Shown one piece after another: positions 1-64,000 of a DNA stretch of 64,000 nucleotides. The translations under genes and the position numbers were made by a program. The notes beneath the pieces were generated by a model, which was given only the letters and a program-made list of their open reading frames with translations, was not told where the DNA came from and made no database searches. The number at the start of each line of letters is the position of its first letter. Positions within the stretch are counted from its first letter, which is position 1. Source of the DNA: Pseudomonadota bacterium (GTDB lineage: Bacteria; Desulfobacterota; Binatia; UBA9968); contig JAJPJQ010000014.1 of assembly GCA_021324155.1 (NCBI GenBank), positions 1,166 to 65,165 on the forward strand, written 5' to 3'.

Positions 1-664
1 ATTCCGACTGAGCAATAATCTTCACGGAAGAGTCTTAGGGTCACTCATGAAAAGCGTGTCACGCTGACGCACCTCTTCTTCGCCGGACTTCTCCAGCCCT
101 GCCACACCAGAGTCTAATCGGTCTCACACGACCAGACGTCAGTCACTCATCTGTGCTCTTCGGCACATCGTTGAGTGCGACTGCGGTCTCGCCAGCGCAT
201 TAACTTTTGCTCAGATTCTTCTCCGCAATAATTCTCATCTCCTACTCTCGTCGTATTTTTTCCGACTCATAACCTCCCTCCGCAAAATAATTCGCGAAAT
301 TCCATGAATCTCGCGACACGTCGCGGGTGATTACCCGATAGAGATTCGCGCGGAAAACCTGCTAAGCAATTACCACGGCGAAAATTTCGCCGAGGAATTA
401 ACCCCAAGTTCCGAATTTAACCAAAGAAGCTCCGTCTAATTAATCTTAGCGCGGATTTTTTTTATCCGCCGGTAGCGCGCGCAGGAGCGAAAAAGGAAAA
501 AGATTTTGCGAGAAGCCGACGAAAAAAATCTCGAATCACCATTGTCCCCGCTCGAATACCGGCCGGAGCTGCCGGCCGATAAAACCGATAAACCGGAGCG
601 ACCGCTTCGCGCGCGCCATAGAAACGTCCTGACCGGCTATCACCGGCCCGCGGCCGACTACTTC

Positions 665-3121
665 ATGACGCGGCCGCGCGTCGCCGGCAAATTTATTTTT
701 GCCGGCGGTGAAAAGTTCTGGGTGCGCGGCGCGACCTACGGCACGTTTCGGCCCCAGGCAGACGGCAGCGAGGCGCTCGACCGCGAAGTCGTCGAGTGCG
801 ACTTCGCGCTCATGGCTGCCCACGGGCTGAACGCCGTGCGCACGTACACGGTGCCGCCGCGCTGGCTGCTCGACGCCGCGATGCGGCACGGGCTGCGCGT
901 CATGGTCGGCATTCCGTGGGAGCAGCACATCGCCTTTCTCGACGACGCCGAGCGCCGCCGCTCGATCGAGCAGCGCGTGCGCACCGCGGTGCGCTCGCTG
1001 CGCGGCCATCCGGCGCTGCTTTGTTACGCGATCGGAAACGAGATCCCCGCGCAGATCGCGCGCTGGTACGGCGCGCGCAAGATCGAGCGCTTCATCCGGC
1101 GGCTCTACCGCGCCGCGAAGAGCGTCGACCCGGAGGCGCTCGTGACCTACGTCAATTATCCGACGACGGAATATCTCAACCTGCCGTTTCTCGATCTCGT
1201 CTGCTTCAACGTCTATCTCGAATCGAAGGAGCGCCTCGAGAAATATCTCGCGCGCATTCACAACCTCGCGGGCGACCGGCCGGTGATCCTCGCCGAGATC
1301 GGCCTCGACAGCCGGCGCAACGGCGAGTTCGCGCAGGCGGTGTCGGTCGAGTGGCAGATCCGCACAACCTTCGCTTCCGGCGCCGCAGGCGCGTTCGTCT
1401 TCGCCTGGACCGATGAATGGCATCGCGGCGGCTACGATATCGACGATTGGGATTTCGGGCTCACCACGCGCGACCGGCGGCCGAAGCCGGCGCTCGCGGC
1501 GGCGCGCAAGGCGTTCGCCGAGACGCCGTTCCCGGCGCGGGCGCACTGGCCGTTCATCTCCGTCGTCGTGTGCTCGTACAACGGCGAACGCACGATCCGC
1601 GACTGTCTCGATGGGCTGACGCGCTTGAGTTACCCCAACTACGAAGTCATCGTCGTCAATGACGGCTCGACCGACGCGACGGAAAAAATCGCTTCCGAAT
1701 ATAACTTTCGCGTCATCAGCACGAAGAATCAGGGTCTCAGCGCCGCGCGCAACGTGGGCTGGCGGGCGGCGGCCGGCGAGATCGTCGCCTACATCGACGA
1801 CGACGCCTATCCCGACCCGCACTGGCTCGTCTATCTGGCCAACGCGTTCATGCATACGAACCACGGCGGCATCGGCGGCCCCAACGTGGCGCCGAGCGGC
1901 GGGGGACTGATCGCCGACTGCATCGCGCACGCGCCGGGCGGGCCGGTGCACGTGCTGGTCTCCGACGAAGAGGCGGAGCACATTCCCGGCTGCAACATGG
2001 CGTTTCGCAAGTCGGCGCTCGCGGCGATCGGCGGATTCGATCCGCAGTTCCGCGCCGCCGGCGACGACGTGGACGTCTGTTGGCGGCTGCAAAAAAACGG
2101 CTACACGATCGGCTTCACGCCCGCCGCGCTGGTCTGGCATCACCGGCGCGGTTCGCTCGCGGCGTACTGGAAGCAGCAGGCCGGCTACGGCAAGGCCGAG
2201 GCACTGCTCGAGCGGAAATGGCCGGAGAAGTACAACGCCGCCGGCCATCTCACGTGGGCCGGCCGCGTCTACGGCAACGGCCACACGCACGGGCTCGGGA
2301 AAAAATGGCGCATCTACTACGGCACCTGGGGCGGCGCGCTCTTCCAGTCGCGCCACGACGCGGCGCCGGGATTGCTGCTGTCGCTGCCGCTCATGCCCGA
2401 GTGGTACCTCGTGATCGTGGCACTGGCATGGCTCTCGGCCGTCGGAATTTTCTGGCCGCCGCTGCTCGGGTTCCTGCCGCTCTTCCTTCTCGCGCTCGCC
2501 GCTCCGCTGGCGCAGGCGTTCATCAGCGGCGCGCGCGCGCCGTTCTGCGACGCTTGGCACGTGAAATGCCTGGGCATGCGGGCCGTGATCGCCTGGCTGC
2601 ATCTGCAGCAGCCGCTGGCGCGCCTGTGCGGGCGCATTCGCTACGATCTGACGCCGTGGCGCAAGCGCGGCGTTGCGGGCACGGCGTTTCCGGCGCCGCG
2701 GTCGTTTCGCCTCTGGAGCGAGGCGTGGCAGGGCGCGCCGGAAAGGCTCGCGGCGGTCGAACAGGCACTCCGAAGCCACGGCGCGTCAGTCGCGTGCGGC
2801 GGCGACTTCGACGAGTGGGACCTGGAAGTGCGCGACGGCGTCTTCGCGGCGGTGCGCATGCGCATGGCGATCGAGGAGCACGGCGGCGGCAAACAGCTCG
2901 TGCGCTTTCGGGCAGCTCCGGTGTTCGCGAAAGGCGTGGTGTTTCTGCTGATCGGCTGTATCGGCATGAGCCTCGGCGCCGCGCATGACCACGCCTGGAT
3001 GGCGAGCGCGGCGATCGCCGTCGTCGCTGCGATTTTTTTCACGCGCAGCTTTCAGGACTGCGCCGCTGCGATGTCGGCCGTCGTCTCCAGCCTGAAGCGG
3101 CTGGGGGCCGGCGAGGATTGA
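665..3121 (+). CDS. Fusion of a clan GH-A-like TIM-barrel glycoside hydrolase domain, a family 2 glycosyltransferase and C-terminal membrane helices
   Basis: The N-terminal part has AIGNEIP (acid/base) and ILAEIG (nucleophile) motifs. The GT2 part has VVVCSYN, VVNDGS, YIDDDA and GDDVD. The C-terminus is hydrophobic. The ORF is open from a TTG at 506; the ATG at 665 is my chosen start and is uncertain. Confidence 0.85.
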   Translation: MTRPRVAGKFIFAGGEKFWVRGATYGTFRPQADGSEALDREVVECDFALMAAHGLNAVRTYTVPPRWLLDAAMRHGLRVMVGIPWEQHIAFLDDAERRRSIEQRVRTAVRSLRGHPALLCYAIGNEIPAQIARWYGARKIERFIRRLYRAAKSVDPEALVTYVNYPTTEYLNLPFLDLVCFNVYLESKERLEKYLARIHNLAGDRPVILAEIGLDSRRNGEFAQAVSVEWQIRTTFASGAAGAFVFAWTDEWHRGGYDIDDWDFGLTTRDRRPKPALAAARKAFAETPFPARAHWPFISVVVCSYNGERTIRDCLDGLTRLSYPNYEVIVVNDGSTDATEKIASEYNFRVISTKNQGLSAARNVGWRAAAGEIVAYIDDDAYPDPHWLVYLANAFMHTNHGGIGGPNVAPSGGGLIADCIAHAPGGPVHVLVSDEEAEHIPGCNMAFRKSALAAIGGFDPQFRAAGDDVDVCWRLQKNGYTIGFTPAALVWHHRRGSLAAYWKQQAGYGKAEALLERKWPEKYNAAGHLTWAGRVYGNGHTHGLGKKWRIYYGTWGGALFQSRHDAAPGLLLSLPLMPEWYLVIVALAWLSAVGIFWPPLLGFLPLFLLALAAPLAQAFISGARAPFCDAWHVKCLGMRAVIAWLHLQQPLARLCGRIRYDLTPWRKRGVAGTAFPAPRSFRLWSEAWQGAPERLAAVEQALRSHGASVACGGDFDEWDLEVRDGVFAAVRMRMAIEEHGGGKQLVRFRAAPVFAKGVVFLLIGCIGMSLGAAHDHAWMASAAIAVVAAIFFTRSFQDCAAAMSAVVSSLKRLGAGED

Positions 3122-4872
3122 TGGCTGCTCGGCGCTACAGCACGCTGGCGGTCTACCGGCGGCTGCTCCGGGAGACCGGCGGCTATCGTCTTCATCTGGC
3201 GGCGATATTTTTTTTCAGCCTGCTCGCCGCGCCGCTGACGCTGCTGATTCCGATTCCGCTGAAGATCGCCGTCGACAACGTCATCGGCTCGCGTCCGGTC
3301 GCCGGCCGGCTGGCGGCTTTGCTTCCGGTCTCGATGGCCTCCGGCACGCCGCTGCTGGTCTTTTGCGTCGTTCTACTGATCGCCATCTACTGTCTGCATC
3401 AATTGCAGCAGCATGGAACCGCCGTGCTGAAAATCTACACGAGCGAGAAATTAACCCTCGCGTTCCGGGCCAAGCTGCTGCGCCAAGCGCAGCGGCTTTC
3501 GCTTTTCTACCACGACAGCCGTGGAACGACCGACTCCACGTATCGCATCCAGTATGACGCAACTGCGATTCAGTGGCTGCTGATCGACGGCGTCACCCCG
3601 TTCGTGACCGCCGCCTTCACGCTCTGCGGCATGATCTACGTCGCCGCGTCGATCGATTGGCAGCTCGCGCTCGTCGCGCTCGCGATCTCGCCGGTCCTGG
3701 CGTTGATCGTTTACGCCTACCGCGGCCGGCTGCGCCGCAAGTGGAACCAGGCGTACCAATTGCAGAGCTCGGCGATGTCGGTCGTGCAGGAGGTGCTTTC
3801 GGCCGTGCGCGTCGTGCGCGCCTTCGGACAAGAAGAGCGCGAGCACGAGCGTTTTATCCGCCATTCGAGCGAAAGCGTATGGGCGCGCATCCGCATCGCG
3901 TTTGACGAGGGCAGCTTCGGTCTGCTCGTCGGACTGACCATCGCCGTCGGCACCGCCGCTGTTTTGTTTATCGGCGCCGATCATGTCCGCGCCGGGGCGC
4001 TGACGCTCGGCGGGCTGCTCCTGATTATGGCGTATCTATCGCAGCTTTACGCGCCGCTCGAGACGCTGAGCTCGATGGCGACGCATATCGAGGCGTCGAT
4101 GGTGAGCGCCGAGCGGGCGTTTTCGCTTCTCGACGAGCCTCCGGATGTCGTCGAAAAACCCGGCGCCTTTCCGATCGGCCGCAGCGACGGCGCGATCGCC
4201 TTTCGCCGAGTCGCGTTTGCTTACGAAAACGACCGGCGCGTGCTCGACGATATTTCCTTCGACATCGCGGCCGGGTCGCGGGTCGGCATCACCGGCATGA
4301 CGGGCGGCGGAAAGACGACGCTGGTGAGCCTGCTGACGCGGTTTTTCGACCCGACCGCCGGGCAAATCCTGCTCGACGGCGTCGACCTGCGCGACTATAA
4401 AATCGCCGACCTTCGAAATCAGTTCGCCATCGTGCTGCAGGAGTCCGTGTTGTTTTCGGCCAGCATCGCGGAAAACATCGCGTACGCCCGGCCGGACGCC
4501 ACTCAGGCCGAGATCGTCGCCGCCGCTAAGTTGGCGCACGTCGACGATTTCGTCGTCCGGCTTCGCGACGGATACGACACGCAGGTCGGCGAGCGCGGCA
4601 TGAGCCTTTCGGGAGGCGAGCGCCAGCGCATCGCGCTCGCGCGCGCGTTCCTGCGCGATGCGCCGGTTCTCATCCTCGACGAGCCGACCAGCTCGGTCGA
4701 CATGAAGACCGAAGCGCTGATTCTCGACGCCATGCAGCGGCTGATGTACGGCCGCACTTCGTTCATCATCACGCATCGGCCCGGTATGCTGAAAAACTGC
4801 GACGTCCATCTCGAGATTGAGAACGGCCGGTTGCGCGAAGTCGCGCGCGCCGCCGCCGCCGGCGGCAGCTAA
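3121..4872 (+). CDS. ABC exporter, fused TMD-NBD (MsbA-like)
   Basis: N-terminal TM helices, Walker A GMTGGGKT, signature LSGGERQR and Walker B LILDE. It is coupled to the upstream stop codon. Confidence 0.92.
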   Translation: MAARRYSTLAVYRRLLRETGGYRLHLAAIFFFSLLAAPLTLLIPIPLKIAVDNVIGSRPVAGRLAALLPVSMASGTPLLVFCVVLLIAIYCLHQLQQHGTAVLKIYTSEKLTLAFRAKLLRQAQRLSLFYHDSRGTTDSTYRIQYDATAIQWLLIDGVTPFVTAAFTLCGMIYVAASIDWQLALVALAISPVLALIVYAYRGRLRRKWNQAYQLQSSAMSVVQEVLSAVRVVRAFGQEEREHERFIRHSSESVWARIRIAFDEGSFGLLVGLTIAVGTAAVLFIGADHVRAGALTLGGLLLIMAYLSQLYAPLETLSSMATHIEASMVSAERAFSLLDEPPDVVEKPGAFPIGRSDGAIAFRRVAFAYENDRRVLDDISFDIAAGSRVGITGMTGGGKTTLVSLLTRFFDPTAGQILLDGVDLRDYKIADLRNQFAIVLQESVLFSASIAENIAYARPDATQAEIVAAAKLAHVDDFVVRLRDGYDTQVGERGMSLSGGERQRIALARAFLRDAPVLILDEPTSSVDMKTEALILDAMQRLMYGRTSFIITHRPGMLKNCDVHLEIENGRLREVARAAAAGGS

Positions 4873-4901
4873 GCCGGCGCAGCCGGCATCCTCGGTGTAA
4901 A

Positions 4902-6068
4902 GTGAAGCAGCGCCGCCTCATCGTGGTCGGAACTCTCGCCTCGAATCCCTACGCGGGCATGGCGTGGATGCACATGCAGATCGCCGCTGGACTGCGCCGG
5001 CTCGGCCACGACGTCTATTATTTCGAGACCACTTCGGTGTGGCCCTACGATCCCGAGCGCGCGACGGCGGTCAACGACTCGACATACGCGCTTCCTTATT
5101 TGCAGCGCGTCGCCGCGGCCTTCGATCTCGCCGACCGCTGGGCCTATCGGCGCAGCTATGCGGACAAGCAGTGGTTCGGCATCGACGGAGGCAGGGCGGA
5201 GGACTTGCTCGCGCATGCCGACGCTGTGCTGAATATCACGGGCGCCACGCGCTTCGCCGAAGAAGGGTTGCGCGTCGGCCGGCTCGTCTATGTCGGCACC
5301 GATCCGGGCGTGCACGAGATCGGCTTCGCCGAAGGCGATCCCGATACGCGCGCGATCGTCGAAGAGCATCACGATTGCGTTACCTACGGAGAGAACATCG
5401 GAAAATCGAGCTGCGCGATTCCGGCGCTGCCGCGGCTGCGGGCGACGACGCGACAGCCCGTCCTGCTCGATTTCTGGCGCGGCGGGCTGCCGTCGAAGAA
5501 CACATTCACGACCGTCGGCAACTGGAAGCAGGCCGGGCGCGACCTCGCCTTCAGGGGGGAGACCTACTTCTGGAGCAAGCACCACGAGTTCGTGAAATTC
5601 ATCGATGTTCCCAAGCGCGCTGCTCAGCCGGTCGAGCTGGCGACGGGATTGGATAATCTCGGCGCCGACGACGCGGAATTCCTTCAATCGAACGGCTGGC
5701 GTCTCGTCGACGCCCATCCTTTGACGCTGAGCCCGCAGCCGTACCGCGACTATATTTGCGCGTCGCGCGGCGAGCTTACGGTCGCGAAGGACTTGAACGT
5801 GCGGCTCAAAAGCGGCTGGTTCAGCGAGCGGAGCGCCTGCTATCTGGCCGCCGGGCGCCCCGTCATCACGCAGGACACAGGCTTCGATGCCGTTCTGCCC
5901 ACCGGACGCGGCCTATTTGCGTTTAATACCGTGGAAGAAATTCTCGCGGCGCTCGACGCGATCAACTCCGATTACGAAAGAGAAAGCCGCGCCGCGCGCG
6001 CAATCGCCGAGGAGTATTTCAAAGCCGAAACCGTCCTGGCGCGCCTGCTGAGCGATTTGGGGTTGTGA
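4902..6068 (+). CDS. Putative GT-B fold glycosyltransferase
   Basis: N-terminal GLRRLGHDVYYFE and C-terminal SERSACYLAAGRPVITQDTG resemble GT-B nucleotide-sugar binding segments. It lies in an operon with the GT2 and ABC exporter genes. Confidence 0.7.
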   Translation: MKQRRLIVVGTLASNPYAGMAWMHMQIAAGLRRLGHDVYYFETTSVWPYDPERATAVNDSTYALPYLQRVAAAFDLADRWAYRRSYADKQWFGIDGGRAEDLLAHADAVLNITGATRFAEEGLRVGRLVYVGTDPGVHEIGFAEGDPDTRAIVEEHHDCVTYGENIGKSSCAIPALPRLRATTRQPVLLDFWRGGLPSKNTFTTVGNWKQAGRDLAFRGETYFWSKHHEFVKFIDVPKRAAQPVELATGLDNLGADDAEFLQSNGWRLVDAHPLTLSPQPYRDYICASRGELTVAKDLNVRLKSGWFSERSACYLAAGRPVITQDTGFDAVLPTGRGLFAFNTVEEILAALDAINSDYERESRAARAIAEEYFKAETVLARLLSDLGL

Positions 6069-6191
6069 GACGGCTCGTAAGACTCCTGTTTTGAAGCGAT
6101 CTACGGCGGGAGATTCCCTCCTTGCAAATCCCCCGGTCCGCGGCTAAAGAGGATGCCAAGCGGCGTAGGCAACGCGCGGCGCCGCGCGGAT

Positions 6192-7028
6192 ATGATCAAG
6201 AATATCCTGGTTCCGCTCGACGGCTCGGAGCACGCGAAGGGCGCGCTCGACTATGCCCTGTGGATGGCCGAGCGCTTCGGCGGCGCGCTCTTCGGCCAGC
6301 ACGTGATCGACACCGTGTCGATCGAAGGAACTTTTTTTCACGACATCTCGGGCTCGCTCGGCTTTGAGCCCTACATCGACATCTCGACCAAAATGCGCGA
6401 GGCGCTCGAGGAGCGCGGCAAGGCGATCCTCGAGGAATTCAGCCGGCGCTGCCGCGAGCGAAACATCCGCCACGAAGCCTTTCTAGACATCGGCCTCGTG
6501 CCCAACGAGATTTGCGAGCGCGCCAAGGCCGCCGACCTTGTCGTAATCGGGCACCGCGGCATCAACGAGGAATTCTCGACCGGCCTGCTCGGCGGGACGG
6601 CGGAGAACGTCACGCGCAAATCCCCGCGCCCGGTATTCGTCTCGACGCGATCCTTTCGCGCGATCGAGCGGCCGTTGCTCGCCTACGATGCGAGCCAGCG
6701 CGCCGGCGCCGCGATGGAATCGGCCGCGGAGTTCTGCGCGCGCTTCAAGCTGCCGCTCACCGTGCTGCACATCGCGCGCGACGAGACCCTGGGCGAAAAG
6801 GCGCTGCAGACTGCGCGCTCGTACTTGGCGTCCTACGAGATCGAGGCGCGCTACGAGCTCGCGCGCGGCTATCCCGAGCAGAAGATCATCGATTACCTTA
6901 CGAACTTCGCCTACGATCTTCTTTTCATCGGCGCGTACGGCCACCGGCGCATCATCGAGCTCGTGATTGGGAGCGCGACGGAATATGTCTTGCGTAAGAG
7001 CCCGCGCCCGGTATTCTTAAGCAGGTAG
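6192..7028 (+). CDS. Universal stress protein (tandem USP domains)
   Basis: IKNILVPLDGS, DLVVIGHRG...LLGGTAENV, and a second GAYGH...IGSATEYV motif. Confidence 0.92.
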   Translation: MIKNILVPLDGSEHAKGALDYALWMAERFGGALFGQHVIDTVSIEGTFFHDISGSLGFEPYIDISTKMREALEERGKAILEEFSRRCRERNIRHEAFLDIGLVPNEICERAKAADLVVIGHRGINEEFSTGLLGGTAENVTRKSPRPVFVSTRSFRAIERPLLAYDASQRAGAAMESAAEFCARFKLPLTVLHIARDETLGEKALQTARSYLASYEIEARYELARGYPEQKIIDYLTNFAYDLLFIGAYGHRRIIELVIGSATEYVLRKSPRPVFLSR

Positions 7029-7034
7029 AGAACA

Positions 7035-7841
7035 ATGAAATTCATCGCCGCCGCGATCCAGATGCTCGCCTCGGAGGACAAGGAGGCGAATGTCACGCAC
7101 GCCGAGAACGCCGTGCGCGAGGCGGCGGAGCGCGGCGCGCGCATGGCGGCGCTGCCGGAGGTCTTCAACTGGCGCGGCGACAAGGCGGACGAGAAGAAAC
7201 ACGCCGAGCCGCTCGCGGGGCCGACGGCCGAGCGCATGAGCCGGCTCGCGCGCGAATTGAAGATCTATCTTCTCGCGGGATCGTTTCTCGAAGAGATTCC
7301 CGAAGCCCGTAAGTGTTACAACACGAGCCTGCTTTTCGGTCCCGACGGCCGGCAGCTCGCGCGCTACCGCAAGATTCATCTCTTCGACGTTGCGATTGCG
7401 CGCGGGGTGACGGCGCTGGAATCAGAGACGCGCGAATACGGCGCCGACGTCGTCACCGCAGAGACCGAGTTCGGCCGCGTCGGCCTCACGGTCTGCTATG
7501 ATTTGCGCTTTCCCGAGCTGTATCGCGGGCTCGTCGACCATGGCGCGAAGATCATTTTTGTCCCCGCCGCTTTCACCGCGTTCACCGGCGAAGCGCACTG
7601 GGAGCCGCTGCTGCGGGCACGCGCGATCGAAAACCAGGCGTATGTGATCGCGCCGGATCAGATCGGCCACAATCCGAAAAGCTTTTCGACCTACGGCAAC
7701 TCGATGATCGTCGATCCGTGGGGCCGTATCCTCGCACGCGCGCCGGACAAGCCGTCTGTCATCACCGCCGAGATCGATCTCGACTATCTCGCGACAGTGC
7801 GCGAAGAGCTGCCCGCGCTCACGCACCGCCGGCTCCGCTGA
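7035..7841 (+). CDS. Carbon-nitrogen hydrolase (Nit1/deaminated glutathione amidase-like)
   Basis: Catalytic triad motifs LPE, YRKIHLFD and VCYDLRFPE, plus ARAIENQ. Confidence 0.92.
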   Translation: MKFIAAAIQMLASEDKEANVTHAENAVREAAERGARMAALPEVFNWRGDKADEKKHAEPLAGPTAERMSRLARELKIYLLAGSFLEEIPEARKCYNTSLLFGPDGRQLARYRKIHLFDVAIARGVTALESETREYGADVVTAETEFGRVGLTVCYDLRFPELYRGLVDHGAKIIFVPAAFTAFTGEAHWEPLLRARAIENQAYVIAPDQIGHNPKSFSTYGNSMIVDPWGRILARAPDKPSVITAEIDLDYLATVREELPALTHRRLR

Positions 7842-7870
7842 TTCCTCCTCCAGATAAACGGCACCAAAAT

Positions 7871-7885
7871 TGGCATAAAGGTTGC
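7871..7885 (+). promoter_or_regulatory. Putative sigma54 -24/-12 promoter
   Basis: TGGCATA-AAGG-TTGC matches TGGCAC-N5-TTGC spacing and ends 14 nt before the ATG at 7900. Confidence 0.55.
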
Positions 7886-7899
7886 GTCAAGCGGCGACC

Positions 7900-8943
7900 A
7901 TGCTTGCACTGTGGCTTACGCTGATTTTTCTGATCGTCCTTATCGGCCCGTTCGCCAGCCGAAAAATCGAGGGCAATCTCGAGGCGTTTCTTTTCGTCAT
8001 GGGAGTCGCGAGCGCCACGGTCTCGAGCGCCTGGGATGCGCATATAATACAGGAAGGCTTCGTCGCGCCGATCGAGATAACGCTCGCCGTGCTGATCGCC
8101 GGCGCGCTGTTCCACTACACGCGCGAATACCTCGACCGCATCATGACGCGAGTCCTTGTGACCGTGCCTCTGCCCGCGATCATCTTTGCCGGCGTCGTCG
8201 TGCTCGGGCTGCTCTCCAGCATCATCTCGGCGATTATCGCCGCGCTGCTCCTCGTTGAATTCATCAACGTGCTGCCGCTCCACCGCCGCGCCGAAGTGCA
8301 TCTCGCGATCGTCGCCTGCTTCGCGATCGGCCTCGGCGCCGCGCTGACGCCGCTCGGCGAGCCGCTCGCGACCATTGCGGTCTCGAAGCTCGCCGGCCCG
8401 CCGCACCACGCGGACTTCTTTTATCTCTTCAATCTCCTCGGCATGTACACCATTATGGCCGTGACCTTGCTCGGGGTCGCGGGAATCTTTCTCGTGCGGC
8501 GGGAGCCCGAGGATGTTGAGGAGACGCTTAGCGGCGAAGCCGAGCCGGGCGGCTTAGGCGACGTGTTCGTGCGCGCGTTCAAGGTCTATATCTTCGTCAT
8601 GGCGCTGATATTTCTGGGCGCGGGCTTCAAGCCGCTCATCGATAAGTATCTCGCGAACGTCTCCTCGCTCGTGCTTTTCTGGGTCAACATTGTCTCGGCG
8701 ATCCTCGACAACGCGACGCTCACGGCCGCCGAGATCGGGCCCTCGCTCAGCGAAGCGCAGATCAAGGCTGCGCTGCTCGGCCTTCTTATTTCCGGCGGTA
8801 TGCTGATCCCCGGCAACATCCCTAACATCATCGCGGCGCACGCACTCCGCATCAAAAGCACCGAGTGGGCCCGGCTCGGTGTGCCGCTGGGGCTCGTGAT
8901 GATGGTCGCGACGATGCTCCTCCTCATAGTGAGCGTTATCTGA
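7900..8943 (+). CDS. DUF1646-like multi-pass membrane protein (ion-transporter superfamily)
   Basis: About 10 TM helices with GLGAALTPLGEPL, SAILDNATLTAAEI and GGMLIPGNIPNII motifs. Confidence 0.75.
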   Translation: MLALWLTLIFLIVLIGPFASRKIEGNLEAFLFVMGVASATVSSAWDAHIIQEGFVAPIEITLAVLIAGALFHYTREYLDRIMTRVLVTVPLPAIIFAGVVVLGLLSSIISAIIAALLLVEFINVLPLHRRAEVHLAIVACFAIGLGAALTPLGEPLATIAVSKLAGPPHHADFFYLFNLLGMYTIMAVTLLGVAGIFLVRREPEDVEETLSGEAEPGGLGDVFVRAFKVYIFVMALIFLGAGFKPLIDKYLANVSSLVLFWVNIVSAILDNATLTAAEIGPSLSEAQIKAALLGLLISGGMLIPGNIPNIIAAHALRIKSTEWARLGVPLGLVMMVATMLLLIVSVI

Positions 8944-8993
8944 TTGCGCTCGGCTTTTGAGCGGCAGCCAGATTCCACGCGAAAGCGGATCAA

Positions 8994-10289
8994 TCACTCC
9001 GGCGCTATGATCCAGCTGACGATGAGGCCGACGCTCGCGGTAAATATCGCCGCCAGCGTCACGTAGCCGAGAATATTCAGCGCGCGGCTGTTCACCTGTC
9101 CGTTCATCACCTTATGATTGGTCGTCAGGCTCATGATCAATAAAAACAGCGGCGGCGTCGAGAAACCCTGCACGATCCCCGCCCACACAAGCGCCCTCAT
9201 GGGGTTGATGCCGGCGAAGTTGATAGCCACGGCAATGAGCGTGAATGCTGCGATCGCCGCGTAAAACGCTTTCGCCTCGCGCGGCTTCGCGTTGAGACTA
9301 TAGCGCCAGCGAAACGTCTGACAAAGATCGTAGGCTGCGCCGGCGGTCATTACCGGAACGGCAAGGAATCCGACGGCGACGATACCGACCGCGAACAGGA
9401 TTCCCGCCGCCGGCCCTGCCAGCGGCGCAAGCGCCTGAGCCGCCTCGGCCGCGGTCTGAATATCGTTTTTGCCGGCGCGGAAGAGCGTCGCAGCGGTCGA
9501 GAGAACGATGAAGTAGATGATCAAACTCGAAAAAAACATTCCTACCATGACGTCGCGGCGCGTGAGCCTCAGCTCTTGGTCGCTGGCGCCGCGCCGCTCG
9601 GCCAACTTCTTCTTTCCCATGGCGATTTGTTCCTCGACCTCTTCATTCGACTGCCAGGTAAAAATATAGGCGGAGAGCGAGCAGCCGATCGCGGCGACCA
9701 GCAGCGAGAGGAATTCGCGATTGAATTGGATCGTCGGGACGAAAGTTCCTTTCAGCGTCGGTAGGAGCTCGGGGCGCGCCAACAGCGACGAGCCCAGATA
9801 TGCGAGCAGGGCGAGGGCGAGCCAGCGAAATGTGTTCCGGATAAATGTGTACGAGCCCCAGAACTGCAGCGCCAGCACGACGGCGGCGACGATGACGACG
9901 GTGACCCGCTGCGGTACCGGAACGAGCACGTTGATCGCCGCCGCCATGCCGCCGAGATCCGCGGCAGCCTCGAAAACATTGCCGATCAACACGCCGACGA
10001 GAACGATGTAAAGAAACCAGCGCGGATACTGGCGCTCGATGACCGCAAAGAGTCCCTCGCCGGCAACCTGCCCCAGTTTCGAGGAGAGATAAACGACGGC
10101 GAACATCATCGGAAAGAGGAAAGGCACCGTCCAGAGAAACGAGAAACCAAACTTCGCGCCGGCGCTCGCGTACGTGCCGATGGCCGAAGGGTCGTCGTCC
10201 GCGGCGCCGGTGATGAGACCGAGTCCGATTGAACGCCAGAAGCCTTTGCGCACGTTGCTGTCGGACTGTTTTCGGTTTCGATTGCGCAT
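8994..10289 (-). CDS. NRAMP-family divalent metal cation transporter (MntH-related)
   Basis: GAADDDPSAIGTY TM1 motif, about 11 TM helices and FTWQSNEEVEE. Confidence 0.85.
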   Translation of the reverse strand: MRNRNRKQSDSNVRKGFWRSIGLGLITGAADDDPSAIGTYASAGAKFGFSFLWTVPFLFPMMFAVVYLSSKLGQVAGEGLFAVIERQYPRWFLYIVLVGVLIGNVFEAAADLGGMAAAINVLVPVPQRVTVVIVAAVVLALQFWGSYTFIRNTFRWLALALLAYLGSSLLARPELLPTLKGTFVPTIQFNREFLSLLVAAIGCSLSAYIFTWQSNEEVEEQIAMGKKKLAERRGASDQELRLTRRDVMVGMFFSSLIIYFIVLSTAATLFRAGKNDIQTAAEAAQALAPLAGPAAGILFAVGIVAVGFLAVPVMTAGAAYDLCQTFRWRYSLNAKPREAKAFYAAIAAFTLIAVAINFAGINPMRALVWAGIVQGFSTPPLFLLIMSLTTNHKVMNGQVNSRALNILGYVTLAAIFTASVGLIVSWIIAPE

Positions 10290-10392
10290 CTAAAAAAAAC
10301 GTACCCATCTCCCGTTCGCCGACAACCCGGGCAGAGGGCTGAATTTCTCCGCGAAATTACACCATAGCCGTAAACTGAATTGCAGTGCCCGT

Positions 10393-10429
10393 TGCTCAGC
10401 TTTTAGGCACGTTGCTTAAAGTCGAAGCA
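10393..10429. promoter_or_regulatory. Tandem NtrC-like enhancer sites (TGC-N11-GCA x2)
   Basis: TGCTCAGCTTTTAGGCA (10393-10409) and TGCTTAAAGTCGAAGCA (10413-10429) start 20 bp apart, upstream of a sigma54 promoter. Confidence 0.6.
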
Positions 10430-10493
10430 ACTTAGACAGCGGCCGAACGCGCCGCGGCACCCAATTTTTAACAGAAATTTTATTCGCCGCTGG

Positions 10494-10508
10494 CGGCACG
10501 GCGCTTGC
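10494..10508 (+). promoter_or_regulatory. sigma54 promoter of glnK-amtB
   Basis: CGGCACG-GCGC-TTGC upstream of the P-II gene. Confidence 0.7.
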
Positions 10509-10512
10509 GTAG

Positions 10513-10893
<381 letters not shown>

Positions 10894-10916
10894 AAATCGC
10901 GAGAGGAGAACAAGAG

Positions 10917-12707
10917 ATGCGTAAACTGAAAACCATCGGTATGTTTCTGTGTTTTTCAATGATGATGGCATGGCTGCCGGCGCGCTGGGCCGATGCGCAG
11001 GAAGCCGCCAAGCCCGAAGCGCCGGCGGCTGCTCCGACGCCGAAGCTGCCGTCCTATTTTACAACCACCAGTGATGATCCGAAAAAGCCGGCTTGGCCCG
11101 ATCCGACCGGCGCTGCCTCGGGCGTATGGGCTACACCGGCCGGCGACGCCAAGGGCGACATTCCTGAGAAACTGTCCGCACAGGATCTCTACGATCGGAT
11201 GGCGCACAATCTATTCTCGATCAATTATGTGTGGATGTTGATCTGCGGCTTCCTCGTCATGTTCATGCAAGCGGGTTTTATGCTGGTCGAGACGGCGCTA
11301 TGCCGTGCCAAGAACGCCGCGCACACCGCAGCGATGAATTTGATGATCTATCCTCTCGGATGCCTTGCCTTCTGGGTCTATGGCTTCGCCATCGGCTGGG
11401 GTAACTGGTGGAATGGTCCGGTAGCGCCGGGCTGGTATCCCGCGCTCGGGCCTGGCCTCTCGATCCTTAACGAAGGCATCGGCATCGGCGCCGCCGTCGA
11501 CGCGGCGGGGAAGGCGACCGGTGCGTTCACCTACGGCCTGCTTGGCACAAAAGGCTGGTTTCTTACCGGCGCGGTCGGCGATGTCGGTATAATGGCGCTT
11601 TTCTTCTTCATGATGGTCTTCATGGATACGACAGCGACGATTCCGACCGGCGCGATGGCGGAGCGCTGGTCATGGAAAAATTTCTGCCTCTTCGGACTCT
11701 GGGTCGCGCTGCCCTATTGTATCTATGCGAACTGGGTTTGGGGCGGCGGCTGGCTCGCGCAAGGCGGCGTCAACTGGGGCTTGGGCCACGGCGCGGTCGA
11801 CTTTGCCGGCTCCGGTGTGGTTCATGCTATGGGCGGTGCGATCGCGCTTGCCGGCGCGATCATCATTGGGCCTCGCATCGGCAAGTTCGATGCACATGGT
11901 AAACCGCAGGCGATGCCCGGTCACGACGTGCCGCTCGTTTGTCTCGGCACTTTCATCCTTGCCTTCGGGTGGTTCGGTTTTAATCCGGGATCGACCCTCG
12001 CGGGCACCGACCTCCGCATCAGCTTCGTGGTCGTGAATACGATGCTCGCCGGAGTCGTCGCCGCGCTCGCCGCGATGGTAACGCTCATGCTGAAAGGCCT
12101 CAAGCCCGATCCGACGATGTGCTGCAACGGCATGCTCGCGGGCCTCGTTGCGATCACCGCGCCGTGCGCTTTTGTCAACCCGATCGGTGCGTCGATTATC
12201 GGTCTCGTCGCCGGCTGGCTGGTTGTCGAAGCGGTTTTCTTCTGGGAGCGCCGCGGCATCGACGATCCCGTCGGCGCAATCTCCGTCCACGGCATCAACG
12301 GTCTCTGGGGTGTGATCTCCGTCGGATTGTTCGCGACGGGGGAATACGGCGCTGGTTGGAACGGCGTCGTACGCGAGGAGTTTGTCAAGCTGTATGGTTC
12401 CGACGGGGTGCGTGGCCTCTTCTATGGCGACGCATCGCAATTGTACATGCAGTTGGTCAACGCCGCTGTGGTAGCGGCGTTCGGTTTCGCTATGGCCTAC
12501 GCGTGGTTCAAGGTCAGCGACCTCATCACGCCGATCCGGGTCAGCAAAGAGGTCGAACTGGAAGGGCTCGATGGCCCCGAGATGGGCGTTCTAGGTTATC
12601 CGGACTTCCAACTGCACCCGTCGACGACGCCCGGCTACGCGGCGGTGAGCCCAACTGCGGCCTCGGCGATGGCAATGGCGGCGGTGAAGAAGCCTGTCTT
12701 GGACTAG
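10917..12707 (+). CDS. amtB: Ammonium transporter with signal peptide and long N-terminal extension
   Basis: FMQAGF, GAMAER, DFAGSGVVH, FGWFGFN and DDPVGAISVHG; both pore His residues are present. Confidence 0.95.
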   Translation: MRKLKTIGMFLCFSMMMAWLPARWADAQEAAKPEAPAAAPTPKLPSYFTTTSDDPKKPAWPDPTGAASGVWATPAGDAKGDIPEKLSAQDLYDRMAHNLFSINYVWMLICGFLVMFMQAGFMLVETALCRAKNAAHTAAMNLMIYPLGCLAFWVYGFAIGWGNWWNGPVAPGWYPALGPGLSILNEGIGIGAAVDAAGKATGAFTYGLLGTKGWFLTGAVGDVGIMALFFFMMVFMDTTATIPTGAMAERWSWKNFCLFGLWVALPYCIYANWVWGGGWLAQGGVNWGLGHGAVDFAGSGVVHAMGGAIALAGAIIIGPRIGKFDAHGKPQAMPGHDVPLVCLGTFILAFGWFGFNPGSTLAGTDLRISFVVVNTMLAGVVAALAAMVTLMLKGLKPDPTMCCNGMLAGLVAITAPCAFVNPIGASIIGLVAGWLVVEAVFFWERRGIDDPVGAISVHGINGLWGVISVGLFATGEYGAGWNGVVREEFVKLYGSDGVRGLFYGDASQLYMQLVNAAVVAAFGFAMAYAWFKVSDLITPIRVSKEVELEGLDGPEMGVLGYPDFQLHPSTTPGYAAVSPTAASAMAMAAVKKPVLD

Positions 12708-12729
12708 TCCTCAAACCAATCTAACTTTT

Positions 12730-12774
12730 CGGGGTGCGGTGGCCCTTTAAACGGCTGCCGCACTCCGCTGCTTT
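12730..12774 (+). terminator. Stem-loop after amtB (probable terminator)
   Basis: CGGGGTGCGGTGGCC-loop-GGCTGCCGCACTCCG forms a 15-bp stem with G:U pairs and has a weak T tail. Confidence 0.55.
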
Positions 12775-12935
12775 GACGGATCGATAAGCGAGCGGCTCCA
12801 GCGCGGGTCCGCTGCAAAGCGTCAGATCGTATGAGTTCGCGCTCTATTTTGATATCTAGTTTGTCAACTTTAGTTATCAATCGCCGTCCCTCTCCGCTTC
12901 CGCGGGCAGGGACGGCCGTGCGTTCTCGTGCGGTT

Positions 12936-13712
12936 ATGCCGGAAATCGATTTTTTCCATCTCACCGACGCCGGCTGCGTGCGCGAAGGCAACGAGGATGC
13001 GATCGGTTGCTGGCCGTGCGAGGACGGGCTGGTTTTCGCCGTAGCCGACGGTCTCGGCGTCCACAACGCGGGCGAGGTCGCGAGCGCGCTGGCGCTCGAA
13101 GTGCTTGCCGATCAACTGCAAGACGAATCAGCCGGCACGCCCCTCGCGAAGCGACTCCGAAACGGCGTGCAGCAGGCGAACCTCCGTATCTACAACAAGA
13201 GTACGACGGTGCCCGAGCTGCGCCATATGGGCACGACGCTCACCGCGACGTCTGTCGTCGGCGATACACTGGTCACTGCGCATGTCGGCGATTGCCGTCT
13301 CTATCTTCTGCGCGACGGAAGTCTCGCGCAGCTTACCAAGGATCATACCTGGGTATGGGAGCAGGTGCAGTACGGCATCCTCTCCGTGGAAGAGGCGCGG
13401 AAGCATCCCAAGCGTCACATGCTGAGCCGCGCGTTGGGACAGGGTCTCATTGTCCCCATCGATACGCTCACGATGAAGGTCCGGCCGGGCGATGTTCTCA
13501 TTCAATGCAGCGACGGCATTCACGGTTTACTGCCCGATAATGAAATAATGGAGGTCATGTCTTCCTCACCTCAGGCGGACGCCGCCTGCCGCGCATTCGT
13601 CCACCGTGCGCGCGATCGTGGCGGCGACGACAACTTGAGCGTGCAGATCGCCTGCGTAACCTCCTGCTCGCCATCGCCGCCAAAGTCGTCCTGGTGGCGC
13701 TTCGGCCGCTGA
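12936..13712 (+). CDS. PP2C-family Ser/Thr protein phosphatase
   Basis: NEDA, VADGLG, MGTT, HVGDCR, CSDG and GGDDN motifs. Confidence 0.92.
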   Translation: MPEIDFFHLTDAGCVREGNEDAIGCWPCEDGLVFAVADGLGVHNAGEVASALALEVLADQLQDESAGTPLAKRLRNGVQQANLRIYNKSTTVPELRHMGTTLTATSVVGDTLVTAHVGDCRLYLLRDGSLAQLTKDHTWVWEQVQYGILSVEEARKHPKRHMLSRALGQGLIVPIDTLTMKVRPGDVLIQCSDGIHGLLPDNEIMEVMSSSPQADAACRAFVHRARDRGGDDNLSVQIACVTSCSPSPPKSSWWRFGR

Positions 13713-13768
13713 GCGAAAAACCACCGCCGCCTTGACCGCTTCTCGGCGCCGCCCTAGGATCAACACCC

Positions 13769-14752
13769 ATGGCCGAGCTTTCCCCGGGACAAACTCTCGA
13801 TCAATACGAGCTCATCGACGTCATCGCGCGCAGCGGCATGGCGACGGTATTTCGCGCGCGCGACCGCGACAGCGGCCGCGTCGTCGTAGTCAAAGTGCCC
13901 CATCTCGAATACGAGGCGGACCTTGTTTTTCACGAGCGCTTCCTGCGCGAGGAGCAGATCGGCCAGCGCCTCGACCATCCGGCGGTCATCAAGGTTTTGC
14001 GGCCGCGCGAGAAAAGCCGCGTCTACCTAGCCATGGAATACGTCGAAGGCGAGCTTTTGAGCGATCGCCTCAAGCGCGAATCGCGCCTGCCCATCGACAA
14101 CGCGGTCGAGATCGCGAAACAGATCGCCGACGCACTCACGTATCTCCATGAGCAGAACGTCGTCCACCGCGACTTGAAGCCGGCGAACATCATGATTCAG
14201 GCCGGCGGCCGTCTGAAGCTGATCGATTTCGGCATTGCGCTCGATACGACTCTGAGAAAAATGACTTGGGCGCGCATGTCACAGACGATGGGGACGCCCG
14301 ACTACATGGCGCCGGAGCAGATCAAGGGGCTGCGCGGCGACGCGCGCTCCGACATCTATGGGCTTGGCGCGCTGCTATATGAGATGCTAATCGGTAAGGT
14401 GCCGTTTGCGGCCGAGAACGTCTATGCCGCGATGCGCTCGAAGCTTCACGACGACCCGGTTCCGCCGCGCCGCCTGCGCAACGAGATTTCGCCGCAACTC
14501 GAGGAGGTCGTGCTGCACGCGCTGGAGCGCAACCCGCACGACCGCTTCGAGAGTGCCTACGAGATGAAAGAGGCGCTGGCGCATCCGGAAAGCGTCCGGC
14601 TCACCGGCCGGGCGAGCCGCCAGCGCCCGCGGTCGCGACTGCCGAAGTGGCTGCGCACAACGCTGATCGTTATCGGAGGAATCCTCCTGTATCTTTTGCT
14701 CCTCTGGTCGTTTTCGCATCTCCGCGCGTGGCTGCCCGCCCCGCATCCATAA
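13769..14752 (+). CDS. Hanks-type Ser/Thr protein kinase with C-terminal TM anchor
   Basis: HRDLKPANI, DFG and GTPDYMAPE motifs with a C-terminal hydrophobic helix. It is preceded by TTGACC-N17-TAGGAT (13732-13760). Confidence 0.95.
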   Translation: MAELSPGQTLDQYELIDVIARSGMATVFRARDRDSGRVVVVKVPHLEYEADLVFHERFLREEQIGQRLDHPAVIKVLRPREKSRVYLAMEYVEGELLSDRLKRESRLPIDNAVEIAKQIADALTYLHEQNVVHRDLKPANIMIQAGGRLKLIDFGIALDTTLRKMTWARMSQTMGTPDYMAPEQIKGLRGDARSDIYGLGALLYEMLIGKVPFAAENVYAAMRSKLHDDPVPPRRLRNEISPQLEEVVLHALERNPHDRFESAYEMKEALAHPESVRLTGRASRQRPRSRLPKWLRTTLIVIGGILLYLLLLWSFSHLRAWLPAPHP

Positions 14753-14772
14753 CATCGACTGCCCAAGCCTTG

Positions 14773-14865
14773 TGCTCAAAGTTTAAGCATGAGCCCTTTC
14801 CTTACGAAAAACAGCGCAAAATACCCCCTATTTTCAGACGCCGGCATGCTGGCACGTGCCTTGCT
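14773..14865 (+). promoter_or_regulatory. NtrC-like site plus sigma54 promoter of the ANTAR gene
   Basis: TGCTCAAAGTTTAAGCA (14773-14789) and consensus TGGCACG-TGCC-TTGCT (14850-14865). Confidence 0.75.
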
Positions 14866-14879
14866 CGAATGCATTGACG

Positions 14880-15452
14880 ATGAAGAAGGTCTTGATTCTC
14901 GACGACCGTCTTCTCGCCAGCGGTGACTTGTCGAAGTGTCTCACCGAGCTGGGCTTCGCCGTAGTGCGCGACGGTGCTTCCGGCGATGATGTGGCGGAGC
15001 GCGTCGATCGCGCGTCAGCGGATATCGTGCTCATGGGCGGAAGCGTCTTCACCGGCGGCGCTACTGCGGAAGACATTTTCTCCGTCGCGCCCAAACCGAT
15101 TGTCCTATTCCAGGAGGCTAACGGTCGCAATCAAGAAGAGACCGGCAGTGGCGGCGGTTACGTTCTCATCCCTTTCGCCGCGCCCGAAGTTGCGGCGGCG
15201 CTTGAGCTGGCGGCAGCCGGCCTGGCCGATTTGAGCTCGCTTAAAAAAGAAAACGACGAGCTCAAAAAAACGCTCGAGGCGCGCAAGATGATCGAGCGCG
15301 CGAAAGGCGTGCTGATGAAGAACCGCGGCATCTCGGAGGCCGAGGCTTTTTCGCTCATCCAGAAAAAAAGCATGGACTTGCGCAAGCCGATGATCGACAT
15401 CGCACAGGCGATCGTTCTCAGCGAAGAAGTAACCAAGCAAAAAGTTGAATAG
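14880..15452 (+). CDS. nasT: ANTAR-domain antiterminator with degenerate receiver domain (NasT-like)
   Basis: C-terminal RKMIERAKGVLM...EAEAFSLIQKKSMDLRKPM ANTAR motif. The receiver-like N-terminus lacks the phospho-Asp (DIVLMGG). Confidence 0.85.
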   Translation: MKKVLILDDRLLASGDLSKCLTELGFAVVRDGASGDDVAERVDRASADIVLMGGSVFTGGATAEDIFSVAPKPIVLFQEANGRNQEETGSGGGYVLIPFAAPEVAAALELAAAGLADLSSLKKENDELKKTLEARKMIERAKGVLMKNRGISEAEAFSLIQKKSMDLRKPMIDIAQAIVLSEEVTKQKVE

Positions 15453-15562
15453 CAAGGCGTGTCCCGGCATCAGGTGCCCGATTTCTAGGCGGGTGCCGAA
15501 CGATTGGTCAGGAATCGAAGACGGCGGCACGAAAGATTTCAATGATTTCAACGAAGCCATGC

Positions 15563-15577
15563 TGGCCCGACATTTGC
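15563..15577 (+). promoter_or_regulatory. sigma54 promoter of the decayed nitrite/nitrate operon
   Basis: TGGCCCG-ACAT-TTGC, with imperfect TGC-N11-GCA-like sites at 15475 and 15494. Confidence 0.6.
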
Positions 15578-15632
15578 CTTATGCACAAGGGAGGAGCGTA
15601 ACGAACTTTTAGTCCGCAAACATAATCTCGAT

Positions 15633-15703
15633 CCGCCCATTCAAGGTAGTAAGGCGGGCCCTGGCAAAGGCGCCAAACGGAAGAAAAGTTTCGCGCCTTT
15701 TTT
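15633..15703 (+). ncRNA. ANTAR-type dual-hairpin leader overlapping an intrinsic terminator
   Basis: P1 is CCGCC..C-AAGGTA-G..GGCGG and P2 is GGC-AAAGGC-GCC; both hexaloops have A1/G4. AAAGGCGC can alternatively pair with GCGCCTTT, which is followed by a T-tract. Confidence 0.7.
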
Positions 15704-15719
15704 ATTTGGCGGAGGTGAA

Positions 15720-16001
15720 ATGGCTAAAAGGCATTTGATCGATACGACAGCTGCGAAAGTGTTCGACAATCTTATTTTCATCGCCGAAGTATTCGCGGAC
15801 CGGGAAGAGGAAGAAATCCCCGATGTCCCGCTGCTCGAACTGGCGCGCTCGTTCGAGCTCAGGCATATCGGCGTAGCGTCGAAGACAACAGTGGATCGCA
15901 AATGCGTTATCGAATTACAGAAACAGGCCGGTTGGGTAATTGTGGGAGTTCCCGGCAAAGTGGACAGTATGCACCTCGATATTGCATCGACGGGTCCTTA
16001 A
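15720..16001 (+). CDS. Hypothetical 93-aa ORF behind the ANTAR leader (possibly a remnant)
   Basis: Strong GGAGGTG RBS and ATG directly after the attenuator. No recognisable domain. Confidence 0.35.
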   Translation: MAKRHLIDTTAAKVFDNLIFIAEVFADREEEEIPDVPLLELARSFELRHIGVASKTTVDRKCVIELQKQAGWVIVGVPGKVDSMHLDIASTGP

Positions 16002-16089
16002 TCGACATTGCCCTTCCTCGCCTCGTTTGAAGGGCGGAGCGGGGCCGGCTGCGGAAATTGCCGTGGCCGGCTCCGCGTAATAGCACATC

Positions 16090-16154
16090 ATCGCAACGTC
16101 GCGATTGAAGCGAAAGGCGAAGACGCCGGAGGCATCGGGCGGCTTTTGTATTTT
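16090..16154 (+). ncRNA. Second ANTAR-type dual-hairpin leader/terminator before nirA
   Basis: P1 is ATCGC-AACGTC-GCGAT and P2 is GGC-GAAGAC-GCC. P2 overlaps the AAGACGCC/GGCGGCTT stem, followed by TTTTGTATTTT. Confidence 0.65.
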
Positions 16155-16166
16155 CGCGGCGGCGCG

Positions 16167-16679
16167 ATGAACAAGATCGAAGAATATAAGAGCGAGAAGG
16201 ACGGTCTCGACATCCTGACCGATGTCCCGCGCTATGCCGCGGAAGGCTGGGAGGCGATCACCGACGGCGACCGCGAGCGACTCAAATGGGCCGGTGTTTT
16301 CTTTCGCAAGCAGACGCCCGGCCGTTTCATGATGCGCGTGCGCATCCCGAACGGCATCACGAAGTCCGCGCAGATCAGGGCGATTGCGGAAATCGGCGAA
16401 GAGTTCGGCAAAGCCTTCATCGACATCACGACGCGCCAGCAGATCCAGCTCCGCTGGTTCGGCATCGAGGACGTGCCCGAAATTGGCGACGGCTAGAGCG
16501 GGTCGGCCTCGTGTCCTTGCAGACCGGCATGGACAATATCCGCAACGTCATCGGCTGCCCGGCCGCCGGGCTCACGCCGAACGAGCTCTTCGACGCCTCG
16601 CCGGTTGCGCAGGAGTTCACCGAGATATTCTTGGGCAACAAGGCCTACACGAACCTGCCGCGGAAGTTCAACGTGACCG
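16167..16679 (+). pseudogene. nirA: Ferredoxin-nitrite reductase N-terminal fragment (frameshifted and truncated)
   Basis: MNKIEEYKSEKDGLD...RLKWAGVF...FMMRVRIPNG...DITTRQQIQL, then a frameshift near 16484, then TGMDNIRNVIGCPAAG...TNLPRKFNV, where it ends abruptly. Confidence 0.85.
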
Positions 16680-16925
16680 GGTTTCGAGCATTCGGTGGTC
16701 AATATGTTCGTGATTCCCGCGGGCATGATGTCGGGCGCGAAAGTCTCTCTCGCCGACTGGTGGCTGTGGAATCAGATCCCCGTGACTTTGGGCAACGTCG
16801 CCGGCGGATTGATCTTCACCGGCCTGGCTCTGTACGCGACGCATAAAAAAGCCCTCGCGGAACAGCCGAGCCCTCTGTTGATGATGTCGAAAAGCGTACA
16901 GCTGCCCGCGGGAAAAATCGAGTAG
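16680..16925 (+). pseudogene. C-terminal fragment of a formate/nitrite transporter (FNT/NirC family)
   Basis: GFEHSVVNMFVIP...NQIPVTLGNVAGG are FNT signatures. The N-terminal part and a start codon are missing. Confidence 0.85.
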
Positions 16926-16980
16926 AAGTTGGTTTCTCGGCAATTAATGGGTGTCGAGGGGAACGGCACCGCCCGTTTCC

Positions 16981-17116
16981 TGCTGTTTCGGTAGGCAGAC
17001 TGCCCAAAAGATGATCAAAGTGACCGGAAAAAGATATTTTAGCGAAAAAATTAGCGACGATATTCGTTGATTTTTACGAGGCTTTCAGTGTAATGCTGCG
17101 TGGCATATTCATTGCT
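16981..17116 (+). promoter_or_regulatory. Tandem NtrC-like sites and sigma54 promoter of the porin gene
   Basis: TGCTGTTTCGGTAGGCA (16981-16997), an imperfect site at 17001-17017, and TGGCATA-TTCA-TTGCT (17101-17116). Confidence 0.7.
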
Positions 17117-17221
17117 CACTCTCCCACGAGCAAAGACGAGGGTGTCTTTGCGCTTTTAGGCGGCGTTGCCGGGCATGCAGGGCTACATCGACGACTAACT
17201 AGATCAATGGGAGGATCTCTA

Positions 17222-18541
17222 ATGTTTACCGCAAAGATATTGCGGGCAGCCTTGTTTTCTACGCTGCTTGTCGCGCCGGCATATTCATATGCAGCCGACC
17301 AGCCTCCACCCCCTGCCGGTACTCCTGCGCCCGCCCCAGCCCCCGATGGGCCGAAGCCGCTGAGTCCCGGCGTTCTCGGCCTGGAGCCTTTGATCGGCCC
17401 GGTCGACGATGCGGTCGATAATGCAAAAGGCGCGGTCTCGAAAGCGACCGGCTTCGACTTCAGCGGGTTCCTGGACGCCAGCTACACTTACAGCTCGAAC
17501 CATCCAAGCAATGGCCATCCCAATAAGAGGCAGATCAGCGGCCGCTACTTCGACAAAGACCACAACAAAGTCGTTTTCAACGCCTTCAACATGACGATCG
17601 ACAAACCGGAAAAAGACTGGGGCGTCGGGTTTCATTTTTCCGCAGACATCGGCCGCTCGGGCGAGCTTTTGAGGGAGGCGACGCTCTGGGGACCGCGCAT
17701 CGTCGAGGAGCCCTCCGCGGAATTGCGCGAGGTTTATTTGACTTACACCATCCCCGTAGGCGAAGGGATCGCGATGAAAGCGGGTAAATTCGTCACCCCG
17801 CTCGGCACCGAGATTCTGCCCGCGCCCGGCAACTACAACAACAACATCTCGCGCTCATTCGCCTTCAACTTCGCCATTCCGATCACGCATCTCGGCACGC
17901 TGTTCACCTACCCGTTCTCGAAGACCTTCAGCGCGAGCGCCGGCCTCATCACGGGCTGGGACAATCCGGCGGACAACAGCAGCGGCCCGAGCTTTCTTGG
18001 CGGCATCAACTGGACGCTGAACGATAATTTCTCCTTCACTTCGAACGGCACGATCGGAAAAGAGTGGACGTCACCGGGCATCGGCATCAAGGCACACACC
18101 GGCGGCACCCGCGTTGTCTTGAGCAACGTCGGCACGATCAAGTTCGATCCGATTACGGTCTTTCTAGAATGGACGGTCGGTCAGGAAAATCATGCTCTTG
18201 TGCCGGCGGTCGGCGTTACGCGAACCAAGAGCGCGTGGTGGAATGCGTTGGCGGGCATCTTCTCTTATGACTGGACCGACCGCGTCAACACGTCACTCAG
18301 AGGCGAGTTCTTCTGGGATCCGCAGGCGGCGCGGACGTTCGGGTTGGGCGCGACCCACCCCGAGAAAAACGTGGCTCTCGGCGAGCTCACGCTCACCGGC
18401 GCTTATAAGTTCACCGCCAAGCTGCTCGGCCGGGCAGAAGTACGCCAGGATTTCGCCAATAAAGACGTGTATAAAAACGGCGCGGCCAGCGCCGACAAAT
18501 ACCAGACGACCTTCGCGCTCCAGGGGGTTTACACCTTCTAG
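17222..18541 (+). CDS. Outer-membrane beta-barrel porin (BBP2/OmpL-like), nitrogen-regulated
   Basis: Signal peptide, Pro-rich linker, amphipathic strands, AGKFVTPLG, C-terminal aromatic YTF and a GGAGGA RBS. Confidence 0.8.
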   Translation: MFTAKILRAALFSTLLVAPAYSYAADQPPPPAGTPAPAPAPDGPKPLSPGVLGLEPLIGPVDDAVDNAKGAVSKATGFDFSGFLDASYTYSSNHPSNGHPNKRQISGRYFDKDHNKVVFNAFNMTIDKPEKDWGVGFHFSADIGRSGELLREATLWGPRIVEEPSAELREVYLTYTIPVGEGIAMKAGKFVTPLGTEILPAPGNYNNNISRSFAFNFAIPITHLGTLFTYPFSKTFSASAGLITGWDNPADNSSGPSFLGGINWTLNDNFSFTSNGTIGKEWTSPGIGIKAHTGGTRVVLSNVGTIKFDPITVFLEWTVGQENHALVPAVGVTRTKSAWWNALAGIFSYDWTDRVNTSLRGEFFWDPQAARTFGLGATHPEKNVALGELTLTGAYKFTAKLLGRAEVRQDFANKDVYKNGAASADKYQTTFALQGVYTF

Positions 18542-18560
18542 CTCCTGGACCGGCTTCATC

Positions 18561-18612
18561 AATCGCCCGCCGGAGAATTGACTTTTGCTCTCCGGCGGGC
18601 GATTCTTTTTTT
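18561..18612 (+). terminator. Rho-independent terminator
   Basis: Perfect 16-bp stem AATCGCCCGCCGGAGA/TCTCCGGCGGGCGATT followed by T7. Confidence 0.9.
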
Positions 18613-18627
18613 ACGTCATCGCTGCGA

Positions 18628-19272
18628 ATGGTCGAAGGTCACACCATTATTTCTTTTCGTTTTCGCCTTATCCTCTGGATCCTCGTTCTAGCCTCGCTGC
18701 TGCTGGTCTATTACATTCACCCGCGTTTTCGGCCACCCGTGCCGACGACAGGCGGCTCCCATCGCTCTGGGGACCTCGAGCTCGTGAAGCCGAAGAACGA
18801 CATCGCCGCGCCCGACTTCACACTCGCCGATCCCGGCGGGAGGCGCGTCAGCTTGAAGGATTTCCACGGCAAGGTGGTTTTTCTCAATTTCTGGGCGACC
18901 TGGTGCGGCCCTTGCCGCGACGAGATGCCCATGATGGAAGCGCTGCATCGCGAATTCAAAGACCGGGGGCTCGCCGTGATCGCGGTCAATTTCAAAGAAG
19001 ACAGACAATCCGTCCGCAGCTTCTTCGACGAGCTCGGGCTCACTTTTCAGGCGCTGCTCGATCCCGACGGAGACGTCAGCGCGCACTACGATGCCATCAG
19101 CCTGCCGCTCACGTATATCATCGATCGCGATGGCATGTTCGTCGGCAAGGCGATCGGCATCCGTCCATGGGACGGCGCGGAAGCCAAAGCGCTCATACGC
19201 GATCTGCTCGAGAAAAAGCCCGCGCCGCAAAAGGAAACCGCGGCGGTTGATCTTGCCCACCCTCGTGGGTAA
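18628..19272 (+). CDS. TlpA/ResA-family thiol-disulfide oxidoreductase
   Basis: N-terminal TM helix, [15 protein letters not shown] and cis-Pro motif [11 protein letters not shown]. Confidence 0.92.
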
Positions 19273-19284
19273 AGTAGGCTTCTA

Positions 19285-20445
19285 ATGGCGATCGCCACCA
19301 TCGAAGAAGCGATAGACGAAGTTCGCCGCGGCCGCATGGTCATCCTCATGGATGACAAAAACCGCGAGAACGAAGGCGACCTCTGCATGGCAGCGGAGAA
19401 GGCGACGCCCGAGGCGATCAATTTCATGGCGCGCTACGGGCGCGGCCTCGTCTGCCTTACCCTCACCGAGGAGCGCGTTCGCCACCTCGGCCTGCATATG
19501 ATGGTGTCGGAGAACACGTCGCCTTTCGGCACCGCTTTTACGGTTTCGATCGACGGCGTGAAGAACGTCACGACGGGCATCTCCGCGTCCGACCGTGCGA
19601 ATACGATTCTCGCCGCGGTCGCTGACAATGCCGTGCCGGAAGATCTCGTCACGCCGGGCCACATCTTTCCGCTGCGCGCGCGCAACGGCGGCGTTCTGGT
19701 GCGCGCGGGGCAGACCGAAGGCTCCGTCGATCTCGCGCGCCTCGCGGGGCTCAGGGCGGCCGGCGTCATTTGCGAGGTCATGAACGACGACGGCACCATG
19801 GCGCGTCTCCCGGATTTGGAAAAATTCGCCGCCGAGCACGGGCTTCTGGTCGTGACGATCGCCGATTTGATTCAATACCGGCTCCAGAACGACAGCCTCG
19901 TCTACCGTGTCGCGTCGGCGCGCCTGCCGACGAAGTACGGCGACTTCCAGGCGGTCGTCTACAACACGCACGTCGACCCGAGCGAGCATCTCGCACTCAT
20001 CAAAGGCGAGATCAAGCCGCAGCAGGAGACGCTCGTGCGCGTTCATTCGAAATACATCCCCGGCGACGTATTCGGCTTCGAGCTTTTGAACACCGGCGCG
20101 GTCATCGAGCGCTCGATGGAGATCATCGCCGAGGCCGGCAGCGGCGTCATTCTTTATTTGCAGACGGACGGGAAGGAGTTGCGGCCCGCGCGCCTCAAAT
20201 ATCCGATGCGCGGCGGCAAGAGCCAGACCGACATCAACCCGTCTTTCATTTACCAGGCGGATTTCCGCGAGTACGGTATCGGAGCGCAGATTCTGCGCGA
20301 CCTAGGCGTGCGCAAGATGCGTTTGTTGACGAATAACAAAAAAAATCTCGTCGGCCTGTCCGGCTACGGTCTGGAGGTGACGAGCCTGATACCGATCTCC
20401 TCCGAGGCTCCGCCCGAAGAGTCGAACGAAACTGTGCGAGGCTAA
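19285..20445 (+). CDS. ribB: DHBP synthase fused to a degenerate GTP cyclohydrolase II domain (RibBX type)
   Basis: RENEGD, PGHIFPL and GQTEGS are present. The GCH-II part reads [18 protein letters not shown] and lacks the Zn-binding cysteines. Confidence 0.9.
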
Positions 20446-20447
20446 CG

Positions 20448-20675
20448 ATGCCGATTTACGAATATCGCTGCGGCGCTTGCGAGTGCGCCTTCGAAGAGCT
20501 CGTCCGCTCGACGAGCGAGAAGATCTCCTGTCCCTCCTGTGCAAGCTCCGACGTCAAGCGGCTGCTTTCGGTCTTTAGCTCGGGCCGCGACATCCGGTCG
20601 TTCGCCGGTGGCGCCGAGCCGCCCAGCAGCGGCGGCGGCTGCGGCTGCACGCCGAAGACCTGCGGTTGCCATTAA
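20448..20675 (+). CDS. FmdB-family zinc-ribbon protein
   Basis: MPIYEYRCGAC...CPSC and a Cys-rich tail. Confidence 0.9.
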   Translation: MPIYEYRCGACECAFEELVRSTSEKISCPSCASSDVKRLLSVFSSGRDIRSFAGGAEPPSSGGGCGCTPKTCGCH

Positions 20676-20712
20676 AATATCGGATTGGCGATTTCAGGTA
20701 CGAGCACTGAGA

Positions 20713-21237
20713 TCAGTCTTGCTTCGGTGCTGTGAGATAGCTCGCGAGTGTGTTTTGTAGATTCCTCACAGCGACTTCCAGGTTGGGAAATAATTTCTCT
20801 TCGATCAGCTCGTTGTCGATGAAGAAGTCGAGCGACGGACCTTCAGTGAAATTCACATCGACGAGCCGCGCGCCGACGGGCTCGCCGGTGACGAGCAGGC
20901 GCACCGAGTAGCCGGCATCGATCAATAGGGCGCGCGCGCCGGCGGGAAGCGCGACGGATTTTTTGATCTTCTCGAGCCGCTCAGGCGGATAAGCGCCCAC
21001 GCCCAAGCTGACGTAGTTCCAACCAAGCGGCGCCTGCGCGAGGTCCTTCAACGTCCGCGGGTTGATGTCGACCACGTTCTTTACCGCCTGTTCCTGACGG
21101 TAATCCTTCAGCAGCTCGTAGGTCCACTTCTCGATGACGCCTCGGCCGAGCCCGGTCTGCTTCTCGCGCTCTTTGACCGGGCCGCGGTCGATCCACCATT
21201 TTACCTCTTCGACGGGAGCGGTTTTCTCGTCGGGCAT
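20713..21237 (-). CDS. Hypothetical protein
   Basis: 174-aa ORF with normal composition. TTGACA-N18-TACCCT lies just upstream of the ATG. Confidence 0.7.
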   Translation of the reverse strand: MPDEKTAPVEEVKWWIDRGPVKEREKQTGLGRGVIEKWTYELLKDYRQEQAVKNVVDINPRTLKDLAQAPLGWNYVSLGVGAYPPERLEKIKKSVALPAGARALLIDAGYSVRLLVTGEPVGARLVDVNFTEGPSLDFFIDNELIEEKLFPNLEVAVRNLQNTLASYLTAPKQD

Positions 21238-21407
21238 GTCAGAAGGGTAACGCTCGGAGGCGTGGTGTGTCAAATAGATCGTCGAGAAGATCGGCGGAAG
21301 GGTCACAATTCAGGTATTTGTCAATGGAAACTAAGGTTTTCACCCGATTGTGGATAACTCTCGATAAATTTATCCTTGGGCAAGGCCGAGACCGAGCCGA
21401 GAGGACA

Positions 21408-21644
21408 ATGCAGCTGAGGTTTCGTACGGATAGGACCGGATTAGAACAATGGCACTTCGTGGAAGAATGCCCGCGTTGGCCGCAATACGAATTCGTGGAA
21501 CAACTCGAAACGCCGCCGATCAGCCAGGTATGTGAGAAATGTGTCGAGCTCAGCGCGCTGGAATTCGCGGAGCGCGCCGCGCGTCGTGAGCGCGTGCATA
21601 ACAGCGGCTCGATACGCCAGTCTACGCCTCCCGTTAAATCTTAA
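21408..21644 (+). CDS. Small hypothetical protein with H-x4-C...CxxC putative Zn site
   Basis: GAGGA RBS and WHFVEECPRWP...CEKC. Confidence 0.55.
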   Translation: MQLRFRTDRTGLEQWHFVEECPRWPQYEFVEQLETPPISQVCEKCVELSALEFAERAARRERVHNSGSIRQSTPPVKS

Positions 21645-22629
21645 ACTCTTCGAGCGTGTTCGGCGCAAATAGACTCTTCAAATCGAGCCGCGTCTTGATG
21701 AGCCCCTGCTCGTGCGCGTACTGCACCAGCGTCTCGAGCACGTGGCGGTTCGCTTCGAGACCATAAGGCCAGAGCTCGCCGGCGCCGAACAGCTCGCGCT
21801 CTTCCTCCATCTCGGCGATCGACCACGCGAGCATGTATTTGAGCGCCGAAAACTCGTACATCGACTCCTGACAGATATCCTTCGATTCCGCGAAAGCTTT
21901 GTACAGGCTCTGCGCCACCCACGGATGCTTCTGGTAAAAATCCTCCCGCAGCGCGACGGTGTGCATGATCGGGAAAATCTTCGTCCGCCGGTAATAATCC
22001 TTCTCGACGCGGGGAAAGTCGGGGATCAGGCGCGCGACGTTCGGCGAGCGGCGCACGAAAGGCGACGGCATGTGCGCGGATATCATCGCGTCGATCTCGC
22101 CGCTCTCTAGCATCGCAGACAGCGTCTTCTCGGGGCCGATCGGCCGGATGTCGATCGTCTTCGGCAGATCGTGCTGCACCTTATCCACGCGGCCGGGATG
22201 CTCCTCGCCGCCCGTGAGCCATTTCATCTGCTCCGGCTTGACGCCGTACTCGTGCTCTAGGATGCCGCGGGCCCAGATCGCCATCGTAATCTGATACTCG
22301 GGGACGCCGACGCGCTTTCCCGCCATGTCTTTCGGCTCTTTGATGCCGGACTTCGTGTTGATGTAGATACACGAGTGGCGGAACGCGCGCGAAGGAAAAA
22401 CCGGTATCGCGATCAGCTTCGGCGCGCCTTTCTCGCGAGCCATCAGATACGAGCCCATCGACAGCTCCGCGGCGTCGAACTCGCCGTACCGCAGCATGCG
22501 CCAAAAAGTCTCCTCGACGCGGAGCGGAAGATACGTGAGATCGACGCCTTCAACCTCGACGCGGCCGTCTTGCAGGGCGCGGGTGCGGTCGTAGTCCCAG
22601 CACGAGAGCGTGAGTTTGATTTTCGCCAT
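21634..22629 (-). CDS. 4,5-dihydroxyphthalate decarboxylase-like / periplasmic-binding-fold protein
   Basis: DYDRTRAL, IPVFPSRAFRHS, RVGVPEYQIT, IFPIMH and WPYGLEANR. No signal peptide. Confidence 0.8.
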   Translation of the reverse strand: MAKIKLTLSCWDYDRTRALQDGRVEVEGVDLTYLPLRVEETFWRMLRYGEFDAAELSMGSYLMAREKGAPKLIAIPVFPSRAFRHSCIYINTKSGIKEPKDMAGKRVGVPEYQITMAIWARGILEHEYGVKPEQMKWLTGGEEHPGRVDKVQHDLPKTIDIRPIGPEKTLSAMLESGEIDAMISAHMPSPFVRRSPNVARLIPDFPRVEKDYYRRTKIFPIMHTVALREDFYQKHPWVAQSLYKAFAESKDICQESMYEFSALKYMLAWSIAEMEEERELFGAGELWPYGLEANRHVLETLVQYAHEQGLIKTRLDLKSLFAPNTLEEFKI

Positions 22630-22653
22630 GAGCGCTCCTCGATGACAGATCGA

Positions 22654-22857
22654 TTATTTGGCTGCGACGCCGGCGAGAAACTGCGTCGCGCCGACAACGA
22701 ATTGGTCCTTCTCGCCGGCGAGCACGAGCGCCGCCTCGCCGGAAGCGAGAGTGGTGTGCTTGAGGATTTTGTAGCGGCGGCCGTGGAAGTCGACCTCCTG
22801 TCCGACGGGGTAGCGCCGGAGTTTGATGTAGTCGGAAACGGGCTCGATTCTTTCCAT
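22654..22857 (-). CDS. Small hypothetical protein (67 aa)
   Basis: Co-oriented ORF filling the intergenic gap, with typical codon usage. Confidence 0.6.
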   Translation of the reverse strand: MERIEPVSDYIKLRRYPVGQEVDFHGRRYKILKHTTLASGEAALVLAGEKDQFVVGATQFLAGVAAK

Positions 22858-22981
22858 GGATTTGAATCTTCATAGCATATCGCGGCGGGGTGAAGCGAGC
22901 GGCCGAGCGGCGGAAGAGGAATAAACGCAGAGCAGCGTCAGTCTAATTGACAAGGTGGTAGACGGATACTAGAGTCCTCGG

Positions 22982-23917
22982 ATGACGAGCGGACAAACAC
23001 GCATAGCAGTGATGGGCAGCGGCGCCGTCGGCGGCTATTTCGGCGCGCGGCTCGCGGCCGCAGGCGAGAACGTCGCGTTCATCGCTCGCGGCGCTCATCT
23101 CGAGGCGATGCGCCGGGACGGGCTTTGCGTCAAAAGCGTCGGCGGCGACTTCCGCGCGCATGGGGTTTTCACCGATAATCCGCGCGAGGTCGGGCCTGTG
23201 GCGCTCGTGCTCTTCTGCGTCAAATCCTACGACACCGAATCTGTGTCCGCCATGCTTGCGCCGATAATCCGCCCGCGCACGGTCGTTCTCTCCCTGCAAA
23301 ACGGCGTGGATAACGCGGATAGGCTCGCAAGCCGTTGGGGTCGTGACCGCGTGCTCGGGGGCGTCGTGTATCTCGGCGCGCAGCTTAGCGCGCCGGGAAC
23401 GATTACGCACAGCGCCGGGGGCCGCATCGTCCTGGGCGCGCTCGATGCGCCGGATAGCGAGGCGGCGAGAGCGGCGGAATCGATTCTATCGGCTGCGCAG
23501 ATCCCCTGCTCGGTCAGCCCGGAGATCCGCAAGGTCATGTGGTCGAAACTCGTGTGGAACGCGCCGTTCTGCGCCATCTCGTGTCTCGCGCGCGCGACGG
23601 TGAGCGAAATTCTCGAGTCCGAGCCTTTGCGCGGGCAGGCGGCCGCGTGCATGGAAGAGGTTCGCGAGGCGGCGCGCATCGCCGGCGTCGAGCTGCCGCC
23701 CTCGATCGTCGACGATACCTTCAATTTTTCGCGCGGCCTCGGCGGCTTCAAGCCGTCGATGCTGCAGGACCTCGAGGCCGGAAAGCCGCTCGAATACCAG
23801 GCGCTCAACGGCATCGTCGTCGATCTTCTCGCGCGCGCGGGCAAGAAAGCGCCAGTCAACGGCGCCTGCCGCGCGGTGTTGCAATTTCTGGACAGCCGGA
23901 TTCGCGCCGGCAGGTGA
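22982..23917 (+). CDS. panE: 2-dehydropantoate 2-reductase (ApbA/PanE family)
   Basis: GSGAVGG, LQNGV, WSKLVWN and SMLQDLEAGKPLE. Confidence 0.92.
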   Translation: MTSGQTRIAVMGSGAVGGYFGARLAAAGENVAFIARGAHLEAMRRDGLCVKSVGGDFRAHGVFTDNPREVGPVALVLFCVKSYDTESVSAMLAPIIRPRTVVLSLQNGVDNADRLASRWGRDRVLGGVVYLGAQLSAPGTITHSAGGRIVLGALDAPDSEAARAAESILSAAQIPCSVSPEIRKVMWSKLVWNAPFCAISCLARATVSEILESEPLRGQAAACMEEVREAARIAGVELPPSIVDDTFNFSRGLGGFKPSMLQDLEAGKPLEYQALNGIVVDLLARAGKKAPVNGACRAVLQFLDSRIRAGR

Positions 23918-23922
23918 CAACA

Positions 23923-24801
23923 ATGCGGAGACCCTTTCTGAACGCCGCCGCTTTCTTTCTGCTGCTTGTTTGTGTGTCCGCCGCGCATGCGCAAACCGCC
24001 AAGGACGATCTCGCCGCGCGCGGACAGTACATTTTTTCGCTGGCCGGCGGCTGCGCCTGCCATACGGAGCCGAAAGGAACGCCGAACGCCGGCGGCCGCG
24101 TCATCCCCCTGCCGTTCGGAAAGCTCTATTCCACCAACATCACGCCGGATAAAGAAACCGGACTGGGAAACTGGACGGATCAACAGATCCGCGACGCGAT
24201 GATCAAAGGCGTGCGGCCGAACGGCGAGCGGCTCCTGCCAGCGATGCCGTACGAGGCGTACTCCGGCATGGCCGATGAAGACCTGCAGGCGCTGATCGCG
24301 TACCTGAGGACCCTCAAGCCGGTGCGCAAACAGATGCCGCGACTCAAGACGTGGCTACCGTTTTATCGCGGCGTCGGGACTTTTTTCTGGACGCGCTTCG
24401 TGGCCAAGTCGTACACGTCCGTGCCGAAGGCGCCCGCCGCCGGCGCGGAGCGTGGCCGCTATCTCGTCGAGCACGTCTCGCTCTGCATCGACTGCCATAC
24501 GCCGAGGAACTCGATGGGCATCCCGCAGCCTTCGCTTTACCTAGCCGGGGCAAAAAAAGGCCCGCCGCTCAATGTCGAGGTGCCAAACATCACACCGGAT
24601 AAGGGAACCGGCATCGGCGATTGGAGCCGCGATTCGATCGCCGATCTGATCCAGACGGGCACCAAGCCCGATCTCGACAATGTCCAGGGGCTGATGGCCG
24701 AAGTGGTCGAGGCCGGCTATAAAAATATGAAGCGGGAAGACGCGCAGGCGATCGCGGATTATTTGAAGACCGTGCCGCCGATCAACCATAAGACGAATTA
24801 A
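23923..24801 (+). CDS. Periplasmic diheme cytochrome c (dehydrogenase cytochrome-subunit-like)
   Basis: Signal peptide, heme motifs CACH and CIDCH, repeated NITPD-x-TG-x-G-x-W, and PAMPY. Confidence 0.88.
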   Translation: MRRPFLNAAAFFLLLVCVSAAHAQTAKDDLAARGQYIFSLAGGCACHTEPKGTPNAGGRVIPLPFGKLYSTNITPDKETGLGNWTDQQIRDAMIKGVRPNGERLLPAMPYEAYSGMADEDLQALIAYLRTLKPVRKQMPRLKTWLPFYRGVGTFFWTRFVAKSYTSVPKAPAAGAERGRYLVEHVSLCIDCHTPRNSMGIPQPSLYLAGAKKGPPLNVEVPNITPDKGTGIGDWSRDSIADLIQTGTKPDLDNVQGLMAEVVEAGYKNMKREDAQAIADYLKTVPPINHKTN

Positions 24802-24816
24802 CGTCGAGGAGGTCGC

Positions 24817-25836
24817 ATGCCAGGCCGCTATCGCATCATCGACGGCGACGGCCATCTGCTGGACGGCCCCGAGAATTGCTACCGCCGCCATCTGCCCGAG
24901 CCTTACCGCAGTCGCAGCGGCTCGTTCTTTCTCCAGTTCGGCTGGGACATCCGCATGAACGCGAAGCTCGGCAAGCTCGACGCTAATCCGGAAACCTACG
25001 TTCGCGACATGGAAGCCGAAGCGATCGAGCTCATGGTCGCCTATCCGAGCCCGGCGCTGTCGATCGGACTCGTGCGTGAGTTCGATCTCGCTGTCGCCCT
25101 GGCGCGCGCGTACAACGACTGGGCGCATGAGTTCGGCCGGGCGGCTGGTGGACGCATCAAAGCCGCCGCTGTAGTCGCGCCGCAATCCGTGCCGGAAGCG
25201 GTCGAAGAGGTGCGCCGCGCGGTCACGCGCCTCGGTGCGGTCGCGGTCATGATGCCGACCTACGTGAGCCCCGGCTTCGATCTCGGCCAGCCGCAGTTCG
25301 ATCCGATCTACGCCGCGGCTGAAGAGCTCGGCGTGCCGGTCGCGTTTCACGCGACGGCGCAGGTGTCGCAGGGCATGCTGCGCTTTCACAAATACCTCGG
25401 CGTGCATATGGTCTCGCACCCGTTCGAGCAGATGATCTCGATCATCTCGATTATCTCCAACGGCGTGCTCGACCGCTTCCCCAAGCTCAGGGTCGCGTTC
25501 CTCGAAGCCGGCATCGGGTGGGTGCCGTACTGGATGGAGCGCTTCGACGAAAAGTTTCACAAGCGCCGCGCCGACATGCCGCCGCTCAAGCTGCCGCCGA
25601 GCGAATACATCAAGGCCGGCCGGTGCTTCTTCACTTGCGAGGGTGAGGAGTCGGCGCTGCCGTTCATGATCGAACAATACGGCGATGACTGCATTCTGTA
25701 CGCTTCGGACTATCCGCATTGGGACAGCGACTGGCCGCATACCGTAAAAATGGTTGTCGACCGCAAAGACGTTGCCGAGCGGAGCAAGGAAAAAATTTTG
25801 TGCCTCAACGCGTTGTCGTTCTATAACCTCAAATGA
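24817..25836 (+). CDS. Amidohydrolase_2 family metal-dependent hydrolase/decarboxylase
   Basis: IIDGDGH, RAYNDW, VAFH, FLEAGIGW and ASDYPHWD. Confidence 0.9.
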   Translation: MPGRYRIIDGDGHLLDGPENCYRRHLPEPYRSRSGSFFLQFGWDIRMNAKLGKLDANPETYVRDMEAEAIELMVAYPSPALSIGLVREFDLAVALARAYNDWAHEFGRAAGGRIKAAAVVAPQSVPEAVEEVRRAVTRLGAVAVMMPTYVSPGFDLGQPQFDPIYAAAEELGVPVAFHATAQVSQGMLRFHKYLGVHMVSHPFEQMISIISIISNGVLDRFPKLRVAFLEAGIGWVPYWMERFDEKFHKRRADMPPLKLPPSEYIKAGRCFFTCEGEESALPFMIEQYGDDCILYASDYPHWDSDWPHTVKMVVDRKDVAERSKEKILCLNALSFYNLK

Positions 25837-25840
25837 CGCG

Positions 25841-26854
25841 ATGAAATTTCGCCGCGGAAAAATCGCGCTGATCGTCTTCGCCGGAGTGTTGGCGGTCGCG
25901 AGCGCCGGCGCGCGCGGGGCCGAGACGTTTGCCAAGCCGGAAAAGGGCCGGCTCGAGATCGCGATCGCGGCATGGGGGCCGACGACGCTGCCGCTTCTCG
26001 TGGCGCAGGAAGCCGGCTATTTCGCGCGCCACGGTCTGACCGTCTCGATTACGCAGGTGAGCGCGAGCGCCGCCGTGCAGGGCGTCGTCTCCGGCGCCAT
26101 CGATATTTACCAGGGCGGCGCGGCGGCTATCGCGGCGACGCTCGCCGGCGCGAGCATTATTTATATCGCCGCCGGTGTCGACCGCAGCTCGCTCGTGCTC
26201 TTCGGCCAGAAAGGGCTCACGGCTTTTGAGATGTTGCGTGGCAAAGCCGTCGCGACGACTTCTCCCGGTGCGTTCGGCGAGATCGCAATGCGCATGACGG
26301 CGCGAAAATACGGCATGGAGGTCGGAAGGGACATCAAGCTACTCTACCACCGCAGCGTGCAGGAGGCGTTGAGCACGTTTCTCGTCGCCAACTCCGACGG
26401 TCTTATTATCACGCCGCCGGCGACGGAGGTGGCGCGGAAGCAGGGGTATCCGGTGATGGTCGACTATTATAGGGACGGCCTCAAGATCATCGGTCCGGGC
26501 ACGGCGGTCACGCGCGAGTTCGCGCAGAAAAACCTCAATACGCTCAAGGCCTATTTGCGCGCCTGCCTCGACGGCGTCAAGCGGGCGCTCGACGACGAAG
26601 AGTTCGCCAAGAAAGTCGATGCGAAGTACGAGAAGATCAGCGACGCGAAAACGCTTACGGAAAACTACCAGCAGGGCGCGCGCGTGTGGAACAAGGACAT
26701 GACCATCGATCCCGCCGCAATCCGCCTCGTGCTCGACGATTCGTCCGATCCCAAGGCGAAAAGCGCCGACCCGAAGATATTCTACGACAACTCGATTATC
26801 GAGGCAGTGAACCGCGAATACGCGGTAAAATTATTCCCCGAAGCGGTGAAGTAA
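25841..26854 (+). CDS. ABC solute-binding protein (SsuA/NMT1/TauA-like), orphan
   Basis: Signal peptide, LLVAQEAGYFARHGL and LRGKAVA. Confidence 0.85.
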   Translation: MKFRRGKIALIVFAGVLAVASAGARGAETFAKPEKGRLEIAIAAWGPTTLPLLVAQEAGYFARHGLTVSITQVSASAAVQGVVSGAIDIYQGGAAAIAATLAGASIIYIAAGVDRSSLVLFGQKGLTAFEMLRGKAVATTSPGAFGEIAMRMTARKYGMEVGRDIKLLYHRSVQEALSTFLVANSDGLIITPPATEVARKQGYPVMVDYYRDGLKIIGPGTAVTREFAQKNLNTLKAYLRACLDGVKRALDDEEFAKKVDAKYEKISDAKTLTENYQQGARVWNKDMTIDPAAIRLVLDDSSDPKAKSADPKIFYDNSIIEAVNREYAVKLFPEAVK

Positions 26855-27377
26855 TGTCCTGGGAAGACGACACATACGTGTGCGCTCGGTGCGGTGAGAC
26901 GCATAAAGGCCTGCCGATGAGCTACGGCGCGAGCGCGCCGGCGCTCTGGTACATGATTCCGCCGGAGGAGCGCGCCGCGCGCGCCGAGCTGTCTTCCGAT
27001 CAATGCATTATCGACGATCAGTACTATTTCCTTCTCGGCGGAATTTTTATTCCCGTCAAAGATACCGGCAAGCAATTTATGTGGCTTTCCTGGGTGTCGC
27101 TCGCGGCGGACGATTCGTCCGCGCCGCCGAGCTTTGGAACATGCACGGGCGCGAAAGCGAGCCGCCGTATGCCGGCTGCCTCGCTACGGAGTTTCCGGGC
27201 TATCCATCGACGCTGAATCTGAAAGCCGAGGTTTATACCCGGCCGGTGGGCGAGCGGCCCTTCATCCTCCTCGAAGAAAGCGATCACCCGCTCGCCGTCG
27301 AGCAGCGCGACGGCATCACGACCGCGCGCGTGCAGGAGATCGCCGAGATCGTGCGCCACGGCGGAGCGCGATCATGA
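26854..27377 (+). pseudogene. DUF2199-like protein interrupted by a single frameshift
   Basis: CARCGETH...WLSWVSL in one frame continues as YPSTLNLK...RPVGERP...SDHPLAVEQRDGI in another. The shift is near 27115. Confidence 0.75.
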
Positions 27378-27568
27378 TGAAGCCGTTTTTTCGCGCTATC
27401 GCCGCCATTCTCGGCGCAGGCTTTCTTATCATGGGCGCTCTCATACTCATGAGCAATCTATCTTCGGCGAAGACACTGTCCAACGCCGAATGGCGCGGGC
27501 CGCTTTTCTTGCTGGGCTGGGGCGTGATGTTCGTCGCGATCGGAGCGCGGGGATATCTCAAGCGATAG
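27374..27568 (+). CDS. Small two-TM membrane protein
   Basis: ATGA overlap with the upstream gene and two hydrophobic helices. Confidence 0.6.
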   Translation: MMKPFFRAIAAILGAGFLIMGALILMSNLSSAKTLSNAEWRGPLFLLGWGVMFVAIGARGYLKR

Positions 27569-27580
27569 CCGCGACGGCCG

Positions 27581-28171
27581 TTAAGGGATTCTGAACTTAG
27601 CTTGCCTCGAAATCCGGCGTGTCGTGTACTCCGTTTGGGTCAAGTCCCATTCGGTAACGTCACCACGTAGCTCAATCGCCAATGAGCCGCTGTCGATCGT
27701 CCAGCCCACGACCTCCGCGTAGAAATGGTCATAATCTGGCAGCATCTCCTTCGCGTGGACTTCGATAAAGTTATCGATTTCTGAAAGTCGAGTAGCCCCA
27801 AGGGGTGGCACAATGCGAAATAGGACGACTCTGGAGCTGTTGCTTCCCTCAAAGTCGGTTACGGCGATCATCCTGCTGTCCGGGGACCAAGCGACATTCG
27901 CATCTCTGCCGTAAGAGTAAAGCAGCGCGGGCTTGCCTTTGGTATTTCGTGATCGAAGCCAAATCTGATGTTGTTGGTATGTCCCCTCCAGTGAGTCTTG
28001 TTCGCTAAAGTTATAGAAAATCTCAAACCGGCCATCCGGAGAGAGAACGGGGATCTCAACCCCCGTGACCTGTCTCGGTTGAGTATATTCCCCAAAGGTG
28101 AGACCTGAGCGGTTGGCAAAGAAAACGGCGAGAACGACGGTCAGACAGCGAACAAACTGCGGCTGTCTCAT
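27581..28171 (-). CDS. Hypothetical exported protein with beta-propeller-like (TolB/WD40-like) segments
   Basis: Signal-like N-terminus, LSPDGRF and VAWSPDSRMIAV. It is more AT-rich than its neighbours. Confidence 0.6.
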   Translation of the reverse strand: MRQPQFVRCLTVVLAVFFANRSGLTFGEYTQPRQVTGVEIPVLSPDGRFEIFYNFSEQDSLEGTYQQHQIWLRSRNTKGKPALLYSYGRDANVAWSPDSRMIAVTDFEGSNSSRVVLFRIVPPLGATRLSEIDNFIEVHAKEMLPDYDHFYAEVVGWTIDSGSLAIELRGDVTEWDLTQTEYTTRRISRQAKFRIP

Positions 28172-28177
28172 GCCCTC

Positions 28178-28870
28178 TTAGACGGCGTACTTGATCGAAT
28201 CTTCGACCCCCGCTTCCTTGAATCCCTTCAACCTTAGCTGGCAGCTGTCGCATCGGCCGCAAGCCCAGCCGTCCGGAGTCGGGTCGTAGCAGCTCCATGT
28301 GAGCGAATAGTCGACGCCGAGCGCAAGGCCTTTTTTCACGATCTCGGCCTTGGTGAGACGGATCAACGGCGTGTGGATTTTTATTTGCGTCGTCCCTTCG
28401 ACACCCGCCTTGGTCGCGAGATTCGCCATACGCTCGAACGCCTGGATGTATTCCTCGCGGCAGTCGGGGTAGCCGCTATAGTCGAGCTGGTTGGCGCCGA
28501 AAAAAATGTCGTCGGCGCCGAGCTTTTCGGCGAGCGCGAGGCCGAACGAGAGAAAGATCGTGTTGCGCGCTGGCACGTAAGTGGCCGGGATGCCGGTGGC
28601 GATCTCGCCGGCGCTACGGCTCTTCGGCACCGCGATCGCGTCGGTGAGCGCCGAGCCGCCGATCGCGCGCAGGTCAAAAGCGATCACGAGATGCCTTTCG
28701 GCGACACCGAAAGCCAGCGCGACGCGCTCGGCCGCCTGAAGCTCGCGCTCGTGGCGCTGGCCGTAACGGAAGCTTAACGGGTGTACCTCGTAGCCCTCGC
28801 TGCGGGCGATCGCCATCGCCGTTGCCGAGTCGAGCCCCCCGCTCAGAAGCACCACGGCCTTCGCCGACAT
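28178..28870 (-). CDS. queC: 7-cyano-7-deazaguanine synthase
   Basis: LSGGLDS, YVPARN, YPDCR and TWSCY...CGRCDSC. Confidence 0.97.
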
Positions 28871-28947
28871 AGCGCCATCGTAGGGAGCGTCCATGAAAAA
28901 GACAAGAAGCCACGACTGTGATATAATGCGGGGCCAACGGGAGGCGA

Positions 28948-30567
28948 GTGCAAACCAATATGCTCTATCTCCTCAGACCGTATCCGCTCAACTGGGAGGG
29001 CGAGGACCGCCGGCGGCTCGAAATCTTCATCGATCGCCTATCGAAGGTCGAGCCCTACTTCGAGGCGCACATCCAGCGCGCCTGCTTCTACGCGCTCAAC
29101 TTCGGGCGCTACATCGGCCTCTCCGACGCCGAGATGAGGCTGCTCTATCTCGCGACCTTCTTCCACGATGCGGGGAAAGTCTCGATTCCCGCCGCGATCC
29201 TGCAAAAGCCAGGACCGCTCACCCACGACGAGTTCGAGGTCATGAAGACGCATCCGGTTCTCGGCGCCGAGATGTGCCTGCAGCTCGGACCGCTCGAAGA
29301 GATCGCGCCGCTCGTAGGCGCGCACCACGAGAAGCTCGACGGCTCCGGCTACCCGCAGCATCTCACGGAAAAAGACATTCCGTTTCTGGCGCGCATCGTC
29401 GCGACGATCGAAATCTACGACGCGCTGCGCAACGAGCGCTCCTACAAGCCACCGTTCTCGCTCGAGAAAAGCGTCGAGATCCTGCGCGAAGAGGCGGCGG
29501 CCGGGCGACTCGACAAAAACCTGATCGACGCGTTCGTCAAATTCGGCGAGAGTCAGTACATCGATCCGCAAATGCTCGCGGTCGACTTCTTTCGCGAGCC
29601 GGAAGTCGATGTGCGCAGCAGCCGCGCAGCGCCCGTTGCGCAGCCGAAGGCAGATCTAAGCACGGCGCCCGAAGGCGGGCAGCTCACCGTTCTTATCGCA
29701 GAGGACAATCCCGACCAGATGGAGATCTTGCAGACAATGCTCGGCCAGGGACGCTACCGGCTCGTCTGCGCGATGGACGGCGAGGAGGCCTGGGAAAAGC
29801 TCGCCAGCGAGCCGGTCGACATCGCCTTGCTCGACATCATGATGCCCAAAATCACAGGGCTCGAAGTCTGCCGCCGCATCCGCGAAGACCCGCGGCTGAA
29901 AAACATTTACGTGATATTTTTGACGGCCATGGTCTCGGGCGAGGACCGCGTGAAAGGGCTCGAGCTCGGCGCCAACGACTACATGACCAAGCCGTATTAC
30001 GTGCCCGAGCTGATGGCACGCCTGAGCGTCGGCGAGCGGCTCACGCGCGAGCGGCGCGAGATCGAGACACAGGCGGCGCGCGACCCACTAACCGGGCTGC
30101 ACAACCGGAGAACGTTCGAGGAGCGGTTGAGCCACGAGTTCGAGCGCGCCAAGCGCTACAGCCGCCCGATGTCGATCCTGATGATCGACGTGGACGATTT
30201 CAAGAACATCAATGACCGTCACGGCCATCCCTGCGGCGACCGCGTGCTCAGGCGGGTGGCGGAAGTCATCGGCGCGAGAACGCGCAAGGTCGATATCGCC
30301 GCGCGCTACGGCGGCGAGGAGTTCGTGGTCCTGCTGCCGGAGATCGGTCTGGAGGGCGGCATCCAGGCCGGCGAAAAGCTGAGGCAGGAGATCGCCGCGA
30401 TCCGATTCGACGAGCCCGCCGACGTTTCACCCACCGTGAGCATCGGCGTCGCGTCGACTTCCGCGCGTCCTTATCACGACGCGGCGACTGTCGTGCAGGA
30501 CGCGGACCTCGCGCTCTATAAAGCGAAGGGGCGCGGCAAGAATCGCGTCGAGTTCGCCGCCGATTGA
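28948..30567 (+). CDS. HD-GYP / receiver / GGDEF c-di-GMP signalling protein
   Basis: HDAGK and [11 protein letters not shown]; receiver LLDIMMP...KP; RKVD I-site and GGEEF. Confidence 0.92.
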
Positions 30568-30576
30568 ATTTCCGTA

Positions 30577-30975
30577 TTACTTTACGACGAAGTCGGTCCG
30601 GTCGGTCGCTTTCAGTTCCGTGATGTGATCGGTCGAGACGACCCTTAGCTCCAGCGTGTGCTTGCCGGGCTTGATGCCAGTGAGCGTGCCCTTTTCGCCG
30701 GAGAACATCCCCATCAACTCGCCATCGACGTAAGCGTGCACGTGATCGCCGCGCTTTCCCTTATTGAGCTTGAACTCCAGCGGGACTTGGTCCCCTTTAA
30801 ACTCTTGCCCGGTTTTCGGCGTGACGATCTTTACGCTCGCGCCCTCGGCCGGCTGCAGTTGGGATGACTTATGCCCCGGCATGTCCATTCCGGACATCCC
30901 GTTGTCTGCGGCGAGGGTCGGAGCGGCGGGGAAGATCAAGATCAAAAGCGCCGCCGCCGTTGTCCTCACCTTCAT
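30577..30975 (-). CDS. Exported small beta-sandwich protein with Met/His motifs (putative Cu-binding)
   Basis: Signal peptide, MSGMDMPGH, HVHAYVDGELMGM, GKH and DH. It is paralogous to the C-terminal domain of the CopD fusion. Confidence 0.75.
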   Translation of the reverse strand: MKVRTTAAALLILIFPAAPTLAADNGMSGMDMPGHKSSQLQPAEGASVKIVTPKTGQEFKGDQVPLEFKLNKGKRGDHVHAYVDGELMGMFSGEKGTLTGIKPGKHTLELRVVSTDHITELKATDRTDFVVK

Positions 30976-30994
30976 CAAGCCTCCCTATCTTTCT

Positions 30995-31855
30995 TTAGCG
31001 CAATGTAAATCCGCTCAAGCGACTCAATTCCTCGGGCCCCAGTACGCCCTCGTAGCGCCGGCCGTTGATGATCCACGTCGGGTAGCTGACAATCTGCATC
31101 TGGTGACACACCGGATTTTCGGGGCCGCGCGGGCCTTCGGCGCTGCATTCGACATAGGGAAGGCGGTCGGCGGCCGCGCCGAAGATGCGCTTCTGTTCCT
31201 TGCAATGCGGGCACCACGAGGCGCCGTAGAACTTCGCGTTCATCGCCGTCAGATGATCGGCGAGCGCCGCGAGCTTCGGGTCGGCACTCGATGTGGTTTC
31301 GAAGACGCCGGTGTAATTTAGATGTAGCAGCACGATGACGACGGCGGCGCCTGCTAGCGTCGTGACAATCCACGGAGTCCACGAAAAGCCGGACATGTCG
31401 GCAGGGCGCTGAAAGATGGTAAGCGCGAAGATCGCCGCCACCAAAGCGAACGAAGTCAGACAGTACGGGCACGCGGCGTGGAGCACGAGCAGCGATATGC
31501 TCGTAAGATACGCGCTGTAGAGCATGCCGAAAAACGCCACCAGGAACGCCGCTTTCCAGTGAAGCCGTGCGCGCTTGATGAACGCGATCGCGGCGAGCGC
31601 CGCATAGGTGAAGAATCCCCACAACGACGTCGGCAGGCCGAAGAGTTTCGCCCATTGGCTGCCGAGTACGACGTCGCAGACACTGCCCACCGCGCAGCCG
31701 GCGACCGCCTCGCCGCGCCATGCGGCAACCGTCAGATACGCGGTGAGCGCCATCCCGGCCGCCGCGATGGCCAACAGCGGCCAGTTGGGCGCACTCCGAA
31801 GCGGTTCTTTTGCCGCCTGCCCGTAAGCTCTCTTTTTGCGTGCTACCTTCGCCAT
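30995..31855 (-). CDS. VKOR fused to a thioredoxin-like domain (DsbB/DsbA-equivalent)
   Basis: GCAVGSVCDVVLGS loop Cys pair, CPYC in a TM helix, and C-terminal YGASWCPHC...YPTW. Confidence 0.92.
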   Translation of the reverse strand: MAKVARKKRAYGQAAKEPLRSAPNWPLLAIAAAGMALTAYLTVAAWRGEAVAGCAVGSVCDVVLGSQWAKLFGLPTSLWGFFTYAALAAIAFIKRARLHWKAAFLVAFFGMLYSAYLTSISLLVLHAACPYCLTSFALVAAIFALTIFQRPADMSGFSWTPWIVTTLAGAAVVIVLLHLNYTGVFETTSSADPKLAALADHLTAMNAKFYGASWCPHCKEQKRIFGAAADRLPYVECSAEGPRGPENPVCHQMQIVSYPTWIINGRRYEGVLGPEELSRLSGFTLR

Positions 31856-31857
31856 GA

Positions 31858-32490
31858 TTATCCGTTCTCGGCCAGCAGCTTTTTCGCGTCCGCTGCGAGC
31901 CGCTTGAGCGCGGCGGCATCGTTGCTTTCGTAGTATCCGCGGATCCGCGCCGAGCCGTCAACTAAAATGAAATGCGCATCGTGAAAAACTGCGCCGTCGA
32001 CGTGCAGGGAATCGTCGGCGATCGGAATCGCGCTCAGGTGGAAGCCATCCTGAACGAGCCGATAAACGTCGTTTTTTTTGCCGGTTAAAAAGAGCCAGCG
32101 CGCGGAATCGGCGTGAAAAAGCTCCGCATATCGCGCGAGGACGGCCGGGGTGTCGCGCTCCGGATCGACGGAAAAAGAAACCAGTCTGAATCCGTCGCTT
32201 TTGAGATCGTTCTGCAGCTGCGCCATCGCGGCGCTCTCGAGCGGGCACGTATCCTGGCACGCCGTATAAATAAAATCTGCGAGCCAGATTTTTCCTTTCA
32301 AATCCGACAGAGTCACCGGTTTGCCGCTCCGATCGGTGAGCGCGAAGTCGGGCACCGTACCGAAGTCGCCAAGGCCTTCGAGGGGCCTCGCATCGGATTG
32401 CGTTCTTCTTCCGCGCGCCATCAGCAGGCCGCCCAGCAGAACGACGATGAGCAGCGCCGTAAGAATATAACGAAGGCTTCGGTGCGTCAT
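31858..32490 (-). CDS. SCO1/SenC copper chaperone
   Basis: N-terminal TM helix, YTACQDTCP (CxxxC), SVDPERDTP and the conserved His (FHDAHF). Confidence 0.92.
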   Translation of the reverse strand: MTHRSLRYILTALLIVVLLGGLLMARGRRTQSDARPLEGLGDFGTVPDFALTDRSGKPVTLSDLKGKIWLADFIYTACQDTCPLESAAMAQLQNDLKSDGFRLVSFSVDPERDTPAVLARYAELFHADSARWLFLTGKKNDVYRLVQDGFHLSAIPIADDSLHVDGAVFHDAHFILVDGSARIRGYYESNDAAALKRLAADAKKLLAENG

Positions 32491-33392
32491 TGCTTGGGAA
32501 ATTTCTCGATCGGATAAAACACGTACGTGAGATGGAATTCTTTTATCGAATCCGGCACGGCGCCGGTGACGCGAAAGACGAGCGGGAACTCCTTCGTCTC
32601 ACCCGGGCCGAGCGTCTCGCGAATGAAACAGAAGCACTGGACAATTTCCAGGTATTTCTCGGCGTCAGCGGGGTCGTCGATGTGGCGCGCCTTCCCGGTA
32701 ACGATCCGCCCGGAGCGATTCGTCGCCGTATAAACGACCCGCAGCGTCTCGCCCGGCCGCGCGAGCACGGTGTCTTTCAACGGGCGAAAGTCCCAGGCGA
32801 GTCCCTCTTTGACTTCGCCGCTGAAACGCACGCGAATCGCGCCGGCGGTATTGGTCGCGACGCGCCACCGGCCGCTTTCTTTAACCAGGTCGACCCGGTC
32901 TTCGCCTTCGATCATCGGCAGTGCGTTTTGGGCGCGCAATTCTTCGAACTCGCGCGCGATCGCGCGCCGATCGTTCGGCGAAAGGGTTGCCAGGCGGCCG
33001 GCGTCGAAGTCTTGGGCGAGCCGCTGGACGGCTGGATTGTTCGCGTCGGGCGCGCGAAACGCGAAGCGCACGCTCGCGCGCTCGCGGTTGATGTCGGCGC
33101 GCACGTCCTTGAGCTCGATCATGCGCGCGAGGCCGCGCGCGACGTCCAGCGAGGCGCCGGAAAACGACGGGTTTTCCGTGAGATATTCGTCGCGGCTTTT
33201 GGCCTTGCGGTCTTCGGCGGAGAGCAGCGAATAAACTCGGCCGTAATCGCGCGCGTAGAGCGCGGCGAGATAGCGCCGCGTGAATTCCGAGGCGTCGCCG
33301 TCGGCGACCGGCTGGATGCGCCAGAAAGCGAGCGGAAGGATCGAGAGGACGAGCAGTGCGATGACGAATAATACGATCGAGCGTGCGTGCAT
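32487..33392 (-). CDS. CtaG/Cox11 copper-insertion domain fused behind an extra N-terminal domain
   Basis: C-terminal WDFRP...PGET...IVQCFCF...EFPLVF matches Cox11. An ~170-aa unassigned domain follows the TM anchor. Confidence 0.8.
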   Translation of the reverse strand: MHARSIVLFVIALLVLSILPLAFWRIQPVADGDASEFTRRYLAALYARDYGRVYSLLSAEDRKAKSRDEYLTENPSFSGASLDVARGLARMIELKDVRADINRERASVRFAFRAPDANNPAVQRLAQDFDAGRLATLSPNDRRAIAREFEELRAQNALPMIEGEDRVDLVKESGRWRVATNTAGAIRVRFSGEVKEGLAWDFRPLKDTVLARPGETLRVVYTATNRSGRIVTGKARHIDDPADAEKYLEIVQCFCFIRETLGPGETKEFPLVFRVTGAVPDSIKEFHLTYVFYPIEKFPKQ

Positions 33393-33397
33393 GGGCT

Positions 33398-34612
33398 TTA
33401 CTTCACCACAAAATGAACGGTATCGCTAGCGTCGAGCTCCGTCTGATGGTCTCCGGCGACGACGCGGAGCTCGAGCGCGTGATGTCCCGGCGTGATCCCC
33501 GTGAGCGTGCCGCTTTCGGTCTCGAACATTCCCATGAGCTCGCCGTCGACGTAGGCGTGCGCGTGCGTCCCGCGGCGGCCGGGCGTGAGACGGAACTTGA
33601 GCGGTACCTCGTCGCCGTGCAAGGTCTCGCCATCGCGGGGCGACAGAATTTTGATCGCCGCGCCCTCCGCCGGCGTGAGTACGCCGAACCTGGGCGCTGC
33701 GGCGAGCTGATGCGCGCTGTGGGCGCCGGGCGGCAGAATCGTGAGAAAGCCCGTGGCGACGAACACGATAATCGCGAGCACCGCTTCGGCGCCGATGCGC
33801 TGGAAGGCGTCGCGCGGGAACGGCGCCGGGTGCGGCGCGGCGATGAGATCGGGGAGGGTAAAATGCCGGTTGAGCGCGCCGAAAGCGAGCATCATCAAAA
33901 ATAAGGCGAGCTTCAATAAAAGAACGCGGCCGTAGGCGGTCTCCAGGAGCGAATCCCAGGTCCCGACCTGAATCCAGCTTTGAAAAATGCCGGTAGAAAC
34001 GAGGAGGACGACGCTGCGGAACGCCAGCCGTGAAAAGCGGGCGACTAAATTGCCGGTCCAGCCGGGCGACGTGGCGAACCGGCTGCCGCGCCAGAGCGCC
34101 CAGCAGAGCAGCGGCAGGCCGCCCGCCCAGACCGCTGCGACGGTCAGGTGAATTGCGTCGCAGGCCATCGCCATAAGCGGATATTCCCGCGCGGCGGCGG
34201 CGTGGCTGGTGAGACTCCGGCTCGCCGCGAGCGGTATAGCGGCGAGCACCATCCAGCGGCCGGCGCGCTCGGAGATATCCGTGTTTTGAAACGAGATGAG
34301 CAGCGCGAGCAGCAGCGCGCCGTAGATCTCGCGCCATAGCCAGACGTTTCCGCTTTGGGTTTTCATCACGTAGCGGAGGAGGACGTCGAGCGAGGGCAAG
34401 CCGCCGCCGGAAAGCTTTGCGCCTTGAACGATAAGCGCCGCGGCGGCGATCAAGAGAAAAGCCGCGGTGAACATCGCGGCAAACGATATTAGTTGCTTTC
34501 GCAGAGGACTTTCGCCGGGCGGCAGAACGAACGCGGCGGTTGCGAGCGAGCCGAGGACGAGCGCGGCCGTGAAATAAAGCGCGGCCGAAACGAGGCCTTC
34601 GATCGCGAGCAT
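33398..34612 (-). CDS. copD: CopD copper-import membrane protein fused to a C-terminal His/Met beta-sandwich domain
   Basis: SLTSHAAA, DAIHLTVAAVWAGG, RFSRLA and YGRVLLLK, followed by a soluble HAHAYVDGELMGM domain. Confidence 0.88.
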   Translation of the reverse strand: MLAIEGLVSAALYFTAALVLGSLATAAFVLPPGESPLRKQLISFAAMFTAAFLLIAAAALIVQGAKLSGGGLPSLDVLLRYVMKTQSGNVWLWREIYGALLLALLISFQNTDISERAGRWMVLAAIPLAASRSLTSHAAAAREYPLMAMACDAIHLTVAAVWAGGLPLLCWALWRGSRFATSPGWTGNLVARFSRLAFRSVVLLVSTGIFQSWIQVGTWDSLLETAYGRVLLLKLALFLMMLAFGALNRHFTLPDLIAAPHPAPFPRDAFQRIGAEAVLAIIVFVATGFLTILPPGAHSAHQLAAAPRFGVLTPAEGAAIKILSPRDGETLHGDEVPLKFRLTPGRRGTHAHAYVDGELMGMFETESGTLTGITPGHHALELRVVAGDHQTELDASDTVHFVVK

Positions 34613-34614
34613 TT

Positions 34615-34986
34615 TTATTTTCCGCCGGCGACCGTAAAGCGCAGCACGCCGTCGGTCACATGCGTGTCGACGGAAAGCACCTGCCATTCGATGCGGTACG
34701 TTCCCGGAGCGAGCGCCTTCACCGCGACGGCGACGGTATCGTCGGCGATTCGGCGGAGATTGCCGGCGTTCATTTTTTCCCCCGCCGCGTTCTTTACGTC
34801 GATGTGGCTGAACTCGAGCTCGATGCCTTCGGTAAATTGAATCCGAATCTCGCGCGGCGAATCGCGCAGTACGGCGCCTTCCGGAGGGACGGCGACCATC
34901 GGATACGCATGCGCGTGCAGAAGCGCCGGCGCGAGTGCCGCGGCGAGGGCGAGCACGCTAGCGACGATTAAAGGCTTGAAAGACAT
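34615..34986 (-). CDS. copC: Periplasmic copper-binding protein CopC
   Basis: Signal peptide followed by His1 (HAY), FTE, and WQVLSVDTHVT (DxH). Confidence 0.92.
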   Translation of the reverse strand: MSFKPLIVASVLALAAALAPALLHAHAYPMVAVPPEGAVLRDSPREIRIQFTEGIELEFSHIDVKNAAGEKMNAGNLRRIADDTVAVAVKALAPGTYRIEWQVLSVDTHVTDGVLRFTVAGGK

Positions 34987-35749
34987 ATGTGGCCTCGAAG
35001 GAATTCAGGTCGCCGCGCTCGCTCTTTTCGTCGAACTTGACGCGGGCGAGATAAGAATCCGCCGCGGGCGGCGTGAAGCGAACGCGCCCCTCGGCATCCG
35101 TCGTGAAATCTTTCGCGCCGCGGGCTCCGGCCAGCTTCGGCACGATCGAGACGACTTTGCCTTCGGCCGGTTTACCCTTGTATCGAACTTGCAGAACGAT
35201 GGACGCGCCACGCATGGCACTGGCTGCATTGTCCACTGGAACGATCTCGAGATCATCCCCGCCGCGCGCCTGCGGCGCGGCGGATCTGATTTTCTGCGCC
35301 TCGGCGAGCATCGGCAGCGCGAGCGCTGCGAACGCGCTGCGCGCGAAGCGCACGCCGCGAAAGCGCGGGCCATCGCCGTGCTGCAGATCGCGCTCCTGGC
35401 GCGCGACCACAGTGTAGACGCCCTCTTCATCGGCGACGAACTGCGCAACGTGGAATCCCTTAGGTCCCTTAGGGCCGGTGTTTTCCGGATCTTCGCCGAG
35501 GTCGATCATCTCGACCACGCTGGTCTTTCCCGATGGCGCGATCACGGTGACTTTGGTGAATTCCGCGTCCCATTTGCCGGCTAGCCGGTAGCTGCGATGC
35601 TCGTTCGAATGATTGCCTTGCATCAGCGCGATAGTTACCGGTTGGCCTTTCTCGACGATGGCCGGAGCGACCTCGATCCAGCCGTCGTGCGCGCGCGCCG
35701 CGCCGATCGGCAAGAAAATTATAAAAAAAGCCAGTGAGAAAACTCTCAT
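34958..35749 (-). CDS. DUF4198-like periplasmic protein (Ni/Co-transport-associated)
   Basis: Signal peptide followed by N-terminal His (AHDGWIE), GNHSNEH, LEIVP, YKGKP and TDAEG. Confidence 0.75.
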   Translation of the reverse strand: MRVFSLAFFIIFLPIGAARAHDGWIEVAPAIVEKGQPVTIALMQGNHSNEHRSYRLAGKWDAEFTKVTVIAPSGKTSVVEMIDLGEDPENTGPKGPKGFHVAQFVADEEGVYTVVARQERDLQHGDGPRFRGVRFARSAFAALALPMLAEAQKIRSAAPQARGGDDLEIVPVDNAASAMRGASIVLQVRYKGKPAEGKVVSIVPKLAGARGAKDFTTDAEGRVRFTPPAADSYLARVKFDEKSERGDLNSFEATYVFQAFNRR

Positions 35750-35864
35750 CTTCTCTCCGTTCACGGGTGACTTCGGAACTGTGTTTCGGGTGAAGTCGCG
35801 CCGAGGCAGCTAAGCGATGCCGAGCTCGCCTTCGGAGCGGTCAAAAAAATTTACAAAGACGAAA

Positions 35865-36170
35865 CTATGCCAGCGGAGGCGCTCGTGCGGAAACCGGGGA
35901 AGCGGTGGAAGACCGAAGTGAATCGACGGCCGAGGGAGCGAGCCATTGAACGACCTTTTCCTCGAACGTGAGAACGATCGCCGCTGCAACTTGCAGGTGG
36001 CAGGTCTTGGCGACGGCGAAAGCCTGACACGGGGCCGGGCGCGCTGAATGCGGATGCTCGAGAAGGTGATGAACCTGGTGTGGCGCGGAATAAAGGAGAA
36101 AAGCAAGGAACAACACCGCGACGGCGAGATAGGCCGGATGCTTGACGCGTCGATGGGCGTGCGGCGTCAT
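35865..36170 (-). CDS. DUF2946/CruR-like leader protein with C-terminal RAPP arrest motif
   Basis: Hydrophobic signal/TM segment, HQVHHLLEHPH...C-x8-CH, ending SARAPPLA*. Confidence 0.75.
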   Translation of the reverse strand: MTPHAHRRVKHPAYLAVAVLFLAFLLYSAPHQVHHLLEHPHSARPAPCQAFAVAKTCHLQVAAAIVLTFEEKVVQWLAPSAVDSLRSSTASPVSARAPPLA

Positions 36171-36177
36171 TGTGTGA

Positions 36178-36206
36178 ATGGTACCCGCGCGTTTAGTTGT
36201 TGTCAA
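36178..36206 (-). promoter_or_regulatory. sigma70 promoter giving a probably leaderless mRNA
   Basis: TTGACA-N17-TACCAT lies 7 nt before the ATG at 36170, with no SD. Confidence 0.7.
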
Positions 36207-36209
36207 ACT

Positions 36210-37013
36210 TTAGAAGTTGAGCGCGGTCGACCAGGTCGTCCCCACCGTTACCTGAAAGCGGTCGCCGGTCGCGAGCAGGCTGCGTCCGACCGCCACGTCG
36301 AAATACGCCGGAAGATTGGGGCGGTAGCGGATGCCGATCTGGAAATTGCCGACCGCCTTTTCGCCTTTCGCGCCGCGTGACAAGCCGTAGATATCCCCGA
36401 CGATGCGCCAGTTCTCGTTCAAGCCGTAGCGCAGCGCGACGCCGCCGAAAAACTGGTTCTCCAGCTTTGCTCCCTGCTGCCGGCCGACAACGGTGTAGCC
36501 GAGATTCAAATCGACCGCCGCGGGAAACCAATGCTTGGTCACGATCAAGAGAAAACCCTCGTCGAACTTGCCGGTCGATAGGCCGTTGTGGCTGTTCGCC
36601 GTCGGCACTTTGAGATCGAAAGTAAACGTCATGGCCGGCACATAGCCCTTTTCGACTTCTTCGACGAAGTTGTATTTGGAATACAGGTGGAGATCTTCGA
36701 AGCCGCTGACTGGCGACTCGCCTTTGAGATCGGTGTTGGTCCGGTCGAGTGTCAAACCTAGCTCGAGATTTTTGAGCACGCCGAAACCCAGCGTCATCGC
36801 CGGCGCTTGCTGATCGCGCCCGCCGTTTTCCGGCACCGTGTGCGTAAAGCCGATGGAAAACTGCACGTTGTTTTGAGCGACCGGCCGCGCGTCGTCGACG
36901 ACGAGCGGCCGCCCGGCGAAGGCGTCGGCGGAAAAAAAGCTAACGAACGCCGGGAGCAGTACGCTGAAAAAGGACTTCTTCCAAAACACGCCTGAGATTT
37001 TAATCGAAGGCAA
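36210..37013 (-). CDS. Outer-membrane beta-barrel 'transporter' (MetA-pathway/phenol-degradation-like), paralog 2
   Basis: Signal peptide, AGRPLVVDDA, amphipathic strands and C-terminal F. Confidence 0.75.
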   Translation of the reverse strand: MPSIKISGVFWKKSFFSVLLPAFVSFFSADAFAGRPLVVDDARPVAQNNVQFSIGFTHTVPENGGRDQQAPAMTLGFGVLKNLELGLTLDRTNTDLKGESPVSGFEDLHLYSKYNFVEEVEKGYVPAMTFTFDLKVPTANSHNGLSTGKFDEGFLLIVTKHWFPAAVDLNLGYTVVGRQQGAKLENQFFGGVALRYGLNENWRIVGDIYGLSRGAKGEKAVGNFQIGIRYRPNLPAYFDVAVGRSLLATGDRFQVTVGTTWSTALNF

Positions 37014-37027
37014 GAAACTTTAACAGT

Positions 37028-37801
37028 TTAATTTTGGGCGCCGAAGTTTAACGCCGTCGACCAGGTGACCCCGCAGGTCGCCTGAAAGCGATTGCCCGTC
37101 GGCAAAAGGCTCCGTCCAATCGCAGCATCGAACATCGTGAACTCACCCATGTGATAGCGGAGGCCGAGCTGGAAATTGCCGTCGGCGTTTGCGCGGCGGA
37201 CGGCCGGTGACAGCCCATAGATGTCTCCAACGACGCGCCAATTCTCGCTTACGTTGTAGCGCAGCGCCATGCCGCCGAAGAATCGGTTCTCGAGGTTCTC
37301 GCCTTTGCGCTTTCCCACGACGATATAGCCTAGATTGAGATCAACGGCGGCTGGAAAAAAATCTTTCGTGGCAAGGAACAAAAACGCCTCGTCGAATCTT
37401 CCGGTTGTTAACCCGCGATGTCTGTTCGCCGTCGGAACTTTCACATTGACGGCGAGTGAAAGGTCGTAAGTTTCGCCGGTCATAAAATCGTATTTGGCGT
37501 TGAGGTTGATATCCTGGAAACCGCTCAGCGGCGATTGCCTTTTAAGATCGGTATTCGTTCGCTGGATTGCGAGACCGACTTCGAGGCGTTTGATGACTCC
37601 ATACGTAGCCGCCATGATCGGAAACTGCTGGTCGCGGACGCCCTTCTCCGGCAGGGTGTGGGTAAAGCCGAACTCCAATTCGATGTTGCCAGCCGCAACG
37701 GTGGCCGCGTCGTCGACGACGAGCGGCCGTCCCGCGAAAACCTCGCCAGAATGACAGACCACTGCGCACAGCAGGGCAGCGAAAATGAGCCCGCGGTTCA
37801 C
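37028..37801 (-). CDS. Outer-membrane beta-barrel 'transporter', paralog 1
   Basis: GTGA overlap with the Ni transporter stop codon and AGRPLVVDDA. It is clearly similar to the next gene (KVPTAN.H.GL.TG.FDE, WSTALNF). Confidence 0.75.
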   Translation of the reverse strand: MNRGLIFAALLCAVVCHSGEVFAGRPLVVDDAATVAAGNIELEFGFTHTLPEKGVRDQQFPIMAATYGVIKRLEVGLAIQRTNTDLKRQSPLSGFQDINLNAKYDFMTGETYDLSLAVNVKVPTANRHRGLTTGRFDEAFLFLATKDFFPAAVDLNLGYIVVGKRKGENLENRFFGGMALRYNVSENWRVVGDIYGLSPAVRRANADGNFQLGLRYHMGEFTMFDAAIGRSLLPTGNRFQATCGVTWSTALNFGAQN

Positions 37802-38562
37802 AGCGAAGGATGCCAATCGATGATCTTCGGCAAAACCGATTCGTGTCCGGTGATGAAAACGATGCCGACAATGAGGCTGAAAAGCGCGACGCACCCGCCG
37901 ACCACGCGCAGGACCGTGATGTTGCGGCTCGCGAGCCGGAAGCCCGAGAGCGTCGCCATCGCGATCAGTGAATTCGAAATAACCAGCCCGATCACGAACG
38001 TGCAGAGCATGAGCGTACCGAGGAGTTTGCCACCCATTCCGGCAACGGCGAGGAACAGCAGCGCCTGCGTCGCGGTTTCGGCGCCGATGCCATGCAGCAT
38101 GCCGATGCCGAATGCGGCGCGCGGGCCGTAGACGGAGGTCCGCGTGAGTACGAACGGCTGCGGGTTTCCCGCGAGTCGATGCTTAGCCCATGTTGCCGAC
38201 GACCCGACGGCATCGAAGATCAGCATCCAGCGGCTGCGGAGTTTGAAGTCGTGGTGATGGTGGAACAGCGAATAGATGATCCAGACGGCGAGAAAAATCA
38301 GCGTGACGCCGACGGCCGGCCCCATGATGTCGTCTACCCATTCGGGCAGCGCGAGTCCGGCGAGGATCGCGAGGATGCCCAGGGCTATGACGATGAGCGC
38401 ATGGCCGAGGGCGTATAACGTTGCGAGGTATAAGCCGGGCCGCCATTCGTCGACTGTGCCGGTGATGTCGGTGATCGCCGCGATATGATCCCAATCGATG
38501 CCGTGCGCGAGACCTAGCAGAAGCGTCGTAACAAGCAGCGCCGCAAAGCTGTGCGTTTCCAT
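37798..38562 (-). CDS. Nickel/cobalt permease (NiCoT/UreH-HoxN-like)
   Basis: HGIDWDH (HxxDxDH), ALGH, an HHHH loop and GMLHGIGAET. It is adjacent to nikR. Confidence 0.85.
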   Translation of the reverse strand: METHSFAALLVTTLLLGLAHGIDWDHIAAITDITGTVDEWRPGLYLATLYALGHALIVIALGILAILAGLALPEWVDDIMGPAVGVTLIFLAVWIIYSLFHHHHDFKLRSRWMLIFDAVGSSATWAKHRLAGNPQPFVLTRTSVYGPRAAFGIGMLHGIGAETATQALLFLAVAGMGGKLLGTLMLCTFVIGLVISNSLIAMATLSGFRLASRNITVLRVVGGCVALFSLIVGIVFITGHESVLPKIIDWHPSL

Positions 38563-38589
38563 AGTCGTATCCTGATGTCGCGCGTCTGG

Positions 38590-38616
38590 GTAGCACTATT
38601 CTTATTTTAGTGTTAC
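38590..38616. promoter_or_regulatory. Putative NikR operator
   Basis: Near-perfect inverted repeat GTAGCAC-N13(AT-rich)-GTGTTAC upstream of the Ni permease. Confidence 0.7.
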
Positions 38617-38633
38617 CTGTAGACAAAAAAAAT

Positions 38634-39050
38634 TTAGTGGTGCGGTTCCACCGCAGTAGTCACGAGTTTTCCGTTTTCGACGCCTTTGGTCGAAATCAGC
38701 TTTGCGGCGACCTCGTGCACCTTCGCCGCACCGCCGCGGATCACGATCGCCTCGAGACAATTATGCTCGTCGAGGTGAATGTGCAGGCTGGCGTTGATTG
38801 CCACCTTCGCCTTGTGCTGCATGTCCGCCAAGATGTCTCCCAGATGATGCGTTCGGTGGTCGTAAACCAGGGTCACGACGCCGACGACGTCGCCGTCGCC
38901 CTGGCTCACCTTCTTCTGAATCAAGTGATCGCGGATCAGGTCGCGAATCGCCTCTGAGCGATTGGCGTAGCCCATCTCCGCGATGCTCCGGTCGAACGAG
39001 CGGAGCAGGTCGTCTTCGAGCGAGACGCCGAAACGCGAGACTCTCGACAT
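38634..39050 (-). CDS. nikR: Nickel-responsive regulator
   Basis: RHH domain SRFGVSL...NRSEAIRDLIR, plus YDH, QH and HIHLDEHNCLE Ni ligands. Confidence 0.96.
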   Translation of the reverse strand: MSRVSRFGVSLEDDLLRSFDRSIAEMGYANRSEAIRDLIRDHLIQKKVSQGDGDVVGVVTLVYDHRTHHLGDILADMQHKAKVAINASLHIHLDEHNCLEAIVIRGGAAKVHEVAAKLISTKGVENGKLVTTAVEPHH

Positions 39051-39064
39051 ACTACATAAGGGTC

Positions 39065-39091
39065 GTAGCACGTTCTTTAAAAACGTGTCAA
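39065..39091. promoter_or_regulatory. Second putative NikR operator overlapping the nikR promoter
   Basis: GTAGCAC-N13-GTGTCAA. The right half is the minus-strand TTGACA, and it lies 10 bp from the divergent -35. Confidence 0.6.
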
Positions 39092-39101
39092 CCGCGCCGC
39101 C

Positions 39102-39129
39102 TTGACAAGACTTAGCGGTCGCGCATAAT
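39102..39129 (+). promoter_or_regulatory. sigma70 promoter of the second RAPP leader
   Basis: TTGACA-N16-CATAAT lies 8 nt before the GTG at 39138. Confidence 0.6.
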
Positions 39130-39137
39130 TGGTGCAC

Positions 39138-39437
39138 GTGAGCCCGACCGTCAAAGCGCGAGCGATCGAAGCGCGGCATTGGACCGCCGCGGCCTTGTTG
39201 CTCGCTCTGCTGGCGCTCCCGCTTCATATCCACGCGTTCACTCCGACGCCGCAGCTGGCGCAGGAGTGCAGCTGCTATCAAGGCGCCCGGACCTGCGCCG
39301 TCGAGGTGCCACAGCCAGCGGACTTCGCGCCGTCGTTCCAGGCCACCGTCGTTCACGAGCAACAGCCTAGGCTCAACAGCCGCGTCGCTTTCGATTTTCA
39401 TTCGATCCGCGCTCCCCCGTCAGTCGCTTCTCTTTAA
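39138..39437 (+). CDS. DUF2946/CruR-like leader protein with C-terminal RAPP arrest motif
   Basis: Signal-like AAALLLALLALP, HIH...CSC-x6-C, ending SIRAPPSVASL*. Confidence 0.75.
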   Translation: MSPTVKARAIEARHWTAAALLLALLALPLHIHAFTPTPQLAQECSCYQGARTCAVEVPQPADFAPSFQATVVHEQQPRLNSRVAFDFHSIRAPPSVASL

Positions 39438-39464
39438 CTTTTCCCAGACAGAAAAATCTTGACC

Positions 39465-39504
39465 GTCTTTGCCCTCCCGCCGTTTGAGGGAGGGGAGACC
39501 TTTT
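39465..39504 (+). terminator. Hairpin/attenuator between the RAPP leader and the porin gene
   Basis: GTCTT(TG)CCCTCCC-loop-GGGAGGGGAGAC followed by CTTTT. CCCTCC is also complementary to the downstream GGAGGG RBS. Confidence 0.5.
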
Positions 39505-39519
39505 ACCTGGAGGGTGAGT

Positions 39520-40803
39520 ATGAGCGCATTTCGCGATGTGGCGCGGACCGTTTCGTCGTGCGCGGTATTGCTGGTGGTTACGTTGCTGGCGGACCCGGCG
39601 CGCGCGCAGGAAGATGTCATTCAGTCTCTCAAGAACTCCCTGGCTGATATCCAGAGGCAGCTCAAAGACGCGCTCACGCGCATCGAGCAGCTGGAAAAAG
39701 AAAAAGCGGCGGCGGCTGAAAAGGTCGAGGAGGTCGAGTCCTCGACATCGTCGCGCTTGGGGCAGGTGGAAAAATCGGTTCAGGCGGTGCAGAGCGCGGC
39801 CTCGGCGCTGAACCCGGCGATCGGCGCGGTGCTCGACGCCAACGTCCAGCACCGAAGTAAAACCGGCGGCAATTTCGATTTCCGCAGCGCCGAAATCGGG
39901 CTGGCGGCGTCGGTCGACCCATTCGCCCGCATGTACGCGTTTATCAACGGAACGAAAGACGGCGTCGAGGTCGACGAAGCGGCAGCGATCACCACCTCGC
40001 TGCCGTGGAACTTGACGGCCAAAGGCGGACGCTTCCTCGCCGACTTCGGCCGCTTTCCCAAGACGCACGAGCACGAGCTGCCGTTCGTCAACGAGCCCCT
40101 CTCAATCGAGCGGTTTGTCGGCGGCGAGAGCCAAGCCGACGGAGTGGAAGTGAGCTATCTTTTTCCCACGCCGTTCTTCCTGCGCGCCACGATGGGCGGC
40201 ATGAATAAAATCGGCGAAGCCAACGACCGGACCAGCAACGGCAAAAACCGCGCCTGGAGCAGATTCACCTATCTCACGCGACTTAATAGCTACCTGGACC
40301 TCAACGACAATAACAACGTAGAGTTTGGAACCAGCTTCGCGTACACGCCGAGCGTTCGCCTGCGCCACGATACATCGGGCGGCCCGCGCTTCCTCGGCGG
40401 CGTCGATCTGACCTACCGGTACCAGCCGCTCGGCAGCGTCATTTACCAGGGTCTCACAGTCGGGTCCGAGCTCTTCGTCAACAATGAGCGGCTATTCGCC
40501 GACGATGTGGCGCAGCGGCGCACAGCATTGGGCGGGTATAGCTACGCCGAGCTCAAGCTCAACAAGAACTGGTCAACCGGATTTCTCTTCGACTACGCCC
40601 CGGGCCTGTCGAGCCCGGGAAAGAAGACGATCGGGTATTCGCCGTTCCTTACCTGGAACATCAGCGAGTTCAACCGCCTTCGCTTCCAATTTACCCATGC
40701 CGACGATCATGTCCGCGAGGACAAGGACGATGGCGGCAATCAGTTCTTTCTCCAGTGGACGACCGTCATCGGCGCGCATACGCACGGCTTTGTCGGGCGT
40801 TAA
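39520..40803 (+). CDS. Outer-membrane porin/receptor with N-terminal coiled coil, metal-uptake associated
   Basis: Signal peptide, coiled coil, THEHELPF, beta-strands and C-terminal IGAHTHGF. Confidence 0.78.
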   Translation: MSAFRDVARTVSSCAVLLVVTLLADPARAQEDVIQSLKNSLADIQRQLKDALTRIEQLEKEKAAAAEKVEEVESSTSSRLGQVEKSVQAVQSAASALNPAIGAVLDANVQHRSKTGGNFDFRSAEIGLAASVDPFARMYAFINGTKDGVEVDEAAAITTSLPWNLTAKGGRFLADFGRFPKTHEHELPFVNEPLSIERFVGGESQADGVEVSYLFPTPFFLRATMGGMNKIGEANDRTSNGKNRAWSRFTYLTRLNSYLDLNDNNNVEFGTSFAYTPSVRLRHDTSGGPRFLGGVDLTYRYQPLGSVIYQGLTVGSELFVNNERLFADDVAQRRTALGGYSYAELKLNKNWSTGFLFDYAPGLSSPGKKTIGYSPFLTWNISEFNRLRFQFTHADDHVREDKDDGGNQFFLQWTTVIGAHTHGFVGR

Positions 40804-40825
40804 AAAAAATGAACGAGGAGTTAAC

Positions 40826-41758
40826 ATGAAGCCGTTAATGAAAAAGAAAATTTTCATCGCCATTTTGTTCGCTCCTGCGCTGGCTTTGGTTCCGGCGCGC
40901 ATTTTGTACGCGCAGTCGATCCGCGTGGTCGCCACATGGCCGGCGCTCGCCGACATCACCAAGCAGATCGGCAAAGAGCAGGTCAGCGTCGAAAGCCTCG
41001 CGACGGGAGTCGAGGATCCGCACGGCGTTCCTGTGAAACCGAGCTTCGTGCCGAAGCTCAACCGCGCCAACGTGCTGATTCTTACCGGGCTCGACGACGA
41101 GCACTCGTGGCTGCCGGCTCTGCTGGAAGTCGCGAGTAATCCGAAGCTCATGCCCGGACAGCCGGGCTACATCGATTGCTCGGTCGGCATACCCGTGGTC
41201 GACGCGCCGGCGCGCCTCGACCGCGCCGAAGGGGATTTGCACCCGAAGGGCAACCCGCACTATCTCCTCGATCCCGTGCGGGCCAAAACGGTGGCGCAGA
41301 ATATCGCCGCGGGCCTTTCGCGGAATTTTCCGCAGCATCAGGCGTTGTTCGAGCGCAACCTCAAGGCGTATCTCGCCGAGCTAGACGACTGGATCGGACG
41401 CTGGCAAAAAATCGCCGCGCCGCTCAAGGGAGTCAAGTTCGTCGAATATCATCCTGAGTGGGCCTATTTCGCCAATCGCTTCGGTATGAAGCGCGTCGGC
41501 AGCGTAGAGATCAAGCCCGGGATCGAGCCGACGCCGAATTATCTCGTGAGCCTCGTCCAGGAGATCAAGGAGCAGAAAGCGCAGGTCTTGCTCTATGGCG
41601 CGCAAAACCCGCGCCTGCCGCAGCAGATTGCCGGCGAGACCGGCATCAAAGTGCTGCGGCTTTACAGCAGCGGCGGCGGGCGGCCCGAGACGGACACCTA
41701 CATCAAATGGATCGACTACACCGTTCGCACGCTTGTCGGTGCGGTGGGGAACGGTTGA
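40826..41758 (+). CDS. Metal ABC transporter solute-binding protein (ZnuA/TroA cluster A-I)
   Basis: EDPH, GNPHYLLDP, YH and KPGIEPTP. Confidence 0.92.
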   Translation: MKPLMKKKIFIAILFAPALALVPARILYAQSIRVVATWPALADITKQIGKEQVSVESLATGVEDPHGVPVKPSFVPKLNRANVLILTGLDDEHSWLPALLEVASNPKLMPGQPGYIDCSVGIPVVDAPARLDRAEGDLHPKGNPHYLLDPVRAKTVAQNIAAGLSRNFPQHQALFERNLKAYLAELDDWIGRWQKIAAPLKGVKFVEYHPEWAYFANRFGMKRVGSVEIKPGIEPTPNYLVSLVQEIKEQKAQVLLYGAQNPRLPQQIAGETGIKVLRLYSSGGGRPETDTYIKWIDYTVRTLVGAVGNG

Positions 41759-41761
41759 GCC

Positions 41762-42472
41762 ATGATGAAATCTGCAACCGCGGAAGACGAAAAATTATCC
41801 ACCAGAGCGGCGCCGCTGGTCGCGCTCGACGGCGTCGCTATCGGCTATAGCTCGGCGCCGGTCGTCGAAGGCGTCGATCTAGCGATACGTACCGGCGATC
41901 TCATCGGCTTCGCGGGCCCGAACGGGTCGGGAAAAACGACGATCCTGCGCGCGATCCTGGGGCTTTTGCCGCCGCTGCGCGGAAGCATTACGCGCTCGTG
42001 CGCGCTCTCCGCATTCGGCTACGTGCCGCAGAGCGCCGCGCTCGATCCGCAGTTTCCGCTGAATGTTTCTGAAATCGTCGAGATGGGCGCCTACGGCCGC
42101 GTAACGCGGTTCGGGATTCTGCCGCACAGCGAGCGCCGGCGGATCGCCGAAGTCCTGGAGCAGGTCGGACTGCCGCATCTCGCCGGGAAACCCTTCTTCT
42201 CGCTCTCCGGCGGGCAGAAGCAGCGCATCCTGATCGCACGTGCTCTGATGGTGAACCCAAAGATCATGATCCTTGACGAGCCGCTTTCCGGCGTCGACCG
42301 CGCCTCGCAGCGCGCGATCACCGAATTGCTCATCAAGCTCAACCACGAGCGGCGCCTCGCAATATTTTTTTCGAGCCACGATCTGGAAATGGTGCGCGAG
42401 GTCTCGGAAAAAATCCTGCGGATCGACAAGGGCAAAGTGTGGTGGGAGGAGAAAGGAGCGGTGTTGGCCTGA
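41762..42472 (+). CDS. Metal ABC transporter ATPase (ZnuC-like)
   Basis: GPNGSGKT, GYVPQ, LSGGQKQR, LDEP and SSHDL. Confidence 0.95.
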   Translation: MMKSATAEDEKLSTRAAPLVALDGVAIGYSSAPVVEGVDLAIRTGDLIGFAGPNGSGKTTILRAILGLLPPLRGSITRSCALSAFGYVPQSAALDPQFPLNVSEIVEMGAYGRVTRFGILPHSERRRIAEVLEQVGLPHLAGKPFFSLSGGQKQRILIARALMVNPKIMILDEPLSGVDRASQRAITELLIKLNHERRLAIFFSSHDLEMVREVSEKILRIDKGKVWWEEKGAVLA

Positions 42473-43918
42473 ATGGAAACGTTGCTGCAGATTCTCAATC
42501 CATCCTATCTTCTCTTTCCGGCGCTCGTCGGCAGCGCGATTCTGGGGTTCGTATGCCCCTCTGTCGGCGCCTATCTGATCCTTAGAAGGACGATCTTTCT
42601 CGGCCTTACGCTGCCGCAAGTCGCCGCCGCCGGCGTCGCGTTCGCGTTTTGGATGGCTCAGCTCGGTTTCGCGGCGGCGTTCCCGGCGAGCGAGCGTTTT
42701 TTGGGAATGGCGGGCTCGCTCTTGTTCACGTTCGTCGCGCTGCTGCTGTTCGCGTATTTCGAGCGGCGGGGCAAGGGAACCGCCGAAGGCCGGCTCGCCG
42801 CGGCGTACGCCTTGGCCGGCGCGCTGACCATTCTCTTCATCGTCTTCAATCCCGCGGGCGAGATCGAGATCCTCGGTATGCTGAAGGGTGAGGTGCTTTC
42901 GCTCGCCAAAGGCGAGATCAAACTCCTCGCTGCCGTCTTCGGCTTCGTGGTCGCGGCGATGTTTCTTTTCCGCAGAGAGTTTCTGTTGAGCGCCTTCGAT
43001 CGCGATCTGTCGTTTCTGCTGAAGGGCGGCAATACGCTCTGGGACGTCATTCTCTATTTGCTTGCCGGCCTCAGCATCGCCGTCGGCGTCATCATGGCCG
43101 GACCACTGTTGATCTTCGGCTTTTTGGTGCTGCCGGCGCTGGCGGCGAAGCCGATCGTCAAAGGCATGACGGCTTTCTTGTGGCTCGCGCCGCTGCTCGG
43201 GGTGCTGATGGCGTTTCTCGGTTTTTACCTCTCGGTCAAGCTCGACACGCCGCTCGGTCCGACGGACGTCGCGGTCGGCTGCGCCATGTTGTTTATCGCG
43301 AACCTCGCGCGCGCTCTTCCGTTGCGCTCGGCGGCTACAGCACTGATGGTCATCATCGCATCGCTGTTCGCCGGCTGTGCTTCGGTGCAGGCGCCCGCGG
43401 CGTTTCCGGCGCCCGGAAGCGCGCCGCTGTGGCTCGCGCGGCCGAGCAACGACACGAATCTCAACCTGGCTCTGCCGGAAAACAACCCGCTGCGCTCGCT
43501 CGCGGAGATGGCAGGGAAAATTCCCAACGAATCACGCCAAACCGTTATGGACCTGCTCCGGGACGAGCTGCAAAGCGAGCTCAAGCGGCGCGGCTTCCAG
43601 GTCTCGCGTCCAGAGGAAGCCGATAAGCGCATCGCCAATTTTCCGTTTGCCGCCGAAACCGCCGCCGGCAATGCGCGCCAGGGAAAGCTTGCGGGGCTTC
43701 TCCTATTGACGGACATTCTCCGCTGGAACGCCGACTCCAGGCAATTCATCGGCGTGATCGCGGATTTCAAATTAATCCGCATCGTCGACGGCGCGACGCT
43801 CTGGCAGCGCCGCTACCAGCGCGCGGTGCCGACGCCGAGCGCGACCAATCTCGCACAAGCGTCTTCGGACGCGGTGAAAATGGTCGTGCGCGATATTTTA
43901 GACCCGGCCGGCTCCTAA
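42473..43918 (+). CDS. Metal ABC-3 permease fused to a C-terminal lipoprotein-like domain
   Basis: About 290 aa of ZnuB-like TM region (RRTIFLGLTLPQVAAAG, SAFDRD), then a lipobox-like LFAGC and an ~175-aa soluble domain. Confidence 0.85.
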   Translation: METLLQILNPSYLLFPALVGSAILGFVCPSVGAYLILRRTIFLGLTLPQVAAAGVAFAFWMAQLGFAAAFPASERFLGMAGSLLFTFVALLLFAYFERRGKGTAEGRLAAAYALAGALTILFIVFNPAGEIEILGMLKGEVLSLAKGEIKLLAAVFGFVVAAMFLFRREFLLSAFDRDLSFLLKGGNTLWDVILYLLAGLSIAVGVIMAGPLLIFGFLVLPALAAKPIVKGMTAFLWLAPLLGVLMAFLGFYLSVKLDTPLGPTDVAVGCAMLFIANLARALPLRSAATALMVIIASLFAGCASVQAPAAFPAPGSAPLWLARPSNDTNLNLALPENNPLRSLAEMAGKIPNESRQTVMDLLRDELQSELKRRGFQVSRPEEADKRIANFPFAAETAAGNARQGKLAGLLLLTDILRWNADSRQFIGVIADFKLIRIVDGATLWQRRYQRAVPTPSATNLAQASSDAVKMVVRDILDPAGS

Positions 43919-43964
43919 TCCGCGCTCATTGCGACGCGAAATCGATTGCTGTTACACTGCCTGC

Positions 43965-44846
43965 ATGCGCCGTGGTTTCCTCGCGCTCGCAGTCATTTCA
44001 GTCACGGTCGCCTTCGGCTTTGTATCGTGCAGCTGGCGCGCCGCGTCGAAGGTGATGCCATGGGCCGGCCGCACCCCGAAAGTCGCGCTGGTGCTTCCCG
44101 GGATCGGCGCGCGCGGCTTCGCCCACGTCGGCGTCATCCGCGTTCTCGAGCGGCAGAAAATCCCGATCGACATCATCGTGGGCACGGATACCGGCAGCCT
44201 GATCGGCGCGATCTACGCCGAGCGAAAAAGCGCGTCGGATTTGGAGCGCATCGCGTTGGCGCTCGAAGAAAATGACATCTTCGATTACGACTTCATCAAT
44301 CCGACGCAGGGATTCGCGCGCGGCGAGCGGCTGGAAAATTTCATCGTGAAGCGGGTCTCCTCGCGCGACATCGAGCGGCTGAGAATGCCTTTCGCCGCGA
44401 TGGCGACGGATCTGGAGACCGGCGCGGCGGTGGCGCTCACGTCCGGCTCGCTCGCGCGCGCGGTGCGCGCATCGACCGCAATTCCGGGGATTTTCGCGCC
44501 GGTCGCGCACGAGGGAAAGCTCCTCACCGACGGCCTCGTGCTTGACAACGTTCCGATCGGCACGGCGCGGAAGCTCGGCGCCGATGTCGTGATCGCGGTT
44601 GACCTCACCGACGGCATGCCCGCCGCGCAGACGAAAAATACTTTCGAGACTCTGCTGCAGAGTCTGTTTCTCGCCACGCGACAGTCGTCCGCGCTCGCAT
44701 TGCGGCAGGCCGACGTTGTCATCCGCCCAAAGCTCGGCAACGCCGGCCTGATGGACTTCACGCGCAAGAAAGAGCTCGTCGCGCTCGGCATGGCGGCGGC
44801 GGAAGAAGCGCTGCCCGCGATCCGCAACAAAATCGGAATCAAATAA
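43965..44846 (+). CDS. Patatin-like protein with degenerate catalytic motifs
   Basis: PGIGARGFAH, GTDTG in place of GxSxG, AVRASTAIPG, and DGL in place of DGG. It has a lipoprotein-like N-terminus. Confidence 0.85.
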   Translation: MRRGFLALAVISVTVAFGFVSCSWRAASKVMPWAGRTPKVALVLPGIGARGFAHVGVIRVLERQKIPIDIIVGTDTGSLIGAIYAERKSASDLERIALALEENDIFDYDFINPTQGFARGERLENFIVKRVSSRDIERLRMPFAAMATDLETGAAVALTSGSLARAVRASTAIPGIFAPVAHEGKLLTDGLVLDNVPIGTARKLGADVVIAVDLTDGMPAAQTKNTFETLLQSLFLATRQSSALALRQADVVIRPKLGNAGLMDFTRKKELVALGMAAAEEALPAIRNKIGIK

Positions 44847-44862
44847 TTCGAGGAGAGCGCCG

Positions 44863-46209
44863 CTAGGTCTTGGCGCTTTGCTCCTTGGTCTCTGCAGGCT
44901 TTTTGTGCGTCGCCTCGAGCTTCACTTTCACGATGCGCCGGCCTTCCATGTCGACGATTGTCAAACGGTAGCCGTTGTGCTCGACAACCTCGCCGCCGCG
45001 CGGAATGCGTTTAAGCTTCGCGAGCACGAAGCCGGCGAGCGTCAGGTACTCGGGCGACTCCTCGAACGGGAGATTGTAGTCGGTTTTTAAATCCTTCAAT
45101 TGCGCCGAGCCCTGGATCACCAGCGAGCCGTCGGGCAGGCGCTCGACCGGCCCGCGCTCCTCACGGTCGTACTCGTCGCGGATCTCGCCGACGATCTCTT
45201 CGAGGAGATCCTCGAGCGTGACCAGGCCCTCGACCTCGCCGAACTCGTTCACCACCAGCGCGATCGCGATGCGACGGCGCTGGAGATCCTTCAGCAGCTG
45301 GCTGATCGGCAGCGAGCTCGGCACAAAGAACGGCGGATGCAGATGTTCGCGGATATGGAAGACCGCTTTTTCCTGGATCGCGCGCAGCAGGTCCTTGTAA
45401 TAAAGAACGCCGACGACGCGGTCGAGCTCGCCCTCATGGACCGGGATGCGCGAGAAGCCGCTCTCGACGAAGCTTTTAAGCACCTCTTCGGAAGTGGCGT
45501 TGACTTCCAGCGCGTGAATCTCTGTACGCGGTATCATCACCGCCTTCACCGGCGTGTCGACGAACTCGAAGACGCTGTGAATCAGTTCCTTTTCCGTCTC
45601 GTTGAAAATGCCTTTCGCCGCGCCCTCGCGAATGAGCGATTTTACTTCCTCTTCGGAGATGAAGGTTGCGTCGCCGGCGCCTTTGCCGCCGAAGAGCCTC
45701 AGCACGGTGTTGCTCGACGCCGTAAGAATGGCGACGAACAACGCGGTCATGCGCGAGAAAAATTCGATCGGCCGCGCTACCATGAGAGCGATACTCTCGG
45801 AGTAGCGTAGCGCGAGCGATTTGGGCACGAGTTCGCCCAGGATCAGTGAGAAATAGGCGATCGGCCCGCTGACGAGGACGATGGTGAGCGATTCCGCCCA
45901 CTCCTGGACAAAAGGAACTGGCGCCGACTGGATCAACGGCTTCAGATACTTGATGGAGGCAGCGCCACCGATCGCAGAGGCGAGCGTGGCCATGAGTGTG
46001 ACGCCGATCTGCACGGTTGCGAGGAAGCGGTCGGGATCGTCTTTGAGGCGCGCCACGGCGGCGGCCGAGCGGACGCCTTTTTCCAAGAGGCTCTGGATGC
46101 GGGTCTTGCGCGTGGCGATGATCGCGATCTCGGAGGCGGAGAAAAATGCGGTGATCAATATGAAAACGAAAATCAGCGCGACCTCGAACCACAAGGTATC
46201 GAGAGACAT
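44863..46209 (-). CDS. Hemolysin-family/CNNM (DUF21-CBS-CorC) membrane protein
   Basis: FFSASEIA, GELVPKS, CBS pair (FSRIPV, NEFG...TLEDLLEEIVGEI) and CorC TLAG. Confidence 0.93.
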   Translation of the reverse strand: MSLDTLWFEVALIFVFILITAFFSASEIAIIATRKTRIQSLLEKGVRSAAAVARLKDDPDRFLATVQIGVTLMATLASAIGGAASIKYLKPLIQSAPVPFVQEWAESLTIVLVSGPIAYFSLILGELVPKSLALRYSESIALMVARPIEFFSRMTALFVAILTASSNTVLRLFGGKGAGDATFISEEEVKSLIREGAAKGIFNETEKELIHSVFEFVDTPVKAVMIPRTEIHALEVNATSEEVLKSFVESGFSRIPVHEGELDRVVGVLYYKDLLRAIQEKAVFHIREHLHPPFFVPSSLPISQLLKDLQRRRIAIALVVNEFGEVEGLVTLEDLLEEIVGEIRDEYDREERGPVERLPDGSLVIQGSAQLKDLKTDYNLPFEESPEYLTLAGFVLAKLKRIPRGGEVVEHNGYRLTIVDMEGRRIVKVKLEATHKKPAETKEQSAKT

Positions 46210-46313
46210 AGAATAAGCCCCCTCAGGGTTCCGGAATATTCTCGAAACAACGATCATACCGGTTTTTGACCCGTCCGACAAAGGCTTGGAGAGCGGGTCG
46301 TCTTTGGAGTAGG

Positions 46314-48515
46314 ATGGCGCGAAGGAACGCCGTGGCGAACAATCTTCGCGAAAAATCCCTGCTGCAAGGCACGATTACGCGCATCACTTATCAGGACGCG
46401 GACGCGCCCTATACGGTTGCGCGGCTGGAGGTCGACGACATCGAGGAAGTCACCGTCGTCGGCGGTATTTTCCCCGTGAGCGAGGGCGAGGAGATCAAGG
46501 TCGGCGGCAGTTGGAAAATACACCCGCGCTACGGCCTGCAGTTTCAAGCCGAGCACTGGGAGAAAATCGAGCCGGCTACTCTCGCCGGCATCGAAAAATA
46601 CCTGGGCTCCGGGCTCATCAAGGGCATCGGACCGAGCTACGCCAAGCGGCTCGTCGCAGCGTTCGGCCTCAATACGCTCAAAGTCCTCACCGACGAGCCG
46701 AGCAAGGTCATGAAAGTCTCCGGCATCGGCCGCGTTCGCGCCGCGCGCATCCTGCGCGCTTGGCGCGAGCAGCGCGGGATGCAGGACGTCATGGTTTTTC
46801 TTCAGGGCCACGGCGTCGGCAGCTCACTGGCGCTGAAAATCTACCGCGCCTTCGGCGCCGAGACCGTCGCGCGCGTGAAAGAGAATCCGTACTGCCTCGC
46901 CGAGGAGATTTACGGCGTCGGCTTCATTCTGGCCGACCGTATCGCGTCGACGCTCGGCATCAGCGGCGACTTCCCGCTCCGCGTCCAAGCGGGACTCATG
47001 CACGTGCTCAAGAAATTCGCCGACGACGGACACTGCTATGTGCCGCTTAAGGCGTTGAAAGCGAACGCTGCCGCGCTGCTCCAGGTAGATGAGGACGTCG
47101 CCGAGCACGCGGTCGGAAAGCTCGCATTCGAGGGAAAGCTCGTCGTCGACGAGCGCGGCGACGACGAAGACAAGCGCGTCTACCCGCGCGATCTCTACGA
47201 GGCGGAGCGGAGCGTCGCCGCGCACATCCAGCGGCTGATGGCTAGTCCATCGGACATCAAAGGCTTGAAGGCATTCAACCTTTCCGCACTTCAACGCTCC
47301 GATTCCGCATCCGTGCTCCTCGAGCCCGAGCAACGCGACGCGATAGTCCATGCGCTTAGCCACAAGATGCTCGTCATCACCGGCGGCCCGGGCACGGGGA
47401 AAACCACGCTGCTCATCGCATTGTTAAAAATTCTCAAGCACGCGGAAGTCTCCTTCGCCCTGGCGGCTCCGACCGGCCGTGCGGCAAAACGCATGGCCGA
47501 GCTCTCCGGCGAAGAAGCGCGCACGATCCATCGCCTGCTCGAGTACAATCCGCACGAGGGTGGCTTTCTACGCGACGAGGGCGATCCGATCCAGGCATCC
47601 GTGATCGTGGTCGACGAAGCGTCGATGCTAGACCTACCGCTGTTCGATCATCTGCTTACCGCGGTTGCGCCGGAAAGTCACCTCGTTCTCGTCGGCGACG
47701 TCGACCAACTGCCGTCGGTTGGCCCCGGCGGCGTGCTGCGCGATCTCATCGATTCGAAGGCCGTGCCGGTCGTCGTGCTCAAGCGGATTTTTCGCCAGGC
47801 CGGCGAGAGTCTCATCGTTCAGAACGCGCACCGCATTCTCCGCGGCGAGCAGCTGACGCTCGAAGCCGACGCCGACCGGCGGGATTTTGTTTTCATCGTC
47901 CGCGAGCGCGAAGAAGACGCACTCGGCGTTATCCAGGAACTCGTGAAGGAGCGCATCCCACGCCGCTTCGGCGTCGACGGCGCGCAGGATATCCAGCTCC
48001 TGAGCCCGATGCATCGAGGACTCCTCGGCACCGTGAACCTCAACCGCGAGCTCCAGCAGCTGCTCAATCCCGCCGGCTTGAGCATCGAGCGCGGCGGCAC
48101 GACTTTGCGGCTGAACGATCGCGTGATGCAGCTCAGAAATAATTACGACAAAGGCATTTTCAACGGCGACCTGGGGAGAATCACCGCCGTCAATATCGAA
48201 GAAGGGGAGCTCGCCGTAGACTTCGACGGCAAGCGGATTCCCTACAACGCCGACGATCTCGACGAGATCGGCCTCGCCTACGCGATCTCGGTGCACAAGA
48301 GCCAGGGCAGCGAATATCCCGTCGTGATCATTCCGCTGCACACGTCGCACTTCCCCATGCTGCACCGCAGCATCCTTTATACCGCGGTGACGCGCGGCCG
48401 CGAGCTCGTCGTGCTCGTCGGCAGCAAGCGCGCGGTCGCGATGGCGATACGGAATATCCGGATCGAGAAAAGATTTACGGGGTTGAAGGAGAGGCTGCAG
48501 GGGAATAGTTTTTGA
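46314..48515 (+). CDS. recD2: ATP-dependent RecD2-like DNA helicase
   Basis: HhH IKGIGP, GGPGTGKT, APTGRAA, DEASM, GDVDQL and HKSQGSE. Confidence 0.95.
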   Translation: MARRNAVANNLREKSLLQGTITRITYQDADAPYTVARLEVDDIEEVTVVGGIFPVSEGEEIKVGGSWKIHPRYGLQFQAEHWEKIEPATLAGIEKYLGSGLIKGIGPSYAKRLVAAFGLNTLKVLTDEPSKVMKVSGIGRVRAARILRAWREQRGMQDVMVFLQGHGVGSSLALKIYRAFGAETVARVKENPYCLAEEIYGVGFILADRIASTLGISGDFPLRVQAGLMHVLKKFADDGHCYVPLKALKANAAALLQVDEDVAEHAVGKLAFEGKLVVDERGDDEDKRVYPRDLYEAERSVAAHIQRLMASPSDIKGLKAFNLSALQRSDSASVLLEPEQRDAIVHALSHKMLVITGGPGTGKTTLLIALLKILKHAEVSFALAAPTGRAAKRMAELSGEEARTIHRLLEYNPHEGGFLRDEGDPIQASVIVVDEASMLDLPLFDHLLTAVAPESHLVLVGDVDQLPSVGPGGVLRDLIDSKAVPVVVLKRIFRQAGESLIVQNAHRILRGEQLTLEADADRRDFVFIVREREEDALGVIQELVKERIPRRFGVDGAQDIQLLSPMHRGLLGTVNLNRELQQLLNPAGLSIERGGTTLRLNDRVMQLRNNYDKGIFNGDLGRITAVNIEEGELAVDFDGKRIPYNADDLDEIGLAYAISVHKSQGSEYPVVIIPLHTSHFPMLHRSILYTAVTRGRELVVLVGSKRAVAMAIRNIRIEKRFTGLKERLQGNSF

Positions 48516-49885
48516 TATTTCAAAAAACCACATCCGGCCAACGAATAGGATGCTGGCTTGCAGCCGTTCTCGTGTCTACGTTGGTGCAGTGCGGCATTCC
48601 GGTCCGTCCTCAAGAAGTAATCGTCACAAAGGCTTCTGATTTTCGTCCGAGCGATCCGACCGACGTTCGTACGGTCGAGCAAGCGCTCGCGGCTATCATT
48701 AAGGTGTGCCGTGACGATTTGCATCTGCCGGTTGTCGATCCACTAAAAGTCGATTTGTTCCATAACAGCACATCCTATGCCTTCTTCCGTTATGGCCATG
48801 GATTGTTCCCGATCGATATCGGCAATCAGGTGGCTGCGGCAAAGCAGCAACAAATACTCATCGATCTGGGAAAGATCGACAGAGGCCAAGCATCTTCTAT
48901 TTTGCTGCTGGCCCATGAGTACGGTCACGTGATTCATTATGAAATTGCAGGTGAGCACGGACCGCCGACCTTTGTTTGGGAGGGTTTCGCCGACTGGGTA
49001 GCTGCAAAAGTGCTGGACTCATTAGGATGGCAAGATTACGAGACAAGCGTGCACGAGGCCCGGCGCGAAGTGCTGCGTCAATGGGCGTGGCTTCCGGAGA
49101 TACCTTACATTTTTAACAACGCGCAGTGGCGGCGCACGTTGAATCAAGACGCCGGCAGAGTCAGAACTTACGACCTGGCCTTCTTGACTATTGACTGGCT
49201 GAACCAAAGGAAGGGCTTTGCCGGCTTAAGGGAATTTCTTCTGCATGGAAGTTTCCAGGGCGCGTTCGGAATGACGGCCGAAGCTTTTGACGCAGTGCTA
49301 AAGAAGTCGTTGTCGGAAGCGGCGCCTAAAAAAACGTCTTTCAAAGTCCCTCGGCCGGAATGGAAGGTCGGCGACCGATGGACATATGCCGAGACAAATC
49401 ATGGACGGAAAAGGGTAGTCACCAAAGAGGTCGGCCGTGATGAAAAGTTTCGCGGCATCGATGTATTTGTGGTTAAAACCGAAGACGGCGAGAGTCTTTA
49501 CACAAAAAATGGACTTGGCTTCGTCGCTACGAGAAAGAACGGCAAAATCGCTTTGGAGGCTGACATTATCTACCCATTTGTCTTCTGGCCGCTGGAGCCC
49601 GATAAAGAAACGAGAATGCGCTTCACGGTTTGGAATGCAGCGGCGAACTCAAGCACGTTGTACAGACATGTAAAGGTTGCGGCGGGAAACGAGACAATTC
49701 ATGTCAGCGCCGGCGATTTCGATACCATCAAAATCGAGTCTTACGAGCGTTCAGGCGGCGGGTTGCGTGCGGAATACTGGTATTCACCAGAGGTGAAATG
49801 GTTCGTGAAGACGAGAGTGTACAGCGCTATGGGTGTCAAAGAAGAAGCACTTACCCAAGCGAATGTTTCCCCGACTATTGAATGA
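48512..49885 (+). CDS. Putative lipoprotein zinc metallopeptidase-like protein with C-terminal beta domain
   Basis: Lipobox-like Cys, AHEYGH plus a downstream EG (gluzincin-like), and AT-richer codons. The start is uncertain. Confidence 0.65.
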   Translation: MIFQKTTSGQRIGCWLAAVLVSTLVQCGIPVRPQEVIVTKASDFRPSDPTDVRTVEQALAAIIKVCRDDLHLPVVDPLKVDLFHNSTSYAFFRYGHGLFPIDIGNQVAAAKQQQILIDLGKIDRGQASSILLLAHEYGHVIHYEIAGEHGPPTFVWEGFADWVAAKVLDSLGWQDYETSVHEARREVLRQWAWLPEIPYIFNNAQWRRTLNQDAGRVRTYDLAFLTIDWLNQRKGFAGLREFLLHGSFQGAFGMTAEAFDAVLKKSLSEAAPKKTSFKVPRPEWKVGDRWTYAETNHGRKRVVTKEVGRDEKFRGIDVFVVKTEDGESLYTKNGLGFVATRKNGKIALEADIIYPFVFWPLEPDKETRMRFTVWNAAANSSTLYRHVKVAAGNETIHVSAGDFDTIKIESYERSGGGLRAEYWYSPEVKWFVKTRVYSAMGVKEEALTQANVSPTIE

Positions 49886-49890
49886 AATTA

Positions 49891-50601
49891 TTAAAATGTG
49901 TGGCCGCGCAGAAGGCATCCCAAAGCATCGTTGTTTACACTGCCCCCCAGCCGCCGCAAGCACGCCCAGAGCGTCGCCTGATTGCTCGTGACGACGGGCT
50001 TGCGAAGCTTTTCTTCCGTTGCGGCGATCGCTTCGATCATCGTCGTGTTTGTGCAACTCAACAAATAGCCGTCGGCGTCGTCGCGGCGGTTTTCCCAGGC
50101 GAGATCGCGCCAGCGCTCCGGCGCGACGGCGATGTAGTCGTCGCTCGCCGACAGGCCGTGGGCGAAATCGTGGATGACGTCGAAGCCTGCGGCGGTTAAA
50201 TACTCGATCTCTTCCTCGTTGGTTTTCTTCACGTAGGGGCTCAGCAGCACGAGCTTTTTTAGGCCGAGGTGGCGCAGCGCTTCGACGATCGCCTGGGCGG
50301 TCGTGAGCGCCGCGCAGCGCGATGCTTCAGCGATCGTGTCGACGACGGCTTTTTCGCCGTCGAGACCGGCCTCCATCGAGCTCGCCGTGCAATGAAAAAC
50401 GATCACGCCGGGCTTCGCGTCGGCGAGCGTCGTCGCCGCTTCCTTGATGACGGGCTTCAATTCCGCGAGCGGGCGGCGCCACTTGCCCGTCATGCGCAGC
50501 CGCGTGACGTGAATGCCGACGCCGGCCGGCGCGTAGCGGTGAAACTGCGGCTCGGTCAGCCGGTTGCTCGACGGGATGATCAGTCCGATGCGCGCGTTCA
50601 T
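49891..50601 (-). CDS. Maleate isomerase / arylmalonate decarboxylase (Asp/Glu racemase superfamily)
   Basis: IGLIIPSSN, HCT, SPY, SCTN and PVVTSNQA. Confidence 0.9.
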   Translation of the reverse strand: MNARIGLIIPSSNRLTEPQFHRYAPAGVGIHVTRLRMTGKWRRPLAELKPVIKEAATTLADAKPGVIVFHCTASSMEAGLDGEKAVVDTIAEASRCAALTTAQAIVEALRHLGLKKLVLLSPYVKKTNEEEIEYLTAAGFDVIHDFAHGLSASDDYIAVAPERWRDLAWENRRDDADGYLLSCTNTTMIEAIAATEEKLRKPVVTSNQATLWACLRRLGGSVNNDALGCLLRGHTF

Positions 50602-50602
50602 C

Positions 50603-51970
50603 TCAAGCCGCCTTGGCGACCGCGGGCTGGATGGACAGCGCGCGGTTTTTACGCACGATCAGCAGCGCCAGCGCAAGCCACACGAGCGTCATGATGATGT
50701 TGACGCGGGCAAAAGCGCCGGCGTCGAGCGCCAGACGAGCGCCGGCATAGACGAGGACCGCCGCCAGCACGTCGCCCGCGCGGACGAAGAACGTATCGAT
50801 CGCCGCCTTCGCCTTGTACTTCGCCTCGCGGCTGGTCGGGAGAAAAAGCGTCTGGTGTGTCGTGTTCTGGAGCGAATAGTTGGTCGAGTTCTCGGCGATC
50901 TTCGCGAAGCGAATGTAGCTCAGCATCGGCAGCGCGGCGATCAGCGAATAACCGCCGAGCGCGATCAGCGGCAGGCAAACGAGCGCGCCGGCGCCGAAGT
51001 ATTTTACGATCCGAGACACGAGCAGAAGCTGGATCAGCGCGGAGATTAGGCTTACCCAGAAATAAAAATTGCCGTAGAAGCGCCCGATGAACTCCCGGCG
51101 GATACTGGTTTCGCGCTCGGAAGCGGGGCCGGCGCGGTCGGCCGCGGCCTGCGCCAATGTTTCGCTCGGTTGCTGAGCGGCGTCCTGCGTGACGATTTTG
51201 CCCAGAATGTATTCGCCGGTCGTGTTGACGAGATTGAGCATGATCACCAACAGCGCGATGAGTGTGAGATAGGGCGTGCGCGTCACGAGATTGAAGCCGC
51301 CGGGCTTCCCGAGCGGCTCGTCCGCGTGCTCGTTTTTTGAGCCCGCGTGCCGGCCCGTCTTCCCACGGCGGTTCACCAGAATCGAGAAGCCGATGCAGAG
51401 GCAGAGAATGACGGCCGTGAGCGGTAGGAGCTGAAAGACACCGAGCGGCCGCATGAGCAAGCCCGCGAGCTTCGGACCGAGGATTGCTCCCAGCGAGCCG
51501 CCAAACGCGACGATGCCGAAGAGCCGCCGGCCCTGTTCCTGATCGTAGAGGTCGTTGGCGAACGCCCAGAACTGCGCGACGAGAAAGATGTTGAAGATCC
51601 CGACCCAGAGAAAGAATGGGATCGCGATCGACGCGCCGGCGCGCGCGAGCGCGTAAAAGATCAGCAGGTTGGAGATGAAAAACATCGTCACCCAAGAGAT
51701 CAGGCGGATGCGATTCAATTTGGTCGCGAGATATCCATAAGCCGGCACGACGAGGAACAAGAGCAGCGCCTGGCCTGCGGAGGCGTAGGTCTTCACCTCG
51801 GCGCCGCCGCCGGTGAGAATCAGCGGCTCGCGCACCGTCTTGATGATGAGATAAGCCGTGAGGAGAAAAAATAAATTCAGCATCAGCAGCAGAGCCGTCC
51901 ACGCCTCGCCCGCGCGCACGTCCGCGAACAGGCTGAAGAAGCGATCGAGCGCGGACTTCCGCTGTGCCAT
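50603..51970 (-). CDS. NTT/TLC-like (Npt1/Npt2-related) MFS transporter
   Basis: YLIIKTVRE, QFWAFANDL and KYKAKAAIDTFFVRAGD, with about 12 TM helices. Confidence 0.85.
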   Translation of the reverse strand: MAQRKSALDRFFSLFADVRAGEAWTALLLMLNLFFLLTAYLIIKTVREPLILTGGGAEVKTYASAGQALLLFLVVPAYGYLATKLNRIRLISWVTMFFISNLLIFYALARAGASIAIPFFLWVGIFNIFLVAQFWAFANDLYDQEQGRRLFGIVAFGGSLGAILGPKLAGLLMRPLGVFQLLPLTAVILCLCIGFSILVNRRGKTGRHAGSKNEHADEPLGKPGGFNLVTRTPYLTLIALLVIMLNLVNTTGEYILGKIVTQDAAQQPSETLAQAAADRAGPASERETSIRREFIGRFYGNFYFWVSLISALIQLLLVSRIVKYFGAGALVCLPLIALGGYSLIAALPMLSYIRFAKIAENSTNYSLQNTTHQTLFLPTSREAKYKAKAAIDTFFVRAGDVLAAVLVYAGARLALDAGAFARVNIIMTLVWLALALLIVRKNRALSIQPAVAKAA

Positions 51971-51973
51971 GAG

Positions 51974-53059
51974 CTATTCGGGCTTCAGGTTGTAGAAGCG
52001 CTGCCCGTTCTTGTAGAGCACCGCGGCCTTGTCGTCGGCGGTGAGCTCCGGGTTCTCCATCACCTCTTCGAGCTCGTGCTTGCAGAATTCGTTGTTCACC
52101 TCGTGGGGAAAGTCCGACGAGTAGATGAACGGCGAGTTGCCGACGCGCTTGATCGCGTGGCCGAGGTCGGGCTCGCTGCCTTCGCAGCCGACGAAAATCC
52201 TCCCGGCCTTGAGATGGCGGACGACGTAGTCGCTCACCCGCTCGCCCTTTTGCAGCTGCAAAAACTCGCCGCGCGGGTCGTGCTGGATGTGCGTCTCGTA
52301 CGAGCGGTCGAAGCGCTCGAGGCAGAGCAGCAGCCAGGCGACGCCGCCTTCCATGAAGCCGACCTTCACGTTCGGATACTTGTCGAAAATGCCGTTGAAG
52401 ACGATGCCGGCGAAGCTGATCATGAGCCCGAACGGATGGCCGAGCGCGTGCACCGGCGCGTACGGATTCAAATCGTCCATCCCAAGGTTCTCGTGCGCGC
52501 CGCCGTGGATGCCGATCGCGCAGCCGAGGCGCTCCGCCTCGGCGTAGATCGGCCAGTAGAGCTTGTGGCCGAGATTGAACTGAAATCCGGTCGAAGGCAG
52601 CATCACGCCGCAGAGGCCCAGCTCTTTCACGCAGCGCCGGAGCTCCTCGACGGCGGCGTCGGGCTCTTGGAGTGGGATAAGCCCCATGCCCTGAAAGCGC
52701 GGGCTGCGCTTGACGTATTCGCGCGCGAGCCAGTCGTTGTACGCGCGCGCGAGGTCGATCGCCCAGTCGCGGCTCACGATCTTGCCGTAGGCCAGTCCGC
52801 GCGTCGTATAGAGCACCGTCGCCTGGATGCCGACGTCCTCTAAAAATTCCATCCATTCCGGCGGGCCGGCGTTTCGGAAAGAGCCGGGCGGCAGATCGTG
52901 CAGGTTGGCGGAGTGCAGATGGTCGAGCGGCGGAAACGGATCGAAGACGCGGTTCGTGCCGATTTTTTTCCGGTAGCGCTCGGGCATCAAGCTCGCGATC
53001 GCGTCCAGGTCTTCGACGACGTGCCCGTCGCCGTCCACGATGATGCTGTTCGTTGTCAT
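51974..53059 (-). CDS. Amidohydrolase_2 family protein
   Basis: VDGDGH, RAYNDW, GIHGG, FMEGG and SSDFPHE. Confidence 0.9.
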   Translation of the reverse strand: MTTNSIIVDGDGHVVEDLDAIASLMPERYRKKIGTNRVFDPFPPLDHLHSANLHDLPPGSFRNAGPPEWMEFLEDVGIQATVLYTTRGLAYGKIVSRDWAIDLARAYNDWLAREYVKRSPRFQGMGLIPLQEPDAAVEELRRCVKELGLCGVMLPSTGFQFNLGHKLYWPIYAEAERLGCAIGIHGGAHENLGMDDLNPYAPVHALGHPFGLMISFAGIVFNGIFDKYPNVKVGFMEGGVAWLLLCLERFDRSYETHIQHDPRGEFLQLQKGERVSDYVVRHLKAGRIFVGCEGSEPDLGHAIKRVGNSPFIYSSDFPHEVNNEFCKHELEEVMENPELTADDKAAVLYKNGQRFYNLKPE

Positions 53060-53082
53060 AGCTTCCTCCCGCTCAGATTAAA

Positions 53083-54027
53083 CTAGCGCGCGCCCGGCAG
53101 CAAAGAAAAGTCGAGAAATTTCTGCGCATCGACATCGGCCGCGATCGGCCGCTCCTGGCGTAGAATATCCAGATAACCGCGCGCGACCTTCACATCCATG
53201 CGGCCGTCTTTCGTCAAAAGGGTCGTCAGCGTCTCGTACGTGCGCCCGGCTTCGGCCGGCGTCACCTTGAACTTGTCCGCGAGCATTCTGACCGATTCGT
53301 CGCGGTGCGCGCGCACCCACGCGGCGCCTTCGAGCACGACCGCGATCGTCTTCTGCACCAGTTCGCGCCGCGTTTTCATTTCGGCCTGCGAGGTGACTAG
53401 GCCGACATAGGGCACGTCGGCGAGGTCGCCGAGGAACTGAAACTTTTTAAATCCGAGCGTCACCGCCTTGTCGTCGAACGGCGGCGTCAGCACTGCGCCC
53501 GCGACCTGATGGCTCGTCAGCGCGGCGAAGCTCGAAGCGGTGCCGCCGGTCGAGATGAGCGAGACGTCCTTCTCCGGAATCTCCCATTTTTTCAGCGCGG
53601 CGAGAAGATAGTAGTGTGGCGAGTTGCGGATGCCGGAGATCGCCACGCTTTTGCCGACGAGGTCGTGTGGCTTGGCGATCTCCTTGCCGGTGACGAGAAT
53701 CCACGGGCTGCCGTTATACAGGTTGAGGGCGATGACGAGCGGGAGCCCGCTGACCGCGGCCGAGATGCCCGTCGAGGGCGAAGTAAAGAAGTCGATATTC
53801 CCGTTGATCACCGCCTGCGGCATGATGCCGGTGCGCATCTGAATGTATTCGGCTTCGAGGCCGGCCTTCTTGATCAGTCCTTTTTCCTGCGCCACGTAAA
53901 ACGGCATGTACGAGAACGCGAGCGAGGGAAACGCGATGCGGATTTTTTGTGCAGTGTCGGCGGCCCACGCGCCACTCGCCGCGAGCACAATGAAGACAAG
54001 AATCGCGGGAACGCTCTTCGCGTTCAT
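53083..54027 (-). CDS. ABC solute-binding protein (SsuA/NMT1-like), orphan
   Basis: Signal peptide, PFYVAQEKG and DLVGKSVAIS. Confidence 0.85.
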   Translation of the reverse strand: MNAKSVPAILVFIVLAASGAWAADTAQKIRIAFPSLAFSYMPFYVAQEKGLIKKAGLEAEYIQMRTGIMPQAVINGNIDFFTSPSTGISAAVSGLPLVIALNLYNGSPWILVTGKEIAKPHDLVGKSVAISGIRNSPHYYLLAALKKWEIPEKDVSLISTGGTASSFAALTSHQVAGAVLTPPFDDKAVTLGFKKFQFLGDLADVPYVGLVTSQAEMKTRRELVQKTIAVVLEGAAWVRAHRDESVRMLADKFKVTPAEAGRTYETLTTLLTKDGRMDVKVARGYLDILRQERPIAADVDAQKFLDFSLLPGAR

Positions 54028-55217
54028 CCCGCGGCCCGCTTTCCGTTCGCCCAGCTTTCGCGCGCGATATTGAGCGCGCGCGGCCGCGGCAGATCCTTCA
54101 GCGCGAAGAAGTCGACGGCGTTCTGATAGAGAACGCGTTTGCGCTGCTCGTCGTTCAGATCGCGCGCGTCGGCGATGTCCTTCACCGAGTAGGGGAAATG
54201 GCAGTCCCAATGGCAGTAGTCCGACGCGTAGAGCACCGTGCCTGTTCCGGCGGCGTCGAGCACACGGTCGAGGCCGCTCTCTTCCGACTCGCAGGAGACC
54301 ACGAGCTGATCGCTCTTGATAATCTCGCTCGGCCGGCGCTTGAGCGCCGGCATCTGCGGCGCGAGCTTTTCGACGTGCTCGTCGAGGCGCTCCATCCAGT
54401 AGGGCAGCCAGCCCGCGCCGCCTTCCATATAGGCGACTCTCAAGCGCGGGAAGCGGTCGAAGACGCCTTCCCCGATCATATGCATCATCGCGATCATGAG
54501 CTCGAAAGGAAACGCTGTCATATGGACGTAGGTATACTTCGTGAAGCGTCGGCTGCCCGCGCCCATGACGCCGGAGACGCCGGGCACGCCGTCGTGGCCG
54601 GTCTGCGGATGGACGCTGAGGGTCATTCCGATCTTTTCGGCGGCGTCGTAGATGGGAAAGAACATCTCGTCGCCCATGTTGCGGCCGTAGACGTTCGTGG
54701 GGAGCATCGCCGAGATCGCGCCCCTGTCGGCGAGGAATTCGAGCTCTTTGACTGCCGCGTCCGGCAACTGGCAGGGAATCAAGCCGACAGCTTTGAGGCG
54801 CGCCGGGTCGGCCGCGCAGTATTCCAGCAGCCACTCGTTCACCGAGCGGCAGAGCGCCGCGGCGAACTCACCGTTCATAAGCCCGTTGACCGTGAGCGCG
54901 ACCTGCGTGCCGAATAAGATCGCGACGTCGATGCCCTCGAGATCCATGTCCTCGAGCCGCGCCTTCGCGTTCGTCATTCCCGGGCGCGTCTTCCGTGCCT
55001 TGTCGGTCATCGGCCCGGTAACGCCCGGGCCCGGACCTTCCGAAGTCGGCCAGATGCGCCCTTCAAGCATCATGCGCATGTGGCCTTTGTTGTCGCGCAG
55101 CCTGACCGGCGCCTGCGCGCGCCATTTCTCAGGCAGATAGGGCTTCAGATCGACGTCGCCCTCGTTGACGTGGCCGTCGGCGTCGATCACCAAAGTTTCA
55201 TCGAAATTTGTCGCCAT
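54024..55217 (-). CDS. Amidohydrolase_2 family protein
   Basis: IDADGH, DMDLEGID, SVH, YMEGGAGW and ASDYCHWD. It is preceded by TTGACA-N17-TATGTT and an RBS. Confidence 0.9.
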   Translation of the reverse strand: MATNFDETLVIDADGHVNEGDVDLKPYLPEKWRAQAPVRLRDNKGHMRMMLEGRIWPTSEGPGPGVTGPMTDKARKTRPGMTNAKARLEDMDLEGIDVAILFGTQVALTVNGLMNGEFAAALCRSVNEWLLEYCAADPARLKAVGLIPCQLPDAAVKELEFLADRGAISAMLPTNVYGRNMGDEMFFPIYDAAEKIGMTLSVHPQTGHDGVPGVSGVMGAGSRRFTKYTYVHMTAFPFELMIAMMHMIGEGVFDRFPRLRVAYMEGGAGWLPYWMERLDEHVEKLAPQMPALKRRPSEIIKSDQLVVSCESEESGLDRVLDAAGTGTVLYASDYCHWDCHFPYSVKDIADARDLNDEQRKRVLYQNAVDFFALKDLPRPRALNIARESWANGKRAAG

Positions 55218-55305
55218 GGTGTTCTCCCCGCTAGGTGGAACATAGTCGCTCTTTCGGGTCGTGTCAAAGCAGCGCAAGTAGTTGATCTAAGCGGACTTAT
55301 CGGCT

Positions 55306-56526
55306 ATGCAGGCAGTGGTGGTCGACACTTTTTTGCAAGCAATTCGCGACGGCAAAACGCCTTCGCGCGAGGAAGCGCTGCGCCTGGCGAACGCGCGCGG
55401 CGACGAGCTGGAGCAACTGCTGGAAACGGCCGCCGCTCTGCGCGACCGGCACAAAGGCAGAACGATTACGTTCTCGCCGAAGATTTTCATCCCGCTGACG
55501 AATCTCTGCCGCGATTTTTGCGGCTACTGCACGTTCCGCAAAGCGCCGGACGAAGCGGGCGCGAAAACGATGTCGATCGACGAAGTCCTCGCGGTCGCGC
55601 GTCGAGGAAAACTCCTCGGCTGCACCGAGGCGCTCTTCAGCCTCGGCGACAAGCCCGAGGCGATCTACCCCGAGATGAAGACGTTCCTGGCGCAATTCGG
55701 GCTGAAACGCACGCTCGATTATCTGTACGACGCATGCAAAACAGCTCTGGAACAAATTGGAATTCTGCCGCACGCGAATCCCGGCATCATGGGAGCGGGC
55801 GATCTCAAGCGCTTGAAAGAGGTCAACCCGAGCATGGGACTGATGCTCGAAAGCACGAGCTCGCGGCTCATGCTGCCGGGCGGCGCGCACGACAACGCGC
55901 CGGACAAGAAGCCTTCGCTCAGACTGCGGACGATAGCGGAAGCCGGCAAGGTCCGCATCCCGTTCACCACGGGAATTCTCATCGGCATCGGCGAGAGCTG
56001 GGAAGATCGCATCGATTCGCTATTCGCCATCCGCGAGCTGAACGAGCGCTACGGCCATATTCAGGAAGTCATCGTGCAGAACTTCCGCCCGAAGGCGGAG
56101 ATTCCGATGCGCGACCGGCCGGAGCCTGATCGCGTCGACATGCTGAAGACGATCGCGCTTGCGCGGCTCATTCTCGGCGGCGCGATGAACCTGCAGGCCC
56201 CGCCGAACCTCACGCCCGAGGGATATCCGATGTATCTCCGCGCGGGCATCAACGACTGGGGCGGCGTCTCGCCGCTGACGCCCGACTTCATCAATCCCGA
56301 AGCGCCGTGGCCGGCGCTGGTCGAATTAGAAAAGCGCACGCGCGAAGCGGGCTACGCGCTGCGCGCGCGCCTTCCTATTTATCCCGAATTTATCACCAAC
56401 GAATTCGTGCCTGCGGGACTGCGGCCGCACATTGAGGATCTCTCCGGGCCGGACGGGCTGGTCCAGGAAAGAATTGAGCGCAGGATGCTGCCGCGCGCCG
56501 GTGCAGAGAGCGCGGTGCATTCGTGA
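55306..56526 (+). CDS. cofG: FO synthase subunit 1 (radical SAM)
   Basis: IPLTNLCRDFCGYCTF, PHANPG, SMGLMLES, QAPPNL and INDWGGVSP. Confidence 0.95.
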   Translation: MQAVVVDTFLQAIRDGKTPSREEALRLANARGDELEQLLETAAALRDRHKGRTITFSPKIFIPLTNLCRDFCGYCTFRKAPDEAGAKTMSIDEVLAVARRGKLLGCTEALFSLGDKPEAIYPEMKTFLAQFGLKRTLDYLYDACKTALEQIGILPHANPGIMGAGDLKRLKEVNPSMGLMLESTSSRLMLPGGAHDNAPDKKPSLRLRTIAEAGKVRIPFTTGILIGIGESWEDRIDSLFAIRELNERYGHIQEVIVQNFRPKAEIPMRDRPEPDRVDMLKTIALARLILGGAMNLQAPPNLTPEGYPMYLRAGINDWGGVSPLTPDFINPEAPWPALVELEKRTREAGYALRARLPIYPEFITNEFVPAGLRPHIEDLSGPDGLVQERIERRMLPRAGAESAVHS

Positions 56527-57446
56527 CGCTCGCGATTCTCACGGGCGGCACGGGCGGTGCGAAGCTCGTCGAAGGCTTGTCGCATGAGGCGGCGCCGGAA
56601 GAGCTCGCGATAATCTGCAACACCGGCGACGATGTTGTTTTGCACGGGCTTCATATATCGCCCGATCTCGACACGATCGCGTACACGCTCGCCGGGATCG
56701 TCGACAAAGAAAAAGGCTGGGGCGTCGCAGGCGATACCTTCTCGGCGCTCGAATTGCTCGGCAAATACGGCGAGGAGAACTGGTTCAAGCTCGGCGACCG
56801 CGACCTCGCGCGCCACATCGCACGCACGCGCATGCTGCGCGAGGGCGCAACGCTAGCGGAGGCGACGGCGCGCCTTTCCGCCGCGCTTGGAATCTCGTCG
56901 CAGCTCTTGCCGATGTCGAACGACCGCGTCGAGACCCGCGTGAAAACACCCGAGGGAGAAATCTCGTTCCAGGAATACTTCGTGAAACGCCGCTGGGCGG
57001 TCGATGTGAGCGGCGTCGTATATAAGGACGCGGAGAAAAGCCGGCCGGCGCCGGGTGTGATGGACTGGATCCACGGTGCCGCCGCGGTGATTGTCTGCCC
57101 GAGCAATCCGGTCACGAGCATCGGGCCGATCCTCTCCGTTCCGGGAATTCGCAAGGCTTTGAAAGGGACGCGTAAACCGGTGATAGCGGTGAGTCCGATT
57201 ATCGCGGGCGCTCCGGTTGCGGGACCGACCGATAAGCTCATGGCCGCCGTCGGTGTCGAGCCATCGGTTTTCGGCGTAGCGAAAAATTACGCCGACTTCC
57301 TCGATATTCTCGTACTCGCGCCCGAGGACCGCAACTGGCGCACGCGTATCGAAGCGGTCGGCGTCCAGACCGTCGAGCAGCCGATCCGCATGAACGATCT
57401 CGAGGACAAACGGCGGCTCGCGCGCGAGCTGCTGGCATTGCTGTGA
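56523..57446 (+). CDS. cofD: 2-phospho-L-lactate transferase
   Basis: GGTGGAK, NTGDD, SPDLD, LGDRD, FQEYFV and PSNPVTSI. Confidence 0.96.
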   Translation: MTLAILTGGTGGAKLVEGLSHEAAPEELAIICNTGDDVVLHGLHISPDLDTIAYTLAGIVDKEKGWGVAGDTFSALELLGKYGEENWFKLGDRDLARHIARTRMLREGATLAEATARLSAALGISSQLLPMSNDRVETRVKTPEGEISFQEYFVKRRWAVDVSGVVYKDAEKSRPAPGVMDWIHGAAAVIVCPSNPVTSIGPILSVPGIRKALKGTRKPVIAVSPIIAGAPVAGPTDKLMAAVGVEPSVFGVAKNYADFLDILVLAPEDRNWRTRIEAVGVQTVEQPIRMNDLEDKRRLARELLALL

Positions 57447-58117
57447 AAATCGCGGCTCTTATACCCGCGAAAGGGTTCGCCAACGCGAAGCAGCGTCTGT
57501 CGGCGTGGCTTTCGGCCGAGGAGCGTGCGCTGCTCGCCGAGACGATGCTGCGTGACGTGCTCGCGGAAACACTGGCCGCGCAGGGTCTCGAAGCCGTTTA
57601 CGTCGTGACGGGAAACGCGCGCGTGCGGACGATCGCCGATGTGCTCGGCGCGCAGGTGATCGTCGAAGAAGAAGAAACCGGCGAAACCGGCGCGGTGACG
57701 TTCGCACTCGCCGAGCTCAAGCGACGCGGCTTCGACGCGGCGCTTATAATACCAGCGGACATGCCGCTCGTGCGCGCGGCGGATATCGAGACCGTCGTCG
57801 CCGAGGTGCCGCGGGGGGAGAATCGATTCGCTTTACTGGTTCCCTCGCACGACCGGCTGGGGACGAATGCGCTTCTGCTCGCGCCGCCCGATGCCATCGG
57901 GTTACGCTTCGGCTACGACAGCTTCACGTATCACGTCCGCCAGGCGGTCGACCGCGGCCTGCCGCTGAAGCTCGTCGAGAATGAGCGCATCGCGCTCGAT
58001 ATCGACGAGCCGCAGGATATGCAGCGATTTCTCGCCAGCGGCGGCGGCCCGGGCGCGACCTATGCCCGCGTGATGGAAATGAGAGCGGCGGCGCGCGGGA
58101 CCGGCGGGCCGTCGTGA
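57443..58117 (+). CDS. cofC: 2-phospho-L-lactate/PEP guanylyltransferase
   Basis: PAKGFANAKQRL, ADMP, GTNAL, FGYDSF and DIDEP. Confidence 0.93.
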   Translation: MKIAALIPAKGFANAKQRLSAWLSAEERALLAETMLRDVLAETLAAQGLEAVYVVTGNARVRTIADVLGAQVIVEEEETGETGAVTFALAELKRRGFDAALIIPADMPLVRAADIETVVAEVPRGENRFALLVPSHDRLGTNALLLAPPDAIGLRFGYDSFTYHVRQAVDRGLPLKLVENERIALDIDEPQDMQRFLASGGGPGATYARVMEMRAAARGTGGPS

Positions 58118-58863
58118 GCCGTCTGGAAATCATCGGCGTTGAAGGCATCGATGAGGCGCGCCGCGGGGACTCGATCGGCGCGCTGATCGCCGAGGCATGC
58201 GCGCGCCAGAACGTCGCGCTCGCGCGCGGCGACGTTTTCGTCGTCGCGCACAAGATAGTCTCCAAGGCCGAGGGGCGGATCGTCCGCCTCGCCGATGTCG
58301 AGGCGTCGCCGCGCGCCGTCGAGCTCGGCCGCGAGCTCGGCAAAGACGCGCGGCTGGTGGAAATCATTTTGCGCGAGAGCCGGCGCGTCGTGCGCACCGG
58401 CGGCAACGCGCTGATCGTCGAGACGCATCACGGCTTTGTCTGCGCCAACGCGGGTGTCGATCTCTCGAACGTTGGGTTAGAGCAGGCGGCGCTGCTGCCG
58501 CGCGATCCCGACGCGTCGGCGCGAGAAATTCGCGCGGAGATCGAGCGGCGTACGGGCATCACGCCGGGCGTGATCATCAGCGACAGCTTCGGCCGGGCCT
58601 GGCGCTTGGGGACCGTCGATATCGCGGTCGGTGTTGCCGGGCTCGCGCCCATTAAGGACGAGCGCGGCACGAGCGACAGCTACGGCTACGAACTGCGGGC
58701 AGCCGTATGCGCAGTCGCCGACGAGCTTGCGGCAGCGGCCGAGCTGGCGATGGGGAAAAAAGACCGGATACCGGTCGTATTAATTAAGGGCTACGAAGGA
58801 AAGGGGGAGGATGGATCCGCGAAAGAGCTGCTGCGGCCGGAAGCCGAAGACCTCTTTCGCTGA
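58114..58863 (+). CDS. cofE: Coenzyme F420-0:L-glutamate ligase
   Basis: KIVSKAEG, CANAGVDLSN, SDSFGRAWR and DLFR. Confidence 0.96.
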   Translation: MSRLEIIGVEGIDEARRGDSIGALIAEACARQNVALARGDVFVVAHKIVSKAEGRIVRLADVEASPRAVELGRELGKDARLVEIILRESRRVVRTGGNALIVETHHGFVCANAGVDLSNVGLEQAALLPRDPDASAREIRAEIERRTGITPGVIISDSFGRAWRLGTVDIAVGVAGLAPIKDERGTSDSYGYELRAAVCAVADELAAAAELAMGKKDRIPVVLIKGYEGKGEDGSAKELLRPEAEDLFR

Positions 58864-58879
58864 GGATTTCTGAACATCT

Positions 58880-59536
58880 ATGGATAAAGAATTTGTCATC
58901 GCGATCGTCGGCGGCACCGGCAGCATGGGCACGGCGCTGGCGCTGCGGCTGGCGGCGCCCGGCGTCCGCGTCATTATCGGCTCGCGCGAGCGCGAAAAGG
59001 CGAAGAGCGTCGTCGATTCGCTCAAGGATAAGATTTCCGGCGGGCGGCTCGAAGGCGACACCAACCAGGACGCGGTGAAGGACGCCGAGTTCGTCGTGAT
59101 TGCCGTTCCCTACGAGGGCCACGCGAAGATCATCGCCGATCTTAAAGGGCAGCTCGCCGGCAAGACGTTGATCGACGCCGTTGTGCCGCTGCAAAAAGGC
59201 AGGCCGTTCGTGCCGCCCGCGGGTTCCGCGCTGCTCGAAGCGCAGACGATCCTCGCCGGCGAGGCGCCGGTGATCGGCGCGATGCACAACATTTCCGCGC
59301 TCGACCTCCAGGATACGAAGGCGCCGCTCGGCGACGTGCTTGTCTGCGGCGACGGCGCGGAGGCGAAAGACAAGGTGATGGAGATCATCCGCCGCATCGG
59401 CGCGACCCCGTACGACGCCGGCCCGGCGGGAAACGCCTATGTCGTCGAAGGAATCACCGGCGTGCTGATTGCTTTGAACCGGAAATACAAATCGAAGCAC
59501 GCGAGCGTGAAAATTACCGGAATAGATCAACACTAA
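58880..59536 (+). CDS. npdG: NADPH-dependent F420 reductase
   Basis: GGTGSMG, IGSR, AVPY, HNISA and VEGITGVLI. It lies in the cof operon. Confidence 0.92.
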   Translation: MDKEFVIAIVGGTGSMGTALALRLAAPGVRVIIGSREREKAKSVVDSLKDKISGGRLEGDTNQDAVKDAEFVVIAVPYEGHAKIIADLKGQLAGKTLIDAVVPLQKGRPFVPPAGSALLEAQTILAGEAPVIGAMHNISALDLQDTKAPLGDVLVCGDGAEAKDKVMEIIRRIGATPYDAGPAGNAYVVEGITGVLIALNRKYKSKHASVKITGIDQH

Positions 59537-59537
59537 A

Positions 59538-60545
59538 ATGAATCTGCCGGCGATCGCCACGACCACAGTCGGGAGTTTCCCACGGCCGAACTGGCTCGCC
59601 GAGCGCGAGCGCAGCGAGGTGACGTTCCGCCTCGAAGGCGAGCTTTTGCGCGAAGCGCAGGACGACGCCACGATCGTCATTCTGCACGAGCAGGAGCGCG
59701 CCGGCCTCGATCTCCTGACAGACGGCGAGCAGCGCCGGCCGCAGTTCATCAACCACGTGCTGGGCACTTTCGACGGCATCGATCTCGTCCATCGGCGCGA
59801 CCGGGCGATCCGCCGGCGCACGGACGTCGAGCGGCCGGTGCCGCGCGTCATCGGACCGATCCGCCGACGCGAGGTCGCGGTCGTCGGCGATCTTCTTTTC
59901 GCCAGGGGACATACGTCCATGCCCATCAAAATGGCGGTGCCGGGGCCGATGACGGTCGTCGACAGCACCTTCGACGAATACTATCACGACGAGGAGAGGC
60001 TCGCGCTCGACGTCGCTGGGGCGATCAACGACGAGCTGCTCGCGCTGGAGGCGGCCGGCTGCGAGCTCGCTCAGATCGACGAGCCGGCGATGACGCGCTG
60101 GCACGAAAAGGTTGCGGCATACGGCCTGAAGGCACTCGACCGCTGTCTCGAAGGCATCGCGATGCCGACGATCGTGCATCTCTGCTACGGCTATCCCGGC
60201 AGCGGCAAGCGCCAGCACGAATACGAGTATCCCGAGCTGCTCGAATTGCTGATGAAGAGCCGCATTGGCGGCTTCTCGCTCGAATTCGCGCGCAGTGGCT
60301 TCGACCCGGCGGTGCTCGCGATCCTCCAGGACCGCACGATCATTTTCGGCTGTGTCGATCCGGGTGATACGCCTCCCGAGCCGCTAGAGAAAGTCGTCGC
60401 GCTGGCGCGCCGCGCGCTTGACTACGTCGAGCCCGAGCGGCTTCTGTTGGCGCCCGACTGCGGCCTGATGACGATTGACCGCGATCTCGCGCTCGCCAAG
60501 TGCCGCCTCCTGGCCGACGCCGCGCGCGAGCTGCGAAAGGGATGA
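59538..60545 (+). CDS. Cobalamin-independent methionine synthase catalytic-domain-only (core MetE/Mes-like) protein
   Basis: TVGSFPRP, TDGEQRR, QIDEP, and Zn ligands HLC, E and PDCG. At 335 aa it has no N-terminal folate-binding half. Confidence 0.88.
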   Translation: MNLPAIATTTVGSFPRPNWLAERERSEVTFRLEGELLREAQDDATIVILHEQERAGLDLLTDGEQRRPQFINHVLGTFDGIDLVHRRDRAIRRRTDVERPVPRVIGPIRRREVAVVGDLLFARGHTSMPIKMAVPGPMTVVDSTFDEYYHDEERLALDVAGAINDELLALEAAGCELAQIDEPAMTRWHEKVAAYGLKALDRCLEGIAMPTIVHLCYGYPGSGKRQHEYEYPELLELLMKSRIGGFSLEFARSGFDPAVLAILQDRTIIFGCVDPGDTPPEPLEKVVALARRALDYVEPERLLLAPDCGLMTIDRDLALAKCRLLADAARELRKG

Positions 60546-60563
60546 CGAGCGTCCGGTTCACCG

Positions 60564-61085
60564 ATGACGCGCACGCTCTACACCATCGGACACTCCACGC
60601 GCGCGCTCTACGACTTCGAGGAGTTGCTGGAAGACTTCGGTGTCGCGCTGTTGATCGATATTCGAACGGTGCCGCGCTCGCGCCACGTGCCGCACTTTAA
60701 CTCCGGAAAGCTTGCGCGCGCGCTCGCGCGCAAAAAAATTGACTATCGCCATTTGAAGCTGCTCGGCGGGCTCCGCAAGCCGTCCAAGGAATCGATCAAT
60801 CTCGCCTGGCGGAACTTGAGCTTCCGCGGCTACGCCGACTACATGCAGTCGGAAGACTTTCAAGCGGGGCTCGCGGAGCTAGAGAGCGCGGCGGCGAAGA
60901 AAAAGACGGCGATCATGTGCGCCGAGGCGGTGCCGTGGCGCTGCCACCGCTCGCTCGTGGCCGATGCGCTCACGGTTCGCGGCTGGCAGGTGCGCCATAT
61001 TCTGTCGAAGACGAGCCAGCAGATTCACCAACTGACGCCGTTCGCGGCGGTTGAAGGCGAGCGCGTCACGTACCCGCAACGTTGA
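60564..61085 (+). CDS. DUF488 family protein
   Basis: YTIGHS, DIRTVPRS, LGGLR and MCAEAVPWRCHR. Confidence 0.9.
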   Translation: MTRTLYTIGHSTRALYDFEELLEDFGVALLIDIRTVPRSRHVPHFNSGKLARALARKKIDYRHLKLLGGLRKPSKESINLAWRNLSFRGYADYMQSEDFQAGLAELESAAAKKKTAIMCAEAVPWRCHRSLVADALTVRGWQVRHILSKTSQQIHQLTPFAAVEGERVTYPQR

Positions 61086-61132
61086 AATTTTCCGGCAAAT
61101 GGCTTAGACGAAAGAGCATAGGAGACGCACAA

Positions 61133-62329
61133 ATGGACCACGGACCGACGACGGAAAAATTTCAGGCGCCGACGGACGAGAAGACCAAGGCGGGCTACGG
61201 CAAGTTTCTCCGCCCGAAGTCGGCTTACGATCTGTTCATGGAATCGGAAGGCATTCCGATCTACCGCGAGATCGGCGTGCGCCGCGTGCAGGACCTGCCG
61301 CGGCTCCCGTGGAAGCGCTTGGGAGGCAAGGGCACCTACATCCAACTCCTCGGCACCGAGGGACTTTGGGGCTGCTACGTCGTCGAAGTCCCCGGCCGCG
61401 GCGCGCTCAATCCGGAGAGGCACCTTTACGAGAAGATTTTCCTCGTCGTCGAAGGGCGCGGCACGACCGAGGTTTGGAGCGAGGGCAACGGCAAGAAGCT
61501 GACATTCGAATGGCAGCGAGGCTCGCTTTTCTCAATCCCGCTCAACGCCTCGCACCGCATCGTCAACGCGACGTCGAGCCCCGCGCTTTTGCTTGCGGGG
61601 ACAACGGCGCCGAACATGATCAATATGGTGTCGAACCTCGATTTTATCTTCAACTGCCCGTATACGTTCACCGATCGCTTCGACGCGTCTGAGGATTATT
61701 ACAAGTACAAAGAAGATGTTTCGCCGGACCCGGTGCGCGGGCTCGCGATGCGGCAGACCAACATCATACCCGACATCATCGGGTGCGAGCTGCCGCTCGA
61801 CAATCGGCGCTCGCCGGGCTACCGGCGCATCGAGCCGCACATGACGGGAAACAACTTTTATCTCTGGATCGGCGAGCACCAGAACGGCCGCTATTCCAAG
61901 GCGCACGCGCACGGATCGGCCGCCGTGCTTGTCTGCCTGACGGGCAAGGGCTACACATACACGTGGCCGGCGCATCTCGGCCAAAAGCCGTGGGAGAACG
62001 GCAAGGGCGACCAAGTGAAGCGACAGGACTATGAGCCCGTCGGGCTTGTGAGCGCCGCGCCGATGGGCGGCAACTGGTTTCACGCGCACTTCGGCACGAG
62101 CAAAGAGCCGCTGCGCCTGTCGGCGTGGTTCGGGCCGAACGCGCCGGGCCGAGAGCGCGGCCGCCCCGGCGAGCAGCACATCGACTATGGCGCGATCGAC
62201 ATTAAGGACGGTGGCACCGCCATCCCGTATTACGACGAAGATCCGTACCTGCGCAAAGAATACGTCGAGACGCTGGAGAAAGAGGGCGTCAAGTCGCGCA
62301 TGGAAGATTCCCTGTACCAAAAGCCGTAA
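61133..62329 (+). CDS. Bicupin protein (gentisate-dioxygenase-like fold)
   Basis: RHLYE...GRG...IPLNASH and KAHAH...GKGY...WFHAHF, with a GGAG RBS. Confidence 0.8.
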   Translation: MDHGPTTEKFQAPTDEKTKAGYGKFLRPKSAYDLFMESEGIPIYREIGVRRVQDLPRLPWKRLGGKGTYIQLLGTEGLWGCYVVEVPGRGALNPERHLYEKIFLVVEGRGTTEVWSEGNGKKLTFEWQRGSLFSIPLNASHRIVNATSSPALLLAGTTAPNMINMVSNLDFIFNCPYTFTDRFDASEDYYKYKEDVSPDPVRGLAMRQTNIIPDIIGCELPLDNRRSPGYRRIEPHMTGNNFYLWIGEHQNGRYSKAHAHGSAAVLVCLTGKGYTYTWPAHLGQKPWENGKGDQVKRQDYEPVGLVSAAPMGGNWFHAHFGTSKEPLRLSAWFGPNAPGRERGRPGEQHIDYGAIDIKDGGTAIPYYDEDPYLRKEYVETLEKEGVKSRMEDSLYQKP

Positions 62330-62355
62330 CCTTCGTTGTAAAGTTTTCGGTTATT

Positions 62356-62391
62356 AACATAGGGGCAGGCGATCACCTGCCCCTATGTTTT
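62356..62391 (+). terminator. Perfect 14-bp hairpin between the cupin and eutA-like genes
   Basis: AACATAGGGGCAGG-CGATCA-CCTGCCCCTATGTT followed by Ts. Confidence 0.7.
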
Positions 62392-62402
62392 CTTAGGTGA
62401 TA

Positions 62403-63872
62403 ATGCAGAGCTTCACGAACGCCAGCCGCCACATCGTCGAAGAGGACGACATCAAGCTCACGAGCGTGGGCGTCGATATCGGCTCGTCCACTTCGCACCT
62501 CGTCTTCTCGCGGCTGGAGATGCGCCAGCAGGGGACGCGCTACGTCGTCACCAAGCGCGAGATCTTGAGCGAATCGGAGATCCTCCTGACGCCCTATCGC
62601 GACGACCTGACGATCGACGTCGACGCGCTGGGAAAATTCATCGAGCGGCAGTACGACCGCGCCGGTCTCAAGCGCGCGGATATCGATACCGGCGCGCTGA
62701 TTCTCACCGGCGTCGCCGTGCGGCGGCGCAACGCGCGCGCGATCGCAGAATTGTTCGCCGCCGAGGCGGGCCGCTTCGTCGCCGTCAGCGCCGGCGACAG
62801 CCTGGAGAGCACGATGGCGGCGCACGGCTCCGGCGCCGCCGCGGAATCGGGCCGCACGCATAAGGTCTGCATGAACGTCGATATCGGCGGCGGCACGAGC
62901 AAGATCGCGATCTGCGTCGACGGCCGCGTGCGCGAGGTGACAGCGCTCGATGTCGGAGCACGGCTCGTCGTCCTCGACGGCAGCGGCGTCGTCACACGCC
63001 TCGAAGAGGCGGGGAAATTCTATGCGCAGGCGGTCGGGCTCGATCTCGCGGTCGGCAAAAAAGTCGACCCCGCGAAGCTGCCGGCGCTTGTCTCGCTCAT
63101 GGCCGACCGGCTTTTCGAGGTCATCGAGCTGAAGCAGACCGCCGAGGAGCAGCGCAAATTATTTCGCCTGCCGCCGCTTTCCTACCGCGGCAAGGTCGAC
63201 GAGCTGACGTTCTCAGGCGGCGTCTCGGAATTCATTTACGGCGGGAACGCCGGCGAATTCGGCGACATGGGGGCGCTGCTTGCGCGCGAGGTGAAGGAGC
63301 GCGCAGCGCGCCTCGGCATCGCTATTCGCGAACCGGCGGCGAAGATCCGCGCGACTGTCATCGGCGCGTCGCAGTATACTATTCAAGTCAGCGGCAGCAC
63401 GATCTTCATTGACCCGCTCGACGCGGTGCCCATGCGTAACATTCCCGTAGTCGCTCCGGAATTTCCTTTGAACGGCGACGACATCGATCCGTCGGCCATC
63501 GAGAGCGCGATCGCGCGCGCCCTTCAACGCCTGGATCTTTCCGACGGCAAGCGTGCGGTCGCGGTCGGCTATCATTGGGACGGCTCGGCGACCTTCGCGC
63601 GGCTGGAGGCGTTCTGCTCGGGCGTCGAGCGCGGCTTGAAAGCAGCGCTCGATCGCGGTTTTCCGCTGATTCTCGTCAACGACGGGGACGTGGGCGGCAC
63701 CTTCGGCCTGCATCTCAAGGAGGAGAGGAAGGTCGGCTATCCCGTCGTATCGATCGACGGCATCGCGCTCAGCGAGTTCGACTACGTCGACATCGGTGCG
63801 CTGATCCCCTCGTCCGGCGCCGTGCCGGTCGTCATCAAGTCGCTGGTTTTTCCGGCGACGCCTACGAACTAA
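62403..63872 (+). CDS. eutA: EutA-like actin-fold ATPase (ethanolamine ammonia-lyase reactivase family)
   Basis: SVGVDIGSSTS, FVAVSAGDSLE, NVDIGGGTS, FSGGVS, RATVIGAS and VPVVIKSLVF. Confidence 0.88.
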   Translation: MQSFTNASRHIVEEDDIKLTSVGVDIGSSTSHLVFSRLEMRQQGTRYVVTKREILSESEILLTPYRDDLTIDVDALGKFIERQYDRAGLKRADIDTGALILTGVAVRRRNARAIAELFAAEAGRFVAVSAGDSLESTMAAHGSGAAAESGRTHKVCMNVDIGGGTSKIAICVDGRVREVTALDVGARLVVLDGSGVVTRLEEAGKFYAQAVGLDLAVGKKVDPAKLPALVSLMADRLFEVIELKQTAEEQRKLFRLPPLSYRGKVDELTFSGGVSEFIYGGNAGEFGDMGALLAREVKERAARLGIAIREPAAKIRATVIGASQYTIQVSGSTIFIDPLDAVPMRNIPVVAPEFPLNGDDIDPSAIESAIARALQRLDLSDGKRAVAVGYHWDGSATFARLEAFCSGVERGLKAALDRGFPLILVNDGDVGGTFGLHLKEERKVGYPVVSIDGIALSEFDYVDIGALIPSSGAVPVVIKSLVFPATPTN

Positions 63873-63878
63873 AATTTG

Positions 63879-63998
63879 TTACCTGCCGAACTGAGATCCC
63901 AGTCGCGCCAGCGCGAGCCCGCCTAGCAATAATCCCAAATCCCGTAGCGCGATATCGTAAAAGTTGTGCAGCAACATCAGGTTGACGATAATCCCCAG
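63879..63998 (-). CDS. 3' end of a DoxX-like membrane protein (runs off the window)
   Basis: The minus strand reads LGIIVNLMLLHNFYDIALRDLGLLLGGLALARLGSQFGR*. Confidence 0.65.
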   Translation of the reverse strand: MGIIVNLMLLHNFYDIALRDLGLLLGGLALARLGSQFGR

Positions 63999-64000
63999 TA

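Follow-up and report, generated by a model that had tools for sequence, protein, structure and literature searches.

Genes for nickel sensing, for copper handling, and for a ZnuABC-like importer lie side by side in the window analyzed here (the whole stretch of 64,000 nucleotides), which raises the question of whether they form one pathway or several. A preliminary description had proposed a single TonB-independent route for copper and nickel, co-located with nickel sensing and leading from the outer membrane to cuproenzyme assembly. We find that the cluster is best read as three neighboring uptake modules (nickel, copper, and zinc-type) with separate sensors. The most informative parts of the locus are two small leader ORFs ending in RAPP, which probably sense metal by stalling their own ribosomes.

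Gene content and recurrence of the modules

Profile searches and ORF translations recovered all of the genes in the preliminary description at or near the expected positions (Table 1). Its view that the window carries no TonB-dependent receptor, efflux ATPase, or client enzyme was also upheld. The genome's copies all lie off the window contig (C42): the single P-type ATPase is on contig C18, the three COX1 genes are on C20, C13, and C18, and one NiFe hydrogenase is on C20, while a genome search found no urease. The outer-membrane parts are, as proposed, independent of TonB: both barrels and the porin are channels that work without it, and the genome encodes just one TonB-dependent receptor in total (contig C7).

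Table 1. Features of the metal-uptake locus, in window positions
Feature	Positions	Strand	Evidence or description
Exported Ig-like protein (133 aa)	30577..30978	-	BiPBP_C 2.5e-06; Met/His-rich N-terminus MSGMDMPGH
VKOR-thioredoxin fusion (286 aa)	30995..31855	-	PF07884 VKOR 5e-24; weak thioredoxin match
Sco1/SenC copper chaperone	31858..32490	-	PF02630 2.4e-29; CQDTC motif
Membrane-anchored N-terminal domain + Cox11/CtaG fusion	32487..33392	-	PF04442 6.6e-26; CFCF motif
CopD membrane protein + C-terminal Ig-like domain	33398..34687	-	PF05425 1.4e-22; BiPBP_C 0.0012
CopC periplasmic copper-binding protein	34615..34986	-	PF04234 1.9e-19
DUF4198 periplasmic protein	34958..35764	-	PF10670 8.1e-22
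Type B RAPP leader ORF, 101 codons from ATG 36170	35865..36170	-	Profile A2 E 5e-16
Sigma-70-like promoter TTGACA-17-TACCAT	36178..36206	-	Second-best promoter match (10/12) in 30400-44000
Outer-membrane barrel OMB1 (267 aa)	36210..37013	-	AlphaFold model, 12 strands, low confidence (pLDDT 52.7)
Outer-membrane barrel OMB2, OMB1 paralogue	37028..37894	-	58% identity to OMB1, E 3e-106
NicO-like Ni/Co permease (254 aa)	37798..38562	-	PF03824 1.5e-04, 21.7 bits, under cut-off 27.7
NikR-box-like site GTAGCAC-N13-GTGTTAC	38590..38616	.	27 nt upstream of NicO-like start
nikR (138 aa)	38634..39050	-	NikR_C 1.6e-25; RHH_1; NCBIfam NikR 173.5 bits vs cut-off 105
Second NikR-box-like site GTAGCAC-N13-GTGTCAA	39065..39091	.	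15 nt upstream of nikR ATG; 3 mismatches vs consensus
Sigma-70-like promoter TTGACA-16-CATAAT	39102..39129	+	Best promoter match (11/12) in 30400-44000; abuts type A leader
Type A RAPP leader ORF, up to 102 codons	39129..39437	+	Profile A2 E 3.6e-25
Intergenic hairpin CCCUCCC-N9-GGGAGGG	39472..39494	+	U-containing tract follows
Porin with N-terminal coiled coil	39520..40803	+	AlphaFold model, 16 strands, pLDDT 74.9
ZnuA-family substrate-binding protein	40823..41758	+	PF01297 1.3e-51
ZnuC-like ATPase	41762..42472	+	ABC_tran 1.9e-28
ZnuB-like permease	42473..43918	+	ABC-3 5e-32 over residues 13-276 of 481

The best solved relative of the nikR product is Pyrococcus NikR (2bj1, E 1.1e-36), with the ligand motif QH...SLHxHxDEHNCLE aligned. 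The NicO-like permease carries HGIDWDH and an HHHH loop, and its match to NCBIfam NicT (5.9e-07) is far under the NicT cut-off. Both barrel genes come after the permease gene. OMB1 matches no Pfam family and resembles FapF (1.6e-07) and the COG4313 channel 4rl8 (1.6e-06) in Foldseek searches, with TM about 0.6; the true start of OMB2 is probably downstream of 37894. The delta-proteobacterial NikR box is a 27-bp inverted repeat with GTAACAC/GTGTTAC half-sites and a 13-nt spacer (Rodionov et al. 2004, PMC545781). The site before the permease gene has one mismatch to the reversed consensus and is the best of only three sites with two or fewer mismatches in a scan of the 4.8-Mb genome. The site before nikR contains the perfect repeat CACGTT-N7-AACGTG, which is unique in the genome and is kept upstream of nikR in two relatives (L025 and L026). 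NikR is predicted to bind both operator-like sites and to control nikR and the permease gene, with control probably extending to the two 12-strand barrels. A same-genus locus in which a barrel gene precedes Cox11 and nikR is absent (L027) bears on which module the barrels serve. The module resembles published NikR nickel-uptake systems in its conserved ligand motifs and in its candidate sites before the transporter gene and nikR (PMC545781), but in place of NikMNQO it has a short NicO-like permease, after which come two outer-membrane barrels.

The presence of a copper route in the left arm is supported by its CopC/CopD uptake genes and its Cox11, Sco, and VKOR maturation genes, which would take up copper and load it onto oxidases. 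The DUF4198 gene (probable start ATG 35749) is the first gene 3' of the type B leader, and the Ig-like protein, which is 58-69% identical to copies beside Cox11/CopD genes in relatives, is encoded last. Both fusion proteins score under their NCBIfam cut-offs (CopD, 123 bits against 195; Cox11 equivalog, 106 against 162), and the N-terminus of the Cox11 fusion has a weak Rv0361-like match. This fusion is present in 28 of 41 related genomes, and in 15 of 20 related loci a VKOR-thioredoxin homologue is encoded after Sco. A 328-aa ORF overlapping the VKOR-thioredoxin gene was rejected as a wrong frame.

For the right arm, we infer from its sequence a zinc-type importer rather than a copper one. 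This assignment is made because the closest solved structure to its ZnuA is Synechocystis ZnuA (E 3.4e-22; DPH, NPH, and HPxWAYF aligned), the zinc-ligand histidines H67, H146, and H210 are invariant among 20 homologues, this is the genome's only ZnuA-family gene, and the 98%-complete genome yields no match to a Fur/Zur-family gene even at E≤1. Counting against zinc, the importer scores under the cut-offs of the NCBIfam zinc equivalogs, metals other than zinc could occupy a three- or four-histidine site, and CruR and CutF (see below) are copper sensors. The best NCBIfam match of the ATPase is AztA (173.6 bits, under the cut-off of 220), and the permease has a C-terminal extension of ~180 residues, a long form that recurs in nine related loci. 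The porin matches no Pfam family, and its Foldseek matches include OmpT (2.6e-11) and OprP (5.2e-11). Like Zur-regulated ZnuABC, this set joins a cluster A-I substrate-binding protein with a three-histidine site to an ATPase and a permease. Unlike it, the set resides in a genome that lacks a Fur/Zur-family gene, is preceded by a dedicated porin and a RAPP leader, and combines an extended ZnuB with a ZnuA that has no long His-rich loop.

The gene arrangement is more than chance. Other genomes of the genus contain the entire cluster, and portions of it are found again in two further families. The expected linkage of nikR to the copper genes was found with Cox11-Sco-VKOR in 5 of 20 related loci examined, across two families. 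It fails in L027, which keeps barrel-Cox11-VKOR and leader-porin-Znu but lacks nikR, NicO, CopCD, and DUF4198, and nikR is absent within the fetched DNA of seven loci from a third family (L032-L036, L038, and L039). This last absence, the different module content of close relatives (L027 versus L025 and L026), and the separate promoters and sensors would all suit a co-location without functional meaning, in which independent operons happen to be neighbors in this lineage. We consider this possible but doubtful, given that the same GGDEF regulator, patatin, and CNNM genes bracket the cluster in the genus and that two families share nikR, Znu-like genes, Cox11-Sco-VKOR, and leader ORFs despite Cox11 proteins only about 43-51% identical.

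The RAPP leader family and its gene contexts

The preliminary description listed RAPP leaders without interpreting them. The leader family, which is unannotated, is real: in a search of 1.84 billion proteins, profile A1 matched 176 representative clusters with E≤1e-3, and R[AG]PP lies 12 or fewer residues from the C-terminus in 142 of 150 listed members. One His, one Cys, and the R, P, and P are invariant in 105 aligned members. Two types, A and B, occur in the window, and RAPP or RGPP lies 2-6 residues before the end in 242 of 247 proteins of these types. Type A leaders have an invariant His2Cys2 set, and their CxC-to-RAPP distance is 42-45 residues in 136 proteins (exactly 44 in 117 of the 136). 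The type A leader of the window, the small plus-strand ORF ...HSIRAPPSVASL at 39129-39437, has in-frame GTG codons at 39132 and 39138, a hydrophobic segment, LPLHIH, and ECSC (Cys47 and Cys49); RAPP (39408-39419) is followed by five codons and a stop. The type B leader (full open frame 35865-36206, minus strand) has a hydrophobic segment, APHQVHH, and Cys60/Cys69 (113-aa numbering) and ends in SARAPPLA, with RAPP (35885-35874) followed by two codons and a stop.

The family is related, at a sub-threshold level, to DUF2946, to which the ribosome-arrest copper sensors CruR and CutF belong (PMC9426467, PMC9973294). Of 105 members, 8 have DUF2946 as their highest-ranking Pfam family (best E 5e-4), and so do 5 of 11 CxxC-bearing relatives matched by the profile (best 22.1 bits against a cut-off of 23.7). 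The Pfam model matches neither window leader ORF at E≤10 and nothing else in the genome, and both window leaders lack CXXC. Since the leaders belong to a described class (CruR/CutF), the earlier statement that this is not a described system is valid for the combination of modules only.

Gene contexts were collected for 48 leaders in 55 stretches. A porin homologue lies directly 3' of 25 leaders, with ZnuA next in 24 of these cases. Another leader is a second, tandem copy upstream of a porin-ZnuA operon, one (type A) precedes a DUF3299-ZrgA-ABC operon, one precedes a TonB-dependent receptor, and two are at contig ends. For the 18 type B leaders whose downstream DNA could be read, CopC/CopD, Cox11, Sco, MbnP-like, AhpC/TSA, or Ig-like genes come next. 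The two types sort cleanly by downstream genes, type A with porin-ZnuABC and type B with copper genes; CxxC-type leaders also head porin-ZnuABC operons.

The leader ORF is without exception the first gene and adjoins a strong promoter. For 35 of 48 leaders, a start codon in frame lies 27-45 nt downstream of a -35 box, compared to 86 of 1,920 random controls, and the two highest-scoring sigma-70 matches in 30400-44000 are directly next to the window's two leaders. The type B promoter is conserved in L025 and L026, and its leader ATG is 7 nt past the -10 box, which predicts a leaderless mRNA. At each of the two RAPP Pro codons CCU is over-represented (18/48 and 16/48, against an 11.9% background); this suggests selection at the RNA level, with the caveat that related sequences are not independent. 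Individual folds give a pyrimidine-arm/purine-arm hairpin in 16 of 16 type A spacers, and in the window the porin Shine-Dalgarno sequence GGAGGG (39509-39514) and ATG (39520) lie 3' of this hairpin. Spacer folds are no more stable than those of shuffled sequence (z -0.43 and -0.57), and RNAalifold on a MAFFT alignment of the spacers recovered four base pairs and no more. Pairing between the RAPP codons and the downstream Shine-Dalgarno sequence reaches -13.4 kcal/mol, compared to -8.9 for other windows of the same ORF, and beats composition-matched shuffles (≤5/100 as good) in only 7 of 39 loci.

The locus is not one unified nickel/copper pathway. The copper genes have a promoter and leader of their own, and nikR and the NicO-like gene are the only genes with NikR-box-like sites beside them. 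We judge it unlikely that both arms form one TonB-independent route in which porin-ZnuABC imports copper and NikR coordinates. A separate promoter and leader also serve the porin-Znu genes, the sensor motif is not the same in the two leader types, nor are the genes that they precede, one type A leader heads the ZrgA/DUF3299 operon, the sole ZnuA has a zinc-type three-histidine site in a genome lacking Fur/Zur, and L027 keeps both other parts while lacking nikR, NicO, and CopCD. Yet nikR (72-75% identical) lies directly upstream of ZnuA-ZnuC-ZnuB and then Cox11-Sco-VKOR in L030, L031, and L037, and ZnuABC-like genes adjoin Cox11-Sco in the third family too. This direct adjacency to Cox11-Sco in two other families would fit a copper role for such transporters, and the single route also gains from the CxxC-type leaders on porin-ZnuABC operons and from the copper sensing of characterized CruR/CutF-class leaders.

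Proposed arrest mechanism and known sensors

We instead lean toward three modules with their own sensors, in which both leader types are divergent CruR/CutF-type (DUF2946) arrest peptides that tune the genes downstream. In the mechanism that we infer, which extends to the metal sensed, the direction of the response, the RNA mechanism, and regulation, a ribosome would stall on the C-terminal RAPP of the leader. At this point the His/Cys motif ~44-47 residues upstream would have just cleared the exit tunnel and could meet metal. Metal binding would alter the duration of the stall, which would set downstream expression through the structured, C-rich spacer, perhaps by unmasking a ribosome-binding site or by transcription termination. 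One consensus promoter would drive the leaderless type B leader (101 codons) and then DUF4198, CopC, CopD, Cox11, Sco, VKOR-thioredoxin, and the Ig-like His/Met protein. The second would drive the type A leader (~100 codons) and then the dedicated porin and the genome's only ZnuABC. Type B would sense copper; type A, fronting a zinc-type importer in a bacterium without the usual zinc repressor, would sense zinc.

It is quite improbable that the RAPP ORFs encode ordinary periplasmic metal-binding proteins with a membrane anchor, acting as chaperones or accessory subunits, in which RAPP is a structural or sorting motif: although their hydrophobic segment is conserved, their His and Cys are invariant, and ~100 residues is long for a leader, this reading is opposed by the near-terminal RAPP/RGPP, by the ready translation arrest reported at these tetrapeptides and their reported place among the most avoided in bacterial proteomes (PMC12992588), by the constant first-gene position at a strong promoter, by the CCU enrichment (with the same caveat of relatedness), and by the fixed 44-residue spacing, which matches the functional spacing reported for CruR.

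CutF of Rhodobacter capsulatus and "CutF-like" proteins (Ozturk et al. 2023, PMC9973294; 2025 preprint 10.1101/2025.02.05.636593) resemble these leaders as nascent exported sensors that carry a metal motif and stall at C-terminal prolines, and the stem-loop between leader and next gene can hide a ribosome-binding site. CutF differs in using CxxxC and PPP and in turning on a detoxifying oxidase at high copper, whereas the operons here are for uptake. Its authors note that not all members are copper specific, with His-motif-only clusters beside HupE/UreJ genes. The main text does not contain zinc, ZnuA, ABC, CopC, Cox11, or Binat-, and overlap is possible in its context table (File S1), which lay outside this search.

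A survey of RAPP/RGPP small ORFs (Fujiwara et al., EMBO J 2025, PMC12992588), with arrest in vitro for CruR and Streptomyces examples, describes these motifs near the C-termini of small membrane or secreted proteins encoded upstream of metal-homeostasis and thioredoxin genes, as here. The downstream classes named there are different (TonB-dependent receptors, YcnI, PCu(A)C, PepSY, and DsbA/thioredoxin), and its main text nowhere uses the terms zinc, ABC transporter, substrate-binding, porin, CopC, or nickel.

For DUF2946 (PF11162), the family of CruR (Bp2923 of Bordetella pertussis), the reported CXXC-RAPP spacing is 45 ± 1-2 residues, and this spacing was shown to matter (Roy et al. 2022, PMC9426467). 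The window ORFs differ in having no match to the Pfam DUF2946 model and in carrying CxC and HxH (type A) or PHxVHH and Cys (type B) in place of CXXC. Their start codons lie at the predicted transcription start rather than after a 45-nt 5' UTR, their spacers are 82-100 nt with GC-rich hairpins rather than 162 nt with Rho-dependent termination, and they precede porin-ZnuABC or CopCD-Cox11 genes rather than a TonB-dependent receptor. The main text of the CruR paper makes no mention of zinc, ZnuA, ABC, or porin. Like CruR, the window leaders are small ORFs that open a metal operon, with a hydrophobic segment at the N-terminus, a Cys sensor motif fixed ~45 residues before a C-terminal RAPP with few residues after it, and a spacer before the next gene. 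The type B leaders also share the contexts given in that paper (Sco, CopC, MbnP-like, and AhpC/TSA).

Two divergent leader ORFs and the genes that they head

The most interesting elements of this metal gene cluster are two divergent small ORFs resembling the arrest leaders CruR and CutF, one of which heads the only zinc-type importer of a genome in which no Fur/Zur-family gene was found. That translation stalls on these ORFs, which metal they sense and which way the downstream genes respond are all inferred. One leader, termed type A, precedes the porin and ZnuABC genes of the right arm, and the other, termed type B, precedes the DUF4198, CopC and CopD genes of the left arm. The preliminary description had proposed a nickel and copper acquisition island around nikR, and every gene that it named was found by ORF mapping and family scans.

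Features of the metal gene cluster and its flanks (window coordinates)
Feature	Coordinates	Strand	Evidence or remark
HD-GYP/receiver/GGDEF regulator (flank)	28948-30567
VKOR-thioredoxin fusion	30995-31855	-
133-aa Ig-like protein, Met/His-rich N-terminus		-
DUF4198, CopC, CopD with Ig-like tail, N-terminal domain-Cox11 fusion, Sco		-	family scans
Small ORF ending SARAPPLA (type B leader, 35865-36170)	35865-36206	-
Barrel OMB1	36210-37013	-
Barrel OMB2, paralogue of OMB1	37028-37894	-	58% identical to OMB1
NicO-like permease	37798-38562	-	NicO (PF03824) 21.7 bits, below the cut-off of 27.7
Best NikR-box match	38590-38616		one mismatch; 27 nt before the NicO-like start
nikR	38634-39050	-	Pfam and NCBIfam
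Second NikR-box-like site	39065-39091		three mismatches; 15 nt before nikR
Small ORF ending IRAPPSVASL (type A leader)	39129-39437	+	then 427-aa protein without a Pfam family, ZnuA, ZnuC, long ZnuB
Spacer hairpin CCCUCCC/GGGAGGG	39472-39494
ZnuB	42473-43918
Patatin and CNNM/CorC genes (flank)	43929-46281

All seven homologues from relatives keep RAPP or RGPP, and the middle of the protein is divergent. One source assigns close homologues of the small ORF to "Candidatus Binatia bacterium". The same genome holds 51,219 stop-to-stop segments of 50 codons or more, of which 89 carry R[AG]PP no more than 12 residues from the C-terminus. Three of the 89 are clearly related: both window ORFs and a further one on contig C49. 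This third member (type B; G000 C49:110449-110754, L044:6016-6306) heads a 314-aa protein without a Pfam family, CopC and a 180-aa protein. A fourth candidate (C38:16818-17177), which has 119 codons and a hydrophobic segment and ends in ARAPPTVS, was set aside: it had no profile match and no metal genes downstream, and it is possibly a chance occurrence or another kind of RAPP ORF.

A profile built from 14 sequences matched 176 representative clusters at E<=1e-3 and 34 at E<=1e-10 among 1.84 billion proteins, and 142 of the 150 representatives listed carry R[AG]PP no more than 12 residues from the end. One His, one Cys, the Arg and both Pro residues are invariant in an alignment of 105 members. 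None of the best 120 matches of a second search had a precomputed Pfam domain or an informative name. The window ORFs end in RAPPLA* and RAPPSVASL*, and two to six residues follow RAPP in 242 of 247 proteins.

A set of 251 proteins ending in R[AGS]PP divides into 136 of type A, 111 of type B and 4 of neither type. Type A proteins follow the pattern FFLPLHFH...(K/Q)ECSCxHGxRTQ...IRAPP, with two His and two Cys residues invariant in 20 sequences, and type B proteins follow SAPHRVHHxFE...C...(S/Q)RAPP. The metal motifs are thus HxH...ECSC (CxC) in type A and PHxVHH with one or two Cys residues in type B, and neither is the CXXC of CruR or the CxxxC of CutF. In type A, 117 of 136 proteins have the second Cys 44 residues ahead of the Arg, and the distance is 42-45 residues in all 136; in the type B leader of the window it is 47 residues, from Cys60 to Arg108. 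This spacing is close to the conserved distance of about 45 residues that Roy et al. (2022) describe between the Cys motif and RAPP in DUF2946.

Neither window ORF matched PF11162 (DUF2946; gathering score 23.7 bits) at E<=10, nor did any sequence in the same genome. DUF2946 is nevertheless the top family, below threshold, for 8 of the 105 leader-family members (best E 5e-4) and for 5 of 11 CxxC relatives (best 22.1 bits), which the leader profile detected in other families of the class and phylum. We read the leader family as a putative divergent branch of the DUF2946 superfamily.

The principle of such leaders is already published. In CruR, copper relieves the arrest and allows Rho-dependent termination, and CruR homologues head operons with TonB-dependent receptors, PepSY, Sco, PCuAC, YcnI, CopC, MbnP/H and AhpC/TSA, according to the main text (Roy et al. 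2022, PMC9426467). [quoted passage not shown] 2023, PMC9973294; 2025 preprint, 10.1101/2025.02.05.636593). RAPP and RGPP are described as arresting translation readily and as being avoided in proteomes (main text of Fujiwara et al. 2025, PMC12992588). The terms zinc, ZnuA, ABC and porin are absent from the main texts of these papers.

In a class-wide sample of 251 genomes, 25 had a match to the leader profile (14 of 18 in the same family, 3 of 3 in a second family and 0 of 16 in a third); in a phylum-wide sample of 301 genomes, 5 did. In 55 stretches, 48 leaders were located, and their downstream genes were chained by a simple ORF heuristic and named by Pfam and by BLASTP against the window proteins. 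Downstream genes were readable for 46 of the 48, and all form metal-related or metal-associated sets except for a few of unclear function.

Genes downstream of the 48 located leaders
Leaders	Type	Downstream genes
25		porin homologue, then ZnuA in 24 (chaining ended after the porin in L082)
1		second tandem copy upstream of such a porin-ZnuABC operon (L084)
1	A-like	DUF3299-ZrgA-ABC-FtsX, in place of porin-ZnuABC (L091, G462 contig C1)
1	CxxC	TonB-dependent receptor and TonB (L103)
7	B	306-330-aa protein without a Pfam family, then CopC and/or CopD
3	B	DUF4198-CopC-CopD-Cox11 (window, L025, L026)
4	B	BNR-like protein with AhpC/TSA, CopD and Cox11 fusions
4, one each	B	Ig-Cox11-DUF4382-Sco; CopD; MbnP-like gene; Ig-like gene with multihaem protein
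2		contig end

The downstream genes thus separate the two motif types: copper genes follow type B leaders, as they do in the CruR survey, and porin-ZnuABC follows the type A leaders and their CxxC cousins. The A-like leader of L091 stands before a Zrg-type zinc uptake set. The two tandem type A leaders of L084 (G541 contig C2) lie about 1.1 kb apart upstream of a single operon. Four loci (L098, L100, L101 and L102) carry a set absent from the window, which consists of a BNR/sialidase-like beta-propeller, a thioredoxin-like AhpC/TSA protein, a short CopD and tandem Cox11 fusions.

DUF4198 and the 314-aa protein are alternative first genes after type B leaders and have no similarity to each other. 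The 314-aa family follows type B leaders in seven loci. The Atlas places the 314-aa protein among unnamed clusters, and its nearest named cluster is the outer-membrane Phenol_MetA_deg, a label carried by 39% of members and to be taken as a lead only. The order of type B leader, 314-aa family, CopC and CopD may represent a copper uptake set of leader, barrel, CopC and CopD.

Promoter geometry and RNA features of the leaders

The two best sigma-70-like matches in 30400-44000 sit directly before the two leaders. The type A promoter, TTGACA-16-CATAAT, ends at 39129, and the type B promoter, TTGACA-17-TACCAT, ends at 36178, with an ATG 7 nt later. The latter lies downstream of the barrels, which means that the copper genes have a promoter of their own. 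Among the 48 leaders, 35 have a -35 box (at least 5 of 6 positions) with an in-frame start codon 27-45 nt downstream, compared to 86 of 1920 random placements; under a stricter promoter test the counts were 6 of 48 leaders and 2 of 960 controls. This geometry between the -35 box and the start codon predicts that the leader mRNAs would be leaderless or nearly so. In this respect they differ from cruR, whose start site is placed 45 nt upstream by Roy et al.

When the spacers after type A leaders were folded individually, 16 of 16 formed a hairpin whose 5' arm is rich in pyrimidines and whose 3' arm is rich in purines; a tract containing U residues comes next, and then a weaker hairpin that covers the Shine-Dalgarno sequence. 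The hairpin sequence is near-identical between loci whose porins are only about 32% identical. The spacer fold energies were no better than those of shuffled sequence, and RNAalifold on a MAFFT alignment of the 16 spacers returned 4 base pairs only. Candidate RNA mechanisms are masking of the ribosome-binding site, intrinsic termination and Rho.

For the type A leader of the window, the minimum-energy fold pairs the RAPP codons with the Shine-Dalgarno sequence and start region of the porin gene. Across 39 loci, pairing between the RAPP-codon window and the downstream Shine-Dalgarno sequence averaged -13.4 kcal/mol, compared to -8.9 kcal/mol for other windows of the same ORF and -11.4 kcal/mol for composition-matched shuffles. 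The RAPP window was best or tied in 19 of the 39 loci and beat 95 of 100 shuffles in only 7. CCU is over-used at both Pro codons (18/48 and 16/48 versus a background of 11.9%). A C-over-G skew follows RAPP (median +0.11 per nt; top 10% of local windows in 23 of 47 loci); it is weakly suggestive of a Rho loading site and is partly forced by the RAPP codons themselves.

The metal that the type A leader may sense

The ZnuA, ABC-3 and ABC_tran domains of the right arm all exceed their Pfam cut-offs. The closest solved relative of ZnuA is the zinc-specific ZnuA of Synechocystis (E 3.4e-22), and the histidines of DPH, NPH and HPxWAYF align. In 20 homologues taken from operons headed by leaders, the three His residues at ligand positions never vary, and neither does a fourth, H140. 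This ZnuA-family gene is the only one in the genome. ZnuB has a C-terminal extension of about 180 residues that starts with a lipobox-like LFAGC after the last membrane segment. This long form recurs in nine related loci, and L027 has HEAT repeats at that place instead.

The metal repertoire of the 98%-complete, 4.8-Mb assembly is unusual: it holds no Fur-family gene at E<=1, in a search for which the control genomes were positive, and one P-type ATPase and one TonB-dependent receptor. Across the 24 genomes common to the leader and Fur searches, the leader is present in 7 genomes without a Fur-family gene and 4 with one, and absent from 2 without and 11 with; because the genomes are related, we treat this distribution as a pattern, not as a test. 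Two genomes flagged as unpublished are included in the overall count for Fur. In the third family, which has no leaders, 10 of 11 genomes carry two Fur-family genes.

Three observations speak against zinc as the metal sensed by the type A leader. The AztC/AztA/AztB and ZnuA/ZnuC/ZnuB equivalogs of NCBIfam, including those for zinc, all fell below their cut-offs, so the importer is no equivalog of any named system. Znu-like genes adjoin Cox11-Sco in other families. Finally, the characterized leaders (CruR and CutF) sense copper, to our knowledge the only metal for which metal-sensing arrest peptides have been shown experimentally. On balance, we consider zinc the somewhat favored signal, provided that the leader is a metal switch at all.

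A joint reading combines these features, and we hold it tentatively, at rather less than an even chance. The type A leader, with its His2Cys2 motif 44 residues before RAPP, would be a zinc-sensing nascent-peptide switch that replaces Zur in Fur-less lineages of Binatia and controls the only ZnuABC of the cell along with a dedicated porin. Its mRNA would be leaderless, and the RAPP codons would also act as an anti-Shine-Dalgarno sequence. A copper-sensing sister leader in the same locus would then place two arrest peptides of different metal specificity on one stretch.

If the type A leader senses zinc, the arrest-peptide mechanism would extend to zinc, and a nascent peptide would be seen to do the work of a classical repressor. 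A leader branch that Pfam does not recognize heads the only ZnuABC of genomes without a Fur/Zur-family regulator. The two sister leaders, with different sensor motifs, a strict 44-residue spacing and a predicted leaderless start, offer a compact natural system on metal selectivity in arrest peptides. For annotation, about 400 small "hypothetical" proteins could be named.

Nickel module, outer-membrane proteins and conservation of the cluster

NikR exceeds its Pfam and NCBIfam cut-offs and has an RHH DNA-binding domain and NikR_C. It aligns to Pyrococcus NikR (2bj1; E 1.1e-36) with conservation of the motif QH...SLHIHLDEHNCLE, whose residues we take to be the high-affinity nickel ligands. The NicO-like protein, at 254 aa shorter than the 287-position PF03824 model, contains HGIDWDH; HX4DH is presumably the signature of NiCoT (NicO/HoxN) permeases. 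The genome was searched with the delta-proteobacterial NikR box as given in the main text of Rodionov et al. (2004, PMC545781), and only three genome sites had two or fewer mismatches. The second NikR-box-like site of the window holds a perfect repeat that is unique in the genome, and it is conserved in two relatives (L025 and L026). In the second family, GTGTTAC-N13-GTAACAT precedes nikR. Judging from these sites, NikR most likely controls nikR and the NicO-like gene, and it probably controls the barrels too.

Structure models support the naming of the porin and barrels in the preliminary description. The 427-aa porin, which had no sequence family match in the family scan, gave a model with a coiled coil in front of a 16-strand barrel (pLDDT 74.9), which Foldseek matched best to OmpT, OmpM1 and OprP/OprO (E about 1e-11, TM 0.49-0.55). 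OMB1 was modeled with 12 strands at low confidence (pLDDT 52.7), and its best structural matches are FapF and a COG4313 channel (TM about 0.6). The porin-ZnuABC and barrel-CopC-CopD sets point to TonB-independent routes of metal entry in Binatia. The window had been described as free of TonB-dependent receptors, efflux ATPases and client enzymes; indeed, the single TonB-dependent receptor, the single P-type ATPase, three COX1 genes and one NiFe hydrogenase of this genome all lie on other contigs, and no urease was found in the genome search.

The CopC/CopD, Cox11, Sco and VKOR domains exceed Pfam gathering scores, and CopC, CopD and Cox11 did not reach NCBIfam equivalog cut-offs. An overlapping ORF at 30975-31961 (328 aa, no Pfam family) was rejected as the VKOR gene, which lies in another frame.

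The Cox11 fusion occurs in 28 of 41 related genomes, a tally that takes in one genome flagged as unpublished. We fetched 20 loci around it and mapped the window proteins onto each. L025 carries the whole cluster up to the contig end. In L026 the left arm is complete, and additional DNA separates nikR from a type A leader; L024 breaks off within CopD. In L027, a locus of the same genus, the left arm consists of VKOR, Cox11 and one barrel only, divergent to leader-porin-ZnuA-ZnuB, and nikR, NicO, CopC-CopD and DUF4198 are absent. A barrel before Cox11 without nikR is found both there and in L040, so that the barrels may serve either nickel or copper. Three loci of the second family (L030, L031 and L037) have nikR (72-75% identical), then a second ZnuA-ZnuC-ZnuB set, then Cox11, Sco and VKOR, and L030 and L031 additionally carry leader-porin-ZnuA-ZnuB on the other strand. 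In the third family (L032-L036, L038 and L039), Znu-like genes adjoin Cox11-Sco-VKOR, and no nikR is present within the fetched DNA of these loci.

With nikR in 5 of the 20 loci, its linkage to the Cox11 genes is real yet not obligatory. The observation behind the proposed route from the outer membrane to cuproenzyme assembly, co-located with nickel sensing, is confirmed, and its interpretation is supported in part. As for the claim that this is not a described system, the combination of modules has not been described as such, and the parts are of known kinds. The genes that flank the cluster in the window also flank it in the same-genus relatives L024, L026 and L027.
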